Below, one piece after another: positions 1-64,000 of a DNA stretch of 64,000 bases (position 1 is its first letter; each line of letters opens with the position of its first letter). The notes beneath the pieces were generated by a model that ran no database searches, was not told where the DNA came from, and saw nothing but the letters and a program-made list of their open reading frames with translations. A program made the translations under genes and the position numbers. The stretch covers positions 5,291-69,290 of the forward strand of contig JABGVU010000099.1 of assembly GCA_018645865.1 (NCBI GenBank), read 5' to 3'. The DNA comes from Flavobacteriales bacterium (GTDB taxonomy: Bacteria > Bacteroidota > Bacteroidia > Flavobacteriales > BACL11).

Positions 1-1
1 T

Positions 2-451
2 TTATTGGCTTGTAAGGATTTTACGAATAAAGATTTTGCTCGTTTTCATCCTGGAGGAACATTGGGGAAAAGATTATATTTGAAATTAGCAGATATACTG
101 AATGAAAATAGTAATCCATCTGTTAATGCAGATGCAACTATCAATCAGGTAATAATTGAGATTTCTAAAAAACGATTAGGAGCAACAGCAGTGCTTCAAA
201 ATAACATATTAAAAGGTATTATTACAGATGGTGATTTGAGAAGAATGCTAGAGAAAGGAGATTCGTTTACTAACCTAACAGCTAATGATATTATGTGTGT
301 TAACCCTAAAACGATTGATATAAACACTTTAGCTTATGATGCTTTGCAATTAATGGAACAAAATAATATTAGTCAAATGATAGTGATGAATAATGCTAAT
401 TATGTTGGTGTCGTACATATTCATGAAATTATAAAAGAAGGAGTGATTTAA
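2..451 (+). CDS. kpsF: Arabinose-5-phosphate isomerase (KpsF/GutQ family), C-terminal part; the 5' end lies outside the window
   Basis: The reading frame is open to the left edge. It carries a FARFHPGGTLGKRL linker followed by a tandem CBS-like region (GIITDGDLRR, VGVVHIHEI). Its stop overlaps the tatC ATG (TAATG). Confidence 0.8.
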   Translation, partial: LLACKDFTNKDFARFHPGGTLGKRLYLKLADILNENSNPSVNADATINQVIIEISKKRLGATAVLQNNILKGIITDGDLRRMLEKGDSFTNLTANDIMCVNPKTIDINTLAYDALQLMEQNNISQMIVMNNANYVGVVHIHEIIKEGVI

Positions 452-1263
452 TGAAAGAGCAAGAAAAGGAAATGTCATTCTTAGATCATCTTGAAATTTT
501 TAGGTGGCACCTTATTCGTTCGGCAGGAGCAATTATATTTTTTGCTGTTATTGCTTTTATTTATAAGGAGATCGTTTTTGATCTGATTCTTTTAGGTCCT
601 AAAAAGCCTGACTTTCCTACTTATCGTGCTTTATGTGGCATCTCCAACTTTTTGGGATTAAATGATGCTCTTTGTATGAAAGATTCTCCCTTTACTTTAA
701 TGAACATAAGTATGAGTGGACAGTTTTCAACTCATATTACTACTTCTATTTTTGCAGGATTTATTGTTGCATTTCCTTATGTTTTTTGGGAATTATGGCG
801 TTTTATAAGTCCTGCACTTTACAATTCGGAAACAAAACTAGCAAGAGGAGTAGTATTTTTCAGTTCAGTATTGTTTGCGTTTGGAGTATTATTTGGCTAT
901 TATGTAATTGCACCACTTTCAGTGAATTTTTTAGGGTCTTACCAAGTAAGTGATATGGTTGGTAATAATATTAGTTTAACCTCATTTATTTCAACAGTCA
1001 CCACAGTTAGTTTGGCAAACGGTATTATTTTTGAATTACCAATTTTAGTGTATTTTTTAACAAAAATAGGTTTTTTAACTCCTGATTTCATGCGTGTTTA
1101 CCGTAAGCACGCTATGGTGGTTACCCTTATTTTATCTGCAATAATTACTCCTCCTGATATTACATCACAAATTCTGGTTTCTTTTCCGTTAATCATATTA
1201 TATGAACTAAGTATTAAAATTTCAGCTAGAGTTATTAAGAATCAAGAAAAGAAAAAAACATGA
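451..1263 (+). CDS. tatC: Twin-arginine translocase subunit TatC
   Basis: The N-terminus ([17 protein letters not shown]) is typical of TatC. The protein has about 6 hydrophobic segments and the length (270 aa) fits. Confidence 0.9.
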
Positions 1264-1985
1264 TTTTAAGAGCAGATAATATCATAAAGTATTATGGAAA
1301 AAAAGCGGTAGTTAAAGGCGTTTCTGTTGAGGTGCAGCAAGGCGAAATTGTTGGTCTTTTAGGGCCCAATGGTGCAGGAAAAACTACTTCTTTTTATATG
1401 ATGGTTGGTTTGGTAAAGCCCAATGAAGGGTATGTTTATTTAGATGATACTGACATTACCAAATTACCTATGTACAAGCGTGCTCAAATGGGAGTAGGGT
1501 ATTTATCCCAAGAAGCATCAGTATTTAGAAAAATGTCGGTTGAAGATAATATACTTTCTGTACTTGAAATGACAAAGCTTTCCAAAAACGAACAGCTTGA
1601 AAAATGTGAATCCTTATTGGATGAATTTAGTTTGCAGCATGTACGCAAGAATATGGGTGATTTACTTTCAGGAGGAGAGAGAAGAAGAACTGAAATTGCT
1701 AGATCTCTGGCAACTAATCCAAAGTTTATTTTGTTGGATGAGCCTTTTGCAGGCGTTGACCCTATTGCAGTTGAGGATATTCAGCAAATTGTTGCAAAAC
1801 TGAAAGATAAAAATATTGGGATATTAATTACCGACCATAATGTACATGAAACCTTAAAAATTACCGATAGAGCTTACTTGTTGTTTGAGGGAAATATTCT
1901 AAAACAAGGTACCGCTGAAGAATTAGCAGCTGACGAGCAGGTAAGAAAAGTGTACTTGGGTGAAAACTTTGAGCTTAGAAGATAA
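1260..1985 (+). CDS. lptB: LPS export ABC transporter ATP-binding protein LptB
   Basis: It has a Walker A (GPNGAGKTT), an ABC signature (LSGGERRR) and a Walker B (ILLDEPFAG). At 241 aa with no TM domain it fits LptB. It overlaps tatC through ATGA. Confidence 0.88.
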
Positions 1986-2000
1986 GGCAAGTCCGCCACA

Positions 2001-2021
2001 CTATTGAATTTTAGTCAATAG
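2001..2021 (+). terminator. Weak AT-rich hairpin between the convergent lptB and purS genes
   Basis: The stem ctattga / tcaatag is 7 bp with a 7-nt loop, followed by agttttga. The stem is AT-rich and the T-run is short. Confidence 0.3.
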
Positions 2022-2040
2022 AGTTTTGATCTTCAGACAA

Positions 2041-2292
2041 CTAAACCTCAGTTAGTGTAAGTTCAAATGATTCCATAATTTGATTGCAGAGCATTTTTTT
2101 GCAAGCTTGTTCTACCTTTTCAGAAGCAATCTCTCTGCTACTAGCTTCAATTTCTAATGCAATGTGTTTGCCAATTCTTACATTTTCGATTTCTGCTAAA
2201 CCAACATTTCCCATACTAGCACTAACTGCTTTTCCTTGTGGGTCTAATAATGATTTAAGTGGCATTACATCTATTTCTGCTTTGAACTTCAT
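2041..2292 (-). CDS. purS: Phosphoribosylformylglycinamidine synthase subunit PurS
   Basis: The 83-aa protein has the PurS-like pattern (VMPLKSLLDPQGKAV...LAEIENVRIGKHIALEIE). Confidence 0.8.
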   Translation of the reverse strand: MKFKAEIDVMPLKSLLDPQGKAVSASMGNVGLAEIENVRIGKHIALEIEASSREIASEKVEQACKKMLCNQIMESFELTLTEV

Positions 2293-2294
2293 AA

Positions 2295-3011
2295 TTATAG
2301 TATATTATTTAATAGTGATAAAATCAGATACAAAATTACAATAAAAGGGATAGCAGCAAACTGAATAACAAAGAATAATATTACAGTGCTTAAAATTAAT
2401 ATTATCCTAAATATATTTAACCTAGTATTCAGGTCTTCATTCTTACTGTATTTAAGAGAAAATAAAGGCATCTTAACAACAAGAAGTAAAGGAAAAACTA
2501 CTGAAATGATTGTTAGGAATTGTAGGTTGACAAACATTGGAAATTGATTATCAATAAGGGGTAATGCTGCAACAAAAATAGCGAGTGTTGGAGTAGGTAA
2601 GCCAATAAAAGAGGTGGTTTGTTTAGTGTCGATATTAAAGTTGGCTAATCTGTAAGCTGAAAAGATGGGGATAAGTAAAGCAAGTAATTCCGGAAAAAAT
2701 AGATTGTCATTAGTTGCAATTTTGAAAATTATATCATGGTTTAATTCGTACATGAAATGAAAAAGAATAAAACCAGGTGCTACTCCGAAAGCAACTATGT
2801 CTGCCATTGAATCCAATTGTTTCCCTAGCTTTCCGTGTACTTTTAAAAGGCGTGCTGCTAGTCCATCAAAAAAGTCGAAAAAAGCACTTGCAAAAATGTA
2901 AAGGGAAGCCAGTTTTAAATTCCCTTGAAAAGCAAAAATAATGGACAACAGACCACAGGTTAAATTGGCAAGGGTAATTATATTTGGGATATTTCTTTTT
3001 ATTGCATTCAT
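2295..3011 (-). CDS. pssA: CDP-diacylglycerol--serine O-phosphatidyltransferase (CDP-alcohol phosphatidyltransferase family)
   Basis: It carries the CDP-alcohol motif DFFDGLAARLLKVHGKLGKQLDSMADIV and is a multi-TM protein of 238 aa. Confidence 0.8.
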   Translation of the reverse strand: MNAIKRNIPNIITLANLTCGLLSIIFAFQGNLKLASLYIFASAFFDFFDGLAARLLKVHGKLGKQLDSMADIVAFGVAPGFILFHFMYELNHDIIFKIATNDNLFFPELLALLIPIFSAYRLANFNIDTKQTTSFIGLPTPTLAIFVAALPLIDNQFPMFVNLQFLTIISVVFPLLLVVKMPLFSLKYSKNEDLNTRLNIFRIILILSTVILFFVIQFAAIPFIVILYLILSLLNNIL

Positions 3012-3044
3012 ATCAGCAAAAATATGATAATATTTGTAACCATT

Positions 3045-4583
3045 ATGAAAAAACTATTTGCAGCAGTATCTAGCGGATTATTATTGGCATTTTCTTGGCC
3101 GTCAATAGGTGTTTTCCCACTTATCTTTTTTGCTTTTCTTCCTCTGTTAATGTTAGAGGAAAGTTCTGAAAAAAGAAAATCTGTTTTTGGGTATGGATAT
3201 CTTGCTTTTTTTATTTTTAATCTAATCACAACCTACTGGGTGTGGCAAGCTACTGCTGTAGGTTCGGTTGTCGCCTTCTTGCTTAATTCTTTGTTAATGG
3301 CTTTTGCTTTTTATGTTTTTCATAAAATTAAAAAATCAATAAAACCAAGGTTGGGTTATTTGGGATTTATTGTGTGTTGGTTGTCTTTTGAATACCTGCA
3401 CCTGCATTGGGATTTGTCATGGCCATGGCTAACTCTTGGGAATGTTTTTGCTAATGTACCTAGTATTGTTCAGTGGTATGAATATACGGGTGTTTTGGGT
3501 GGTTCGCTTTGGGTGTTGTTAGTTAATATTTTGATATTTAAAGCTTGGACTACTGAATCAGATAAACAAAAATGGATTTCCCCTTTTCTGGTGTTGGTAG
3601 TTCCTGTATTAATTTCTTTTTATTTGGGTGCAATTAAGGATTTGATAATGGAAAAAAGTACACATGAAATTGTAATTGCACAACCTAATGTTGATCCTTA
3701 TATTGATAAATTTAATGTAGGCTATGATCAGCAGTTGGTTGATTTTATTGTCTTAGCAAAAACAAAATTAACCCAGAATACGACACTTTTAATTGGGCCT
3801 GAAACAGCATTGCAAGAAGAAATTTGGGAAAATAAATTAGAAGCTACTTATAGTGTCAGGGCGTTTAAGGAATTGCAAAAACAGTTTCCTAATTTGAATA
3901 TCTTAGTAGGAGCTTCTACTTATAAAATGTTTAGTCATGGAGAGCAAAAAACGACAACTACTCGCCAGATTAGAAATGAGCATGTTTATTATGACGCCTA
4001 TAATTCAGCTGTCTTTATTCCTGATTCTGGAGAGGTGCAAGTGTATCATAAAACCAAGTTGGTGCCTGGAGCTGAAAAAACTCCCTTCCCAAAGCTTTTA
4101 GATAAATTGGTTGGTATCATGTTGGATTTAGGTGGGACTTCCGGCTCTTTAGGAACTAAAAACAAAGTGCATCAGTTTGAAGTTAATGAAATGAGCATAC
4201 AGCCACTTATTTGTTATGAAAGTATTTATGGTGATTTGCAAAAAGGAAATACAAACCTGATAGCGATTATAACCAATGATGGTTGGTGGAAAAATACTGC
4301 AGGCTATAAGCAGCATTTTGAGTATGCTAGGCTTAGGGCGGTTGAGCAAAGAAGAATGATTGTTCGTTCAGCTAACACAGGAATTTCTGGTGTTATTTCT
4401 CCTTATGGTGAAGTGATTGAAAGTACAAACTGGGATGAAGCTATTTGTATTACTGCTAATATTAGTTTGAATAATGAAACTACTTTTTATAGTAAGTTTG
4501 GCGATTACATAGGAAGGCTCTCAGTTTTTATGGCCTTTATGCTGATGATTACTTCCTTTGTAAAAGGGAGGTTGAAGAAATAA
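3045..4583 (+). CDS. lnt: Apolipoprotein N-acyltransferase
   Basis: An N-terminal multi-TM region is followed by a C-terminal CN-hydrolase domain with the catalytic Cys context PLICYESIYG. I prefer the ATG at 3045 over the upstream 3024 start, which crowds the pssA start. Confidence 0.85.
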   Translation: MKKLFAAVSSGLLLAFSWPSIGVFPLIFFAFLPLLMLEESSEKRKSVFGYGYLAFFIFNLITTYWVWQATAVGSVVAFLLNSLLMAFAFYVFHKIKKSIKPRLGYLGFIVCWLSFEYLHLHWDLSWPWLTLGNVFANVPSIVQWYEYTGVLGGSLWVLLVNILIFKAWTTESDKQKWISPFLVLVVPVLISFYLGAIKDLIMEKSTHEIVIAQPNVDPYIDKFNVGYDQQLVDFIVLAKTKLTQNTTLLIGPETALQEEIWENKLEATYSVRAFKELQKQFPNLNILVGASTYKMFSHGEQKTTTTRQIRNEHVYYDAYNSAVFIPDSGEVQVYHKTKLVPGAEKTPFPKLLDKLVGIMLDLGGTSGSLGTKNKVHQFEVNEMSIQPLICYESIYGDLQKGNTNLIAIITNDGWWKNTAGYKQHFEYARLRAVEQRRMIVRSANTGISGVISPYGEVIESTNWDEAICITANISLNNETTFYSKFGDYIGRLSVFMAFMLMITSFVKGRLKK

Positions 4584-4631
4584 AAAAACCACTTTTTACA
4601 GAATGGGTTTTGATTACTTTTTTAAAAAAAA

Positions 4632-4949
4632 TTACTCTTCAGTTGTTGTTTCTTCCTCATCTTCAGTTAAGTCAATATTGATTTCAATAAGGGTGTCAAC
4701 ATCACCTTCCATTTCAATATCCTCTAGCACAGTATCTACTATACTATCTACATCAAGATTTTCATCCTCTACTTGAATCTCTACTCTTATTTTTTTCTTT
4801 ACCTCTATTGCATCATCTTCAATTCCTATATTAAAGCCATTGTTTAGCGTGCAAGTACTTTCTTCACCACATTCACAATTAATAACAAATAAATAGCCTA
4901 ATAAAACAATAACGAGCCCCCATGTTAAGGGTTTTTCTAAATTTCCCAT
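4632..4949 (-). CDS. Hypothetical small membrane-anchored, extremely acidic protein
   Basis: It has one N-terminal hydrophobic segment (LTWGLVIVLLGYLFVI) and a CxC motif. The rest is a D/E-rich tail ending in TEDEEETTTEE. I did not recognise a family. Confidence 0.5.
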   Translation of the reverse strand: MGNLEKPLTWGLVIVLLGYLFVINCECGEESTCTLNNGFNIGIEDDAIEVKKKIRVEIQVEDENLDVDSIVDTVLEDIEMEGDVDTLIEINIDLTEDEEETTTEE

Positions 4950-4994
4950 GATCTTAATTTTTAGTTAGTATGGCGCTAAGTTAGTAAAAATAAA

Positions 4995-5780
4995 TTATTT
5001 AAGCGTATTTGGAATTTTGCAAACCGGTATGGCATGCATTTTATGTTGATTAGCTTTGTTCATTTTAGTGTAAATGTCAAGCACTTGTTTTTCTCTTGTT
5101 GTTAAGGCGTTTTTATCGCCACTAAAAGCCATTGCCCATTCTAGTTCCTGGTAGCTTGCGCCTATTTGATCTTCATCAGTTTTATCTTCTCCCCAAAGGC
5201 CGTCAGTAGGTGCAGCTTTTAGTATTTCAGTATCAATACCAAGCTCCTTCCCAAGCGTATATACTTCAGTTTTCAGTAAATCAGCAATTGGGCTAATATC
5301 TACTCCTCCATCACCATATTTGGTAAAGAAGCCAATTCCAAAATCCTCTACTTTATTTCCTGTACCTAGTACTAATGAGTTGTTGGCTTGTGCAAAATAA
5401 TAGAGGGTAGTCATTCTTAGCCTTGCTCTTGTGTTCACTAAAGCTAATTCATGTTTTTCTTCTCCTAAAGGAAGTAAACTTATAAAGCGATCAAAAACAG
5501 GAGTGAGTTCTAATTCCACTCTCCTCACATTTTCAAAATTCTCTTTTAACCAATCAATGTGTTTCAATCCTCTATCTACTTGTTTGTTGTTTTGATGTAT
5601 TGGCATTTCCACACAAAGTAAAGGTAATCCTGTTTTAGCTGCTAGCGTTGAGGTAATTGCAGAATCAATCCCACCAGAAATCCCAATCACAAATCCTTTA
5701 ACATGCGTGTTTTGGGCGTAATTAAGTAGCCAATCACTAATGTGATTTATTATTGCTGTAGTTTCCATAATTGTTTGCAA
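4995..5780 (-). CDS. nadE: Ammonia-dependent NAD+ synthetase
   Basis: It carries the PP-loop GISGGIDSA and is 261 aa. The family-typical C-terminal region is present. Confidence 0.9.
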   Translation of the reverse strand: MQTIMETTAIINHISDWLLNYAQNTHVKGFVIGISGGIDSAITSTLAAKTGLPLLCVEMPIHQNNKQVDRGLKHIDWLKENFENVRRVELELTPVFDRFISLLPLGEEKHELALVNTRARLRMTTLYYFAQANNSLVLGTGNKVEDFGIGFFTKYGDGGVDISPIADLLKTEVYTLGKELGIDTEILKAAPTDGLWGEDKTDEDQIGASYQELEWAMAFSGDKNALTTREKQVLDIYTKMNKANQHKMHAIPVCKIPNTLK

Positions 5781-5809
5781 ATGTAAAAGAAAACTTCTTA
5801 ATTTGCCAG

Positions 5810-6814
5810 ATGAAACCTATAGTCTTATTTCTTTCAGTTACCCTTGCTACTTTTTTGTTAGCGTCTTGGCTTTTCTCTCTTTCTTCTGATGCTGAAAAGC
5901 TAGATTTAAAAGTGAATAGATTTGAACAATCACTATTTGAAATAACTCCTGATAATGTGACTGAGCTATCTGCAAAGTGGGTAGATGATTTTGGTGCTTT
6001 TGATGAGGTGTTTGCTAGTCAGATTATGCAAAAAGGCAACCTAACGGATGAGCAGTATAATCAAGAGCTTGTTGTTTTTACTCAGCATAAAGATATGCGA
6101 GAAGCTTATGATAGTGTTGCTGTAATGTTTACTGATTTTTCGAATATTGAGCAGGAATTAGAATCTGCTTTTTGGCAATTTCATGATGACTTTCCTTCTT
6201 ACCCAATTCCTGAAATAACTACTTTTTTTGGAGGTTTTAATTATGGTGTTGTTACTTATGATGATAATATTGCTATTGGTTTGGAAAACTTTTTAGGACA
6301 AAATAGCAAGTACTATTCTTTACTAGGAGATCCAAGTTATTTACGTTTTCAAAAACAAAAAAAGTTTATTGCTTCTAATGTAATGGAGGTGTGGATAAAT
6401 GAATATTTTCAAGAATATTTAGGAGGGAGGGACTTGCTTTCTCAACTTATCTATAAAGGAAAAGTAATGTATTGTATTGATAAAATGCTGCCTAATCTTT
6501 CAATGGAGGATAAGTTTCGTTTTACGATTGAACAAATGGATTGGGTGGTAGAAAATGAAGCAAGTGTTTGGCAGTATATAGTGCATGAAGATTTATTGTT
6601 TTCCAAAGACGAACAACAATTCAGAACCTTTATAAATTACTCTCCTTTTGCAAAAGGAATGCCACCACAAGCTCCAGGCAGAGTAGCTTACTATATTGGT
6701 TATAAAATGGTAAATGAATACATGGGTAACAATGAAATTGATGTTGAGGAACTTATGTATTTGACAGATTCAAGAAAATTTTTACAACAATCAAAATATA
6801 AACCTACAAAATAG
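5810..6814 (+). CDS. gldB: Gliding motility protein GldB
   Basis: Size and overall sequence fit GldB, and it sits in the canonical gldB-gldC pair directly upstream of a GldC-like ORF. The ATG at 5810 is preferred because the TTG at 5771 would overlap the nadE start. Confidence 0.75.
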   Translation: MKPIVLFLSVTLATFLLASWLFSLSSDAEKLDLKVNRFEQSLFEITPDNVTELSAKWVDDFGAFDEVFASQIMQKGNLTDEQYNQELVVFTQHKDMREAYDSVAVMFTDFSNIEQELESAFWQFHDDFPSYPIPEITTFFGGFNYGVVTYDDNIAIGLENFLGQNSKYYSLLGDPSYLRFQKQKKFIASNVMEVWINEYFQEYLGGRDLLSQLIYKGKVMYCIDKMLPNLSMEDKFRFTIEQMDWVVENEASVWQYIVHEDLLFSKDEQQFRTFINYSPFAKGMPPQAPGRVAYYIGYKMVNEYMGNNEIDVEELMYLTDSRKFLQQSKYKPTK

Positions 6815-6818
6815 TATA

Positions 6819-7148
6819 ATGAAACAGACTTTAAAATTTGAACTTGAGTTAGACGACAATAATTTACCTCTAAATATCGAAATGCATGCAAGTGATGACG
6901 CTGCAAATGAGAAGGAAATCAAAGCTTTAATGGTGTCTGCTTGGGCGGCTAAAACTAAAGAGACTTTACGTATTGACCTTTGGACTAAGGATATGACTGT
7001 GAATGAAATGTTTATTATGTATCATCAAACTATGATGGGGATGGCAGTTACTTTGGAACGAGCAACAGGACATGATAAATTGGCAAGTGCTTTACGTGAT
7101 TATTGCGAGTTCTTTGCAGAACAAACGGAAATCAAAGGGACTAAATAA
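6819..7148 (+). CDS. gldC: Gliding motility protein GldC
   Basis: The 109-aa soluble protein lies immediately after gldB. It contains an ETLRIDLWTKDMTVNEM block typical of GldC. Confidence 0.7.
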   Translation: MKQTLKFELELDDNNLPLNIEMHASDDAANEKEIKALMVSAWAAKTKETLRIDLWTKDMTVNEMFIMYHQTMMGMAVTLERATGHDKLASALRDYCEFFAEQTEIKGTK

Positions 7149-7749
7149 TCTCTTTAAATTGAGGATTTAGGTTTTTAATAAAAGTGGAAATTTCAGTTGT
7201 TCCTATTTTCTTTTCGGCTGAGGTGATAAATATCTGAGGTAATTCATCCCAAGTTTTTTTCATTTCAACTTTATAAGAGCCAATATTTTTGGCAAGCTCT
7301 ACTTTTCCTAGTTTATCAGCTTTGGTAAAGACCATTACAAAAGCAATGCCTTTTTCGGCTAGCCAATGCATGAATTCCTGGTCAATTGCTTGCGGTTTAT
7401 GTCTAGCATCAATTAATACAAACAGACACATTAGGTTAGTTCTGTTAAGCAGATATTCACTTATCATATCATGAAATTCTGCTCGTATTGCTTTAGGAAC
7501 CTTCGCATATCCAAACCCTGGTAAATCGACTAAATACCATTCGTTATTGATGATGAAATGATTGATGAGCTGAGTTTTTCCTGGTCTTCTTGAAGTTTTA
7601 GCTAAATTCTTATGATTTACTAAAGCATTTATTAAAGATGATTTTCCAACATTAGACCTTCCAATAAAAGCATATTCTGCCATTCTGGGTGCAGGACATG
7701 TTTTGTAATCAGCATTACTAATTACAAATTCACCAGTTTTAATTTTCAT
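7141..7749 (-). CDS. engB: Ribosome biogenesis GTP-binding protein YsxC/EngB
   Basis: The GTPase motifs G1 (GRSNVGKSSLIN), G3 (DLPGFG) and G4 (TKADK) are all present. Confidence 0.9.
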   Translation of the reverse strand: MKIKTGEFVISNADYKTCPAPRMAEYAFIGRSNVGKSSLINALVNHKNLAKTSRRPGKTQLINHFIINNEWYLVDLPGFGYAKVPKAIRAEFHDMISEYLLNRTNLMCLFVLIDARHKPQAIDQEFMHWLAEKGIAFVMVFTKADKLGKVELAKNIGSYKVEMKKTWDELPQIFITSAEKKIGTTEISTFIKNLNPQFKEII

Positions 7750-7755
7750 GATTAT

Positions 7756-8508
7756 TTAAAATTTATCGTTCAAGAATTTTAGTACGATTTTACTAAATTC
7801 TTCAGGGTGCTCCCACATAGCCGCATGCCCACACAATGGTATCCAATGTAGCTCAGAATTTGGTAATAATTCATGAAATTCTTCCGCAACATTCGGTGGA
7901 GTTACTTTATCGTGCTCTCCCCAAATTAAACAAACAGGTATCTTGAAATGAGGTAGGTCCTGCCCCATATTGTGTCTGATAGCTGATTTTGCATATCCTA
8001 ATAGTTTTAAAATTGACACACGATTATTTGCAATTTCAAATATTTTATCAACTAGTTCATCAGTTGCTACTTTTGGATCGTAGAATACTTCTTCTGTTTT
8101 TGTTCTTATATAATTTTTATCTCCTCTTCTTGGGAAAGAATCTCCCATTGCGTTTTCGTATAATCCCGAACTACCTGTAAGTACCAGACCACTCACCATC
8201 TCAGGGTGTTTTTTTGAAAAAATAAGAGCAATATGCCCTCCCATTGAATTTCCAAGTAATATTGCTGACGAAAGCCCAAGGTAATTCATAAATTCGTATA
8301 AATAATCACTTAAAGATTTGACAGAAACTTTAAGAATACTTCCTTCAAAAAGTTTAAGGTCCAATCCGTAAACTTTGTGTTCTTTAGAAATAAAATCAAC
8401 CATCTCACCAAAGTTCTCAATTCCACCCATCAAACCATGTAATAGTATGATAGGTTTTCCCTTATCTCCTTTTTCAAGCCATTTGAATTTTCCTTCTTCC
8501 TTAACCAT
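7756..8508 (-). CDS. Alpha/beta-fold hydrolase
   Basis: It has an HG oxyanion motif (ILLHGLMGG), a nucleophile elbow (GNSMGGH) and a C-terminal GHAAMWE histidine. Confidence 0.75.
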   Translation of the reverse strand: MVKEEGKFKWLEKGDKGKPIILLHGLMGGIENFGEMVDFISKEHKVYGLDLKLFEGSILKVSVKSLSDYLYEFMNYLGLSSAILLGNSMGGHIALIFSKKHPEMVSGLVLTGSSGLYENAMGDSFPRRGDKNYIRTKTEEVFYDPKVATDELVDKIFEIANNRVSILKLLGYAKSAIRHNMGQDLPHFKIPVCLIWGEHDKVTPPNVAEEFHELLPNSELHWIPLCGHAAMWEHPEEFSKIVLKFLNDKF

Positions 8509-8587
8509 ATGAGTTCTGATTTTAATTTACAAAGAAACAAAAATATTTGTTAACTATACTAACTAGAAAGAAGATAGAGTAAAAAGT

Positions 8588-8640
8588 TAGTGGATGGGTA
8601 AAGTTATCAACAAAGTGGTATAGAGTGGGATAAAGTGGGA
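8588..8640 (+). promoter_or_regulatory. MraZ operator: phased AGTGG(G) direct repeats upstream of mraZ
   Basis: AGTGG at 8614, AGTGGG at 8624 and AGTGGG at 8634 are spaced exactly 10 bp apart. A further AGTGGATGGG lies at 8588. The array sits 40-90 nt upstream of the mraZ start. Confidence 0.6.
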
Positions 8641-8680
8641 TTTATACTTATATTAGCACCCGGATTCAAAGTTAATTAAA

Positions 8681-9157
8681 GTGATAAATGTAATAGGAAC
8701 ATACGAATGTAAAGCTGACGAGAAAGGGCGTGTGATGTTCCCTGCTGCCCTTAAAAAACAATTGAAAAATGTGATGAATGATGGCTTTGTGATTAAGAGG
8801 TCAGTTTTTAATAAGTGTTTAGAGATTCACCCCATGTCAGAATGGGAGAAAGTTGTGAATCAAGTAAACAAGTTGAATCGCTTTGTTAAAAAGAATAATG
8901 ATTTTATTAGATCCTACATGTCAGGATTAAAAGTAGTTGAGGTAGATGGTGCAGGTCGATTTTTAATTCCTAAGGATTTGTATGGATTTGCAGATTTGAA
9001 AAAGGAGTTAGTCTTGTCTTCTTCAGTAAATATGATAGAGATTTGGGATAAAGATAAATATGAGACTTCTGTAGCTGAAACACTAGTTAATTTTGGAAAT
9101 CTGGCTGAGGATGTGATGGGGAATCAGCCTCAAGATGATTCGGATGGAATATCATAA
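8681..9157 (+). CDS. mraZ: Transcriptional regulator MraZ
   Basis: Two repeated DxxGR-type motifs are present (ADEKGRVMFP and DGAGRFLIP). It uses a GTG start and is the first gene of the dcw cluster. Confidence 0.9.
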   Translation: MINVIGTYECKADEKGRVMFPAALKKQLKNVMNDGFVIKRSVFNKCLEIHPMSEWEKVVNQVNKLNRFVKKNNDFIRSYMSGLKVVEVDGAGRFLIPKDLYGFADLKKELVLSSSVNMIEIWDKDKYETSVAETLVNFGNLAEDVMGNQPQDDSDGIS

Positions 9158-10040
9158 CCCAGTATTATTAAACGAATGTATTGAAGGGTTAAGCATTAAG
9201 CCCACAGGAATTTATGTTGATGTTACCTTTGGTGGTGGTGGTCATTCCAAATTAATTTTAAAACATCTTGATGGAGGTAAGTTATATGCTTTTGATCAGG
9301 ATGAAAATGCGCATAAAAATGCTTTAGAAGGTGATATTTTTAAGTTGATTAATGCAAACTTCAGGCATCTTAAAAATTTCTTAAGAATGGAAGGTGTTCT
9401 TAAGATAGATGGATTGCTAGCTGATTTGGGAGTTTCCTCTCATCAGTTTGATGTTGCTGAAAGAGGTTTCTCTATTCGTTTTGATGGAGAGTTGGATATG
9501 AGAATGAATATCAATTCGCCTTTGTCGGCAAGAAGTGTAGTGAATGAATATACTCAGCAAGATTTGGCAAATGTTTTATTTAAGTATGGTGAGCTCAGAA
9601 ACTCAAGGTCTATTGCTAAAGAAATTATAAATGCTAGAGAAGTTGAGGATATTATTACTACAAATCAATTGATTGAGGTGGTATCTCATATGGTTCCTGA
9701 AAAAAAGAGAAATCAGTTTTTGGCACGTATTTTTCAAGCTATTCGTATTGAGGTAAATGATGAAATGAAAGCTTTGGAAGAAATGCTTTTAAGTGCAGTT
9801 GATATGTTGAATAAAGGTGGGCGCTTAGTGGTGCTTTCTTATCATTCACTGGAAGACAGAATGGTGAAAAATCTTATGAAGAAAGGAAATTTGGAAGGTG
9901 ATTTAGAAAAAGATTTTTTTGGAAATCCAATTAAAGATTTAAAAGAAATAACACGAAAAGTAATAGTAGCTACAGAAGAGCAAATAGCAGAAAACACTAG
10001 AGCTAGAAGTGCAAAATTACGCATAGCTGAAAAAAGTTAA
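9144..10040 (+). CDS. rsmH: 16S rRNA (cytosine1402-N4)-methyltransferase RsmH
   Basis: It has the YHNPVLLNE N-terminus and the SAM motif DVTFGGGGHS. The start could be 9135 or 9144. Confidence 0.9.
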   Translation: MEYHNPVLLNECIEGLSIKPTGIYVDVTFGGGGHSKLILKHLDGGKLYAFDQDENAHKNALEGDIFKLINANFRHLKNFLRMEGVLKIDGLLADLGVSSHQFDVAERGFSIRFDGELDMRMNINSPLSARSVVNEYTQQDLANVLFKYGELRNSRSIAKEIINAREVEDIITTNQLIEVVSHMVPEKKRNQFLARIFQAIRIEVNDEMKALEEMLLSAVDMLNKGGRLVVLSYHSLEDRMVKNLMKKGNLEGDLEKDFFGNPIKDLKEITRKVIVATEEQIAENTRARSAKLRIAEKS

Positions 10041-10372
10041 TGAACACAATAAAAGGAAATAAAAGTTCATTGTTCTCTATCTTAAAAGGGGAGTTTATTG
10101 CGGACCAAAACAATCAAAAATACATTCCTTTTTTATTTTTTATTGTATTACTTATTTTATTGAATATTAGAATTTCTTTTAGGGCTGAACGCTTGTTAAA
10201 GGAATCTATTGCTTTGGAGCAAGATGTGGCAGATTTGCGCTTGGTTTATATCACTACAAAGTCTGATTTAATGAGCATGTACAGGAGGTCAGTTATTGAA
10301 GAAATTGTAGCAGATAATGGTTTAAAAACTTCATTGAATCCACCAATCATTATTGAAAGAAATAATGACTAA
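10040..10372 (+). CDS. ftsL: FtsL-like cell division protein
   Basis: The 110-aa bitopic protein has one TM segment followed by a coiled-coil-like region. It sits between rsmH and ftsI. Confidence 0.6.
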   Translation: MNTIKGNKSSLFSILKGEFIADQNNQKYIPFLFFIVLLILLNIRISFRAERLLKESIALEQDVADLRLVYITTKSDLMSMYRRSVIEEIVADNGLKTSLNPPIIIERNND

Positions 10373-12455
10373 AAAAACAGAAAATAAGAATGTTAGAATT
10401 ATAGGACTTTACCTATTCGTAATGCTTATTGCGGCAGGAATAGTTTCAAAAATTGTAACTGTACAGCAATTTAGCGAATCAATAAATACAAGTAGTCAGC
10501 CGAGATATTTTACAGTTGAAGCTCCAAGAGGAAATATTATTGCTGATGACGGAGCTTTGTTAGCAATCTCTATGCCGCTTTATGATGTTCGCTTAGATAT
10601 GAGTGTGATGAAAAAATTATTGTTTAAAGAAAATGTTGCTGAGCTTGCAGTTTTGTTGTCTAATCTGTTTGAAGATAAAACAGCTGAAGAATATGAATTG
10701 TTTTTAAATCAATCCAAAAGAGCAAAAAAGAACAAGTATATTTTATTACAAAACAAGGTAACGCACAATGAACTGAATGCTTTAAAGAAAATGCCAATAC
10801 TAAAATTAGGACAATATAAAGGAGGTTTAATAGCAGAACAAAGGCCGAATAGAGAGAAGCCATTTGGGTTATTGGCGCAAAGAACAGTAGGTGTGTTAAG
10901 AAATGTAAATCCTGTAGGGATTGAAAGGGCATTTAATCAAACTCTATCAGGAGTTGATGGTAAGCATTTGAAACGAAAAATTGAGAAAGGAATTTGGGTG
11001 CCACAGGATGCAGAAGGAAATAGATTGCCAAGAGCTGGAAATAATGTGATTACTACTATCAATACAGATATGCAAGATGTTGCTGAAAAAGCATTAGAAA
11101 ACACCTTGCTGAATCATGATGCCGATTGGGGTTGTGTGGTGTTGATGGAGGTGGAAACAGGAGAGGTAAAGGTAATTGCAAACTTGAAAAAACAGGAGGA
11201 TGGAAGTGTGAGAGAGCTGTTTAATTTTGCTATGGCTAAGCATGTTTCACCAGGCTCTACCTTTAAGTTAGCTTCAGTAATTGCAGGATTAGAAGATGGT
11301 TATTTTAAGGTTGAGGATTCTGTTAGAACTTATGGTGGGCAATTTAGTTTTTACGATAGGGTAATGAAGGATTCTAAATTAGGGTTGTATGATAATATCA
11401 CCATTAAGCGCGCTTTTATAAAGTCTTCTAATGTTGGTATTTCTCGTATTATTTTTGATAATTATAAAAGTAATCCTACTGCATTTACTGATAGGATTTA
11501 TAAAATGGGCTTAAGTACCCCTTTGGAATTAGAATTGCCTTTTCCAAATAATTTAAAATCACCAATTCCGAATAAAGGAAGTTGGTCAGGAGTTACTCTT
11601 CCTTGGATGTCAATTGGTTATGAAATGCAGTTAACTCCTATTCATATGCTTACTTTCTATAATGCGGTAGCCAATAAAGGAAAAATGGTAAAGCCAATGT
11701 TTACTTCAGCAATCAGTCGTAATGGGAAAATAATTAAAGAACATACTGCTCAGGTGATAAATCCTTCTATATGTTCCAAAGCAACTATTGATGCTGTAAT
11801 GCCTTTACTTGTTGGTGTGGTGGAAGAAGGGACTGCAAAAAATATAAAAACAAGTAATTATTTAATAGCAGGAAAAACAGGAACAACAGTGATTAATTTT
11901 AACAATCGATCGGAGGGGGAAGGGAAAGAGTATCAAGCTTCTTTTGCAGGTTTTTTCCCAGCTGATAATCCAAAATATTCTTGTATAGTGGTAGTAAATA
12001 ATCCTAAAGAAAACGGACATTATGGAGGGTCAGTTGCAGCTCCAATCTTTAAAGAATTAGCGGATAAAGTATATGCTTCTGATATGAGTATTCATAAAGC
12101 ATTGCAGCAATCAGATGCGCTTGCAAGCCTGCCTAAAGTGAAGCAAGGAAGTGTAGAGGAAGTAAATAAAGTATTGTCTGAATTTAAAATAAATACTACT
12201 TCAACTGATGAGCAATGGATGGTTTCAAAAACATCAAAAAATGAAGTTCTTTTAGAAGTAAGAAAAATAGAGAGAGATTTACAAAATGGAAATATGCCTG
12301 ATTTAAGAGGAATGGGAATTCAGGATGCGATTTACTTGTTAGAGTCCTATGGATTAATTGTTAAAATTATTGGAAGTGGAGCTGTGCAATCTCAGTCCAT
12401 TGCAAAAGGAGTGCGTTTTACAAAAGGGAGTATTATTAAATTAGAGTTAGCCTAA
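10353..12455 (+). CDS. ftsI: Penicillin-binding protein 3 / FtsI transpeptidase with C-terminal PASTA-like domain
   Basis: It carries SxxK (STFK), SxN (SSN) and KTGT motifs and an N-terminal TM anchor. It occupies the expected dcw position. Confidence 0.85.
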   Translation: MKEIMTKKTENKNVRIIGLYLFVMLIAAGIVSKIVTVQQFSESINTSSQPRYFTVEAPRGNIIADDGALLAISMPLYDVRLDMSVMKKLLFKENVAELAVLLSNLFEDKTAEEYELFLNQSKRAKKNKYILLQNKVTHNELNALKKMPILKLGQYKGGLIAEQRPNREKPFGLLAQRTVGVLRNVNPVGIERAFNQTLSGVDGKHLKRKIEKGIWVPQDAEGNRLPRAGNNVITTINTDMQDVAEKALENTLLNHDADWGCVVLMEVETGEVKVIANLKKQEDGSVRELFNFAMAKHVSPGSTFKLASVIAGLEDGYFKVEDSVRTYGGQFSFYDRVMKDSKLGLYDNITIKRAFIKSSNVGISRIIFDNYKSNPTAFTDRIYKMGLSTPLELELPFPNNLKSPIPNKGSWSGVTLPWMSIGYEMQLTPIHMLTFYNAVANKGKMVKPMFTSAISRNGKIIKEHTAQVINPSICSKATIDAVMPLLVGVVEEGTAKNIKTSNYLIAGKTGTTVINFNNRSEGEGKEYQASFAGFFPADNPKYSCIVVVNNPKENGHYGGSVAAPIFKELADKVYASDMSIHKALQQSDALASLPKVKQGSVEEVNKVLSEFKINTTSTDEQWMVSKTSKNEVLLEVRKIERDLQNGNMPDLRGMGIQDAIYLLESYGLIVKIIGSGAVQSQSIAKGVRFTKGSIIKLELA

Positions 12456-13915
12456 TGAACTTACAAGAACTATTATATAAAGTAAGTGTTTTAAAAGTAG
12501 TAGGGACTACTAATATTGAGGTTCTTGATATTGCTTTTGATTCTAGAAAAGTAAAAGTAAATTCCTTATTTATTGCGGTGAAAGGAACGCAATCTGATGG
12601 GCATACTTATATTTCACAAACAATAAAAGCAGGTGTTTCAGTTATTGTTTTGGAAGATATGCCAGCTGATTTGGATGATAAAACGACTTATATTCAAGTG
12701 GAAGATAGTAGTATTGCTTTAGGAATTATTGCAGCTAATTTTTATGAGAATCCTTCTGGAAAGTTAAAATTAGTTGGAATTACTGGAACTAATGGTAAAA
12801 CTACAATAGTCAGTTTGTTGAGTCAAATATTTACTTTATTGAATGTAAAAGTAGGTATGCTGTCTACAATACAAAATAAAATTATTGATGAAGTTATTCC
12901 ATCAACTCATACTACTCCTGATGCTTTGCATCTTAATTTTTTATTGAATAGAATGATCAAGGAAGGTTGTAAATATTGTTTTATGGAAGTAAGTTCTCAT
13001 GCTATTGCACAAGGAAGAATCTCAGGGTTAAATTTTTCAGGTGGTATATTTACTAATATCACTCAGGATCATTTAGACTATCATAACACCTTTACTGAAT
13101 ACCGTGATGTAAAAAAATCCTTCTTTGATATTTTACCAAAATCAGCTTTTGCACTTAGCAATAAAGATGATAAAAATGGCATGAAAATGCTAGAGGGAAC
13201 GAAAGCTAAAAAATGTACTTATGCACTTAAGTCAGTTGCGGATTATAAATGCAGGGTACTTGAAAATCAGTTTGAGGGGCTGCTGTTAAATATCAATAAA
13301 GTAGATGTTTCGGTTAAATTGATTGGGGATTTTAATGCTTACAATATGCTTTCAGTTTATGCTGTTACTAATCTTTTTGATTTTGAGGATAATGAGGTGC
13401 TTACAGCATTGAGTATGCTCACTGCAGTTGAGGGAAGGTTTCAGTATTTGCAATCCAAAGAAAAGATTACTGCAATAGTGGATTATGCTCATACGGATGA
13501 TGCATTAAAGAATGTAATTTCTACAATAAATAATATCAGATCCAATTCCGAACAATTAATAACGGTTGTTGGTTGCGGCGGTGATAGAGATAAAACAAAG
13601 CGACCATTAATGGCAGCTGTTGCTTGTAACTTAAGTAATCAGGTTATTCTTACTGCAGATAATCCTAGGTCAGAAAGTCCTAATGCAATTATAGAAGATA
13701 TGTTAGAAGGATTAGATCTTATTCAAAAGAAGAAGGTATTAGTAATTACGGATAGAGCTCAGGCGATTAAAACAGCTTGTCGCTTAGCAAATACCAATGA
13801 TATTGTATTGGTTTCTGGCAAAGGGCATGAGAAATATCAAGAAATTAATGGAGAAAAATTTCCATTTGACGATTTAGAAGAACTCAAACAATCATTAAAT
13901 ATAATTATACAATAA
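12455..13915 (+). CDS. murE: UDP-N-acetylmuramoyl-L-alanyl-D-glutamate--2,6-diaminopimelate ligase
   Basis: It has the Mur ligase P-loop [10 protein letters not shown] and DNPR near the C-terminus. It occupies the expected dcw position. Confidence 0.9.
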
Positions 13916-15129
13916 TGTTATACTACTTATTTGAATACTTACAAAGTGCTTATGATTTTCCTGGAGCAGGATTGTTCCAGTATATTTCTTTTCGTGCAGC
14001 AATGGCAATCATTACTTCTCTTTTAGTGTCCTTAGTTTCTGGGGGCAAAATCATCAATATTATCCGTAATAAACAAATTGGTGAGCAAGTAAGAGAATTA
14101 GGTTTGATAGGAGAAGAGCGTAAAAAAGGAACGCCAACTATGGGAGGATTAATCATCTTAGCAGCTATTCTTATTCCTACTTTATTGTTTACTAAACTAG
14201 ATAATATTTACATCATTATTATGATAGTTTCTACACTATGGCTTGGTGTTATTGGATTTATTGATGATTATATCAAAGTGTACAAAAAAGATAAAGAAGG
14301 ATTGGCAGGAAGGTTTAAGATTTTAGGTCAAGTTGGGATTGGTTTAATTGTAGGTTTAGTGATGGTTTTTCATGAAGATATTGTGGTGAAAGAAGATATT
14401 AAAATTTCTGTTGACACTGAAATAATTGGTTCGGTTGATTTAGCTAAGAAATCTTCAAAAACAACAACTCCTTTCTTTAAGAATAATGAATTTGACTATC
14501 AAGATCTAACTTCTTGGATGGGAGATTCTGCAAAAGATTACGCTTGGATATTCTTTATTCTGATAGTGGTAATTATCATAACAGCAGTTTCCAATGGAGC
14601 AAATATGACGGATGGCTTAGATGGCTTAGCGACAGGGACTTCAGCAATTATTGGTGCCACACTTGTCCTTTTCGCATATGTGTCTGGTAACATAATTGCT
14701 GCCGATTATTTAAATATAATGTATATTCCTAATACAGGAGAATTGGTAATTTATATGTCTGCTTTTGTGGGAGCTTGTGTAGGGTTTATGTGGTACAATT
14801 CTTATCCAGCACAAGTATTTATGGGTGATACGGGTTCTTTGGCCTTAGGAGGTATTATTGCGGTAGTTGCTATCCTAATTCGTAAAGAATTACTTATCCC
14901 TATTTTGTGTGGGATATTTTTAATTGAAAATGTATCAGTAATGCTACAAGTTGGTTATTTCAAATACACAAAAAAGAGATATGGTATTGGGAAGCGTATC
15001 TTTAAGATGGCTCCATTGCATCATCACTACCAGAAATTGGGAATGCATGAAAGTAAAATTGTAACAAGGTTTTGGATTATTGGAATCATGTTAGCAGTTA
15101 TAACAATAGTTACTTTAAAACTGAGGTAA
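13915..15129 (+). CDS. mraY: Phospho-N-acetylmuramoyl-pentapeptide transferase
   Basis: It carries the motifs [13 protein letters not shown] and [11 protein letters not shown] and is a polytopic membrane protein. Confidence 0.95.
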
Positions 15130-16448
15130 TGGTAAAAAGAATAGTTGTACTAGGTGCAGGACTTAGTGGAGTTGGGGCGGCTGTTTTAGCAAAGAAGAAA
15201 GGGTTTAATGTTTTTGTTTCGGATAAAGGAACAATCACGGATAAAAATAAAGTAGTTCTGTTAAATAATGAAATTGAGTGGGAGGAGCAAAAGCACTCAT
15301 CTGAAAGTATTTTAAATGGGGATGAGGTAATTAAAAGTCCAGGAATTCCTGATAATGTAGATTTGATTCAGCAATTAATTGCAAAAGAGATTCCAGTAAT
15401 TTCTGAAATAGAATTTGCTTTTAGATATACCAATGCAAAAATTGCAGCTATTACAGGCAGTAACGGAAAAACCACAACTACTTTACTGCTTGGGCATGTA
15501 CTGAAAAGTGCAGGCTATGATGTGCTAGTTGCAGGAAATGTAGGTGTTGGGTTTGCGCTTTCTTTATCTGAACGTGATTATGATTATATCGTTTTGGAAT
15601 TGAGTAGTTTCCAGTTGGATGGTATTCAGAAATTCAGAAGTGATGTTGCTATATTGTTAAATATTACTGCTGATCATTTGGATAGATATAATAATAAACT
15701 GGAAAATTATGCTGCATCAAAATTCAGGATTACAGAAAATCAAACTACGGAAGATGTACTAATTTATAATGCAGATGATGCAATGATGAAGGGACTCACG
15801 ACAAAAGCAAAAAAACTTCCAATCTCATTAACTACTAAGCAAGCAGAAGGAGGGTTTTACAATAACAATGAAATAATAATTAATTTAAATAATAATACTA
15901 TGACAATGCAAGAATTAGCTCTACAAGGTAAGCACAATATTTTTAACTCAATGGCAGCCGCTATTGCAGCAAGAGTTTTTGAAGTAAAGGATACAATTAT
16001 TCGTCAAGCAATGATTGATTTCCAAAATATTGAACACAGATTGGAATATGTGCTTACAGTACATGGTATCGATTTTATTAACGATTCAAAAGCAACTAAT
16101 GTAAATGCCTGTTGGTATTCTCTGGAAAGTATGACTAAAGAAGTGGTTTGGATAGTTGGCGGGGTAGATAAAGGAAATGACTATGTTGAGTTAACTGAAA
16201 TGGTTGATAAAAAGGTAAAGGCAATTATTTGTTTAGGAGAAAATAATGAAAACATTATTTCAGCTTTCAAAGGAAAAGTAGAAATTATTCTTCAGGCATC
16301 AAGTATGAAAGAGGCTGTACATCAATCTTATGCATTAGCGGATAAGCAGGATGTTGTTTTGTTATCTCCAGCTTGTGCGAGTTTTGATTTATTTGCTAAT
16401 TATGAGGATAGAGGTATGCAGTTTAAAAAACAAGTTCGTAATCTGTAA
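15129..16448 (+). CDS. murD: UDP-N-acetylmuramoylalanine--D-glutamate ligase
   Basis: The ATG at 15129 overlaps the mraY stop (TAATG). The protein has an N-terminal Rossmann segment (VVLGAGLSGVG) and the P-loop ITGSNGKTTT. The track's start at 15072 lies inside mraY. Confidence 0.9.
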   Translation: MVKRIVVLGAGLSGVGAAVLAKKKGFNVFVSDKGTITDKNKVVLLNNEIEWEEQKHSSESILNGDEVIKSPGIPDNVDLIQQLIAKEIPVISEIEFAFRYTNAKIAAITGSNGKTTTTLLLGHVLKSAGYDVLVAGNVGVGFALSLSERDYDYIVLELSSFQLDGIQKFRSDVAILLNITADHLDRYNNKLENYAASKFRITENQTTEDVLIYNADDAMMKGLTTKAKKLPISLTTKQAEGGFYNNNEIIINLNNNTMTMQELALQGKHNIFNSMAAAIAARVFEVKDTIIRQAMIDFQNIEHRLEYVLTVHGIDFINDSKATNVNACWYSLESMTKEVVWIVGGVDKGNDYVELTEMVDKKVKAIICLGENNENIISAFKGKVEIILQASSMKEAVHQSYALADKQDVVLLSPACASFDLFANYEDRGMQFKKQVRNL

Positions 16449-17579
16449 ATGAGCTCTTGGATAAAAAATATCAATTTAGAGGGAGATAGAACAATTTGGG
16501 GAGTAGTCCTTGCTTTGTCTTTATCTTCTGTATTAGTAGTTTATAGTACTGCTGGTTGGCATTTTTTATTTAGTCATATTACTAAATTATTACTGGGTTT
16601 GTTTGCTATGTATGTTGTGCATAAAATTAAGTTTAAGTATTTTTCAAAAATAGGACAGATAGGATTCCTATTTAGCTTGTTTTTACTTGTGTTAGTTTTG
16701 CTTATAGGAGTAAGTGTTAACGGAGCATCAAGGTGGTTACAATTTGCAAATCTTCAATTTCAACCTTCTGATGTAGCCAAGTTGGCAATACTCGTCTATA
16801 TCGCAAGGCAGATTAGTAAGCAAAGGGATTATCTTCATGATTTTAAGGAATTATTTTGGCATGTTTTAGGACCTTTGATTTTGGTGTGTGTTTTAATTTT
16901 ACCAAATAATTTTTCAACAGCAGCATTGGTCTTTATTAATGGTTTGATGCTGATGTTTGTTGGAAAAATTCGTGTTAAATTTATTGCGGCGATTATTGGT
17001 TTTGCTTTTTTAGGAGCACTTACTATTTATGCTACTGCTAAATTTAATTCTTTAGGAACAAAAATTATGCCTAGGTCAGCTACTTGGGTAAGTCGTATTG
17101 ATAGTTTTTTTACTGATGCTGAGGGAGATGAGCAATCGAAAGATTTTCAGCAAACACAAGCATTGGTAGCCATACAAAATGGAGGGATGACAGGAGTGGG
17201 TCCTGGAAAAAGTATCCAAAGAAATATTTTACCTTATTCATCTTCCGATTTTATTTACGCTATTATCATTGAGGAGTATGGTTTGTTTGGAGGTGTATTA
17301 ATTTTGTTGTTTTATCTGATTTTAATGTTTAGAGCCATTAGAATTGCACTGAGAGTGAAGAGTGTATTTGGTAGTTTGCTAGTTACAGGTTTAATGTTTT
17401 CTTTAGTTTTTCAAGCCTTAATAAACATGTTAGTTTCGGTAGAAGTATTGCCAGTTACAGGGCAAACCCTACCACTGATAAGTATGGGAGGAACCTCAAT
17501 TGTATTTTCGTGTATTGCAATTGGGATAGTATTGAGTGTAAGTAGAGATGCAACAGATAGAAAGTATGAAAAAGCTTAA
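16449..17579 (+). CDS. ftsW: SEDS-family peptidoglycan glycosyltransferase FtsW
   Basis: It is a 10-TM-type protein with SEDS blocks (SDFIYAIIIEEYGLFGG, TGQTLPLISMGGTS). Confidence 0.9.
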   Translation: MSSWIKNINLEGDRTIWGVVLALSLSSVLVVYSTAGWHFLFSHITKLLLGLFAMYVVHKIKFKYFSKIGQIGFLFSLFLLVLVLLIGVSVNGASRWLQFANLQFQPSDVAKLAILVYIARQISKQRDYLHDFKELFWHVLGPLILVCVLILPNNFSTAALVFINGLMLMFVGKIRVKFIAAIIGFAFLGALTIYATAKFNSLGTKIMPRSATWVSRIDSFFTDAEGDEQSKDFQQTQALVAIQNGGMTGVGPGKSIQRNILPYSSSDFIYAIIIEEYGLFGGVLILLFYLILMFRAIRIALRVKSVFGSLLVTGLMFSLVFQALINMLVSVEVLPVTGQTLPLISMGGTSIVFSCIAIGIVLSVSRDATDRKYEKA

Positions 17580-18666
17580 AGTAATTATTAGTGGAGGTGG
17601 TACGGGAGGACATATTTTTCCTGCCCTAGCAATTGCAAAAGCAATAGAAAAAAAAGTGGAGAAAGTAGAGTTTCTATTTGTTGGTGCTGTAGATAGAATG
17701 GAAATGGAAAAAATTCCAGCAGCGGGATATAAAATTGTTGGACTTTGGATTAGTGGCTTGCAAAGAAAACTTAGTATACGTAATTTATTATTTCCTTTTA
17801 AATTGATAAGTAGCTTGCTAAAAGCAAGAAAAATTATTAAACAATTTAAACCTGATTTAGCAATTGGAACTGGGGGTTATGCTAGTGGTCCTTTGCTTTT
17901 TTTAGCTGCTCATAAAGGAGTTCCCTCTCTTATTCAAGAGCAAAATTCTTATCCAGGTATTACTAATAAAATTTTAGCAAAATATGTTAAAAAGGTTTGC
18001 GTAGCTTATGATAATATGGAGAGATTTTTTGGAAATGAAAAAATGATTATTACAGGAAACCCTATCCGTGAGGATATTTTAAGTTTTGACACAAAAGTTG
18101 AGGCAGGAAGAAAGCTATTTAATTTAGATGTTTCAAAACCAACTGTTTTGGTTGTAGGCGGTAGTTTAGGTGCACATACAATAAATAATGCTATTGCTAA
18201 AAATATAACTGATTTTAAAACCGCTGAGATTAATTTAATTTGGCAAACAGGAATTTCTTTTCAGAATCAAGCTAAAAAAATTACTAATCAGGTTGGTATG
18301 ATTGGAATACAGGCGTATACTTTTATAAAAGAAATGGATTTAGCCTATGCTGCTGCTGATGTTATTGTTTCGCGTGCCGGAGCAATTGCTATTTCAGAAT
18401 TGTGTTGCGTAGGAAAGCCAATTATTTTGGTTCCTTCTCCTAATGTGTCTGAAAATCATCAGTATAAAAATGCACAATCCTTAGTTAATAAGAATGCTGC
18501 TTTACTTGTTAAGGATAGGCATGCAAGCCGTAAACTTGTGCTTATGCTGTTGGAATTATTAACAAATAGTGGTAAGCAAGAAAAGTTAAGTAATAATATT
18601 AAAAAATTAGCGGTGAAAGATGCTGCAGATAAGATTGCAGAAATTGCATTGGGTTTAATAGAATGA
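17566..18666 (+). CDS. murG: UDP-N-acetylglucosamine--N-acetylmuramyl-(pentapeptide) pyrophosphoryl-undecaprenol GlcNAc transferase
   Basis: It has the N-terminal G-loop GGGTGGHIFPA. I prefer the start at M7 (17566), which overlaps the 3' end of ftsW. Confidence 0.9.
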   Translation: MKKLKVIISGGGTGGHIFPALAIAKAIEKKVEKVEFLFVGAVDRMEMEKIPAAGYKIVGLWISGLQRKLSIRNLLFPFKLISSLLKARKIIKQFKPDLAIGTGGYASGPLLFLAAHKGVPSLIQEQNSYPGITNKILAKYVKKVCVAYDNMERFFGNEKMIITGNPIREDILSFDTKVEAGRKLFNLDVSKPTVLVVGGSLGAHTINNAIAKNITDFKTAEINLIWQTGISFQNQAKKITNQVGMIGIQAYTFIKEMDLAYAAADVIVSRAGAIAISELCCVGKPIILVPSPNVSENHQYKNAQSLVNKNAALLVKDRHASRKLVLMLLELLTNSGKQEKLSNNIKKLAVKDAADKIAEIALGLIE

Positions 18667-20063
18667 ATATAGATTTATACAAACATATTTACCTAATTGG
18701 TATTGGAGGAATTGGAATGAGTGCTTTGGCACGCTATTTTAATGCTCATGGAAAACAAATTTATGGTTATGATAAAGTGCAATCGGATTTATGTTATGAA
18801 CTAGAAAGTGAAGGGATTCAAATTCATTACAATGATGCAACAGAAAATATCCCGCAATGCATACAAGAAGCTATTTATAATGAAATTTTAGTTATTTATA
18901 CTCCTGCCATTTCTGAGGAAAATATAGTGTTAAGTTATTTTAAGGATAAAGGATTTAAGTTGCACAAAAGAGCTGAAGTGTTAGGGATGATAAGTAAAGA
19001 ATCCTTTACTATTGCTGTTGCAGGTACACATGGTAAAACAACAACTTCAGCAATTTTGGCTCATGTTTTGAATCATGCGGGGAAACAATCCACTGCCTTT
19101 TTAGGGGGAATAAGCAAGAATTATAATACAAATTTGATGTTAGCTGAAAAAGGAAATATCCTTATTGTGGAAGCAGATGAATACGATAAATCTTTTTTGC
19201 AATTACACCCTGATGTAGCAATTATCACTTCTGTGGATGCTGATCATTTGGATATTTATAAGGATAAACAAGATTTACATAATGCATTTAAGCAGTTTGC
19301 ATCTCAAATAAAACCCAATGGTTTATTATTGTTGGAGGATTCCATAACAATTGATTTTCCAACTCCTGATCAGGCAATGAAGTTGACTTATTCAGCAGTA
19401 AATAAAGCGGATTACTCAGCTGAAAATATAGAAGTGAAAGAAGGAAAAATGGTTTTTGATTTGACAGCTATGGGTATTATGCCAAGCATGACATATGAAA
19501 AAAAGCAACAAGGACTATCATTTATTTTGCCAGGAATACACAATGTAAGTAATGCAATTGCTGCTTCAGCGGTAGCCTGTTATTTAGGACTTTCTTGTGA
19601 AGATATTGTAAGAGGATTAAACACTTTTAAAGGAATAAATAGAAGATTTGATGTTCATATCAATACTCAAGAATTAGCTTATGTTGATGATTATGCACAT
19701 CATCCTCAAGAAGTAAGTGCCACAATAAATGCAGCAAAACTTTTATTTCCTGAGCGAGAGATTACTGTAGTGTTCCAACCGCATTTATTTTCTCGAACTA
19801 AGGATTTTTATCAAGAGTTTGCAGTTTCATTGTCTTTAGCCGATCAGCTTATTTTATTAGATATATATCCTGCAAGAGAATTGCCAATTGAGGGTGTAAA
19901 CTCTAGAATGTTGTTGGATTTGTGTACCAGTCCAAAAAAAGAAACATGTAGTAAACAGGAGTTATTAAAAATATTGAAAGGAGAAAATTTAGATGTGTTG
20001 ATGACATTAGGAGCTGGAGATATTGGTGCTTTGGCACAGCCCATAAAACATTTGCTTAACTAA
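18663..20063 (+). CDS. murC: UDP-N-acetylmuramate--L-alanine ligase
   Basis: It has the N-terminal GIGGIGMSALA and the P-loop AGTHGKTTT. It overlaps murG through ATGA. Confidence 0.9.
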   Translation: MNIDLYKHIYLIGIGGIGMSALARYFNAHGKQIYGYDKVQSDLCYELESEGIQIHYNDATENIPQCIQEAIYNEILVIYTPAISEENIVLSYFKDKGFKLHKRAEVLGMISKESFTIAVAGTHGKTTTSAILAHVLNHAGKQSTAFLGGISKNYNTNLMLAEKGNILIVEADEYDKSFLQLHPDVAIITSVDADHLDIYKDKQDLHNAFKQFASQIKPNGLLLLEDSITIDFPTPDQAMKLTYSAVNKADYSAENIEVKEGKMVFDLTAMGIMPSMTYEKKQQGLSFILPGIHNVSNAIAASAVACYLGLSCEDIVRGLNTFKGINRRFDVHINTQELAYVDDYAHHPQEVSATINAAKLLFPEREITVVFQPHLFSRTKDFYQEFAVSLSLADQLILLDIYPARELPIEGVNSRMLLDLCTSPKKETCSKQELLKILKGENLDVLMTLGAGDIGALAQPIKHLLN

Positions 20064-20782
20064 TGAAAAAGGTATTGCAAATATTAAAGTGGGGAATGCT
20101 ATTGTCTTTGATGCTTGTTGTTTTGGCGTTTACGAATCAAAAGCAAAATAAGCAAATGATATTCTTAAGTCAAATCAATATTGAAATGTCAGAAGATAAA
20201 TTTATGACCGAGCAAATTGCATTAAAATATATTGAACAACATGATTTTAATTTTGATAGTATTACCCTTTCAAATTCTTATTTGAACGAATTGGAGATAG
20301 CTTTTTTACAGCATCCAGCTATTAAAAATGCAGAAGTATATAGCAATCAAGAAGGCGTGATGAATATTAACTTACAACAAAGAAAGGTAGCAGTTCGTAT
20401 TAAAACTGATAATGCCGATTATTACTTGGATGAACAAGGAATGAGAATGCCTTTGTCAAGCGAATACACTCCAAGAGTTTTGGTTGTGACTGGGGAAGTA
20501 AATGAATCTCATCATTCTAGTATTTTCAGTTTTGTAGAAAAAATAAATAAGGATAAATTCTGGAAATCACAAATTAATCAGGTGCATTTCTACAATAAGG
20601 AAGTAATTATTATTCCCAGGGTAGGTAGTCAGAAAATACATTTTGGAGCACTTACAGATGTGAATGAGAAATTAGGAAATTTATATCAGTTTTATAAACA
20701 AGCAATGCCTGTTAAAGGGTGGCAAACCTATAGTGACATTAGTTTAGCATATAATAATCAAATTGTTTGCACAAAAAAATAA
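20063..20782 (+). CDS. ftsQ: Cell division protein FtsQ
   Basis: It is a bitopic protein with a POTRA-like region and sits between murC and ftsA. Confidence 0.7.
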   Translation: MKKVLQILKWGMLLSLMLVVLAFTNQKQNKQMIFLSQINIEMSEDKFMTEQIALKYIEQHDFNFDSITLSNSYLNELEIAFLQHPAIKNAEVYSNQEGVMNINLQQRKVAVRIKTDNADYYLDEQGMRMPLSSEYTPRVLVVTGEVNESHHSSIFSFVEKINKDKFWKSQINQVHFYNKEVIIIPRVGSQKIHFGALTDVNEKLGNLYQFYKQAMPVKGWQTYSDISLAYNNQIVCTKK

Positions 20783-20785
20783 GAA

Positions 20786-22111
20786 ATGGAAGAGAGCAAT
20801 CAACATATAAATACAGGAGAATATATGGTAGGTCTTGATATTGGTACTACCAAAATATCTGTTATGATTGGCAAGAAAAATCAGTATGGAAAATTAGAGA
20901 TATTAGGAACGGGTAGAGCAGTTTCTAATGGAGTAGCTAGAGGAATTGTAGCTAATATTGATAAAACTGTTGATTCAATAAAAGAGACAATAAAAGAGGC
21001 AAATAAAAAATCAGGAATGGAAATTGATGAAGTTTTTGTTGGTATTGCTGGTCAGCACATAAAAAGCTTACAACATAGAGGAGAATTGGTTAGAGATAAT
21101 ATTGAGATTGAGATTGAAAAAGCTGATATTGATAAGTTGAAATCCAATATGTTTAAGCTAATTACTATTCCAGGAGAGGAAGTAATTCATGTTATTCCTC
21201 AGGAGTACACTGTGGATGGTGAAGATGGGATACAAGACCCTAAAGGTATGGCGGGAGTAAAGTTAGAAGCTAATTTTCATGTAATTACTGCTCAAGTTGG
21301 CGCTGTTCGTAACATTATAAGATGTGTGGAAAAAGCAGGCTTAACGCCTAAAGAATTAGTGCTAGAGCCTTTTGCCTCAGCAGTTGCTACCTTGGATGAA
21401 GATGAATTAAGAGAAGGAGTTGCCTTGGTAGATATAGGTGGTGGAACAACTGATGTAGCTATTTTTTTAGATAATATTATTCGTCATACTGCAGTAATAC
21501 CTTTTGGAGGAAATGTGATTACTAAGGATATTAAAACGGGATTATCTATTTTAGAAAAGCAGGCTGAGTTGTTGAAAGTAAAATTTGGTTCAGCAATGTA
21601 CACAGAGGATCAGGAAAATGTAATGGTGTCTATTCCAGGTTTAAGAGGAAGAGAGCCAAAGGAAATAGCGGTAAAAAACTTGTCAGAAATTATAGGCGCT
21701 CGTTATAAAGAGATTATTGATTTGGTATATCATCAGATTAAAGTTTCTGGTTATGAAAATAAATTGATGACAGGAATAGTAATTACTGGAGGTGGTGCGC
21801 AAATAAGAAACCTAAAGCAGTTAGTTGCTTTTGTTACAGGAAAGGAAACACGTATAGGTTACCCTAACGAACATTTAGGAAGTGAATCAAAGGATACTGT
21901 TGTTAGCCCAATGTATGCTACAGGTGTAGGCTTAGTAATGAAAGGGTTTGAGCATGCTGAATATACTAATGCTCCATCAAAAAGAACAACCAATATCAAC
22001 CCTGATGAAAATACAGAGATAGATGACTCGGTAGAAGATGGAGAGCAAAGTGTTGAGCCGACCTTGATGGATAGGTTTACAGGATGGTTTACTGAAGAAA
22101 ATATAGATTAA
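20786..22111 (+). CDS. ftsA: Cell division protein FtsA
   Basis: It has the actin-fold motifs LDIGTTKI and DIGGGTTD. It occupies the expected dcw position. Confidence 0.9.
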   Translation: MEESNQHINTGEYMVGLDIGTTKISVMIGKKNQYGKLEILGTGRAVSNGVARGIVANIDKTVDSIKETIKEANKKSGMEIDEVFVGIAGQHIKSLQHRGELVRDNIEIEIEKADIDKLKSNMFKLITIPGEEVIHVIPQEYTVDGEDGIQDPKGMAGVKLEANFHVITAQVGAVRNIIRCVEKAGLTPKELVLEPFASAVATLDEDELREGVALVDIGGGTTDVAIFLDNIIRHTAVIPFGGNVITKDIKTGLSILEKQAELLKVKFGSAMYTEDQENVMVSIPGLRGREPKEIAVKNLSEIIGARYKEIIDLVYHQIKVSGYENKLMTGIVITGGGAQIRNLKQLVAFVTGKETRIGYPNEHLGSESKDTVVSPMYATGVGLVMKGFEHAEYTNAPSKRTTNINPDENTEIDDSVEDGEQSVEPTLMDRFTGWFTEENID

Positions 22112-22139
22112 TAAATTAATAAATTCAAAAAAGAAAATT

Positions 22140-23786
22140 ATGAGTGCAATTGACTTAGGAATGGATTTCCAGATGCCAAAAAACCAATCTTCACAAATAA
22201 AAGTGATGGGTATTGGAGGTGGAGGTAGTAATGCTGTAAATTACATGTTCGAACATGGAATTAAGGGAGTAGATTTTGTGATCTGTAACACAGATGAACA
22301 AGCTCTTGAAGCAAGTCCAGTGCCAATTAAAATTCAGTTAGGAGCTAACTTAACAGAAGGTTTAGGAGCAGGTTCTAATCCTGAAATAGGTAAAAAAGCA
22401 GCTGAAGAAAGTGCGGATAGAATTACTGAGCTGTTAGATGCTAATACTAAAATGTTGTTTTTAACTGCTGGCATGGGTGGTGGTACTGGTACGGGAGCTG
22501 CTCCTGTAATCGCTGAAATTGCGCGTGAAAAAGGAATTCTTACTGTAGGAGTGGTTACAAATCCGTTTTCTACAGAAGGAGGTTATCGTAAGCAATATGC
22601 TGAAGATGGCTTAGCCGAATTAAAAAAATATGTAGATACTTTATTAATTATTAATAACGATAAGTTAATTGAGGTATATGGTGACCTTACTTTTACTCAA
22701 GCGTTTGGAAAAGCAAATGAGGTGTTGAATACGGCTACAAAAGGAATTGCTGAAGTAATTTCACAGCATTTATTAGTTAATATTGACTTAAATGATGCTC
22801 GTAAGGTATTAGAAAATAGCGGTACTGCTGTAATGGGGCAAGCTATTGCAGAAGGAGAAAATAGAGCTATTGAGGCTGTAATAGGAGCTTTGGATTCTCC
22901 GCTATTAAATGATAACGATATTACTGGAGCTCAGCAAGTATTGTTAAAAATCGTAACCGGTACTGGGGATGATGAAATAAAAATGTCAGAGCTATTCAAA
23001 ATTAAAAATAAAATACAAGAAGCAGCTGGTAAAGATGTAAATATTATTGAAGGAATTGGTATTGATACTGAATTAGGCGCTGCTGTAAGTGTAACGGTTG
23101 TGGCTACAGGTTTTCAGGAGAAAAGAAAACCTAAAGGAACAACTATTGTTGGATTGAATGAAGAGCAAGAAGAAGATGTTAAAATTAATGAGAAGATTGA
23201 ATCTTCTTTGAGCATTGAGCCAGTTTTAGATTTATTGTCAAATGACAGTTCTCAGCATATTTTGGATTTGGAAGATAAAGAGTATATTGCTCCAATTGAT
23301 GAGTTAATGACTTTTGGAACGACTGAGGCCGTTGAGGAAATTCCTCAAATTGAGGAAAAAAAGATAGTTTTTGAGTTGAATACTGATACAAAAGAAGAAA
23401 CTCCTGAGCAAGTAATTAGCTCTATTCTACAGGAAGAATTAGAAGTAGAGATGAAAACTGTTGTCTTAGAAATGGATGATGAGGTAGAAGTTGAGGAGGA
23501 TACATTAAGAACTTTGGAAAACATTCCTAAAGTTAGTTCAGATAATATGAAAGTGGAGGCCAGGGAGCGTGAAAGTAGGTTGCGGGCTATTTCTCAGCAG
23601 TTACGCACACCCTCAGGCTTAACAAACTTAGAAGATATTCCTGCTTATAAGCGTAATGAAATTGAGTTAGATACAACTTCTCATTCAGCTGAAAATGAAA
23701 TGTCAACCTATACTTTAAGTGATGGAAAAAATAATTCTACAGAATTAAAGCAAAATAATTCTTTTTTGCACGATAATGTAGATTAA
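22140..23786 (+). CDS. ftsZ: Cell division protein FtsZ
   Basis: It carries the tubulin signature GGGTGTGAAP, followed by a long acidic linker. The C-terminal peptide is ...IPAYKRNEIELD...NNSFLHDNVD. Confidence 0.95.
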   Translation: MSAIDLGMDFQMPKNQSSQIKVMGIGGGGSNAVNYMFEHGIKGVDFVICNTDEQALEASPVPIKIQLGANLTEGLGAGSNPEIGKKAAEESADRITELLDANTKMLFLTAGMGGGTGTGAAPVIAEIAREKGILTVGVVTNPFSTEGGYRKQYAEDGLAELKKYVDTLLIINNDKLIEVYGDLTFTQAFGKANEVLNTATKGIAEVISQHLLVNIDLNDARKVLENSGTAVMGQAIAEGENRAIEAVIGALDSPLLNDNDITGAQQVLLKIVTGTGDDEIKMSELFKIKNKIQEAAGKDVNIIEGIGIDTELGAAVSVTVVATGFQEKRKPKGTTIVGLNEEQEEDVKINEKIESSLSIEPVLDLLSNDSSQHILDLEDKEYIAPIDELMTFGTTEAVEEIPQIEEKKIVFELNTDTKEETPEQVISSILQEELEVEMKTVVLEMDDEVEVEEDTLRTLENIPKVSSDNMKVEARERESRLRAISQQLRTPSGLTNLEDIPAYKRNEIELDTTSHSAENEMSTYTLSDGKNNSTELKQNNSFLHDNVD

Positions 23787-23818
23787 TAATATGTAATTAA
23801 ACTGTTAGTTTTTATTGA

Positions 23819-23848
23819 AAAGCTCTGCTGTATTGATAGAGCTTTTTA
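23819..23848 (+). terminator. Rho-independent terminator after ftsZ (end of the dcw operon)
   Basis: The stem aaagctct / agagcttt is 8 bp with an 11-nt loop and runs into tttttaattt. Confidence 0.55.
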
Positions 23849-23958
23849 ATTTATTATGCATAGCATAACACTTTATTTGAGGATATTTATTTTTGCGTCA
23901 TAATTAACTAGTTTTCTGTAATTGATGAATACTTCTTTGATTATGTAACATTAAATAT

Positions 23959-24219
23959 ATGAGAATAATTTTTATAATTTTAATTTTTCCTTTAGCTCTT
24001 TGTGGTCAGGATAATAATGTAGGTAATCCTTGTGATGCCGCTATAAATGTGGTGTTAGAACTTACTGCAAATTATTTGCAGCATAAAAATTATGTTGAAC
24101 TTAATTTTAAATTAGAAATTACTACTAAAAATGATGGCATTGATTGGAATGATGCTCAACGTATAAAATGGCAAATAATTGAACCAGAAGATTCACTAAA
24201 AATAATTACAAATGATTAA
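23959..24219 (+). CDS. Hypothetical small lipoprotein
   Basis: It has a signal peptide with a lipobox-like LALCGQ and is 86 aa. I did not recognise a family. Confidence 0.5.
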   Translation: MRIIFIILIFPLALCGQDNNVGNPCDAAINVVLELTANYLQHKNYVELNFKLEITTKNDGIDWNDAQRIKWQIIEPEDSLKIITND

Positions 24220-24550
24220 GAAAATACTTTTTCTTTTAATTACGCTAACTACATTTGCTAATGTGAGTTATGCTTCTTTTCCTGTGAAGGAAGCAGAAGA
24301 AACAGAGATTATTAAAGTAACTACTTCAAACAATATTGAAGTTCCTAGGAATAATGGATCATGGATATATGGTATGTTAAGTATTTTGTTTCTCCTATTG
24401 GCATTGATTTTAGCTTTCATAATTATTGTTGGGATGCTAACAATGAGTCCTTTACTTAGTGGTCCTGCAATGGTAAACTATATTTCTATAGGCATATTAT
24501 CATTTATAGCTGCAATTGTGTTGGGAATAATTGCTATTGTTAAAAAATAA
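24212..24550 (+). CDS. Hypothetical membrane protein (signal peptide plus two C-terminal TM helices)
   Basis: It overlaps the previous ORF through ATGATTAA. The signal peptide ends in ...SYASF, and two long hydrophobic helices follow. Confidence 0.5.
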   Translation: MIKKILFLLITLTTFANVSYASFPVKEAEETEIIKVTTSNNIEVPRNNGSWIYGMLSILFLLLALILAFIIIVGMLTMSPLLSGPAMVNYISIGILSFIAAIVLGIIAIVKK

Positions 24551-24564
24551 ATCTAAATAATTTT

Positions 24565-24630
24565 ATGAGTAAAAAACTACTTTTCCTGTTTATTGCACTG
24601 TTTAGCTTAGGGTCAGGTATTGGCGGGTAA
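24565..24630 (+). CDS. Possible 21-codon hydrophobic micro-ORF (MSKKLLFLFIALFSLGSGIGG) or relic signal peptide
   Basis: The ATG at 24565 and TAA at 24628 were read directly from the sequence. The ORF sits between the previous ORF and the terminator. I have no other support for it. Confidence 0.2.
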   Translation: MSKKLLFLFIALFSLGSGIGG

Positions 24631-24641
24631 TAACAAAAAAA

Positions 24642-24670
24642 TCCCTACCAAACTGGCAGGGATTTCTTTT
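24642..24670. terminator. Bidirectional rho-independent terminator between the small-ORF cluster and groEL
   Basis: The stem tccctacc / ggcaggga has one mismatch and a loop of aaact. It is flanked by an A-run upstream and tttctttt downstream, so it would work on both strands. Confidence 0.65.
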
Positions 24671-24689
24671 AATATCTATTGCATTTCGA

Positions 24690-26327
<1,638 letters not shown>

Positions 26328-26609
26328 TTATTTTATGATTGCTAAAATGTCCGATTCTCTCATGATGAGATAATCCTCTCCTTCATGTTTTAATTCTGTT
26401 CCTGCATATTTTCCGTACAATACAGTGTCGCCAGCTTTCACAGTAATAGGATTATCTTTAGTTCCTTTACCACATGAAATTACACTTCCTTTTTGTGGTT
26501 TTTCTTGCGCAGTGTCTGGTATTATAATTCCTGACTCAGTAGTGGTTTCAGCTGCTGCTTGTTTCACAATTACCCTGTCAGCAAGAGGGATGATATTTAT
26601 CTTTGGCAT
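26328..26609 (-). CDS. groS: Co-chaperonin GroES
   Basis: The 93-aa protein has PLADRVIVK and a mobile-loop region. It lies directly upstream of groEL. Confidence 0.95.
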
Positions 26610-26784
26610 ATTTATTATTTTGTTAGTTGTTTTTAGTATTGCTAAAGCATACCTTAGTATATTTTTTACAAAAATAAATAAAATTATTTCAAATTAGATA
26701 TAATCTATTTAGTTTAATTTTAAAAATTTGAGTTAGAGATTTAGTAATTGAGGATAATATTCAATCAAAAAAATTACAGATAAC

Positions 26785-27108
26785 TTACTCTCCTTGTGTA
26801 GGATTAGATGGCAAGTTTTGAATTACAGCGTTATCAATTTGTTCTTGTGCTTTTATCTCAACATTATTCTCAGTATTTTCTCTTGGGATAGCAAAGTTAG
26901 ATAATAAGCTTAAGGAAATTAATGCAATAGCTAAAGTCCAAGTTGCTTTTTCTAAAAAGTCAGTTGTTTTTTTAGCGCCCATAATTTGATTTCCGCCACC
27001 TCCACCAAATGATGATGATAATCCACCGCCTTTAGGGTTTTGAACTAAGACAACTAATACTAATAGGATAGATGTTATAATAATAAGGATTGCAAAAATC
27101 GTATACAT
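26785..27108 (-). CDS. secG: Preprotein translocase subunit SecG
   Basis: It has two TM helices and a Gly-rich loop (VLVQNPKGGGLSSSFGGGGG). Confidence 0.85.
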   Translation of the reverse strand: MYTIFAILIIITSILLVLVVLVQNPKGGGLSSSFGGGGGNQIMGAKKTTDFLEKATWTLAIALISLSLLSNFAIPRENTENNVEIKAQEQIDNAVIQNLPSNPTQGE

Positions 27109-27109
27109 T

Positions 27110-27769
27110 TTATTTTTCTTTTAATTTATTAATCAATTTAATTTGGTTTGCAAATAAACTATTTTTTTCTGGATATTTCAAACATAATTTTGTGTAAGCT
27201 GAAATGGCCTTTTCATAATAGCCTTGTTCCAAGTAAACCTTAGCTAAAGTTGGAGTAACTAAGCTCTCATTCTCAATTAAACTTTCCTTAGCTAGATCCA
27301 TAGGTTTAAAGAAAGTAGTCTTTTTAGGTTTGTTAATGCTTATTTCTTTATCAATAAAATTATCAATTATTTGTTTTTTGTTGGGTTTAGGTGTCCTGTC
27401 AATTTTCTTGACTTTTGATAAAGCTAACCATTCTGAAAATGAATATTCTTCTTCTTTATCAAAAGCTAAAGGCTGTCCTATTGTTAAAGTATCTTCTATT
27501 TTGTTACTTATATTTACAATGATTGGTTGCTCAATTTTGTTTAAGATAATAAGTTTAAAAAGTTGTTTTCTATCTAAAGCATAAGCAGCAGCTTGTTTTA
27601 ATTGTCGATTATAGCGAGTACTATCCGTATTTAAAAGTCCTTTGGTTATTAGTAATTGGGCAGTTTGATAGTAGGGAAATTCTTGTAATAAGCCATCTAG
27701 TATAGTGATATCCTCACTAGAAATTTGCTGTGGATTTTGAATATGTTGTACTAAATTATCCATTACCAA
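27110..27769 (-). CDS. Hypothetical protein with a single C-terminal TPR-like motif
   Basis: The C-terminus reads LAKVYLEQGYYEKAISAYTKLCLKYPEKN. The gene sits in the secG/lptE-like operon. Confidence 0.5.
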   Translation of the reverse strand: MVMDNLVQHIQNPQQISSEDITILDGLLQEFPYYQTAQLLITKGLLNTDSTRYNRQLKQAAAYALDRKQLFKLIILNKIEQPIIVNISNKIEDTLTIGQPLAFDKEEEYSFSEWLALSKVKKIDRTPKPNKKQIIDNFIDKEISINKPKKTTFFKPMDLAKESLIENESLVTPTLAKVYLEQGYYEKAISAYTKLCLKYPEKNSLFANQIKLINKLKEK

Positions 27770-28257
27770 TTTACAAATGCTTTATTGAAAACGTCCTCTG
27801 CTAACTCATTCGTTATTTCTTCAATTAAAGTCTTTTCAATATCTGAAATATTTTGAGCACTATCATAATCACGATAGCGACTAAAGGTGTGTTCAAAGTT
27901 ATTTTCAGCATCTAAACTATTGTTATAAGTTACTTTTACAGCAATAGTCAATCGGTTTTGACCAGCTGTTTCATTAGCCTTAATTGCCATTGGCTTTATT
28001 TGATATTTGCTTATGTAACCGCTAAAACTTAAGTCACCTTCATTTTTACTCAAGCTTAAATTAGTTTGCTTTAGGAACATATCCTTTAGCAGTTCTGTAA
28101 AAACTTGACTTAAAGAAGGGTGTACAGTAGCTGCATTGTTGTTAAAGTAGTCTACCGATATTGTTTTGGCTTCTGTAGAAATTGATGCACCCGTAAAAGA
28201 ATAAACTCCACATGAAGTAAGAGAAATATTGAGTAGAATTGTTAAAATTAGTTTCAT
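27763..28257 (-). CDS. LptE-like LPS-assembly lipoprotein
   Basis: It has the lipobox LTSCG and is 164 aa. It sits in an operon context with the sigma-54 activator, which is typical of Bacteroidota. Confidence 0.55.
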   Translation of the reverse strand: MKLILTILLNISLTSCGVYSFTGASISTEAKTISVDYFNNNAATVHPSLSQVFTELLKDMFLKQTNLSLSKNEGDLSFSGYISKYQIKPMAIKANETAGQNRLTIAVKVTYNNSLDAENNFEHTFSRYRDYDSAQNISDIEKTLIEEITNELAEDVFNKAFVNW

Positions 28258-29429
28258 TATAAACCGAATTCTTTTAGTTTTCTATATAAAGTTCTTTCTG
28301 ATATTCCAAGTTCAGCTGCAGCATCTTTTCGTTTTCCTTTGTGTTTTAATAAGGACTTTTCAATCAGTCTTTTCTCTTGTTCAAATAAGGATAAAGATTC
28401 TTCAACTTCAATCAACCCAGTTCTATCATTTTGATTTATTACTATGCTAGTTTCATCTGTTTCTTTAAACAGGGTAGGGTTTGCCATTTGCATTATTTCA
28501 GTGTTTCCTTGTTTCTGTATCAAGTCAAAAGTAATCTTTTTTAATTCCGTTAAGTCTCTTCTCATATCAAAAAGCACTTTGTACAGGATTTCTCTTTCTG
28601 ATAAATCGGCTTTATTTTTGTCCTCAAACTTAACTAAACCATTAGTTGAAATATTAGGTAATTGCTCTTGTAATTTATCAGATGTTATCGTTCTTTCTTT
28701 TTCAATAACTGAAAGTTGAGCCACAAAATTGCGCAATTGCCTAATGTTTCCTGGCCAGTTATAATCTTTGAGTATCTCTACAGCATCATCAGTAATTCGT
28801 ATTGGTGGTGTGTTGTATTGGTCAGCAAAATCAGCTGCAAATTTCCGAAATAATAAATAAATATCATCACCTCTTTTTCGTAGTGGTGGCAATTGTATGC
28901 TCACGGTGTTTAATCGGTAATATAAATCCTCTCTGAATTTTCCTTGCTTAACGGCTTCCAATATATTTACATTTGTTGCAGCAATAATTCTAACATCAGT
29001 TTGTTGAGCTTTGGAAGATCCTACTTTAATAATTTCTCCATTCTCCAACACTCGTAATAATCTTGCTTGTGATGCCATTGGTAGCTCTCCCACCTCATCT
29101 AAAAATATAGTCCCTCCGTTTGCAGCTTCAAAATATCCTTTACGACTATCGTGTGCTCCTGTAAACGAGCCTTTTTCGTGTCCAAATAATTCGCTATCAA
29201 TTGTTCCTTCAGGTATAGCGCCACAATTTACAGCAATATAAGGTGCATGCTTTCTTTTACTATTCTGATGAATAATTTTTGGAATATTTTCTTTACCAGT
29301 ACCACTTTCTCCTACCACCAAAACTGAAATGTCAGTAGGAGCAACTTGCAAGGCTACATCAATTGCTCTTGTAAGTTTTGAACTATTTCCAATAATCCCA
29401 AATCTTTGTTTAGCTTGCTGATTATTCAT
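28257..29429 (-). CDS. Sigma-54-dependent transcriptional activator (bEBP) lacking an N-terminal sensory/receiver domain
   Basis: The AAA+ core starts at about residue 10 and has Walker A GESGTGKE, the sigma-54 contact loop GSFTGA, and Walker [11 protein letters not shown]-terminal Fis-type HTH ([18 protein letters not shown]) is present. Confidence 0.85.
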
Positions 29430-29431
29430 AT

Positions 29432-30877
29432 TTAAATAACTTTACCTTTTAGTGTTGCTGATGTACAATCATCGATTTTCACCATTACATACTCACCTAG
29501 TTTATGATTCCCTTTTTCAAATATCACGGCTGAATTATGAGTTGTTCTTCCGTAAAAGTGTTGATCTGATTTTTTTGAATCTCCCTCGATCAAAACCTCA
29601 AAAGTTTTTCCTAATTTTTCTTGCATGTGTAGAAGAGAATGATCTTGTTGTTTTTTAATGATCTCAGATAGCCTTCTTTGTTTTACATCTTCTTTCACAT
29701 CATCCTCCATTCTTGCGGCAGGTGTGTTTGGTCTTACTGAATATTTAAACATGTATCCAAAATCATAAGTTACATAGTCCATTAAGGAAAGTGTTTTCTT
29801 ATGATCTTCTTCAGTTTCTGAGCAAAAGCCAATTATCATATCCATTGAGATAGCACAATTAGGAATTCGTTCTTTGATGTCATCAACTAATTTAAAGTAT
29901 TCTTCTCTATCATAACCTCTGTTCATGAGTTTTAAGATGCGTGAGCTTCCAGATTGAACAGGTAGATGTATGTGATCACAAATATTTATGTATTTTGACA
30001 TAGTATCAATCACTTCTACCCGCATATCTTGCGGATTAGAAGTTGAAAAACGAACTCTTAATTTTGGATTAACTTGTGCTACTTTATCCAAAAGATTAGC
30101 AAAGTTTAAGCTATTTTCTTTTGCATCAGCACTTACTTTCTTAAAATCTTTTTTTGCCCCTCCTCCGTACCATAAATAGGAGTCTACATTTTGTCCTAAA
30201 AGTGTAATTTCTCTATATCCATCATTGAATAAATCTTGGCATTCTTTTAAGATACTTTCAGGGTTTCTACTTCTTTCTCTTCCTCTGGTGTAAGGAACTA
30301 CACAAAAGGTGCACATGTTATCGCATCCTCTTGTTATAGATACAAATGCAGTTACGCCGTTCCCTCCTAATCGAACAGGGTTAATATCAGCATAAGTTTC
30401 TTCTAAGGATAAAAATACATTTACGGCTTTTCTTCCATCTTCTACTTGTGCAATTAAGTTGGGTAAATCTCTATATGAATCAGGTCCGACAACAATGTCT
30501 ACTAATTTTTCTTCTTCTAGAAATTTTTCTTTTAAGCGTTCAGCCATACAGCCTAAAACACCAACTAACATGCTTGGGTTTTTATCTCTTTTTATTGAGT
30601 TATAAAATTCTAATCGTTTACGAACAGTAAGCTCTGCTTTTTCTCTTATTGAGCAAGTATTTACAAATACTAAATCAGCTTCAGTAATATTCTTTGTTGT
30701 AGAAAAACCTTCCTTATCAAGAATAGAAGCAACAATTTCGCTATCTGAAAAATTCATTTGACAGCCGTAACTTTCAATATACATCTTGCGGCTTGCCTTT
30801 TTATTTTCAGATAATTGCAAAATCTCTCCTTGCTTACTCTCATCAATATTTTTTTGTAACAATTTTTCTATGCTCAT
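29432..30877 (-). CDS. miaB: tRNA-2-methylthio-N6-dimethylallyladenosine synthase MiaB
   Basis: It has the N-terminal cluster motif ([10 protein letters not shown]), the radical-SAM motif [11 protein letters not shown] and a C-terminal TRAM region. The ATG at 30877 is preferred over the TTG at 30898. Confidence 0.9.
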
Positions 30878-31038
30878 TTTTGTGTCTTTGAAATGCAAAA
30901 ATAGTAAAAACTGACAATCTGGCAGTAATTTATTTTACTTATATTATATATAATATAATAGAAACTGCCAAGTTTTTTCGATTTGTTTTATTCAAAAAAA
31001 GTTCCTTTAATTTGCAGCACATTTCTAAAATATAAAAA

Positions 31039-33381
31039 ATGGCAAAGAACTTAGTGATTGTAGAATCACCTGCAAAGAAAAAAATAATACAAGGTTTTTT
31101 AGGAAAAGACTTTGTAGTAGAATCAAGTATAGGGCATATTAGAGATTTGCCTAAAAAAGGAGGTATGGCCATTGATATTAAAAATGGATTTGAGCCTAAT
31201 TATGTTATTTCTGAAGATAAAACTAAAGTAGTAAGCCATCTTAAAAATATAGCGAAAAAATCCGAGACTGTTTGGCTTGCTACGGATGAGGATCGTGAAG
31301 GAGAGGCAATTGCTTGGCACTTAACAGAGGCTTTAAAGTTAGATGCTAGCTCTACTAAAAGAATTGTATTTCATGAAATTACTAAGAATGCGATTACTAA
31401 AGCAGTAGAAAATCCTAGAGTTTTAGATACTAACTTAGTGAATGCCCAACAAGCTAGACGTGTATTGGATAGATTAGTTGGTTTTGAACTTTCGCCTGTA
31501 CTTTGGAGAAAAGTAAAGCAAGGTCTTTCTGCTGGTCGTGTGCAGTCAGTTGCTGTACGTTTAATTGTTGAGCGTGAAAATGAAATAAGTAACTTTACTT
31601 CAATATCATCTTATAAAGTAGTTGCTTTTTTTATTAATAGTGATGGGAACATAGTAAGATCAGAATTGCCTCAAAGATTTAAAGCAAATGAAAATGCTTA
31701 TGCATTTATGGAAAAATGTAAGGATGCAACTTTTTCGGTTGGTTCTTTGGAGCGAAAGCCAGCAAAAAAATCGGCAACAGCACCTTTTACAACTTCTACA
31801 TTGCAGCAAGAGGCATCACGTAAACTTGGTTTTTCAGTGAGTCAAACTATGATGGTAGCTCAAAAATTATATGAAGCAGGTAAAATTACCTACATGAGAA
31901 CCGATAGTGTAAATTTATCTCAAGATGCTTTAGCAGCAGCTGAGTTGGAAATTACTAATTTGTATGGTGAAGAATTTGCGCAAAGGAGAGTGTATACTAA
32001 AAAAGCAAAGGGGGCACAAGAGGCACATGAGGCAATTCGCCCTTCTTACATGAATAATAAAACTGTTGAGGGAGATAGTTCTCATCAGAGGTTGTACGAT
32101 TTAATTTGGAAAAGAACTATTTCTTCTCAAATGGCGGATGCTCAGTTTGATAGAACAACTGTTAAGATTAATATTTCAAATACTGCTGAACAGTTTGTTG
32201 CTAAAGGTGAAGTAATTACTTTTGAAGGGTTTATGAAGGTTTATTTGGAAGGGAAAGATGATGATAATGAAGAGCAGAAAGGAATGTTGCCTAAATTGGA
32301 AGTTGGGGAAGCTTTAGATCTTTCTGAAGCAGTTGCTTCTGAGCAGTTCTCTCGTCCTCCAGCAAGATATGCTGAGGCAAGTTTAGTAAAAAAGATGGAA
32401 GAACTAGGTATTGGAAGACCATCAACATATGCAGCAACCATTACAACTATTCAAAAGAGGGGTTACATTGAAAAAGAAAGTAGAGATGGATTTGATCGTA
32501 TTTCACAAATGATTGAATTAAAAGATGGAAATCTCACAAAATCAGAGAAAACATCAATCACAGGAGCTGAAAATAAAAAATTATTTCCTACTGATGTAGG
32601 TATAGTTGTTACTGAATTTTTAGTAGAACACTTTTCTGATGTTATGGAATATAGCTTTACAGCTTCAGTTGAAACTGAATTTGATGAAATTGCAGAAGGA
32701 AAAAAAGTTTGGAATGAGATGATTGCTTCTTTTTATGGAGGTTTTAAAGAAAAAGTACTGGATGTAATTGGAAATGTTGGTAAGGCTTCAGGAGAAAGAG
32801 AATTAGGCAATAACCCTATAAGCGGTGAAAAAGTATTTGCACGTATAGGTCCTTTTGGTCCTATGGTTCAGATGGGTGAAAAACAAGAAGATGAAAATGC
32901 CCCAAAACCTAAATTTGCTTCTTTGTTAAAAGGACAAACTATACAAACAATTACCTTAGATGAAGCTATGGATTTGTTTAAATTACCAAGGATGGTAGGG
33001 GAATGGGAAGGAAAGGAAATTGTTGCTTCAGTAGGTAGGTTTGGTCCGTATTTGCGTTATGACAGCAAGTTTACATCCATCAAGAAAACAGATGAAGAAG
33101 ATCCTTTAACAATAGAATTAGAAAGATCTATTGAATTGATAAAAGTTAAAATTCAAGCGGATAAAGACAGATTAATTGCTAATTTTGATGGCGATCCTTT
33201 AATTCAAATACTGAACGGTAGATATGGTCCTTTTATTCAGGTTACTCCTCCAAAAGGTAAAAAGATAAATGTTAAAATACCAAAAGGAACTGAGCCAAAA
33301 GATTTGAATAGAGAAGAATGTGTTACTTTGTGGGAGAATCAGCCTGCTAAAAAAGCTAAAGGAAAGAAAAATAATGATTGA
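31039..33381 (+). CDS. topA: DNA topoisomerase I
   Basis: It has a Toprim start (LVIVESPAKKK), TDEDREGE and the active-site Tyr context ITYMRTDS. The protein is 780 aa. Confidence 0.95.
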   Translation: MAKNLVIVESPAKKKIIQGFLGKDFVVESSIGHIRDLPKKGGMAIDIKNGFEPNYVISEDKTKVVSHLKNIAKKSETVWLATDEDREGEAIAWHLTEALKLDASSTKRIVFHEITKNAITKAVENPRVLDTNLVNAQQARRVLDRLVGFELSPVLWRKVKQGLSAGRVQSVAVRLIVERENEISNFTSISSYKVVAFFINSDGNIVRSELPQRFKANENAYAFMEKCKDATFSVGSLERKPAKKSATAPFTTSTLQQEASRKLGFSVSQTMMVAQKLYEAGKITYMRTDSVNLSQDALAAAELEITNLYGEEFAQRRVYTKKAKGAQEAHEAIRPSYMNNKTVEGDSSHQRLYDLIWKRTISSQMADAQFDRTTVKINISNTAEQFVAKGEVITFEGFMKVYLEGKDDDNEEQKGMLPKLEVGEALDLSEAVASEQFSRPPARYAEASLVKKMEELGIGRPSTYAATITTIQKRGYIEKESRDGFDRISQMIELKDGNLTKSEKTSITGAENKKLFPTDVGIVVTEFLVEHFSDVMEYSFTASVETEFDEIAEGKKVWNEMIASFYGGFKEKVLDVIGNVGKASGERELGNNPISGEKVFARIGPFGPMVQMGEKQEDENAPKPKFASLLKGQTIQTITLDEAMDLFKLPRMVGEWEGKEIVASVGRFGPYLRYDSKFTSIKKTDEEDPLTIELERSIELIKVKIQADKDRLIANFDGDPLIQILNGRYGPFIQVTPPKGKKINVKIPKGTEPKDLNREECVTLWENQPAKKAKGKKNND

Positions 33382-34534
33382 ATTACACTCCTATTTTAAA
33401 CCTTTAAATCCTGGCATTTATGCTGCAAAGGATAGGTGGGAAACTACACAAATAGGGCGTTTAATTGATTCGTATACTGCTGATCATTTTCCTGAATTGA
33501 AATTTGCTGAAATTGCAATTTTTAATATTCCTGAATATGAAGGTTCAAAAAATAAATTAGCGAGTCCGAATTGTAAAATTAGGGCTTCCTTTTATCAATT
33601 GCACCAAGAAAAATCACCTAGAATAGTTGATTTAGGTACTTTGCAGCTAATGCCAACTCGTAAAGAATCATTTAAAATGATTCAAGATGTTTGTGAAGTT
33701 TTATTGCATGATGGAGTAATTCCTATTATTATTGGAGGTGGGCATGATATTAGTTATGCTGTTTATAAAGCTTATGCTGCTTTAGAGAAGTATATTACTC
33801 TTACTTCAGTCGATAAAAGATTTGATATTGGCTTGGAGGAAGATAAATTAGCGTCCTACTCTCATTTAAGAAAGATTATAAGTCATAGACCTAGCCATTT
33901 GTTTCATTATGTTAATTTGGGTTATCAGTCCTATTTCGTTTCAACTATAGCTATTGAAATGCTAAAAGGGATGAATTTTGATGTCGTAAGGTTGGGCGAT
34001 CTAAAAGCTGATTTTCAGGAAGTAGAGCCAGTAATGAGGAATACTGATTTTTTAAGTTTTGATATATCGGCAATTCAATTTGCTTATGCTGAGGCGAATG
34101 TTTACAATTCTCCTAACGGATTAAACGGAGAGGAAGCATGCAAGATAATGCGTTATGCTGGAGTGAGTGATAAATTGTCATCTGTTGGTTTATTTGAGTA
34201 TAATCAGGAATTAGATGTAAATAATCAAACGGCTCAATTATTGGCACAAATGATTTGGTATTTTGTTGATGGTTATAAAATGCGGAAGCAGGAGTTAAAT
34301 CCGAATTTAAAAAATTGTATGAAATACACGGTTGCATTTGAAGATGGTAAAAACGAAATTATTTTTTACAAAAGCCAAAGTAGTGGAAGGTGGTGGATGG
34401 GTGTTCCTTTTAAAAAGGAAGGTGAAAAACAACTGCAAAATTACTTTGTTGCTTGCTCATATCGAGACTATGAGATGGCAAATCAGGGGGAAGTTCCTGA
34501 AAGATGGTTAAAAACTTACAATAAGTTTATTTAA
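33374..34534 (+). CDS. Arginase/formimidoylglutamase-fold protein with degenerate metal-binding motifs and a C-terminal extension
   Basis: GGGHDIS, SVDKRFD and SFDISAIQF align by eye to the family motifs GGDHS, DAHxD and SxDxDxxDP. The start ATG at 33374 overlaps the topA stop (ATGATTGA). Confidence 0.7.
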   Translation: MIELHSYFKPLNPGIYAAKDRWETTQIGRLIDSYTADHFPELKFAEIAIFNIPEYEGSKNKLASPNCKIRASFYQLHQEKSPRIVDLGTLQLMPTRKESFKMIQDVCEVLLHDGVIPIIIGGGHDISYAVYKAYAALEKYITLTSVDKRFDIGLEEDKLASYSHLRKIISHRPSHLFHYVNLGYQSYFVSTIAIEMLKGMNFDVVRLGDLKADFQEVEPVMRNTDFLSFDISAIQFAYAEANVYNSPNGLNGEEACKIMRYAGVSDKLSSVGLFEYNQELDVNNQTAQLLAQMIWYFVDGYKMRKQELNPNLKNCMKYTVAFEDGKNEIIFYKSQSSGRWWMGVPFKKEGEKQLQNYFVACSYRDYEMANQGEVPERWLKTYNKFI

Positions 34535-34674
34535 TTAAACTCCCTGATAGTTAGAATAATAGGCATTAAACATGCTATTGAATCTACTTAAACACATAAG
34601 ATTGTCGCTAGTAATTCGTACGCTTAATTAAAATTTGTTTATTTTAGCCCCAAATTTTCAATAGATAAATAAAT

Positions 34675-35592
34675 ATGAAGAAAATAATTATACTAATCTT
34701 AGCTGTTATATCAGTAATTACTGTTTCTGCACAACAAGCTCCACAATTCAGTCAGAATATGTTTAATAAATTAGCTAATAATCCTGGATTTGCAGGAAGT
34801 AGAGGGGTTATTGCTACTTCTATTTTACATAGATCGCAATGGATGGGATTTAGTGAGAATGGATCTGCTGCTTCAACTCAAAATTTTAGTATTGATGCTG
34901 AATTACCATTCTTATTTGGTGGTGTTGGTTTGAATGTTGTGAAAGATAATATAGTTCAATTTAGTAATTTAGGTTTACAAGCATCTTATGCTTATCGTAC
35001 TGAATTAGGAATTGGTCAAATTGGAATGGGTATGTCAGTTGGAATGTTTCAGAGTGGCTTAGATGGCGCTAAACTTAATCCCGCTCAAGCAGGTGATAAT
35101 GCGATTCCTTTAAGTAGTGTAAGTGGATCAAAGCTAGATATAGGAGCTGGTATTTATTATAATACTCAGGATGTTTATATTGGAATTTCTTCTTCACATA
35201 TGACTGAGCCTGTTGTAGAATGGAGTGATGGTGCTAACTATCCTCTAGCTAGACATTACTTTTTAATTGCAGGTTACTATCATGAACTTAATCCTCAGCT
35301 TTCATTAAACCCTTCAATATATTTAAAATCGGATGGAGCAACTTCTCAATTAGATATTAATACAAATTTAATATACAATAATAAGATGTGGGGTGGCGTT
35401 AGTTATAGGTTAGATGAAGGCCTGATTTTATTGGCAGGTATGAACGTGAATGAAGATTTAAGGTTTGGATTAGGGTATGATATAACAATGATAAATCCAA
35501 TGGGGAATTCTCTAGAAATTATGTTAGGATATAACTTTAAGATTAAAACAAACAAAGCAATTTCAAAATACAAAAATCCAAGATTCTTATAA
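34675..35592 (+). CDS. porP: Type IX secretion system membrane protein PorP/SprF family
   Basis: After the signal peptide comes AQQAPQFSQNMFNKLANNPGFAG, the family-typical N-terminus. It is a beta-barrel-like protein of 305 aa directly upstream of gldK. Confidence 0.8.
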   Translation: MKKIIILILAVISVITVSAQQAPQFSQNMFNKLANNPGFAGSRGVIATSILHRSQWMGFSENGSAASTQNFSIDAELPFLFGGVGLNVVKDNIVQFSNLGLQASYAYRTELGIGQIGMGMSVGMFQSGLDGAKLNPAQAGDNAIPLSSVSGSKLDIGAGIYYNTQDVYIGISSSHMTEPVVEWSDGANYPLARHYFLIAGYYHELNPQLSLNPSIYLKSDGATSQLDINTNLIYNNKMWGGVSYRLDEGLILLAGMNVNEDLRFGLGYDITMINPMGNSLEIMLGYNFKIKTNKAISKYKNPRFL

Positions 35593-35625
35593 AATAGATT
35601 TAACTCACGAAAGTGATAAATAAAT

Positions 35626-36936
35626 ATGAATATGAAAAAAATAATATTATTAAGTTCAATTGTAGCACTATTAAGTGCTTGTGGTAGTTCGGGTAATGGT
35701 GAATTGATTGGATCGCAAAATAGACAGATCTGGAATCCTACAGATCCTTATGGAATGGTATTCATTCCTCAAGGAAGTTTCAATATGGGGCCTTCTGATC
35801 AAGATGTTCCATTTTCAAATGTGTCGGCATCAAAAACTATTTCTGTTGGGGCATTCTATATGGATGAAACTGAAATTACTAATAATGAATATCGCCAGTT
35901 TGTAACTTGGGTGAGAGATTCTTTAGCACATACTATTTTAGGTGAAGCAGGAGTTGAAGGACACCTAATTGAGGAAGATAATTATGGTAATTTCTTGGAG
36001 CCTGCAAAAGTTAACTGGAATACTAAAATTAGATGGGATGATCAAGAGGTTAGAGAAATACTTGAGGAAGAAATGTATTTACCAGAACATGAAAGATTGA
36101 ACGGTAGACGCGAGTTTGATACTAGAAAGTATGTGTTTAAATATCAAGTTTTAGATGTCCAGGCTGCTTCAAGTAAATCAAAAAGAGAAGGTGATGCTGC
36201 TGGTAAGAGAGATAGAAGTGAATTTTTATCTGATTTTGAAGTTTCAATTTTCCCTGACACATTAACTTGGATTCACGATTATGCATATTCTTTTAATGAT
36301 CCGTATACTAAGAATTACTTTTTTCACTCTGCCTTTGATGATTATCCGGTAGTAGGTATTAACTGGAAACAAGCTACGGCATTTACTAAATGGAGAACAA
36401 AAATAATGAATTCTTTCTTAAGAAAAATTAAACAACCAGTATTGCCAGAATTTAGATTGCCTACAGAATCAGAATGGGAATATGCCTCAAGAGGAGGGTT
36501 GGATTTTTCTCCTTACCCTTGGGGTGGTCCTTACACTCGTAATATGAAGGGTTGTTTTTTGGCAAACTTTAAGCCATTAAGAGGTAATTATGTTGCTGAT
36601 GGAGGTCTTAAAACAATTAAAACAGCTTCATATAATCCGAATGGTTTTGGGCTTTATGATATGGCAGGAAATGTTGCTGAATGGACCTCAAATGCTTATG
36701 ATGAATCTGCTTTTTCATATTCTCATGATATGAATATGGATTATCATTATAATGCAAGTGAAGATGATCATGCTGTACTAAAAAGAAAATCTATCAGAGG
36801 AGGTTCTTGGAAAGATATTGCTTATTTCATACAAACAAGTACAAGAACTTTTGAGTACCAGGATACAGCTAAAAGCTATATTGGTTTTAGATGTGCAGTT
36901 GATTTCCTTGGTAGAGATAAAAAAGATTTTGAATAA
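35626..36936 (+). CDS. gldK: T9SS/gliding lipoprotein GldK (PorK)
   Basis: It has the lipobox LLSACG and an FGE/SUMF1-like domain (GINWKQA, RGGSWKD, IGFRC). It is the first gene of the gldKLMN order. Confidence 0.9.
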   Translation: MNMKKIILLSSIVALLSACGSSGNGELIGSQNRQIWNPTDPYGMVFIPQGSFNMGPSDQDVPFSNVSASKTISVGAFYMDETEITNNEYRQFVTWVRDSLAHTILGEAGVEGHLIEEDNYGNFLEPAKVNWNTKIRWDDQEVREILEEEMYLPEHERLNGRREFDTRKYVFKYQVLDVQAASSKSKREGDAAGKRDRSEFLSDFEVSIFPDTLTWIHDYAYSFNDPYTKNYFFHSAFDDYPVVGINWKQATAFTKWRTKIMNSFLRKIKQPVLPEFRLPTESEWEYASRGGLDFSPYPWGGPYTRNMKGCFLANFKPLRGNYVADGGLKTIKTASYNPNGFGLYDMAGNVAEWTSNAYDESAFSYSHDMNMDYHYNASEDDHAVLKRKSIRGGSWKDIAYFIQTSTRTFEYQDTAKSYIGFRCAVDFLGRDKKDFE

Positions 36937-36967
36937 ATTTTTTCAATAATTAAATAAAAATAAGAAA

Positions 36968-37624
36968 ATGAGTTTCATAGATAATTTAGCAAAAATAACA
37001 GAAGCAAAATGGTACAAAGTAATGATGCCAAAATTATATGGTTGGGGCGCAGCACTTGTAATTTTAGGAGCACTATTTAAAATAGAACATTATCCAGGAG
37101 CATCAATTATGCTTGCTGTCGGTTTAGGTACTGAGGCGATTATCTTCTTTTTCTCTGCTTTTGAGAAGCCACATGTTGATCCAGATTGGTCATTAGTATA
37201 TCCAGAACTTGCTCATATGGAAGACCCTGATCATAAAAGACCATCTCAACAATTAGATGATGCTTTAGCGAAAGCCAAGATTGATAACGAATTAATTGAA
37301 AGTTTAAATGAAGGACTAAGATCTTTTGGTGAATCGGCTAGGCAATTGAATGAAACGGTTACTGCTGCTTCTGGTATTTCAGAATATAATTCACAAATTC
37401 AGGAAGGAGTAAAAAATATGAATGCTTTGAATTCTTTATATGAGTTGCAATTACAAACTTCTAATCATCAGATGGAGGCGACAACTTTGTTCTTGCAAAA
37501 TTTACAATCTTCTGTAGATGATTCTAAGAGATTTCAAGAGCAAGTTAGTAGTTTAGCTGATAACTTAGAGCAATTAAATAAGGTATATGGAAACATGCTA
37601 ACTGCAATGAATTCAAATAAATAA
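36968..37624 (+). CDS. gldL: T9SS/gliding motor protein GldL (PorL)
   Basis: It has two N-terminal TM helices (GAALVILGALFKIEH, MLAVGLGTEAIIFFFSAFE) with an intramembrane Glu, followed by a cytoplasmic coiled-coil tail. Confidence 0.85.
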   Translation: MSFIDNLAKITEAKWYKVMMPKLYGWGAALVILGALFKIEHYPGASIMLAVGLGTEAIIFFFSAFEKPHVDPDWSLVYPELAHMEDPDHKRPSQQLDDALAKAKIDNELIESLNEGLRSFGESARQLNETVTAASGISEYNSQIQEGVKNMNALNSLYELQLQTSNHQMEATTLFLQNLQSSVDDSKRFQEQVSSLADNLEQLNKVYGNMLTAMNSNK

Positions 37625-37657
37625 TCATCATTAATTACTTGAAAAACATAAAATAAT

Positions 37658-39370
37658 ATGGCTGGAGGTAATTTGTCGCCAAGACAGAAGATGATTAACA
37701 TGATGTATTTAGTGCTTACGGCGCTGCTTGCATTAAATGTATCCAAGGAAGTACTAAATTCATTTTTTGAAGTGAATAATGGTATTACTAGAACAACTAC
37801 AAATTTTAATGCAAAAAATGGAGATACTTATGCTGCTTTTGATGCTGCTGCTGAGGTGAATCCTGTTAAGGCAGGCCCTTATAGAGAGCAAGCGTATAAA
37901 ATTAAACAAGAAGCAGATAAATTAGTAGCTTCTTTGCAAGAAATGAAATATAATCTTGTTTTAAAAGCTGATAAAAAAGTTTATTTAGGATCTGAAAGTG
38001 AAATTAAAGATGAAGAAGGTGATTTAATTGATGGAAAATCAATTGTGTTAACTTGGGATTTATTAAGTGATCAACAAAAATTAATGAATATTGGCGCTTT
38101 AACTAATAAGGATGATAGACATGCTTCTGGCGATTTATTTTACAATTCAAAAAGGAAAAATAATATTGCAACAGATTTAAAGATTGATTTAAGTTCATAT
38201 AAAAATTCACTTATTTCTATTGCAGATGGAAATGAATCTCTAATTGCATCAATAAATGAAACTTGTAATTATGAAGATAAAAAAATAAAAGGTAAAAAAC
38301 AGTTATGGGAAGAATATAATTTTTATGATATGCCTTCTGTTGGAGCATTAACGCTACTTTCTAAAATGCAATCTGATGTTAGAAACACTGAAGCAGACAT
38401 TATTAATATGTTAAGAGAAAATATTGATGCAGGATCATTGAAATTCACTTCTGCTGAAGGTATTCAAATTCCCAATTCTAATTTTGTATTAAAAGGAGAT
38501 TCTTTTAGGGCTCAAATATTTATTGCCGCAAAGGATACTACACAAGCACCAATTATTTATGTTGGAGAATTTGATTCATTAGGAGGAGGGAAATATGAGA
38601 TGGTTGGTGATGATTATGAAACGGTTAAAGTGGTGAATGGTAAGGGAATTTTTGCAAAACGAGCATTATCAGAGGGCGTCCAAAAGTGGGGAGGATTAAT
38701 TGCTATGAAAACTGATAACGGCACTAAAATTTATCCTTTTAGAGGCGAATATTTGGTAGCTGCTAAAACAGCTGTTGTTTCGCCAACAAATATGAATATT
38801 TTATATTTAGAGGTTGACAACCCAATTAAAATTTCTGTTCCTGGATATACTGCAGGAGTAATTTCTGCAGTAATTAATAATGGTAAAATTTCAGTAATTA
38901 AAAAATCATTGGGAGAATATTCTGCTCGTCCTTCTAAAAAAGGAAAGGCTATGGTATCTCTTTTTACAGAAGTAAATGGTAAGCGTACTAAAATGGGTGA
39001 TATGGAATTTCGAGTTAAGCCCGTACCTCCACCAAAGGCAGAGCTTTTAGGAGCAAAGAGTGTTAATGGTACAACCGTCATTGATAAGATGATGATGGTT
39101 AATGCTGGAGGAATATTGGCAAGACTGAAGGATTTTGATTTTAAAGGAGTAAGGTATATGATTACTTCTTTTAGATTGACAGGAGTGTATAAAGGAGAAC
39201 AAATGAAGGAAGAAACAAAAGGACCAGAATTTTCATTAAAGATGATAAATATTATTAAAAATATAAAATCAGGAAATACAATAACAATCTCTAATATTCA
39301 GGCAAAAAGGGTAGATTACAAGAATAGTGATGAAATACCTTTAGATCCATTAGTTATAGAAATAAAATAA
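37658..39370 (+). CDS. gldM: T9SS/gliding motor protein GldM (PorM)
   Basis: The N-terminus MAGGNLSPRQKMINMMYLVLTALLALNV is the GldM signature TM segment. A long periplasmic region follows, giving 570 aa. Confidence 0.85.
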   Translation: MAGGNLSPRQKMINMMYLVLTALLALNVSKEVLNSFFEVNNGITRTTTNFNAKNGDTYAAFDAAAEVNPVKAGPYREQAYKIKQEADKLVASLQEMKYNLVLKADKKVYLGSESEIKDEEGDLIDGKSIVLTWDLLSDQQKLMNIGALTNKDDRHASGDLFYNSKRKNNIATDLKIDLSSYKNSLISIADGNESLIASINETCNYEDKKIKGKKQLWEEYNFYDMPSVGALTLLSKMQSDVRNTEADIINMLRENIDAGSLKFTSAEGIQIPNSNFVLKGDSFRAQIFIAAKDTTQAPIIYVGEFDSLGGGKYEMVGDDYETVKVVNGKGIFAKRALSEGVQKWGGLIAMKTDNGTKIYPFRGEYLVAAKTAVVSPTNMNILYLEVDNPIKISVPGYTAGVISAVINNGKISVIKKSLGEYSARPSKKGKAMVSLFTEVNGKRTKMGDMEFRVKPVPPPKAELLGAKSVNGTTVIDKMMMVNAGGILARLKDFDFKGVRYMITSFRLTGVYKGEQMKEETKGPEFSLKMINIIKNIKSGNTITISNIQAKRVDYKNSDEIPLDPLVIEIK

Positions 39371-39376
39371 ATAATT

Positions 39377-40276
39377 ATGAAAAAAATAATCTTATTATTA
39401 ATTACAATTACACTATGTGTTGTAGGAATAAATGCTCAAGATGTACTTACTACAGAGGACATGAATTCTGTGTATAAGAAAGAAAAGCACCATAATAAAA
39501 GAGTTCAGCAGTATGCCCCTTTACGTCAAGCAGATGTAATGTGGTCTCGTAAAATATGGCGAGAAATTGATTTACGTCAAAAAATTAATCATCCTTTTTA
39601 TTATCCGGAAAATGATGGTGTTGGGCACACCATTGAAGATAGAAAGAGTTTAATTGATGTTATTTACTCTGCTATACAGGAAGGTAGTATTACTGCATAT
39701 GATAATGCTGCTATGGATGATGAATTTAGAGAACCAATGACTCCTGAAGGTATAAAACAAATTGGAGGAGCTAAAGAAGAATTAATTGAAGTGATTGATT
39801 GGGATGCTGTTGCTGAAGGAGCTGATCCAGAAGAAGCAAAAACCACAAGAGTTAATGTAGTTCCATTTAATAGAAATACGGTTAAAAAATGGAGAATAAA
39901 AGAAGAATGGTTTTTTGATAAACAAAGATCAGTAATGGATGTTCGTATTATTGGATTAGCCCCATTACAAGAAGATAGAGATGAAGTTAATAATCAGTTG
40001 TTAGGAACATTTTCTCCTCTTTTCTGGGTATATTTCCCAGAAGCTAGAGAAATTTTGATTAATGCAGAAGTTTTTAATTTAGTTAAAAATAATGCTGAAA
40101 GAAGAACTTATGATGATATTTTTTGGAAAAGAATGTTTGGGAGTACTATTGTGAAAGAATCAAGTGTTATGGATAGAAAGGTGAATGAATACATGGTTGG
40201 TCTTGATGCTTTATTAGAAGCAGAAAAAATTAAGACAGAAATCTTTAATATGGAACATGATCTTTGGGAATATTAA
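39377..40276 (+). CDS. gldN: T9SS/gliding periplasmic ring protein GldN (PorN)
   Basis: It has a signal peptide and is 299 aa. It is the last gene of the gldKLMN order and starts 6 nt after gldM. Confidence 0.8.
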   Translation: MKKIILLLITITLCVVGINAQDVLTTEDMNSVYKKEKHHNKRVQQYAPLRQADVMWSRKIWREIDLRQKINHPFYYPENDGVGHTIEDRKSLIDVIYSAIQEGSITAYDNAAMDDEFREPMTPEGIKQIGGAKEELIEVIDWDAVAEGADPEEAKTTRVNVVPFNRNTVKKWRIKEEWFFDKQRSVMDVRIIGLAPLQEDRDEVNNQLLGTFSPLFWVYFPEAREILINAEVFNLVKNNAERRTYDDIFWKRMFGSTIVKESSVMDRKVNEYMVGLDALLEAEKIKTEIFNMEHDLWEY

Positions 40277-40300
40277 ACGCAATAAATAATACATTACTAG

Positions 40301-40321
40301 AAGCCCTAATGGGGCTTTTTT
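40301..40321 (+). terminator. Rho-independent terminator ending the porP-gldKLMN operon
   Basis: The stem aagccc / gggctt is 6 bp and GC-rich with a loop of taatg. A run of T residues follows immediately. Confidence 0.7.
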
Positions 40322-40406
40322 AATTTGAACAAAGAATAGCAATTTTCACCATTTTAAATCAAGAATTTATAATCTTGTAACAGGGAAATTTTTAAATAAA
40401 TAAGAA

Positions 40407-41246
40407 ATGACAGAAGAATTAAATCTAAATGAATTATTTTCTAATCTTGTAAAATTTATTGCAAGAAATAGTAGATTGCTTTTTGTTTTTATGGGAGCTG
40501 GTATTCTTAGTGTTATTGCATATCAGAAATTTAAAACTCCTTATTATGAAACAAAAGCAATTTGTATGTCAGGTATTTCTGAATACGAAAGACAAGAACA
40601 GATTGAGGATTTAAGCCAAAGAACAGCAATTGATTTGATTAATCATTTGCAAATTAATATTGAAAATAAAGATTATTCTGCCTTAGTAAATTCATTAGGG
40701 TTAGAGTTAGAAGTTGTTTCGAGCTTAAAAAGTATTGAAGCTGAACAATTATATCAACAGGACATGAATGAGAAGTTTTATGCACTCAATAAATTTGAAA
40801 TTTCATTATTAACTTTTGATGAAAAGCACATTAACCAATTACAAGAAGGTCTTATTTATTATTTTACAAACAACATTTTTATTAAGCAATATCACAATAG
40901 TTATTTAGCTTCTAATATTGAAATTATTAATAATATCAATGATGAGATAGAAATGTTAAATAACATTAGAATTGTTGGTGCTAAAAACAGTTTAGATGTA
41001 AGTTCTGTAAATATAGTTAGTGGTAAAGAGAGTAGCGTTGTTAGTAATCAAATTATTTTACTTAGTCAACTTAGAGAAAACATAAAAACTAAACAGGCTT
41101 TATTAAAACCATTAACATTTGTACAGAATTTTGCTAAAGTAAATCAGAAAGAAGATGATATTTTAATCTTAGGGGTTTTAGGCGCTATTTTATCTTTTAT
41201 TTTAGGTTTGTTTGTCGCTTTAGTTAAAGAAGTAAAAACTAATTAA
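40407..41246 (+). CDS. Wzz-like polysaccharide chain-length determinant (PCP-1 topology)
   Basis: It has TM1 near residue 25-40, a long coiled-coil-like periplasmic region and TM2 at the C-terminus (ILILGVLGAILSFILGLFVALV). The call rests on topology and context only. Confidence 0.5.
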   Translation: MTEELNLNELFSNLVKFIARNSRLLFVFMGAGILSVIAYQKFKTPYYETKAICMSGISEYERQEQIEDLSQRTAIDLINHLQINIENKDYSALVNSLGLELEVVSSLKSIEAEQLYQQDMNEKFYALNKFEISLLTFDEKHINQLQEGLIYYFTNNIFIKQYHNSYLASNIEIINNINDEIEMLNNIRIVGAKNSLDVSSVNIVSGKESSVVSNQIILLSQLRENIKTKQALLKPLTFVQNFAKVNQKEDDILILGVLGAILSFILGLFVALVKEVKTN

Positions 41247-41247
41247 T

Positions 41248-41493
41248 ATGAAAGCAGGAATTATAGGCTTAGGATATGTTGCCTTAGTTGCTGCTGCTTG
41301 TTTTACTTTAATGGACAATGATGTAGATCATGGAAAAATAGATAAATTAAAATTGGGTGTTATCCCAGTTTATGAGCCCGGATTATCAACTTTAGTAAAA
41401 GAAAATTTATTTATTGATGGTAGAAATCAGTTTAGAACAGATTTTATTGAAAGTAAAGGGTTCAAATATGTGCAGATAGGCGTTAAAGAATAG
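41248..41493 (+). pseudogene. ugd: Relic of UDP-glucose/GDP-mannose 6-dehydrogenase: N-terminal Rossmann segment fused in frame to the extreme C-terminus
   Basis: MKAGIIGLGYVALV...KIDKLKLGVIPVYEPGL matches the family N-terminus, and FIDGRNQF...GFKYVQIGV matches the family C-terminus. About 350 aa of catalytic core are missing. The glycine motif GYVGL has also changed to GYVAL. Confidence 0.65.
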
Positions 41494-41498
41494 ATTAT

Positions 41499-42791
41499 AT
41501 GTCTATCAAAAGCATATTTTCATTAAAGTCTGTTACAGATTTTCTTTATATGTTTTTCTCAACCCTAGTTAAAAAAAGCCTTGGTTTTTTAAGGGAAATT
41601 ATACTAGCATTCTTTTTTGGTTCTTCAATTATATATGCAAATTATTTACTTCTTAAAACTGTTACTGATTTTTTCTCACAATTTACATTAGGCAATGCTT
41701 TACAAGCAAATCTTATGCCAAAATTTGCAAAATTGTATAGAAGAGAAGTCTCAGTAGACCTCTCAAATGTATTTGATTTCTCAAAATATTTCTCATTTAA
41801 ATTATTTCTGTTAAGTCAAATTATTCAAATCCCTTTAATGTTTTATATTAATCCTAAAGAAATAGGGTTATATCTTGTGTTATCAGTTTTATTAGGTGTT
41901 GTGATGAGTGTCAATTTCTTTAATTCAATCTTTTTAACCATTCTACAGGCAAAAGGGAGATTTAAACAGCACTCAGTTGCTACAACGTTTAATCTTTCTA
42001 TTTCAACTTTGTTACTTTATCCTTTTATATTACTTTTTAAGATTATACATGAGGCATTTGGTATTATAGGTGTTGTTTTAAGCAGATTAAGTGGAGTAAT
42101 AGCCTTGGCCTTAATTTATGTAAAACCGTTACTTGCTGAGAAAGGAGATGTTCGAGCAAGTTTATCGCTTAGTGATTTTAATTTCTCAATAATGATATTA
42201 GGGAATTTCGCAAATATTATCATGCTTTTGAGCAGATTTGTTGCGGGTGCTGATGGAAGTGAGAATATTGCATTCTACACTTACGCAATAGTATTCTTAA
42301 ATATTTTTCTTACAGCTGTTGTAATGAATATTAATACCTTGGTTATAAAAATAATTTCTGTCAAAAGAGATTATAAAATAATTTTACTCTCTGCATTAAT
42401 TTCTACCATTATAGGAGGGGTGTTTATTCTTGTTATTTCTTTGTTTAGTATTGAGATTATCTCTTTTACTTTTGAAAGAGGTGCTTTTACAGCTAGCGAT
42501 ACATTAATAACATCTAGCTATATAAAAGATATAAGTTGGAGTTTTATCTTTATATTTATTTCCTCAGCATTATTTCAACCGTATTTCACTTTACCTCAAT
42601 CTTATATTAAGAGAACAAGTAAATATTTAGCTAAACCATTTATTATTTCTGTTTTATTGCTACTGGGTTATTTTTATCTAAATAATCAGGGAGTAAGGCT
42701 TAATTCACTAGTTATGATTTATGTCCTTGCTTTTATTTCCTTTCTAATATCGATAATTGCTTTTATAAAATATTATAGATATGAAAATTAA
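41499..42791 (+). CDS. MurJ/MviN-like (MOP superfamily) oligosaccharide flippase, cassette A
   Basis: The N-terminus LGFLREIILAFFFGSS resembles the MurJ LGFVRDxxxAxxFG motif. It is a polytopic protein of 430 aa. Confidence 0.65.
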   Translation: MSIKSIFSLKSVTDFLYMFFSTLVKKSLGFLREIILAFFFGSSIIYANYLLLKTVTDFFSQFTLGNALQANLMPKFAKLYRREVSVDLSNVFDFSKYFSFKLFLLSQIIQIPLMFYINPKEIGLYLVLSVLLGVVMSVNFFNSIFLTILQAKGRFKQHSVATTFNLSISTLLLYPFILLFKIIHEAFGIIGVVLSRLSGVIALALIYVKPLLAEKGDVRASLSLSDFNFSIMILGNFANIIMLLSRFVAGADGSENIAFYTYAIVFLNIFLTAVVMNINTLVIKIISVKRDYKIILLSALISTIIGGVFILVISLFSIEIISFTFERGAFTASDTLITSSYIKDISWSFIFIFISSALFQPYFTLPQSYIKRTSKYLAKPFIISVLLLLGYFYLNNQGVRLNSLVMIYVLAFISFLISIIAFIKYYRYEN

Positions 42792-43968
42792 AAATATTTT
42801 TTCATGGATATATATATTGTTAGCTTGTGCAATGTTGGCAATAGGAAGGTTGTACGATGAAAGATTAGAGTTTCTTGGAATAAATCTATCGATAATTTTA
42901 AGTGTCTCTTTTTTACTGGTATCTATTCCTTTGCTTTTGTCAATTAAAAGAGTTAAACATTTTAATACCAAACGGTTATTCTATTATTTTTTGTCGATAA
43001 TAATAATCTTTCCACCAGTTTTATGCTTGTATTTTGATTATGATGATTTTGGATTTGAGAAATATTTTAATTTTATATTCATTGTTATTCCTCTTGTTAT
43101 TATTGTTATTGAAACATTTAAATATAATGATGTAAGAGTTTTTTTTAAGATTCTTTTAGGCTTTATTATTGCACTTTCTTTAATTGGTTTATTTGTTGTT
43201 TCAACTTCTTCTGATAGATTAAGCGTGTTAGGAGGTGGCCCAATTGTATTTGCTAGATGGATGAATATTGGGCTGATTATTTTATTTTTCATAAAGCCAA
43301 GCAGAATAAATAAGAAGAATATATTACTTATGTTATTTCTCTTAGTTCTTTCATTAGCAGCTGGTAGTAAAGGGCCTGTTTTATCTTTAGTAATTACCTT
43401 GGTAGTTTTTTTCTTTCTTAATTTCCAGAAGATATTTCTGCGAGTATTATTTTTTTCCTGTCTAATTGGATCGATTGTCTTCTTTTCAGGTATTAATACA
43501 TCAATATTAGGTATTGGTAAAACGGAAAGATTAGTAACAAAAGGTAATACATCTATAGATGCAAGGATGGTATTTGTTTCTCGCTCTGTTGATTTAATAT
43601 TACATTATCCGTTAGGTGTTGGACTAGGTAATTGGCAGGTTTATGCAAACAAAATAAAACCAACTCATTTATTAAAACATCAATATCCTCATAATTTAGT
43701 TTTAGAGATTTTTGCAGAATTAGGAATTATTTCAGGGATTCTATTTTTAATTCTACTTCTAAAAATCTTGTTTTATAATTATAAAAAGATGTATTTGAAT
43801 AAAAACAATGAACACTCCTTTTATCCTCTATTATTTTACTTGCAATTGTATTTAATGAGTAATTCATTTTTTAGTGGAAGTTTAAATGATTCTAGATTAC
43901 TTTTTGTAGTTATGGCTATGAGTTTAATTGAAACTTCATTGATATTAAAAGTAAAAAAGAATGTCTAA
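42781..43968 (+). CDS. O-antigen polymerase/ligase-family membrane protein (Wzy-like), cassette A
   Basis: It is a polytopic protein with a Wzy_C-like block, QYPHNLVLEIFAELGIISG. Confidence 0.65.
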   Translation: MKIKNIFSWIYILLACAMLAIGRLYDERLEFLGINLSIILSVSFLLVSIPLLLSIKRVKHFNTKRLFYYFLSIIIIFPPVLCLYFDYDDFGFEKYFNFIFIVIPLVIIVIETFKYNDVRVFFKILLGFIIALSLIGLFVVSTSSDRLSVLGGGPIVFARWMNIGLIILFFIKPSRINKKNILLMLFLLVLSLAAGSKGPVLSLVITLVVFFFLNFQKIFLRVLFFSCLIGSIVFFSGINTSILGIGKTERLVTKGNTSIDARMVFVSRSVDLILHYPLGVGLGNWQVYANKIKPTHLLKHQYPHNLVLEIFAELGIISGILFLILLLKILFYNYKKMYLNKNNEHSFYPLLFYLQLYLMSNSFFSGSLNDSRLLFVVMAMSLIETSLILKVKKNV

Positions 43969-44773
43969 TCAATGGAGAAAATATCAAGGAGTATTAGTTT
44001 CTGCAAAAGCGCCACATCAGGAGATTTTCACGCAGGGCCTTAATTCAGAAATAAAAAAGAATAATGCTTTTTTTGCAAGATGGATAACCAATTTTGATTG
44101 TAAAAAAGAATTAGATTTTTGGTATTTGATTCAAGATAAAAAGATGGAGATAAATGATTATAGTTCTAACACTAGAAATCAGATTAGAAAAGGTTTAAAA
44201 AATTTTGAGATTAGAAAGATAACTCTTGATAAAATGATTGAGAGTGCATACGTCATTTATAAAACAGTATTCCAGTTATATAATACTGCAAATAAGATTA
44301 AAAGTTTACAAGAATTTAATGATGATTTACTTCCCGCTTTTGATTATTGGGGAGTTTATAGAAACAATATGTTAGTAGGTTTTGCTCAAAATAGAGTGTT
44401 TGATGATTGTTGCGATTATTCAACTATTAAGATCTTACCAATTTATGCTAAGGAATATCCTTTTTACGCTTTATTTTATACTATGAATAATTATTATTTA
44501 GCAGAGCAGAAATTAAGATATGTAACTGATGGAACAAAAAGTATTTCTCATCAAACAAATATTCAGGAGTTCTTAGTCAAAAAATTTAAATTTAGAAAAG
44601 CTTATTGTTATTTGCATATTAAATATAACCCTTTTTTTGGTTTAATGGTAAGTTGTTTATTTCCTTTTCGAAAAATATTGTCAGTTTTTCATTTTTCTTT
44701 TATTAGAAACATAAATTCAATATTGTTGCAAGAGAAAATTAGAAGAAATTGTCAAAAAGAATTATTATGTTAA
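43961..44773 (+). CDS. Hypothetical protein, possibly a FemAB/GNAT-like acyl- or aminoacyl-transferase
   Basis: It is a soluble 270-aa ORF in an operon, overlapping its neighbour through ATGTCTAA. The resemblance to FemAB-like GNAT proteins (SSNTRNQIRKGLKNFEI block) is weak. The functional call is tentative. Confidence 0.35.
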   Translation: MSNQWRKYQGVLVSAKAPHQEIFTQGLNSEIKKNNAFFARWITNFDCKKELDFWYLIQDKKMEINDYSSNTRNQIRKGLKNFEIRKITLDKMIESAYVIYKTVFQLYNTANKIKSLQEFNDDLLPAFDYWGVYRNNMLVGFAQNRVFDDCCDYSTIKILPIYAKEYPFYALFYTMNNYYLAEQKLRYVTDGTKSISHQTNIQEFLVKKFKFRKAYCYLHIKYNPFFGLMVSCLFPFRKILSVFHFSFIRNINSILLQEKIRRNCQKELLC

Positions 44774-45555
44774 TAATCTGTAATGGTACTTTTAAATCTG
44801 GTTCTTCGTGGTTGCACGCAATTTTGTTAGAGATATTTAAAATTAAAAATATCCAAATTGATAGTATTCCTATAAAGTATAATCCAAATATTAAATCTCC
44901 AACTAGAATTTTAGAAGATAATCTTTCTAATTTTTTAAAAAATGAAGATTTTAAAAAGTTTAATTACATTACTAAAGCTCATTATTTTAGTAATAAAATA
45001 ATGCTTGAAAAATACTCAGATGATGTTAGATTTATATTTATAAATAGAGATGTCAAAGACGCAATAGTATCTCATTTTCATCATTTCAATAATTACAGAA
45101 AAAAAGATTTAAGTTTTAATATTTATTTTAAATTTATTGGTGTATTTAAAGCTTATGAAATAAGCTTGTTTAATTCTAGGTGTAAGAAAAATTTTGATTC
45201 AAGTTTGTTTTTTTCTTTTGAAATGTTAAAATCTGATTTCATCGATTCAATAAAGAAATTATGTTTGATTATAGGTGTTTCTGAAATTTCTATATCTGAA
45301 ATTTTGAAGATTAAAGAAAATACTTCATTAAGTAAATTGAAAACTATAGCATTAGAGGGGGGAAATAATTATTATCCGGAGTTAGGTAGTGGTAGTCATA
45401 AATTATTTAGAAAAGGCAATGTAGGAGATTGGAAAAAATATTTTATAGATAATGACTTAAAATTAATAAATAGAGTTATTCAGTTAGCCCCACCAGTGTA
45501 TGTTAAAATTGGATATTTTTTTATGTTTACTTTGAGAAGAAAATTTGGTTTATAA
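44767..45555 (+). CDS. PAPS-dependent sulfotransferase (Sulfotransfer_1 / SULT-like)
   Basis: It has the 5'-PSB loop TFKSGSSWL, the 3'-PB motif FINRDVKDAIVSHFHH and the C-terminal RKGNVGDWKKYF. Confidence 0.8.
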   Translation: MLIICNGTFKSGSSWLHAILLEIFKIKNIQIDSIPIKYNPNIKSPTRILEDNLSNFLKNEDFKKFNYITKAHYFSNKIMLEKYSDDVRFIFINRDVKDAIVSHFHHFNNYRKKDLSFNIYFKFIGVFKAYEISLFNSRCKKNFDSSLFFSFEMLKSDFIDSIKKLCLIIGVSEISISEILKIKENTSLSKLKTIALEGGNNYYPELGSGSHKLFRKGNVGDWKKYFIDNDLKLINRVIQLAPPVYVKIGYFFMFTLRRKFGL

Positions 45556-46304
45556 TGAATGATTTGATTTCCATAATAACACCTTATTATAATTCCTCAA
45601 AGTTCATTGAAGAGTGTGTTAATTCTGTTTTACTACAATCTTATTCTAACTGGGAATTATTAATAGTTGATGATTGTTCAAATGATAACTCTAAAGAATT
45701 GCTTCTTAATCTAGAAAAAAAGGATGAGCGAATTAAAATAACATTCTTGGATAATAATATTGGAGCTGCAAATGCTAGAAATATTGCGATTCAAAATGCT
45801 ACAGGAAAGTACATTGCATTCTTGGATTCAGACGATTTATGGGAGTCACAGAAATTAGATAAACAAATCTCATTTATGGTGCAAAATGACATTGCATTTT
45901 CATATACATCATACCAATCTATTTCAGAAGATAGATCAGATATTATAGATGTTATTAACGCTCCTGATAAGATGACTTATCATGATTATCTTAAAAACAC
46001 AATTATTGGTTGTTTAACGGTTGTTATTGATAGAGAAAAGATTGGGGATTTTGAAATGCCAAACATTAGTTCATCTCATGATATGGCTTTATGGTTGCTA
46101 ATAATGAAAAGAGGGTTTGATGCATATGGATTAAATGAAAATCTGGCAAAATATAGGATTGTTTCAACTTCTAATACTGCTAATAAATGGCGTGCAGCAA
46201 AGGATGTTTGGAAAGTCTATCGTCAATTTGAAAAGCTATCTTTTTTATATAGTGTTTGGTGCTTTTTAAATTATGCTTTTAATGCAATTATAAAACGAAT
46301 CTAA
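45555..46304 (+). CDS. Family 2 glycosyltransferase, cassette A
   Basis: It contains ISIITPYYNSSKFIEECVNSVLLQSY, LLIVDDCSND and a DSDD (DxD) motif. Confidence 0.85.
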   Translation: MNDLISIITPYYNSSKFIEECVNSVLLQSYSNWELLIVDDCSNDNSKELLLNLEKKDERIKITFLDNNIGAANARNIAIQNATGKYIAFLDSDDLWESQKLDKQISFMVQNDIAFSYTSYQSISEDRSDIIDVINAPDKMTYHDYLKNTIIGCLTVVIDREKIGDFEMPNISSSHDMALWLLIMKRGFDAYGLNENLAKYRIVSTSNTANKWRAAKDVWKVYRQFEKLSFLYSVWCFLNYAFNAIIKRI

Positions 46305-46888
46305 TGAAAAGATTATTTGATTTTAGCACATCATTAATTGGATTAATAGTTTTATTTCCTATTTTTATTATTGTATCTGTTTTGATTAAGATATATTCTG
46401 AAGGTCCTGTTTTTTTTGTTCAGAAAAGAATTGGGAGGAATGGTAAAATATTTCAAATGATAAAATTTAGATCTATGACTGTAATTCAAAGTTCTAATAG
46501 TACTATTTCTGTTAAAGGTGATATCAGAATTACAAAAATAGGTGCTTTTTTAAGAAAGTTCAAATTGGATGAACTTCCTGAGTTATGGAATGTATTAAAA
46601 GGTGATATGAGTCTTGTTGGACCTAGGCCTGATGTTTGTGGTTATGCAGATAATTTAATAGGAGAAGATAGAAAAATACTTGAGTTACGTCCTGGTATTA
46701 CTGGAGTTGCTAGTTTAAAATATTATGATGAAGAAAAAGTTTTAGCGACACAGGATAATCCACTTAAATTTAATGATGAAGTAATTTATCCTGATAAAGT
46801 AAGATTAAATCTTGATTATTACTATAATAATAACCTTTGGATTGACATTAAAATTATATTTGCCACTATATTTAGAGTGAATTATTGA
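46304..46888 (+). CDS. Small monotopic phosphoglycosyl transferase (PglC/WcfS-like initiating sugar transferase)
   Basis: It is 194 aa with a single N-terminal re-entrant helix. It carries KFRSM, DELPELWNVLKGDMSLVGPRP and RPGITG. Confidence 0.9.
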   Translation: MKRLFDFSTSLIGLIVLFPIFIIVSVLIKIYSEGPVFFVQKRIGRNGKIFQMIKFRSMTVIQSSNSTISVKGDIRITKIGAFLRKFKLDELPELWNVLKGDMSLVGPRPDVCGYADNLIGEDRKILELRPGITGVASLKYYDEEKVLATQDNPLKFNDEVIYPDKVRLNLDYYYNNNLWIDIKIIFATIFRVNY

Positions 46889-46889
46889 T

Positions 46890-48023
46890 TTGACTAATAA
46901 GAAGAAAATATGGTTGTCCTCTCCTCATATGGGGGGTAATGAGCTGAAGCATGTGCAAAATGCTTTTGAAGCAAATTGGATCGCTCCAGTTGGTCCTCAT
47001 ATTTCTAATTTTGAAAAAAAACTATCGACTCTTTCTAATGGTTTTGAGGTGGCTGCACTGAGTAGTGGTACGGCTTCCTTGCATTTAGCATTAATTTTAT
47101 TAGGTGTAAAAAAAAGAGATAGAGTATTATGTTCCTCATTTACTTTTTCAGCATCAGCAAACCCAATTGCATATGTAGGAGCAAATCCTGTCTTTATTGA
47201 TAGTGATATTGATAGTTGGAACATGTGTCCAATTTTATTAGAAAAAGCAATTGAGGATTGTATTTTGGATAATGAAAAGCCAAAAGCTATAATGTTAGTT
47301 CATCTTTTTGGGATGCCTGCTAAAATGGATGAAATAATGAAAATTGCTAATAAGTATGATATTCCTGTTATTGAAGATGCTGCTGAGGCTCTTGGATCAA
47401 CTTTTAAAAATAAACCACTAGGTACCTTCGGATCATTTGGTGTTTATTCATTTAATGGCAATAAAATTATCACAACTTCCTGCGGTGGGGCTTTAATTTG
47501 TAAAGATAAATATTTGGTTGAAAAAGCAAAATTCTTAGCCAGTCAGGCTCGTGATAATAAACCTCATTATGAACATTCTGAAATAGGCTATAATTATAGA
47601 ATGAGTAATGTTTGTGCCGCTATAGGTCTTGGGCAATTAGAGGTTTTAGAAGAAAGAATATTACAAAAGAGAGCAATTAAATTATTTTATAAAGATCAAT
47701 TGTCTTCTATTAAAGAAATTAGTTTTTTGAATGAAAATGAGGATAGTTATTCTAATTTCTGGCTGACCACTATTCTTTTGTCAGAAAATTCAACAATAGA
47801 TAGAGAACAATTGCGTTTACATCTGGAAAAAAATAATATTGAAAGTAGACCGCTTTGGAAGCCAATGCATTTACAGCCTGTTTTTAAAGAATGTAAATCT
47901 TATGTGAATGGTGTTTCGGAAGATTTATTTAATAGAGGATTGTGCTTACCTTCAGGAACCAATATCTCAGTAGCAGATTTGAAAAGAGTTGTGAGTAAAA
48001 TAAAAGAATTATATGAAGCTTAG
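46890..48023 (+). CDS. DegT/DnrJ/EryC1/StrS-family PLP aminotransferase (PglE/WcfR-like sugar 4-aminotransferase)
   Basis: It uses a TTG start. IWLSSPHMGGNE is at the N-terminus, and the PLP-lysine context is FNGNKIITTSCGGAL. Confidence 0.9.
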   Translation: MTNKKKIWLSSPHMGGNELKHVQNAFEANWIAPVGPHISNFEKKLSTLSNGFEVAALSSGTASLHLALILLGVKKRDRVLCSSFTFSASANPIAYVGANPVFIDSDIDSWNMCPILLEKAIEDCILDNEKPKAIMLVHLFGMPAKMDEIMKIANKYDIPVIEDAAEALGSTFKNKPLGTFGSFGVYSFNGNKIITTSCGGALICKDKYLVEKAKFLASQARDNKPHYEHSEIGYNYRMSNVCAAIGLGQLEVLEERILQKRAIKLFYKDQLSSIKEISFLNENEDSYSNFWLTTILLSENSTIDREQLRLHLEKNNIESRPLWKPMHLQPVFKECKSYVNGVSEDLFNRGLCLPSGTNISVADLKRVVSKIKELYEA

Positions 48024-49881
48024 ATTACAAAAATTAACGAGAATTTACAAGCAACTTGTTATGTTGTTGGTAGATGTTAGTGCTCTGCTATTTGGATTGT
48101 GGCTATCTTTTGTTTTACGATTAGGAGAACCATGGCCAGTGGATTATTTTTATGAATCATGGTGGATATTTATTTTAATTCCTTTAATCATGACTTCATT
48201 ATTTATTAAACTAGGTCTTTATAGGTCAGTATTACAATATATTGGCATAAAAGTAATCACTACTACTTTTCAAGCAACTACAATAGCCTTACTAATAGTT
48301 GTATTTTTTATATGGTTTTTTAGATTATCAGAAAAAGCAGAATTCTCACTCCCAATGTCGGTTCTTCCTATTTTCTGGTTTATAGTAAATATTTGTGTAA
48401 TTAGTACTAGGTTTCTACTTAAAGGTTATTTATATTCATGGGATAGCTTTGTGAATGCTAGAAAGCAAACAATAATTTATGGTGCTGGTAATGCTGGTAT
48501 ACAAATAGTAGAGAATTTAAAGAAAAGTACTATTTATGCACCAATTGCATTTATTGATGATGATAAATCAAGGCAAGGTACTATTTTAAATTCTTTGGAG
48601 GTTTTCGCTTTTGATAAAATTGAAAAATTAATAAAAATTAAGAAGGCAAAGGTTTTATTATTTGCTATGCCTTCAGCAACACATAAACAAAGGATTCAAA
48701 TACTTAAGAAGCTTACAAAATTCCCTATTGAAGTTAGAGTATTACCTTCAATAGATAATATAGTAAATGGTGTGGTTTCAATTGATAGCATTAAACATGT
48801 TGAGGTTTCTGATATTTTAGGTAGAAGTCCTGTTGCACCTAAAAAAAAGTTACTTGAAAGGAATATAACAGGAAAAAATCTTTTAATTACAGGAGCTGGT
48901 GGTAGTATTGGATCTGAATTGTCAAGACAAATTATTAACCTTTCTCCTGATAAGATTATATTACTTGATAACTCTGAATTTAATTTGTATAGGATTCATC
49001 AGGAGTTATCATTAATGTTAAAAAGTGTTAAAATTAAACCATCTTTATGTACTGTAACTAATTATCATCAGCTTAAAAAAATAATTAAGGAACATAATAT
49101 CAATACAATTTTTCATGCTGCGGCCTATAAGCATGTCCCTATGGTTGAGATGAATATTATTTCTGGGGTTTATAATAATATTATTGGAACTTATAATGTG
49201 GCTAGAGTTGCTGATGAATTAAAGGTAGATAATATGGTGTTGGTTTCTACTGATAAGGCTGTTCGCCCTACTAATGTAATGGGAGCTTCAAAGCGTTTTT
49301 CTGAACTTATTTTACAGGCTTTTTCTGTTAAAAGTAGTACTTGTTTCTCAATGGTAAGGTTTGGAAATGTGTTGGATTCTGCAGGTTCAGTTGTTCCACT
49401 ATTTCGAGAACAAATTAAGAGAGGAGGTCCGGTAACTGTAACTCACCGAAATATTTCTCGTTATTTTATGACAATTACTGAGGCTGTACAATTGGTTTTG
49501 CAAGCTGGTGCAATGGCGAAAGGGGGAGATGTTTTTGTTTTGGATATGGGTGAGCCCATTAAGATTATTGACTTGGCTTATAAAATGATACATTTAAGTG
49601 GATTAACTCCAGTTGATAACGAAAATCCTGATGGAGATATAAATATTGATTTTACAGGTTTACGCCCTGGAGAAAAATTATTTGAAGAACTACTGATTGG
49701 GAATGATGTCAGCCAATCAGAACATCCTAGAATTATGCAAGCAAAAGAATCTAAATTACGACTTGAAGAAGTGATTTCTTGTGTTGAAACAATCAAATTA
49801 GCTAGAGAAAACCAAGATGAAATAATTGTTAAGGAATTACTGTTGAAATATGTTGATGGTTATATTTCTGAATTGCTATAA
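48013..49881 (+). CDS. Membrane-anchored UDP-HexNAc 4,6-dehydratase (CapD/PglF/WbpM family)
   Basis: An N-terminal region of about 4 TM helices is followed by the Rossmann motif ITGAGGSIGSEL. The family motif VMGASKR is also present. Confidence 0.9.
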   Translation: MKLRLQKLTRIYKQLVMLLVDVSALLFGLWLSFVLRLGEPWPVDYFYESWWIFILIPLIMTSLFIKLGLYRSVLQYIGIKVITTTFQATTIALLIVVFFIWFFRLSEKAEFSLPMSVLPIFWFIVNICVISTRFLLKGYLYSWDSFVNARKQTIIYGAGNAGIQIVENLKKSTIYAPIAFIDDDKSRQGTILNSLEVFAFDKIEKLIKIKKAKVLLFAMPSATHKQRIQILKKLTKFPIEVRVLPSIDNIVNGVVSIDSIKHVEVSDILGRSPVAPKKKLLERNITGKNLLITGAGGSIGSELSRQIINLSPDKIILLDNSEFNLYRIHQELSLMLKSVKIKPSLCTVTNYHQLKKIIKEHNINTIFHAAAYKHVPMVEMNIISGVYNNIIGTYNVARVADELKVDNMVLVSTDKAVRPTNVMGASKRFSELILQAFSVKSSTCFSMVRFGNVLDSAGSVVPLFREQIKRGGPVTVTHRNISRYFMTITEAVQLVLQAGAMAKGGDVFVLDMGEPIKIIDLAYKMIHLSGLTPVDNENPDGDINIDFTGLRPGEKLFEELLIGNDVSQSEHPRIMQAKESKLRLEEVISCVETIKLARENQDEIIVKELLLKYVDGYISELL

Positions 49882-49900
49882 TAGTTGCTAAATTCGCATC

Positions 49901-50869
49901 ATGAATATTATAGTGCTTGGAGGGGGAGCCTTTGGGACCGCAATAGCAAATGAGCTTTCAGTAAATACAGAAAACAATGTAGTGTTGTTTTCCAGAAGTC
50001 AGCAAAAAGTTGATGAAATTAATAATTGTAATACAAACAAATCCTGCTTTCCAAATAAACATTTAACTAAGCTTCTCTCTGCTACATCAGATAGAAATCA
50101 GCTAAAAAATACAGATGTTATTTTGATTGCATTACCATCACCTGTTATTATTGAAAATTTAAATGCTCTTAAATCGTATTTTAATGAAGAGGCTTTATTT
50201 GTGAATTTATCAAAAGGCTTGTTTTCTGAAGGTGTAACTGTGGTTGAGAGTATTGAGAAGAGGCTAGGAATCAAGAACATTGTAACTCTTAAAGGACCTT
50301 CATTCTCTGTTGAAGTAATGGAACATGCCGATACTTTATTAACTTTAGGTTACTCTACTAGTAAGCAATATGGAATTATTAATACCATAATTAAAAATAC
50401 TTCTCTCCATATTGATTGCACTACTGATATTAAAGGTGTTGAGGTGCTTAGCGTATTAAAAAATATTTACGCTTTGGTTTTGGGTGTTATTGACGCAAAA
50501 TACAATTCACCAAATACTCGTTTTATGATTTTAACTAAAGCTTTTTCTGAAGCTAGAATTTTATTAAAATATGTTGGAGGATCAGAAGATACTTTATTTT
50601 TAGCGTGTGGATTTGGAGATTTCTGCATGACTTCATTAAATGATTTAAGTAGAAATAGAACTTTAGGTTTATTGATTGGAAAAGGGTTTTTTAATTCTGA
50701 TTATAAATCTAATTCAGTGATATTAGAAGGGTTGAATGCTATAGAGATGTTTCATAATTTGATAGAAGAAGATATGTTAAAAGAATTACCGCTTTTAAAT
50801 AAATTGTATAATTTCTTTGCAAACCAACAAAGAGAATTGGAATTTAAGTTTGATGAGTTAGTTGATTAA
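49901..50869 (+). CDS. gpsA: NAD(P)H-dependent glycerol-3-phosphate dehydrogenase-like protein (divergent GpsA)
   Basis: GGGAFGTAIA corresponds to the family GAGSWGTALA motif. LKGPSF, GVEVLSVLKNIYA and SRNRTLG also correspond to GpsA blocks. Confidence 0.7.
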   Translation: MNIIVLGGGAFGTAIANELSVNTENNVVLFSRSQQKVDEINNCNTNKSCFPNKHLTKLLSATSDRNQLKNTDVILIALPSPVIIENLNALKSYFNEEALFVNLSKGLFSEGVTVVESIEKRLGIKNIVTLKGPSFSVEVMEHADTLLTLGYSTSKQYGIINTIIKNTSLHIDCTTDIKGVEVLSVLKNIYALVLGVIDAKYNSPNTRFMILTKAFSEARILLKYVGGSEDTLFLACGFGDFCMTSLNDLSRNRTLGLLIGKGFFNSDYKSNSVILEGLNAIEMFHNLIEEDMLKELPLLNKLYNFFANQQRELEFKFDELVD

Positions 50870-50870
50870 G

Positions 50871-50915
50871 ATGATACATGTAACTAAAACATATTTACCT
50901 GATAAAGAAAAATAA
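50871..50915 (+). pseudogene. 14-codon stub resembling the N-terminus of a DegT/WecE-type sugar aminotransferase
   Basis: MIHVTKTYLPDKEK* matches the Bacteroidota DegT-family N-terminal pattern M-I-x-V-T-x-x-x-L-P-x-x-E-E. It lies in a 68-nt gap directly upstream of the WecF-like gene. The match is short, so the call is tentative. Confidence 0.4.
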
Positions 50916-50937
50916 ATAATTTGCTGAAACTTTATAT

Positions 50938-52044
50938 ATGATTGTTCACTTATTTGAGGATCAAAAGTTTGTAGACATTACAATTGAGAATTTTGAGAAT
51001 ATTTCAAAAGGAAAAAACAGATATATTGTATTCTCAGATTCTAGTTTATTAAAGTATGTCAATAGAGCAGATCAAGTAAAGATACTCCCAAATTCATGGA
51101 AGGAAATAAATATTGATGCAATTCTTGAAGATTGTAAACTATTGATTATTCACTGTTTATCACCTTTAAAGTTATATATTTTAAAAAAAATCCCTAAGAA
51201 TATTACAGTTGTATGGTCTGTTTGGGGTGCGGATGCCTATCCTTATTTTGATAAGAAAAACCTTTATGAACCTTTGACGGATAAGGTTGAAAGAAGTAGT
51301 ATAAAACAACTTCTTAAATCTACTTTTATATATAATATTTATCATTTTCACAAGTACAGAGTATTCTCGGTTAACAAGGAAATAGGAACACTAAAAAAAA
51401 TTAATTATCTTATTACTGTTTTGCCATATGAGTACGAGTTGATTAAAAAAGAGTTTCAATTAAGAGCAAAATATCTTGATTATAATTATGGGATTAATAG
51501 GTTTAATGAACAATGCTTTTCTCAATTAGGTGATTCTGTATTATTAGGGAATTCATCTGATTATTCAAATAATCATTTAGATATATTTGAATTCATTAAA
51601 GATAGTGATAAGAAATTAATTGTACCCTTAAGTTATGCTGGCTATAGGAACTATAGAGACTTAGTGATAAAAGAAGGTGATAAAAGATTCAATACCTTGT
51701 TTAATCCTATTTTGGAATTTATTCCTTTAGAAAAATATAATCAGCTAATACTATCTTGTAATTCCGTGATTATGTATCATATAAGACAACAGGCTTTAGG
51801 TAATATTTTTATGTCTTTATTTCAGGGAATGAGAGTTTTTCTAAATAAGAAATCAATCACCTATAAATATATGCAAGATGTTGGTATGATTATTTTTGAT
51901 TTAGAAAGTGATGTTGATTTAGTTGGGGTGGAATTACAAGAGAAACAAAAAATTACAAATAGAGAATTAGTGATTAAATTAAGAGGTGAAAAAGTAATTA
52001 TTAATAAAACACAAGAAATTTATAAATTGTACAATGCCTTATAA
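50938..52044 (+). CDS. GT56-family glycosyltransferase (WecF/RffT-like 4-alpha-L-fucosyltransferase family)
   Basis: Three blocks align by eye to E. coli WecF. VWSVWGADAY matches WHIWGADLY, LLGNSSDYSNNHLDIF matches LVGNSGDRSNEHIAAL, and IRQQALGNIFMSLFQGMRVFLNKKS matches [25 protein letters not shown]. Confidence 0.8.
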   Translation: MIVHLFEDQKFVDITIENFENISKGKNRYIVFSDSSLLKYVNRADQVKILPNSWKEINIDAILEDCKLLIIHCLSPLKLYILKKIPKNITVVWSVWGADAYPYFDKKNLYEPLTDKVERSSIKQLLKSTFIYNIYHFHKYRVFSVNKEIGTLKKINYLITVLPYEYELIKKEFQLRAKYLDYNYGINRFNEQCFSQLGDSVLLGNSSDYSNNHLDIFEFIKDSDKKLIVPLSYAGYRNYRDLVIKEGDKRFNTLFNPILEFIPLEKYNQLILSCNSVIMYHIRQQALGNIFMSLFQGMRVFLNKKSITYKYMQDVGMIIFDLESDVDLVGVELQEKQKITNRELVIKLRGEKVIINKTQEIYKLYNAL

Positions 52045-52050
52045 ATCACA

Positions 52051-53319
52051 ATGAATATTAATAAACAAGTTATTATAGGAGTAAAGTGGACAACACTTGG
52101 AACTTTATCTGTTACTCTCTCGAATGTTTTGAAAGTAAGTATTTTGGCTAGATTTTTATCAAAGGATGATTTTGGTGTATTTGCGATTGTTGTTTTTTTC
52201 TTAGGATTTTTCAAAATGTTGAGTGAAATGGGACTTACCACTGCTATTCTTCACAAACAGGATATTAAAAAAAATGAATATGCTAGTTTGTATTGGTTTA
52301 ATATAATACTTTGTATTTGTTTATACTTATTACTATTTTTAATTACCCCAATTATTTCAGGATTTTATAATGAACCTGAATTAGATTTTTTGATTAAAGT
52401 ACTTGGTTTGAGTATAATAATTAATTCAATTGGCTTACAATTCAGAACTATAGAAACAAAGAACCTATCTTTTAAATATATAAACATCTTTGATATAATT
52501 GCGTCAGTAATTTCTTTGTCATTTGCTATCTGGTTAGCTGTTAATGGTTACGGTATTTTGGCACTTGTTTATTCGGTAGTTCTGGAGTATGCTATTTCAA
52601 ATTTCTTACTTTTTTTCTTAGGATTAAGAAATCATGGAGTAAGGGTTTATTTTAGATTTAAAGATTTAAAACCATTTTTAAGAATTGGTTTGTTTCAAGT
52701 AGGAGGTCAATCAGCTAATTTTTTTAATAGAAATCTTGATATTCTTATAATTGGGAAATTCTTTTCACAAGAGGTTTTAGGGGGATATAGTTTGGCTAAA
52801 CAATTAGTGTTTAGGCCTACACAAGTAATTAACCCTATCTTAGCAAAGGTTGCGGCACCTACACTTGCTAAGTTTCAGAATAATCTAGAACTATTAAAAG
52901 AAAATTATTTAAAACTTGTAAATGTTGTTTCTTCAGTAAATTTTGTCTCTTATTTTATATTAATAGTTTTTGCTCCTATTATAGTTGAGATATTCTATGG
53001 AGGAGGATATAGTAGTATTGTTTTATTAGTTAGGATTCTTTGTGTTTATATGGTATTTAGGGCTATATTAAATCCGATTGGAAGCTTGGTGGTTGCGACA
53101 GGAAGAACAGATATTCAGTTTATATGGAATATTGTATTGTTAATTTTAATGCCAATTGTTGTTTATGCTGGTTCTATGTTTGGTATTGTAGAGGTTACTA
53201 TTGCATTAACTGTAACAATGATTCTATTATTTCTACCAAGTTGGTATTTCTTAGTTCGAAAGATGTCTGGAGCAACACTAAAAGAATATGTTATCTCAAT
53301 AATAAGATTATATAATTAA
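52051..53319 (+). CDS. wzx: Wzx-type (MOP superfamily) polysaccharide flippase, cassette B
   Basis: It is a 12-TM-type protein of 422 aa. The N-terminus (GVKWTTLGTLSVTLSNVLKVSILARFLSKDDFG) is typical of LPS/EPS flippases. Confidence 0.8.
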   Translation: MNINKQVIIGVKWTTLGTLSVTLSNVLKVSILARFLSKDDFGVFAIVVFFLGFFKMLSEMGLTTAILHKQDIKKNEYASLYWFNIILCICLYLLLFLITPIISGFYNEPELDFLIKVLGLSIIINSIGLQFRTIETKNLSFKYINIFDIIASVISLSFAIWLAVNGYGILALVYSVVLEYAISNFLLFFLGLRNHGVRVYFRFKDLKPFLRIGLFQVGGQSANFFNRNLDILIIGKFFSQEVLGGYSLAKQLVFRPTQVINPILAKVAAPTLAKFQNNLELLKENYLKLVNVVSSVNFVSYFILIVFAPIIVEIFYGGGYSSIVLLVRILCVYMVFRAILNPIGSLVVATGRTDIQFIWNIVLLILMPIVVYAGSMFGIVEVTIALTVTMILLFLPSWYFLVRKMSGATLKEYVISIIRLYN

Positions 53320-53329
53320 TATAAGGATT

Positions 53330-54499
53330 ATGAATTTATCTTCAGTAAATAAAAATTTACTTTCAAATATTACTATTGAAAAAGGATTTGTATTTACATT
53401 CTTAGTAATTGTGTTCTCTGTTGATTTTCATTTTTTATGGTTGTTGTATGATTTCTTAGCTTTGTTTGCTTTATGCTTCTTTTCAAAACATGTAAATGCT
53501 GTGCTAGGCTCTACATTACTTTTGGTGTTATCTTTTTTTATTATAGCAACTGTCATTTCTGGTTTCCATATAATTAGCATTTTATCAATTTGGGATAATA
53601 TTAAGCATGTCTTTGTTTTATTTATGTTATTGCTTCTTGTTGAAAGACACATTGAAGGCCGGATATTGAAATTTGCAAATAGTTTTGGTTTTATAATCGG
53701 CAGTATTTTTATTATACAATCAATATTAGTATTTTATCAATCGTTTAATGGTTATTTTAAAGATGATATTTCAGGAACTTTTGGAATAGCTAGCGGGCAT
53801 ACTTTTGCATATTACTGTTTGTTATATCTTTCTTACTTGTTTTATGTTAAGAGATCATATATCTTAACTTTTTGTGTCTTTGTGCTATCATTAGTAATGA
53901 ATTATTTTGCAGAGAATATGGGTTATTATCCTTTAGTGATACTATTATTAAGCTATAATTGGTGGACACTTAAAGGACTGAAATTTATGATATTTTATGG
54001 CATAGCATTATTATTAGGAATTATGATTCTAGATAATATTTTAGGAGGCGTGTTGATTCAGCCAGTTTTATATAGATTCTCAGAATTCTTTTTAGTAGGG
54101 AGTATAGATCTAGATAATCTTAATCAAAGTAGAGGATATATGACAGCATTGGCATTATACCTGGGTGGTTGGTGGGGTGCTGGTCCAGGTTGTTATTCTG
54201 AGATTTATTCAATCATAGGATGGAAATCTCTTGCTGGAATTCAACTAAATATCTCGTCGGTTACAAATCTATTAGCAGAGTATGGGATTGTAGGTGTTTT
54301 GTTATGGTTGTTCTTATATTTCTCTTTTATAAAACGATTCTTCAAGAACAGGAAAGATTTTATTTTTATCAGTATGTTATTTACTTTTAGTTTATTATAT
54401 AATAAAGTTTTGAATGATGAAAGAGTTATCTTTTTGTTAATATTTCTATTTATGTTTGTTAAAATTCATATTGACAGAAAAGCATTAAAAAATGATTAA
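53330..54499 (+). CDS. Wzy-like polymerase / O-antigen-ligase-family membrane protein, cassette B
   Basis: It is a polytopic protein with a large loop followed by an LLAEYGIVGVLLW block. The call rests mostly on context. Confidence 0.5.
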   Translation: MNLSSVNKNLLSNITIEKGFVFTFLVIVFSVDFHFLWLLYDFLALFALCFFSKHVNAVLGSTLLLVLSFFIIATVISGFHIISILSIWDNIKHVFVLFMLLLLVERHIEGRILKFANSFGFIIGSIFIIQSILVFYQSFNGYFKDDISGTFGIASGHTFAYYCLLYLSYLFYVKRSYILTFCVFVLSLVMNYFAENMGYYPLVILLLSYNWWTLKGLKFMIFYGIALLLGIMILDNILGGVLIQPVLYRFSEFFLVGSIDLDNLNQSRGYMTALALYLGGWWGAGPGCYSEIYSIIGWKSLAGIQLNISSVTNLLAEYGIVGVLLWLFLYFSFIKRFFKNRKDFIFISMLFTFSLLYNKVLNDERVIFLLIFLFMFVKIHIDRKALKND

Positions 54500-55397
54500 T
54501 TATTCTATTATCGTACCTCACAAGGATTCGGTGAAGTATCTTTTAAGATTATTGGATAGTATCCCAAATAATGATGATATTCAAGTTATTATTATAGATG
54601 ACAATAGTGATGTTGCGGTTGTTAAACAACTTCAAGATATTGAATTAAATATTAATATTGAGATTGTTTTTTGTGATGTATCTAAAGGTGCCGGTGGAGC
54701 TAGAAATATTGGGATACAGAAAGCAAAAGGAAAGTGGGTTATTTTTGCTGATTCTGATGATTACTTTACAATACACCTTGAAAATTTATTAATTGAGAAT
54801 GTAGATTCAGGTGCGGATATTATATATTTTAATACTGATAGTCGAGACGAAAACGGAAAACAAACATATAGACATTTACGGTATTCAAAGTTAGTTTGTG
54901 ATTTTCTAAATGATAATAAAAAAGAAAATGCTCTAAGGTACTATTTTACGTCTCCTTGGGCAAAAATTATAAAAAGAGATTTAATTCTCAAGAACAATAT
55001 TAAATTTGATGAAATAGTTGCTTCAAATGATGTAATTTTTTCATTGAAAACAGCTTACTTTGCTAAAAAGATTAAGGCGTATAAAGATATTTTATATGTA
55101 ATTTCATTAACAAAAGGAAGTGTCACTCAAATTATTAGTAAAGCGCATTTTGACTCAAAATTTAATACAGCTTTGAATGCAAATAAATTCTTATGCTCTA
55201 TTGGTATGAGAAGATATCAGCAATCAATTTTGTATTTCTTAGGAAGATCATATAAGTTTGGATTTCAATATATCATTTATGTTCTTTTAATGCTAATTAA
55301 AAATAGATCAAATATTCTTATTGGAATGAGCAAATTAATGAATTTAAATAAAGCTCTTAGAGAAAGAGAAAATACAGATTATATTACTAAAAGATAA
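54492..55397 (+). CDS. Family 2 glycosyltransferase, cassette B
   Basis: It contains YSIIVPHKDS, VIIIDDNSD, GAGGARNIG and the DxD motif FADSDDYF. Confidence 0.85.
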   Translation: MINYSIIVPHKDSVKYLLRLLDSIPNNDDIQVIIIDDNSDVAVVKQLQDIELNINIEIVFCDVSKGAGGARNIGIQKAKGKWVIFADSDDYFTIHLENLLIENVDSGADIIYFNTDSRDENGKQTYRHLRYSKLVCDFLNDNKKENALRYYFTSPWAKIIKRDLILKNNIKFDEIVASNDVIFSLKTAYFAKKIKAYKDILYVISLTKGSVTQIISKAHFDSKFNTALNANKFLCSIGMRRYQQSILYFLGRSYKFGFQYIIYVLLMLIKNRSNILIGMSKLMNLNKALRERENTDYITKR

Positions 55398-55398
55398 A

Positions 55399-55842
55399 AT
55401 GAAAAAGATCTTAGCAATTTCATCTTCAGGTGGTCATTGGACTCAAATGCAAAGAATTACATCATCTTTTTCTGGCAATGAAGTTGTATATGTTTCTACT
55501 TTAAAAGGATATGTTAAAGAAGTATCTACTTGCAAATATTATCAAGTGAAAGATGCTTCAGCTTGGAATAAATTAAATTTGATTGTTCTTTTTTTTCAAT
55601 TAATCAAAATTATTATGAATGAAAGGCCTGATATAGTGATTTCAACTGGAGCTGCACCTGGTTTATTTGCAATAATAATATCACGATTTGTAGGCGCAAA
55701 AACTATTTGGTTGGATAGTATTGCAAACTATGAACAAATATCATTGAGCGGTAAGTTAGCAAAATATTTTACACATTTACATTTAACGCAATGGGAACAT
55801 TTAACAAATCAGAAGACACAATTTTCAGGAAAAGTTTTGTAA
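55399..55842 (+). CDS. Alg14-like membrane-anchoring subunit of a split glycosyltransferase (PssD/Cps14F-like)
   Basis: It has the N-terminus MKKILAISSSGGHWTQM and the block PDIVISTGAAPG, and is 147 aa. Confidence 0.8.
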   Translation: MKKILAISSSGGHWTQMQRITSSFSGNEVVYVSTLKGYVKEVSTCKYYQVKDASAWNKLNLIVLFFQLIKIIMNERPDIVISTGAAPGLFAIIISRFVGAKTIWLDSIANYEQISLSGKLAKYFTHLHLTQWEHLTNQKTQFSGKVL

Positions 55843-56315
55843 TATTTGTTGTTACAGGAACGCAGGCTCCTTTTGATAGGATGCTCTCAATTATTGATAA
55901 ATGGGCTGTCAATCAGGATACATATTCCATTATAGCTCAAACAGCTAATTCAGAAATAAATTTTAAGAATATGACTTGTTTTGATTATTTAGAGCCAGAT
56001 GTTTTTAATGAATACTTTAATAATGCAGATGTTATTATAGGTCATGCTGGTATGGGAACTATAATTAAAGCTTTAGAAAATAAAAAAAAGTTAGTAGTTT
56101 TCCCAAGGCTAGTAAAATATAATGAACATAGGAATGATCATCAGCATCATACTGCAATTGGGTTTGAGAAGCTGGGGTTAATAAATGTAGCTTATAATGA
56201 AAAAGATTTGTTTAGGTATTTAAATAACATAATTGAGATACCTGTTAAGCGTAAAATTAATCAAAATGCGGAAAAACAATTATTGAAAAAAATATCTAAC
56301 TTTATAAATAAATAA
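55791..56315 (+). CDS. Alg13-like catalytic subunit of a split glycosyltransferase (PssE/Cps14G-like, Glyco_tran_28_C)
   Basis: It contains IFVVTGTQAPFDRM and IIGHAGMGTI. The only canonical start is the ATG at 55791, which gives a 52-nt out-of-frame overlap with the Alg14-like gene. Confidence 0.8.
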   Translation: MGTFNKSEDTIFRKSFVIFVVTGTQAPFDRMLSIIDKWAVNQDTYSIIAQTANSEINFKNMTCFDYLEPDVFNEYFNNADVIIGHAGMGTIIKALENKKKLVVFPRLVKYNEHRNDHQHHTAIGFEKLGLINVAYNEKDLFRYLNNIIEIPVKRKINQNAEKQLLKKISNFINK

Positions 56316-56334
56316 TTTCTTAGGCTTACCTTAA

Positions 56335-56475
56335 ATTTTAGACATTAGAACTGGAGGAGATATTTCAAAACCCGATGGGATTATTCGGAAATTAACTAAT
56401 GTAAGCATGCTTCATAGCTTAGTATGGAAACATACAGTAGCTCTTAATAAAGGTGTTAAAAAAATTTACATTTGA
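56335..56475 (+). pseudogene. fcl: C-terminal relic of GDP-L-fucose synthase (Fcl/WcaG)
   Basis: The hand translation is ILDIRTGGDISKPDGIIRKLTNVSMLHSLVWKHTVALNKGVKKIYI*. It aligns by eye to the Fcl C-terminus (D-x-SKPDG-x-PRKL-x-DVS-x-L-x-x-LGW...). An in-frame TAA lies at 56332 and there is no start codon, so only the last 40-45 codons remain. Confidence 0.6.
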
Positions 56476-56501
56476 CACTTATTATAGCTTGAGTTAATTC
56501 T

Positions 56502-56509
56502 TACCTTTG
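56502..56509 (+). promoter_or_regulatory. Candidate Bacteroidota -7 promoter box (TAnnTTTG) upstream of the WbaP-like gene
   Basis: TACCTTTG matches TAnnTTTG exactly and ends 6 nt before the ATG at 56516. I found no well-spaced -33 TTG element, and a start here would imply a near-leaderless mRNA. Confidence 0.25.
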
Positions 56510-56515
56510 TATTGC

Positions 56516-57901
56516 ATGAGAGGATATTCACAGTATTTCTGGTTAATTCACTTTATTGGTGATTTATTTATTGTCAATTTTTCATTTTTACTTGCCTTTT
56601 ATTTAAAGTTTGATACTTTAATGTTCTCTGATAAATACAAATTTTTGTTTATCATTTTTAATGGAATTTGGGTATTGGTTGCTTTGTTTCTTGAGTTGTA
56701 TAAGCTGAAGCGATTAAGAAGGTTAGATAGGGTTTTATTTAATTTATTTAAAGCTTTTGTTTTTAATGCTTTTGTCATTAGTGCTATTTTGTTCTCACTT
56801 AAAGCGTCTGAGTTTTCAAGAGAGCATTTATATACAACTTATGTCTTGCTTTTTGCTCTAATAATGTTGTGGCGTTATTCGGCAATTAAATTAATTTATC
56901 TTTATAGAAAATCTGGATTTAATTACAAAAGAGTAATCATTATTGGTGGTAATGAGGTTGCCAATCAATTATATACTTATTTTATGTCAGATGATGTCTT
57001 AGGAATTAAAGTGAAGGGTGTTTTTTCTGATAGTGATATTTATTTTGATGTTAAAGATAGTATTCGTAGAGGTGGATTGGATGATTTAGAATCATTTGCT
57101 TTGGATAATACCATTGATGAAATCTATTACTCCATGCCATTAACTTATACTCAAAGGATTAGAGGTTTAGTTGATTTTTGTGATCAAAATATGATTCGCT
57201 TTAAAATAGTTCCTGATTTTAGGGGCTTTATTTTTAAGCGTGTAAATATTGATTTTTATGATGATGTGCCTATAGTCACATTACGCGCTGAACCGCTTAC
57301 GGATATTACAAATCGGTTTTTAAAACGAGTATTTGATATCATGTTTTCATCTTTAGTTATTGTATTTGTGTTGACTTGGTTATATCCTATTATGGCTATT
57401 TTAATTAAGTTGTCATCAAAAGGGCCGGTGTTATTTAAACAGGCGCGCTCTGGAGTAGGTAATATGGAATTTATGTGTTATAAGTTTCGTTCTATGACTC
57501 AAAGTGTTGAAGCAGATACCAAACAAGCATGCAAAGGAGATACTCGTATTACCAAAATAGGTGCTTTTCTTAGGAAATCATCTTTAGATGAATTCCCTCA
57601 ATTTATTAATGTGTTTATGGGCGATATGTCTATAGTGGGTCCAAGACCTCACATGTTGTTGCATACTGAGGAATATTCTGCTTTGATTAATAAGTATATG
57701 GTTCGTCAGTTAGTTAAGCCTGGTATTACAGGGGCTGCTCAGATAAAAGGCTATAGAGGAGAGACTAAGGAATTAAAAGATATGGAGGGACGTGTTCGTT
57801 TGGATGTTTGGTATATTGAAAATTGGTCTTTATCGGTTGATATCAATATTATTTTTTATACAATTTGGAACATATTCAAGGGGGATGAAAAAGCTTTATA
57901 A
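56516..57901 (+). CDS. Polytopic undecaprenyl-phosphate hexose-1-phosphate transferase (WbaP/WcaJ-like initiating PGT)
   Basis: It has 4-5 N-terminal TM helices and a central Rossmann-like domain (RVIIIGGNEVA). The C-terminal Bac_transf domain carries KFRSM, DEFPQFINVFMGDMSIVGPRP and KPGITG. Confidence 0.9.
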   Translation: MRGYSQYFWLIHFIGDLFIVNFSFLLAFYLKFDTLMFSDKYKFLFIIFNGIWVLVALFLELYKLKRLRRLDRVLFNLFKAFVFNAFVISAILFSLKASEFSREHLYTTYVLLFALIMLWRYSAIKLIYLYRKSGFNYKRVIIIGGNEVANQLYTYFMSDDVLGIKVKGVFSDSDIYFDVKDSIRRGGLDDLESFALDNTIDEIYYSMPLTYTQRIRGLVDFCDQNMIRFKIVPDFRGFIFKRVNIDFYDDVPIVTLRAEPLTDITNRFLKRVFDIMFSSLVIVFVLTWLYPIMAILIKLSSKGPVLFKQARSGVGNMEFMCYKFRSMTQSVEADTKQACKGDTRITKIGAFLRKSSLDEFPQFINVFMGDMSIVGPRPHMLLHTEEYSALINKYMVRQLVKPGITGAAQIKGYRGETKELKDMEGRVRLDVWYIENWSLSVDINIIFYTIWNIFKGDEKAL

Positions 57902-59327
57902 ATATTACTTAATAGTATTTTTCCCAATTTTTTCAAGTGGACAGATATCGACATTTCATTCAGGATTTAATGATATTTTTTTTAAAACTGATTCCAGACC
58001 ATGGTTGAAGTTTTATAACACTGATTCAGATACTTTAGTTGCTCCTAATACTGATACAATTCAATATTTTAGTTTAGATTCAAAATTGTTTAGCATAGGG
58101 TCAGCTAATAAATCAGATTATGCATGTACATATTTATTTTCTGCAAGCTTGTTTTCTAATTTCAAGAATAAAATAACTTTCACTTCCCATTTTGATTACT
58201 TGGCAGGAAATCATAATAAATTAATTAAAGAATTCCAAGATTCATTATTTATTTTTCCTGGATTTGGGAGAGAGAAAAGTAGATTACAATATAATCTAAA
58301 ATATTTTGTTAATAAATTCATAACTGTTGATTTTGGAAAAGGAAAACATTTTATAGGAAATGGGTATCGTTCTCTGATGTTATCTGCTGAACATTCTCCT
58401 TATCCGTATTTGAAGTTATCTACTGAATTTGGCAGAGTTAAATATTATAATTTATACACTACTTTTTTAGATATACAAGATCCAAATCAGAATAGAAAAA
58501 AGCATTCTTCAATTCATTTTTTAGATTTTAGTTTAACAGAAAATATAAATATTGGTATTTTCGAGGGTGTACTCTGGCAAGCAAAAAATGAAAATTATAA
58601 TAGAGGATATGATCTAGAGTATTTGAATCCAATTATTTTTTATCGCCCAGTAGAGTTTTCAAAACACTCTCCTGATAATGTGTTGATTGGTGGAAATTTT
58701 AATGCAAAAATTAAGACAACAACTTTTTATGGGCAAGTTTTATTAGATGATTTGAATATATCTAGACAAAAAGATAGGGACGAAGGATATAGTGAAGGGT
58801 TTTTTCAGAATAAGTTTGCTTATCAATTAGGGCTTAAATCGTCTTTTAAAAAAATAAATCTTTTATTGGAGTATAATCAAGCACAACCCTATACTTATGC
58901 GCATAAAGAACCGATGCAATCTTATACACATTTTAACCAAGCTTTAGCACATCCATTGGGTGCAAATTTTAAAGAGTTACTTATGCTTGCAAATTACAGT
59001 AAACAGAAATGGAAGTTTAGCATTAAATTAACGCATGCTAAGGTTGGTTTGGATTCTCTGTATTCGCATTATGGCCAAAATATATTTGTTTCTGATTTTG
59101 AGGCTCAAGGTGTTGGTAGTCAATATTCATATGGAAATTTTAATGGACAAGGCGTTTCAACTATAATTAACACTTTGCATACTGAAATTCTCTATTCGTT
59201 TAAATGGTTTGATCTTTTTGGCTCGGTATTTTATAAAAATAAAAAGTCTGATCTACTGGATCAGACTTTATTATGGTATTCAGTTGGGATAAGAACCTTT
59301 CCATTCTCAACTTTTAAGGACTATTAA
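57885..59327 (+). CDS. Predicted outer-membrane beta-barrel protein, Wzi/RemB-like (capsule-assembly family), tentative
   Basis: The ATG at 57885 gives the signal peptide MKKLYKYYLIVFFPIFSSGQ. The protein is rich in aromatic/Gly beta-strand patterns and sits at the distal end of the glycan locus. The family assignment is from memory of similar Flavobacteriia proteins. Confidence 0.5.
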   Translation: MKKLYKYYLIVFFPIFSSGQISTFHSGFNDIFFKTDSRPWLKFYNTDSDTLVAPNTDTIQYFSLDSKLFSIGSANKSDYACTYLFSASLFSNFKNKITFTSHFDYLAGNHNKLIKEFQDSLFIFPGFGREKSRLQYNLKYFVNKFITVDFGKGKHFIGNGYRSLMLSAEHSPYPYLKLSTEFGRVKYYNLYTTFLDIQDPNQNRKKHSSIHFLDFSLTENINIGIFEGVLWQAKNENYNRGYDLEYLNPIIFYRPVEFSKHSPDNVLIGGNFNAKIKTTTFYGQVLLDDLNISRQKDRDEGYSEGFFQNKFAYQLGLKSSFKKINLLLEYNQAQPYTYAHKEPMQSYTHFNQALAHPLGANFKELLMLANYSKQKWKFSIKLTHAKVGLDSLYSHYGQNIFVSDFEAQGVGSQYSYGNFNGQGVSTIINTLHTEILYSFKWFDLFGSVFYKNKKSDLLDQTLLWYSVGIRTFPFSTFKDY

Positions 59328-60901
59328 AACTCTATTTCATTACCATTTTTATATGCTATTATTAGTGCATTTTCATATCCCATCCTTAACATTCTTTTTT
59401 GATATTTAATTGCATTTTCTAGATTATAGAACATCCCTGCTATATAGGTAGTGCTATTTTCATTAATAGGAATTGTTATTACTTCATCTTCATCAAATAA
59501 AGCTGCAGGAGTGTTATACTCTCCAAATGTTCCAAGTTTTACTCTAAAAATATGTAAATCACTCATGCCAAGCGCTAATTGATCTTGTCTACTAAATGAT
59601 TTTATTAATTCATTCCTGCATTTTTCATAATTCTGTTGTGCTCTAATTGCTTTACTATCTTCATTTTCCTTTTTATAGATGTAGATTAAGTTTTCATGAG
59701 CAGGAAGAAATAACTTATCAGTTTTAATAACTATTTTAAATAGTTTAATTGCTTTACTCATATACTCTGATTTTGTTGCTCCTCTTGAATTAGTAGCAAA
59801 AGTATAATGAGCAACTGCTAGGTTATAGGCCCACTTCTTGTTTTTATAAATTTTAGGAGTTAATTTTCCTAGATGTCTTTTTGATTGTCCTATCCCTCTT
59901 TTATCCCCACTTGCTAAGAAAGCAATTGCTAAGTTTCCTCTTGTAAAATTTAATCCATCATCATTTATTTTTCCTCTTTTAAATTTTTTCTCCGTATTTT
60001 TAAGATGTACCTGTGCAGTTGTATATTCTTTGTTGCTTAAAGCTTTTACACCAAGATTGTACTCTCCAATTCCTTCTTGAATTTGTATCATACTTCTGTC
60101 ATTAATTTTGTTAACTTTATTGAATTGAAGGTGATCATCTTTGCTTAAGATTTTAAGATTTGTAATATCTGGACGCTCCCCTTTTGGGATGAATTTTTTA
60201 TTTTTTTCTTGCTTTTTTATTTTCTGATTGTTAGATGGTTTTGATTTTTGATTTTTTTCAATTAATTTATCTTTAGCTGTTTCCATTCTCTGAATCACTT
60301 TGTCAGCATCTTTTTCATTTCCAGATTTTCTATATATATCTTCAAGAGTTACATATGCTTGGAAATTAAATTCATCTTTTCTTATAATAGAACTAAGGAA
60401 TGATGCTGCTTCAGAAGAATTACCAACTTTATTGTGAGCTATAGCAATATTATACGTCCAATTGTTATTAGAATATATTCTAGAAGTAATTAGGTTTAAG
60501 AAACGTTTACTAAGAGCTAAATCTTCATTATTTCCTGAGTTAGCATAGCATAACGCCATATTAACTCTAATGAAATTTAATCCATCATCACTTAGTTTAG
60601 CTCTTTTATACCTTTTCATTGCGCTTTTGAATTCATTAATAGCAGAAGAATATTCCTTCTTTTTCATTAATTCTACTGCAGTAGAATAATGTGCTTCCGC
60701 TAACTTTGATTGATCAATAGCTCGTTTAGTTAAATTTTTAGGGTTTTCATATTGTAAAATGTCTTTTACATCTGAAATTGGTTCCCATGTATATGCTTTA
60801 AGATTAGATGTGTAAAGTGCTGAGTCTAAGTTACTTGCAGTAATACTAGATGTGAAAATTACTAGTGTAATTACTAATAGGTAAAGAGTCTTTTTTATCA
60901 T
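59324..60901 (-). CDS. Secreted TPR-like repeat protein with an internal 209-aa duplication and a C-terminal SPOR-like domain
   Basis: A signal peptide is followed by two homologous modules (KLSDDGLNFIRVNMALCYANSG at aa 102-123 and KINDDGLNFTRGNLAIAFLASG at aa 311-332). The C-terminus FRVKLGTFGEYN...YIAGMFYNLENAIKYQKRMLRMGYENALIIAY has SPOR-like topology. Confidence 0.55.
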   Translation of the reverse strand: MIKKTLYLLVITLVIFTSSITASNLDSALYTSNLKAYTWEPISDVKDILQYENPKNLTKRAIDQSKLAEAHYSTAVELMKKKEYSSAINEFKSAMKRYKRAKLSDDGLNFIRVNMALCYANSGNNEDLALSKRFLNLITSRIYSNNNWTYNIAIAHNKVGNSSEAASFLSSIIRKDEFNFQAYVTLEDIYRKSGNEKDADKVIQRMETAKDKLIEKNQKSKPSNNQKIKKQEKNKKFIPKGERPDITNLKILSKDDHLQFNKVNKINDRSMIQIQEGIGEYNLGVKALSNKEYTTAQVHLKNTEKKFKRGKINDDGLNFTRGNLAIAFLASGDKRGIGQSKRHLGKLTPKIYKNKKWAYNLAVAHYTFATNSRGATKSEYMSKAIKLFKIVIKTDKLFLPAHENLIYIYKKENEDSKAIRAQQNYEKCRNELIKSFSRQDQLALGMSDLHIFRVKLGTFGEYNTPAALFDEDEVITIPINENSTTYIAGMFYNLENAIKYQKRMLRMGYENALIIAYKNGNEIEF

Positions 60902-60941
60902 TGTTTTATAGTTTTCTATTTTGATTGCAAAGTATGAAAAA

Positions 60942-63900
60942 TTATTGAAGTAATATTTTATGATTTACTATTTGATTATTTACTTTTAAACGTATAAAAT
61001 AAATACCACTTGGAAGATGTGACATATCTAATTTTGATGTAGTTATATTTTTAAATGGAACTTCTTCTCCAATATTGTTAACGATTGATAATTCAGTTAT
61101 TATATCCTCAGAATAAATATTTATTAATCCTGTTGTTGGATTTGGAAAAATTCTGAGATTAGTAGATTGAATACTTGTTGTATTACTAATAAGATCATTT
61201 ACATTGTAAAATGCTGTGTCTGATATGCATCCTATAGTGCTTTCAGCAATAACCCAATATTGTCCATTTGATATTGGTGAAATATTTTGAGTAATTTCAC
61301 TTGTGTTCCAAACATATGAATTTGGTATTCCTCCACTAGATAAATCAGCATTTAGGATATTAGAATTATATGTTATTCCAATTAAAAATGGAATAGGATT
61401 ATTTATGATAGTTATGTCGTTAGAAATTGAACACCCATTTGCATCTGTAACATTAACATTATATATGCCTGGAATAAGATTAGAAATTGATTGAGTAATT
61501 TCTCCATTTGACCATGCAAAATTATATATACCAGTACCTCCCTGTATAGTTGCTTGAGCTAAACCATCATCTCCATTATTATTACAAGTAGTAGTATCTT
61601 GACTTGATAATGTTAAAATAAGTGGGTCAGGCTGGCTAATTGTAATATTATTTACTACTGTAATACATCCATTTCCGTCTGTTAATTGACAACTGTAAGT
61701 TCCAGCACATAAAGGCGGTAAATTATTAATACCCCAATCTTGTGTTACTACTCCAATAGCATTTGTAGGCAAGAAGATTGGTGTTGCATCACATAATCCG
61801 TAACAACTAACATTTGTAGAGTTTATTGTATCTATAATTGCTGTGAATGGTAAAGGATTATTAATAGTGATATTGCTAGTTTGAGAACAGTTATTATTAT
61901 CCTTTACGGCTAAGCTATAATTGCCAGATGAAAGGTTGTTAAAGTTATTATTGCTTTGAAAACTGATACCATTATTTATTGAGAATAAGTATGGTGAAGC
62001 TCCTTGACTTACTAATAAGTTAATAATTCCATTTGATCCATTATGACAACTAATGCTTGAAACTGCTGTTGTTATAATCATTGAGTCAGGGTTTAATAAG
62101 GTAAAGGTATCCCTAACAATACAGCCATTTACATCAGTTATTTGAATATTATGAATTCCTGCACTTAGTACTGTGCTAATATTAGAAGTGCTATTACTCC
62201 ATGTGAAAGAATAAGGTAGTGTTCCTCCATAGGTGTATGCTGTCGATACAGTATTACTATTATAACAAAGTATGCTATCTGAATAAATAGAAACTTCAAG
62301 CTCATTTGGTTGAATTACCTCAAAAATGAAATGTGTTGAATCCCCTGAAGATATTACTGATAAATTATATACTCCTGAACATAAATTAAATATATCTTCA
62401 TCTGTTGAGTTAAATCCATTGGGACCATTCCAATAAGTTGTAAGTGTTGCTAAAGGAGAAAATATAGGATTGATGTAAATTGATCCGTTACAACTGTCAT
62501 AACAACTAGTTGATAGGTTGCTATTTATACTGTCGAAATTAAGTGTTAAAGCCAATGGTTCATCAATCAAATAAACAGAAGAGTCTGAACATCCTAAGGA
62601 GTCAACTACCATAACATTGTACTGACCTGATGTTAAATTATATATTGAGTTAGTATTTCCTCCATTACTCCATGAATAAGAGAAATTTCCATTTCCTCCA
62701 TTTGCCTGCACAGAAATAGCTCCATCATTATTGCCATAAATACTAACATTAGTGAGAGTTAATAATTGAATTGAAACAGGTAATGGTTCAATAATAGATG
62801 AACTAAGATTATTATTACATCCATTGGCATCTGTAACTAATAAGTCATAATTTCCTTCGCATAAGTTTTTGATAGTATCATTAACATTAACTAATCCATT
62901 AGGGTATGTCCAAGTGAAATTATATGGAGGAGTTCCGTCAAATGATGTTGGAATCAATGTTCCATTGCAATCATTATAACATGTTACATTCAAAGAATCA
63001 ATATGTGAGATTAATGCAAAACTAGGCTCCGTAATAAAGAAATTTTGAACTAAGGACGGGCAACCAGAACTGTCCGTTATAGTTAAGGAATAATTTCCAA
63101 CTGATAAAGAGTCGTTAATTGGGAAATTACTTAAAGAAACTCCATTAACATCTGTCCAATAAAAATTATATGGAGCAATTCCATTTGATATTGAATCAAG
63201 AATTATAAATCCATTATTTTGTCCTTTACAACTAATGTTTACTCCATTATAATCTGATAAAGTTGTATGAGCATATAAAGCAGATGGTTCTGATATTATA
63301 ATGCTGTCAATATAAATACAGTTATTTTGATCAATTATTGCAAAAGTTTGGGTGCTTGCATATATATTGTTAATCGATATAGTATCTGAATTTACTGATG
63401 GATTAATTATTGCTCCTGAGATTGAGTATGAAGGAATTCCTCCAGTTATAGTAAAAGATAATGATCCATCATTATATCCATGACAACTAACATTTTCATA
63501 TGTTTCTATCATGTTAATTTGACTAGGTTCAGTAATTGTTACCGGCATATTAAACTGACATCCTAAAGAATCCTCAATTTCTAATAGGTATATCCCTTGA
63601 GATAAACTGTCAATATAAGTAGATTCAGCTACATTATTCCATTTTAAATTAAAGGGTCCAACTCCTCCAATAATTGAAATGTCAATTGATCCATCATTTA
63701 ATCCATTACAAGAAACGGAATAATTATTGTAATCAGATATAGTGTTTATAGTGTAAAGGCTATCATTCTCATTAATAAATATAGAATCTAAAAGTGTACA
63801 GTTGTTATCGTCTAAGATTGTGCAATAGGAAAAGCCTGATGTTAAGTTTGTTGCTATCGAATCTATAGAAATTGTATCTGTCAGAAAGTTTGACCATACT

Positions 63901-64000
63901 AAATTGTATGGAGAAACTCCTCCGGTAACAGATATATTTGCTGCTCCACTGCCTCCATAGCAATCAATAGGATCAATTACACTTAAAGTAGCAGATAATG
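60942..64000 (-). CDS. Giant cell-surface SprB-repeat protein with a type-A T9SS C-terminal sorting domain; the 5' end lies outside the window
   Basis: More than 10 tandem repeats of about 75-90 aa follow the pattern C-x-G-x-N(D)G...GG-x-x-P-Y-x-(F/Y)-x-W...G-x-Y...D-x-NGC. The C-terminus LRIFPNPTTGLINIY...LPSGIYFIRLKVNNQIVNHKILLQ is a Por_Secre_tail-type CTD. I translated 63549-63998 by hand in the same frame and found no stop, so the ORF continues past the listed ATG at 63548. Confidence 0.8.
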   Translation of the reverse strand, partial: LSATLSVIDPIDCYGGSGAANISVTGGVSPYNLVWSNFLTDTISIDSIATNLTSGFSYCTILDDNNCTLLDSIFINENDSLYTINTISDYNNYSVSCNGLNDGSIDISIIGGVGPFNLKWNNVAESTYIDSLSQGIYLLEIEDSLGCQFNMPVTITEPSQINMIETYENVSCHGYNDGSLSFTITGGIPSYSISGAIINPSVNSDTISINNIYASTQTFAIIDQNNCIYIDSIIISEPSALYAHTTLSDYNGVNISCKGQNNGFIILDSISNGIAPYNFYWTDVNGVSLSNFPINDSLSVGNYSLTITDSSGCPSLVQNFFITEPSFALISHIDSLNVTCYNDCNGTLIPTSFDGTPPYNFTWTYPNGLVNVNDTIKNLCEGNYDLLVTDANGCNNNLSSSIIEPLPVSIQLLTLTNVSIYGNNDGAISVQANGGNGNFSYSWSNGGNTNSIYNLTSGQYNVMVVDSLGCSDSSVYLIDEPLALTLNFDSINSNLSTSCYDSCNGSIYINPIFSPLATLTTYWNGPNGFNSTDEDIFNLCSGVYNLSVISSGDSTHFIFEVIQPNELEVSIYSDSILCYNSNTVSTAYTYGGTLPYSFTWSNSTSNISTVLSAGIHNIQITDVNGCIVRDTFTLLNPDSMIITTAVSSISCHNGSNGIINLLVSQGASPYLFSINNGISFQSNNNFNNLSSGNYSLAVKDNNNCSQTSNITINNPLPFTAIIDTINSTNVSCYGLCDATPIFLPTNAIGVVTQDWGINNLPPLCAGTYSCQLTDGNGCITVVNNITISQPDPLILTLSSQDTTTCNNNGDDGLAQATIQGGTGIYNFAWSNGEITQSISNLIPGIYNVNVTDANGCSISNDITIINNPIPFLIGITYNSNILNADLSSGGIPNSYVWNTSEITQNISPISNGQYWVIAESTIGCISDTAFYNVNDLISNTTSIQSTNLRIFPNPTTGLINIYSEDIITELSIVNNIGEEVPFKNITTSKLDMSHLPSGIYFIRLKVNNQIVNHKILLQ
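61150..64000 (-). repeat. Coding tandem array of SprB-type Cys-containing repeats
   Basis: The protein-level periodicity is described under the CDS entry. The DNA copies are diverged and are not identical repeats. Confidence 0.7.

Follow-up and report, generated by a model that had tools for sequence, protein, structure and literature searches.

Two adjacent Wzx/Wzy-type glycan assembly lines with conserved initiation modules and exchangeable cores probably form a locus of an uncultured marine Flavobacteriales bacterium

Passages in three reports on Porphyromonas gingivalis describe the tethering of type IX secretion system (T9SS) cargo to A-LPS, made by Wzx/Wzy/WbaP-type genes (PMC7468200, PMC3684754, PMC13086638). 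In the locus analyzed here, no gene of the P. gingivalis Wbp/Vim pathway was identified. It occupies positions 40407–59327 of a 64-kb stretch of DNA (the window) from an uncultured marine Flavobacteriales bacterium, and the genes, relics and hairpin given below with coordinates lie on the + strand. This interval probably represents two independent Wzx/Wzy-dependent glycan assembly lines, line A (40407–50869) and line B (50938–59327), each combining a core that can be exchanged with an initiation/precursor module that is conserved; the layout is probably the ancestral state in a clade of marine Flavobacteriales that have not been cultured. Their final products could be O-antigen, capsule or another glycan, and side-by-side surface-polysaccharide lines of this kind are an ordinary sort of locus. 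The same locus was obtained from several independent metagenomes. A preliminary description of this DNA had proposed separate, duplicate Wzx/Wzy-type lines on the basis of eight gene calls. All eight ORFs were present at the positions it gave, and both lines were recovered. The dN/dS values of 0.13–0.28 for every gene tested in the two lines (a set that excluded the Wzx, GT56-like and PssD/E genes) indicated purifying selection in both.

The nearest relative, represented by loci L051 and L020 on one contig, shared 85–89% nucleotide identity with the window in both flanks and in 45555–50740. Similarity was lost at approximately 41750–45555 and 50740–56424, and both divergent intervals carry genes for modifying enzymes beside those for one flippase and one polymerase. 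At the protein level, the flippase, the polymerase and a 270-aa protein of the first interval (core 1) were 41%, 44% and 49% identical to their counterparts, as against 82–95% for proteins of the flanks and for those encoded in line A between GT2 and PglF inclusive, and 80% for a gpsA-like protein. The order of line A after gldKLMN was kept in every locus reaching that far, including 17 GTDB species loci.

The position of line A directly after gldKLMN, the SprB-repeat protein encoded on the other side, which carries a T9SS C-terminal sorting domain, and the P. gingivalis precedent would all suit a line A product that, like A-LPS, anchors or decorates T9SS cargo or else gliding adhesins, instead of an O-antigen or capsule. 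We regard such a role as decidedly unlikely, given that neighbouring genes may stay together simply by vertical descent where genomes are small and collinear, that the Wbp/Vim pathway is missing from the genes identified, and that a terminator-like hairpin (40299–40319; 9-bp stem and T-run) lies between gldN and line A. The hairpin suggests that line A is not transcribed by simple read-through from gldKLMN. Line A, read as a self-contained Wzx/Wzy-type line, begins with a gene (40407–41246) for a 279-aa protein with predicted transmembrane segments at about residues 24 and 252. This protein had no Pfam or PDB match, and hhalign aligned it weakly (probability 62%) with the N-terminal part of a true Wzz; it is kept throughout the clade, and its identity follows that of the left flank (84% to L051). 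Its two-segment topology and this weak profile match are the support for its earlier designation as the single Wzz-like protein of the locus, a label that is plausible, and make it a candidate chain-length regulator of the PCP-1/Wzz-like type. Next to it lies a relic of ugd, encoding UDP-glucose 6-dehydrogenase (41248–41493), which covers the first ~70 positions of UDPG_MGDP_dh_N and aligns to residues 1–73 and 412–439 of the L007 Ugd, which is intact at 441 aa, a pattern attributed to in-frame internal deletion. Intact ugd occupies the same position in L007, L011, L019, L024 and L051, and the gene has decayed in the present lineage. If the TuaG-like transferase described below needs UDP-glucuronate, the sugar would have to come from elsewhere or the specificity would have changed.

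The flippase gene of line A (41499–42791) was assigned to the MOP superfamily from its predicted structure and from weak matches by its relatives. Its AlphaFold model (pLDDT 85) has a MurJ-like fold, with MurJ 6nc6 as the top Foldseek match (TM 0.76) followed by MATE and WzxE, and Pfam MurJ (PF03023) was matched by 3/24 family members (best 2.3e-7). The protein itself had no Pfam, NCBIfam or PDB sequence match, curated flippase and MurJ models included. A housekeeping lipid II flippase MurJ that sits in the locus by chance would leave line A without a flippase of its own and the locus with one true Wzx/Wzy line, an outcome that the preliminary description had named as one that would overturn its model. 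The closest fold, the JGI product name "putative lipid II flippase" given to several relatives, the nearly constant family length (423 aa) and the lack of a canonical murJ among the genes seen in the 64-kb window are in keeping with that possibility, which nevertheless appears highly improbable. Neither the Pfam MurJ nor any NCBIfam model was matched at relaxed thresholds, the family profile retrieved no solved MurJ by sequence, and the flippase stop overlaps the polymerase start by 11 nt. Moreover, its identity to the nearest relative is far below the 85–95% of adjoining housekeeping proteins, and it diverges jointly with the polymerase and modifying genes. Low identity combined with joint divergence is the behaviour of a substrate-specific flippase, and the sequence comparison thus argues that this MurJ-like protein, varying along with its polymerase, is not the housekeeping MurJ.

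The following gene (42781–43968) encodes a Wzy_C-family protein (1.3e-16) with ~11 hydrophobic segments, the probable repeat-unit polymerase of line A. It is succeeded by a conserved, line-A-specific gene for the 270-aa protein (43961–44773), which has an ortholog in every relative (40–77% identity) and gave no Pfam, NCBIfam or PDB match, also when its profile was used, and by a sulfotransferase gene (44749–45555; Sulfotransfer_1, 3.4e-19) that was found in some relatives only and was called on contigs from a start at 44767 (262 aa).

The first conserved gene past this core encodes a TuaG-like GT2 glycosyltransferase (45555–46304; Glycos_transf_2, 8.6e-36) that scored 368 bits on NF047683 TuaG, just below the 400-bit cutoff; nucleotide similarity to L051 restarts exactly at 45555. 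The putative line A initiator is a small PglC-type phosphoglycosyl transferase (46304–46888; Bac_transf, 2.9e-60) with one predicted hydrophobic segment, whose best solved relative is PglC 8g1n (5.8e-25). Downstream are a DegT-family sugar aminotransferase (46890–48023; DegT_DnrJ_EryC1, 1.6e-97; called start 46929 on contigs), which reached 399.5 bits on a LegC-family aminotransferase model with a 420-bit cutoff, and a membrane-anchored sugar-nucleotide 4,6-dehydratase (48013–49881; Polysacc_synt_2, 4.7e-117) with four N-terminal transmembrane segments. PglF, WbpM and CapD are members of the Polysacc_synt_2 family. In the proposed pathway, the PglF-like dehydratase and the DegT aminotransferase would yield a UDP-4-amino-4,6-dideoxy-HexNAc, whose sugar the PglC-like transferase would load onto undecaprenyl phosphate. 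The TuaG-like enzyme would extend the unit, the sulfotransferase and the 270-aa protein would modify it, the MurJ-fold flippase would carry it over the inner membrane and the Wzy_C protein would polymerise it, with chain length possibly set by the two-segment 279-aa protein.

The boundary of the two lines is formed by a divergent paralog of glycerol-3-phosphate dehydrogenase (gpsA-like; 49901–50869) that carries Pfam GPD domains and scored below every NCBIfam GpsA cutoff (best 185 vs 257). Its counterpart is a 452–454-aa ORF in L009, L020, L023, L024 and L034; in L009 the additional stretch is a cytidylyltransferase domain, and the other four are known by size alone. For the gene in the window, no cytidylyltransferase or TagF partner was found.

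Line B opens with a GT56-like (WecF-like) glycosyltransferase (50938–52044; Glyco_transf_56, 2.5e-10; NF002756, 3e-39, below cutoff), for which no homolog was found in related loci. The Wzx flippase (52051–53319; Polysacc_synt_3, 6.5e-72) scored 362 bits on the NF007773 MOP flippase model (cutoff 273), so that the two MOP flippases proposed earlier are one of MurJ fold by AlphaFold model and one Wzx by family models. Adjoining it is a 389-aa polytopic protein (53330–54499), the probable polymerase of line B, and then a GT2 glycosyltransferase (54492–55397; Glycos_transf_2, 1.1e-23) that L014 shares jointly with the 389-aa gene, the two GT2 versions being 83% identical. A putative split glycosyltransferase comprises a PssD/Cps14F-like (Alg14-like) subunit (55399–55842; Alg14, 6e-10; NF041549 PssD, 89 bits, cutoff 110) and a PssE/Cps14G-like (Alg13-like) catalytic subunit (55791–56315; Glyco_tran_28_C, 1.5e-9; NF041548 PssE, 115 bits, cutoff 120). 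The conserved line B initiator is a polytopic WcaJ-type phosphoglycosyl transferase (56516–57901), with 460 bits on TIGR03023 WcaJ (cutoff 411) for the ORF 56507/56516–57901; together with the PglC-like protein it accounts for the two initiating transferases of the preliminary description. It was 75–89% identical in relatives, and in each case it closed the variable region distally. The gene beside it (57885–59327) encodes a candidate outer-membrane protein whose N-terminus resembles a signal peptide and whose last residue is aromatic. This protein had no direct family match and belongs to a Wzi-related family (2355 representative clusters), 10/24 members of which matched PF14052 Caps_assemb_Wzi (best 3e-8), in line with its earlier description as a Wzi/RemB-like barrel. 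The Wzi-like gene is kept beside wcaJ in L014, L020, L023, L024 and L034, and the ATG starts proposed earlier for the two genes, 56516 and 57885, coincide with those called on independent contigs. WcaJ would begin the line B unit with a hexose-1-phosphate, PssD/E, the GT2 and the GT56-like enzyme would extend it, Wzx would flip it and the 389-aa protein would polymerise it, while the Wzi-related protein may help to retain the polymer at the surface. As had been reported, no Wza/Wzc was present among the window ORFs scanned.

Both polymerase candidates share a fold with O-antigen ligases, and Wzy and WaaL are inseparable by fold alone. The 389-aa protein had no sequence-family match and just 50 homologs among 5.8 billion proteins; the sole real Foldseek match of its model (pLDDT 76) was the WaaL ligase 7tpg (TM 0.56, probability 1.0), with the next at TM ~0.1. 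With the Wzy_C match of 42781–43968, this bears out the earlier claim of two Wzy/O-antigen-ligase-like proteins. One of the two could be an O-antigen ligase (WaaL) or an O-oligosaccharyltransferase, in which case one line would deliver unpolymerised units or the lines would share one polymerase. That structural match would fit such a ligase, as would the name O-antigen ligase borne by the Pfam family of 42781–43968 and the fact that neither a WaaL ligase nor any further ligase candidate was seen in the window. We consider this rather unlikely. A ligase sees a conserved acceptor and is expected to stay conserved, whereas the line A protein shows only the above-mentioned 44% identity to the nearest relative, with flanks at 85–95%. 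EpsG is a polymerase family, and the line A slot holds a 333-aa gene with a weak EpsG match in L007 and non-homologous ORFs of the same size (334–335 aa, without similarity to Wzy_C) in L019 and L024. In line B, exactly two polytopic membrane proteins occur in the variable region of all 8 spanning loci, one of them in each of the 8 being of this kind and swapped together with Wzx and the transferases. In two relatives, L019 and L020, they are one Wzx and one Wzy_C protein by Pfam, and the 389-aa protein is the sole non-Wzx polytopic protein of the variable region here and in L014. We therefore retain the assignment of one probable polymerase to each line.

The interior of line B is hypervariable between its conserved distal wcaJ and Wzi-like end, with genes reshuffled among species. 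Whereas gldN and the TPR/SprB genes had been expected as conserved borders, these are the gpsA-like gene and wcaJ. The breakpoints are sharp: similarity to L020 ceases at ~50740, still within the gpsA-like gene at its 3' end, and restarts ~90 nt upstream of wcaJ. The intervening ~50740–56424 had no counterpart in 17 related species, and the comparison supports its reading as a replaced cassette. Just inside the right-hand edge, this replacement left a relic of an epimerase/dehydratase gene (56359–56469), the last ~37 codons, with 54–73% identity by tblastn to residues 318–354 of a 359–362-aa gene (E 1e-11 to 4e-16) that L014, L019, L023 and L024 carry intact immediately before wcaJ. Gene relics at the junctions had been noted in the preliminary description. 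In line A, gene order is conserved among relatives with flippase identities of just 35–72%, an arrangement that the preliminary description had held to speak against its model of horizontally exchanged cassettes. The L051 flippase is an outlier, ≤43% identical to all others, while the L051 PglF shares 85–87% identity with its counterparts in the window, L034 and L008; core 1 exchange is shown in this sister lineage, not in the ancestry of the window. That model accordingly holds for the variable interior of line B, but the units exchanged are flippase, polymerase and modifier cores instead of whole lines, and in both lines the genes for the transferase and for sugar precursors are vertically inherited. 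Initiator genes are fixed, and flippase/polymerase cores are exchanged among species of the clade.

Base composition was also part of the original argument, in the form of six hand counts of GC in 60-nt lines, all of which are exactly correct. In 1-kb windows, mean GC was 0.281 at 40001–59000 vs 0.330 at 1–40000 (Mann-Whitney p=8.5e-8), with a drop of ~5 points located at 40.3 kb; to the right of the locus, GC stayed at 0.27–0.31 up to the window end with no recovery. This highly significant fall, together with a slightly lower GC3 inside the locus (0.19–0.21 vs 0.225, p=0.003), might be taken to mark the whole AT-rich interval as a recently imported island, to which we give very little credence. 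Seventeen species have syntenic orthologs of line A, wcaJ and the Wzi-like gene, whose identities vary in step with those of the flanks. Nor was an integrase, a tRNA gene or a transposase noticed among the scanned ORFs. An analysis of GC by codon position placed the dip mainly at GC1 (down 9 points) and GC2 (down 4), with GC3 down just 2–4, and did not separate lines A and B (p=0.57). Four-fold-site G+C was nearly flat (0.176 outside, 0.150 in line A and 0.173 in line B), and in three relatives cluster A showed the same kind of dip relative to their own gld genes, so the dip is mostly amino-acid-driven. The lower GC inside the locus is therefore real but carries no signature of foreign DNA or recent import; it reflects an AT-rich, hydrophobic amino-acid make-up that is also found at the locus in relatives.

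The ORFs listed in the preliminary description were all found at their coordinates, and they form two Wzx/Wzy-type glycan assembly lines in tandem, line A (40407-50869) and line B (50938-59327). GTDB species genomes were scanned with the gpsA-like gene at the boundary between the lines (49901-50869) as an anchor, and 17 relevant loci were identified, all in MAGs of uncultured Flavobacteriales. Every one of these loci that reached line A kept the same gene order, with flippases 35-72% identical to that of the window. Downstream of gldN came an optional ugd, a 279-aa protein, ugd, the flippase and a Wzy_C or EpsG-type gene, followed by a 270-aa protein, optional modifiers, a GT2, the small phosphoglycosyl transferase (PGT), DegT, a PglF-like gene and the gpsA-like gene. 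The wcaJ, Wzi-like and TPR genes recurred 5-10 kb past the gpsA-like gene in the GTDB loci, and the GT56-like, Wzx, 389-aa, PssD and PssE genes of the window had no homolog in the 17 loci. The shared gene order and the common wcaJ end indicate that the two-line layout is ancestral to the clade rather than a peculiarity of this genome.

As had been expected for related genomes, a variable interior was found between conserved borders, which for line B were the gpsA-like gene and wcaJ. Eight loci spanned this variable region, each encoding exactly two polytopic proteins; in the loci L019 and L020, Pfam assigned one of the two to Wzx and the other to Wzy_C. The other genes of the region were shuffled between loci as modules. 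One module type combined a TagF-like gene (Pfam, L020) with a WecG-like gene and had homologs in four species, another carried NeuB (L007/L022 and L014), and an epimerase pair adjoined wcaJ in four loci. A 431-aa protein of L014 was considered as the real polymerase of that locus and rejected, as it was not polytopic.

The gpsA-like gene itself encodes a stand-alone protein of 322 aa in the window, with no obvious partner enzyme there. Its counterpart in L009 was fused to a cytidylyltransferase domain (Pfam), and the ORFs in L020 (10001-11365), L023, L024 and L034 were 452-454 aa long, matching the length of the L009 fusion. In L020, the genes that follow include a TagF-like glycerophosphotransferase (Pfam). 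The possibility that a housekeeping GpsA simply parts two unrelated loci was rejected on the basis of the L009 fusion, the TagF-like gene of L020 and scores under all curated GpsA cutoffs.

The window population belongs to uncultured marine Flavobacteriales. Contigs from several ocean metagenomes, and MAG GCA_018667435.1, encode GldN, gpsA-like and Wzi-like proteins identical to those of the window, next to the same genes. No variation in type was seen within the population, as all of its sampled contigs carried the same one; MAG contig L001 ends oddly, but strain variation was rejected as the cause, this being a plain contig end.

Searches of Pfam, NCBIfam and PDB sequences with the proteins starting at 40407, 41499, 53330 and 57885 gave no usable match, even at E<=10. 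In line A, the small PglC-like PGT (46304-46888) was assigned securely by Bac_transf (2.9e-60), the closest solved protein being PglC 8g1n (5.8e-25). The flippase at 41499-42791, described as MurJ-like, matched no curated MurJ model at E<=10 (Pfam PF03023) or E<=0.01 (the NCBIfam model, TIGR01695). PF03023 was weakly matched by three of its 24 homologs, and a profile of the family retrieved no solved MurJ from the PDB by sequence. Its placement in the MOP superfamily was borne out by a predicted structure, without a sequence-model match of its own. The AlphaFold model, built from the 24 homologs (pLDDT 85), resembled most closely MurJ 6nc6 (TM 0.76), the lipid II flippase of the MVF family in the MOP superfamily, and also matched MATE and WzxE, all with a probability of 1.0. 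Homologs came only from marine metagenomes and were near-constant in length, and the contigs that carried them had the line A gene order given above. The predicted fold would suit a housekeeping MurJ, yet this reading is unlikely because the protein fails the curated models, is embedded in and coupled to a set of glycan genes, and has diverged in step with the polymerase instead of the genome: it was 41% identical in the nearest relative, against about 81-95% for flanking proteins. A flippase dedicated to the line A unit therefore fits better.

The flippase stop codon overlaps the start of the adjacent putative polymerase gene (42781-43968), whose product matched Wzy_C (1.3e-16) and, under the cutoff, TIGR04370 (2.7e-4); the Wzy_C protein had no solved relative in the PDB by sequence. 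In other species, the same slot held a gene with a weak EpsG match (L007) or non-homologous ORFs of the same size (L019 and L024), which favours a polymerase over a ligase as its occupant. The 279-aa protein (40407-41246) is a candidate Wzz-like protein by its two-TM topology and a weak profile match. The protein did not match PF02706 (Wzz), and hhalign aligned it weakly to a true Wzz N-terminus (probability 62% over 52 columns). Profiles of the flippase, 279-aa and 270-aa families found nothing in the PDB. The 270-aa protein (43961-44773) occurred in line A of every relative at 40-77% identity with 51 invariant columns, and had no match in Pfam, NCBIfam or the PDB, even by profile. As a sulfotransferase gene (44749-45555) lies within this Wzy-type line, the line A product is probably a sulfated surface glycan. 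A second sulfotransferase is known from the variable region of L019 (12300-13187). Line A of L011 (15883-17516) has two additional genes, for a formyltransferase and a PIG-L-family deacetylase, lying between those for the small PGT and DegT, which suggests that its amino sugar bears another N-substituent.

In line B, two assignments were firm. The large PGT (56516-57901) scored 460 bits against the 411-bit cutoff of TIGR03023 (WcaJ), and the Wzx protein (52051-53319) scored 362 bits against the 273-bit cutoff of NF007773 (MOP flippase) and matched Polysacc_synt_3 (6.5e-72). The PssD and PssE matches scored slightly under the curated cutoffs. The second proposed polymerase (53330-54499, 389 aa) had no sequence-family match; its model (pLDDT 76) was predicted to adopt the WaaL/Wzy fold, the sole meaningful match being the WaaL ligase 7tpg (TM 0.56), with others at TM ~0.1. 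It is the lone polymerase candidate within the variable region. Since the fold alone cannot tell the two activities apart, one of the two Wzy-fold proteins might be a ligase; polymerases fit better, because these proteins are swapped along with unit-specific genes and are replaced by EpsG-type genes in some species. A distant homolog of the 389-aa protein (43% identical) was found in a non-syntenic glycan cluster of L016 (10305-17648). The neighbours of this cluster are a fragment of a transposase (rve_3), a true Wzz and an integrase of phage type, so the family is also carried on mobile DNA. On one contig of the window population, L037 (3949-5055, corresponding to window 50938-52044), a one-base nonsense change splits the GT56-like gene into ORFs of 81 and 256 aa; it may be a null allele that occurs in nature, or else an error of sequencing.

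The putative barrel protein at 57885-59327, termed Wzi/RemB-like, may be related to Wzi, as judged from other members of its family: it did not match PF14052 (Caps_assemb_Wzi) even at E<=10, and 10 of 24 sampled members of its family, which an exhaustive search showed to be large, did so (best 3e-8). A literature search on RemB/Wzi in Flavobacterium johnsoniae found nothing relevant to the RemB-like label. As reported earlier, neither Wza (OPX exporter) nor the tyrosine autokinase Wzc was present among the window ORFs scanned, so that group 1-type capsule export (Wza/Wzb/Wzc with Wzi) is not represented there.

The nearest sampled relative was one contig of "Cryomorphaceae bacterium bin.103" (L051+L020), and comparison with it located the exchanged segments. 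Nucleotide identity was 85.6% over 30501-40329 and 84.8% over 40386-41406, fell to weak patches only from about 41750 to 45555, and restarted exactly at the GT2 start codon, with about 87.5-87.9% over 45555-50740. No nucleotide similarity was detected over 50740-56424, beyond which 56424-61424 was 88.9% identical. At the protein level, the flanks shared about 81-95% identity with the relative, against 41% for the flippase, 44% for the polymerase and 49% for the 270-aa protein, and the sulfotransferase was missing from it. The first core of the window looked collinear with those of L008 and L034, which it matches at 82-84% of nucleotides. The L051 flippase was an outlier, at most 43% identical to all others, while the PglF proteins of the window, L034 and L008 shared 85-87% identity with that of L051; replacement of the first core thus most probably took place in the sister lineage (L051+L020).

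The second interval, 50740-56424, appears to have been replaced in the window's own lineage. It is dissimilar to L020 between borders that are 87-89% identical, its interiors differ among eight loci, and its left breakpoint falls within the 3' end of the gpsA-like gene. Gene relics had been noted at the junctions, and two were confirmed. Just within the right edge of the second interval, 56359-56469 retains the last ~37 codons of an epimerase/dehydratase as non-coding sequence. The corresponding epimerase is intact directly 5' of wcaJ in L014, L019, L023 and L024 (E down to 4e-16), and the relic is a scar of cassette replacement. The other is an 81-aa ORF at 41248-41493, which joins residues 1-73 and 412-439 of the 441-aa Ugd through an in-frame internal deletion. 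Intact ugd was found in L051, L007, L011, L019 and L024; L008 holds a 42-aa relic, and L034 has tblastn similarity only, in a 210-nt gap at the same site. Most sampled loci lacking ugd have a sulfotransferase, as do some with ugd, so the pattern is not strict. The proposal that the locus was assembled from horizontally exchanged cassettes was thus partly supported, on grounds other than those offered for it. Judged from these comparisons, starters and precursor genes are fixed, and flippase, polymerase and decorating enzymes are exchanged in small cassettes, with conserved anchors for recombination on either side.

Base composition, one of the original grounds for foreign origin, did not lead to the same view. 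Six hand counts of GC made beforehand were exact, and the locus was indeed poorer in GC than the upstream region (0.281 vs 0.330, 1-kb windows, p=8.5e-8), with no downstream recovery within the window. When genes outside the locus (31), in line A (10) and in line B (8) were compared by codon position, the fall lay chiefly in GC1 (0.443 outside, 0.350 in the locus) and GC2 (0.326 to about 0.29), and GC3 dropped only slightly (0.225 to 0.19-0.21). The G+C of four-fold degenerate sites was little changed (0.176 outside, 0.150 in line A and 0.173 in line B), so the synonymous-site composition was not distinct from that of the host, as a foreign island would require. The locus proteins contain more F, L, I and Y and fewer A, G and E than those outside, and the two lines were indistinguishable in composition (p=0.57). 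Orthologous line A segments in three relatives showed the same dip against their own gldKLMN, with GC3 almost flat. A recent wholesale import of the whole AT-rich interval, which the dip had seemed to mark, is contradicted by synteny and by this codon-position analysis. The dip is an old intrinsic trait of mostly membrane-bound, fast-evolving proteins, and the locus provides a worked case in which a GC dip at a polysaccharide locus can stem from protein composition and not necessarily from foreign origin.

Every gene with a diverged ortholog available had a dN/dS of 0.13-0.28, including both polymerase candidates, the MurJ-like flippase, both transferases and the Wzi-like gene. Genes mostly overlap or are tightly spaced, and larger gaps of ~130, 68 and 200 nt at 40.3, 50.9 and 56.4 kb suggest three transcription units (40407-50869, 50938-56315 and 56516-59327). 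A scan for sigma-70 promoters gave 130 sites against 127 expected from shuffles, and a terminator scan gave 6 against 5.1, the only conspicuous one being a strong terminator-like hairpin directly 3' of gldN (40299-40319; 9-bp stem, four G-C pairs, T-run). In the proposed pathway of line A, the PglC-type enzyme would place a first sugar, presumably 4-amino-4,6-dideoxy-HexNAc, a TuaG-like GT2 would extend the unit, and the sulfotransferase would probably sulfate it. In line B, WcaJ would place a hexose phosphate as the putative first sugar, and PssD/E-like, GT2 and GT56-like enzymes would extend the unit. These steps draw on established pathway knowledge; the sugar identities, like the final acceptor and the export route, are inferences.

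Several known systems share parts of this organization. Streamlined marine bacteria such as Pelagibacterales carry hypervariable O-chain clusters, or replacement flexible genomic islands, at fixed sites (PMC11898729). The window locus likewise has a fixed chromosomal site, conserved borders and an interior unlike between close relatives, but its clade replaces only flippase/polymerase/transferase cores, and two tandem cores are parted by a conserved precursor module. The initiating gene set of line A, a small PGT beside a DegT aminotransferase and a 4,6-dehydratase as expected for 4-amino-4,6-dideoxy-HexNAc, resembles the initiation modules Campylobacter PglC/PglE/PglF and Bacteroides fragilis PSA WcfR/WcfS. 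Unlike these, no PglD-type acetyltransferase was seen in line A of the window, and a Wzy probably polymerises the unit, which would then not be passed on to protein. Line B, with a polytopic hexose-1-phosphate transferase and a split Alg14/Alg13-like GT, resembles Streptococcus pneumoniae cps14 (Cps14E/F/G) and Rhizobium Pss (PssD/E), but lacks CpsA-D along with Wza/Wzc in the window. Pairs of a conserved and a variable Wzx/Wzy line are familiar from enterobacteria, in which the common-antigen pathway (wec; WzxE, WzyE, WzzE) accompanies a variable O-antigen pathway. Here too, one line is conserved in the clade, the second varies by strain or species, and a WecF-like GT56 is present; in contrast, the lines are adjacent, use separate PglC-type and WcaJ-type initiators instead of a shared WecA, and the conserved line has a flippase of predicted MurJ fold and a core that is itself exchangeable. 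The structure of WzxE has been described (PMC11706664). Novel in this locus are a tandem arrangement that extends throughout the clade, a fine-grained modularity in which initiators are fixed and cores swappable, and the predicted MurJ-fold protein as a unit-specific flippase.

The locus illustrates how abundant uncultured ocean bacteria generate surface-glycan diversity. Surface glycans are commonly held to affect susceptibility to phages and grazers, which makes the cassettes candidate strain-typing markers in metagenomes. Three families merit follow-up, namely the MurJ-fold flippase behaving like Wzx, the rare WaaL/Wzy-fold protein and the conserved 270-aa protein, whose window members had no direct match to curated models.

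Line A directly follows the type IX secretion/gliding genes gldKLMN in every sampled clade member. The LPS genes of Porphyromonas gingivalis are scattered, and Wzx, Wzy and WbaP serve both of its LPS forms, unlike the two full tandem sets of the window. This member of the Bacteroidota with type IX secretion makes two lipid-linked surface glycans, O-LPS and A-LPS (PMC3684754). The window shares with it the phylum, Wzx/Wzy-type genes and a cell using type IX secretion. By analogy, line A might make an anionic glycan common to the clade, either sulfated or uronate-bearing, which would tether or lubricate T9SS adhesins such as the neighbouring SprB-like protein, with the flippases forming a dedicated MurJ-derived family. 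We consider this a long shot: only the conserved gldKLMN adjacency and the P. gingivalis precedent speak for the link to type IX secretion, and the hairpin after gldN speaks against co-transcription. If true, line A would correspond, in free-living marine cells, to the anchor that A-LPS provides in P. gingivalis.

Housekeeping genes lie 5' of the locus, as do porP/sprF-gldKLMN and 12 consecutive ORFs in one direction (~9.1-23.8 kb), which to judge by their order and sizes may be a cell-division/cell-wall cluster. On the 3' side, the minus strand encodes a 525-aa protein with weak TPR matches and a SprB-repeat/GEVED protein with a T9SS C-terminal sorting domain (60942-64000), which is cut by the window end. 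The 868-aa ORF seen there is the C-terminal portion only, and the full protein has 2486 aa on the identical contig L044.
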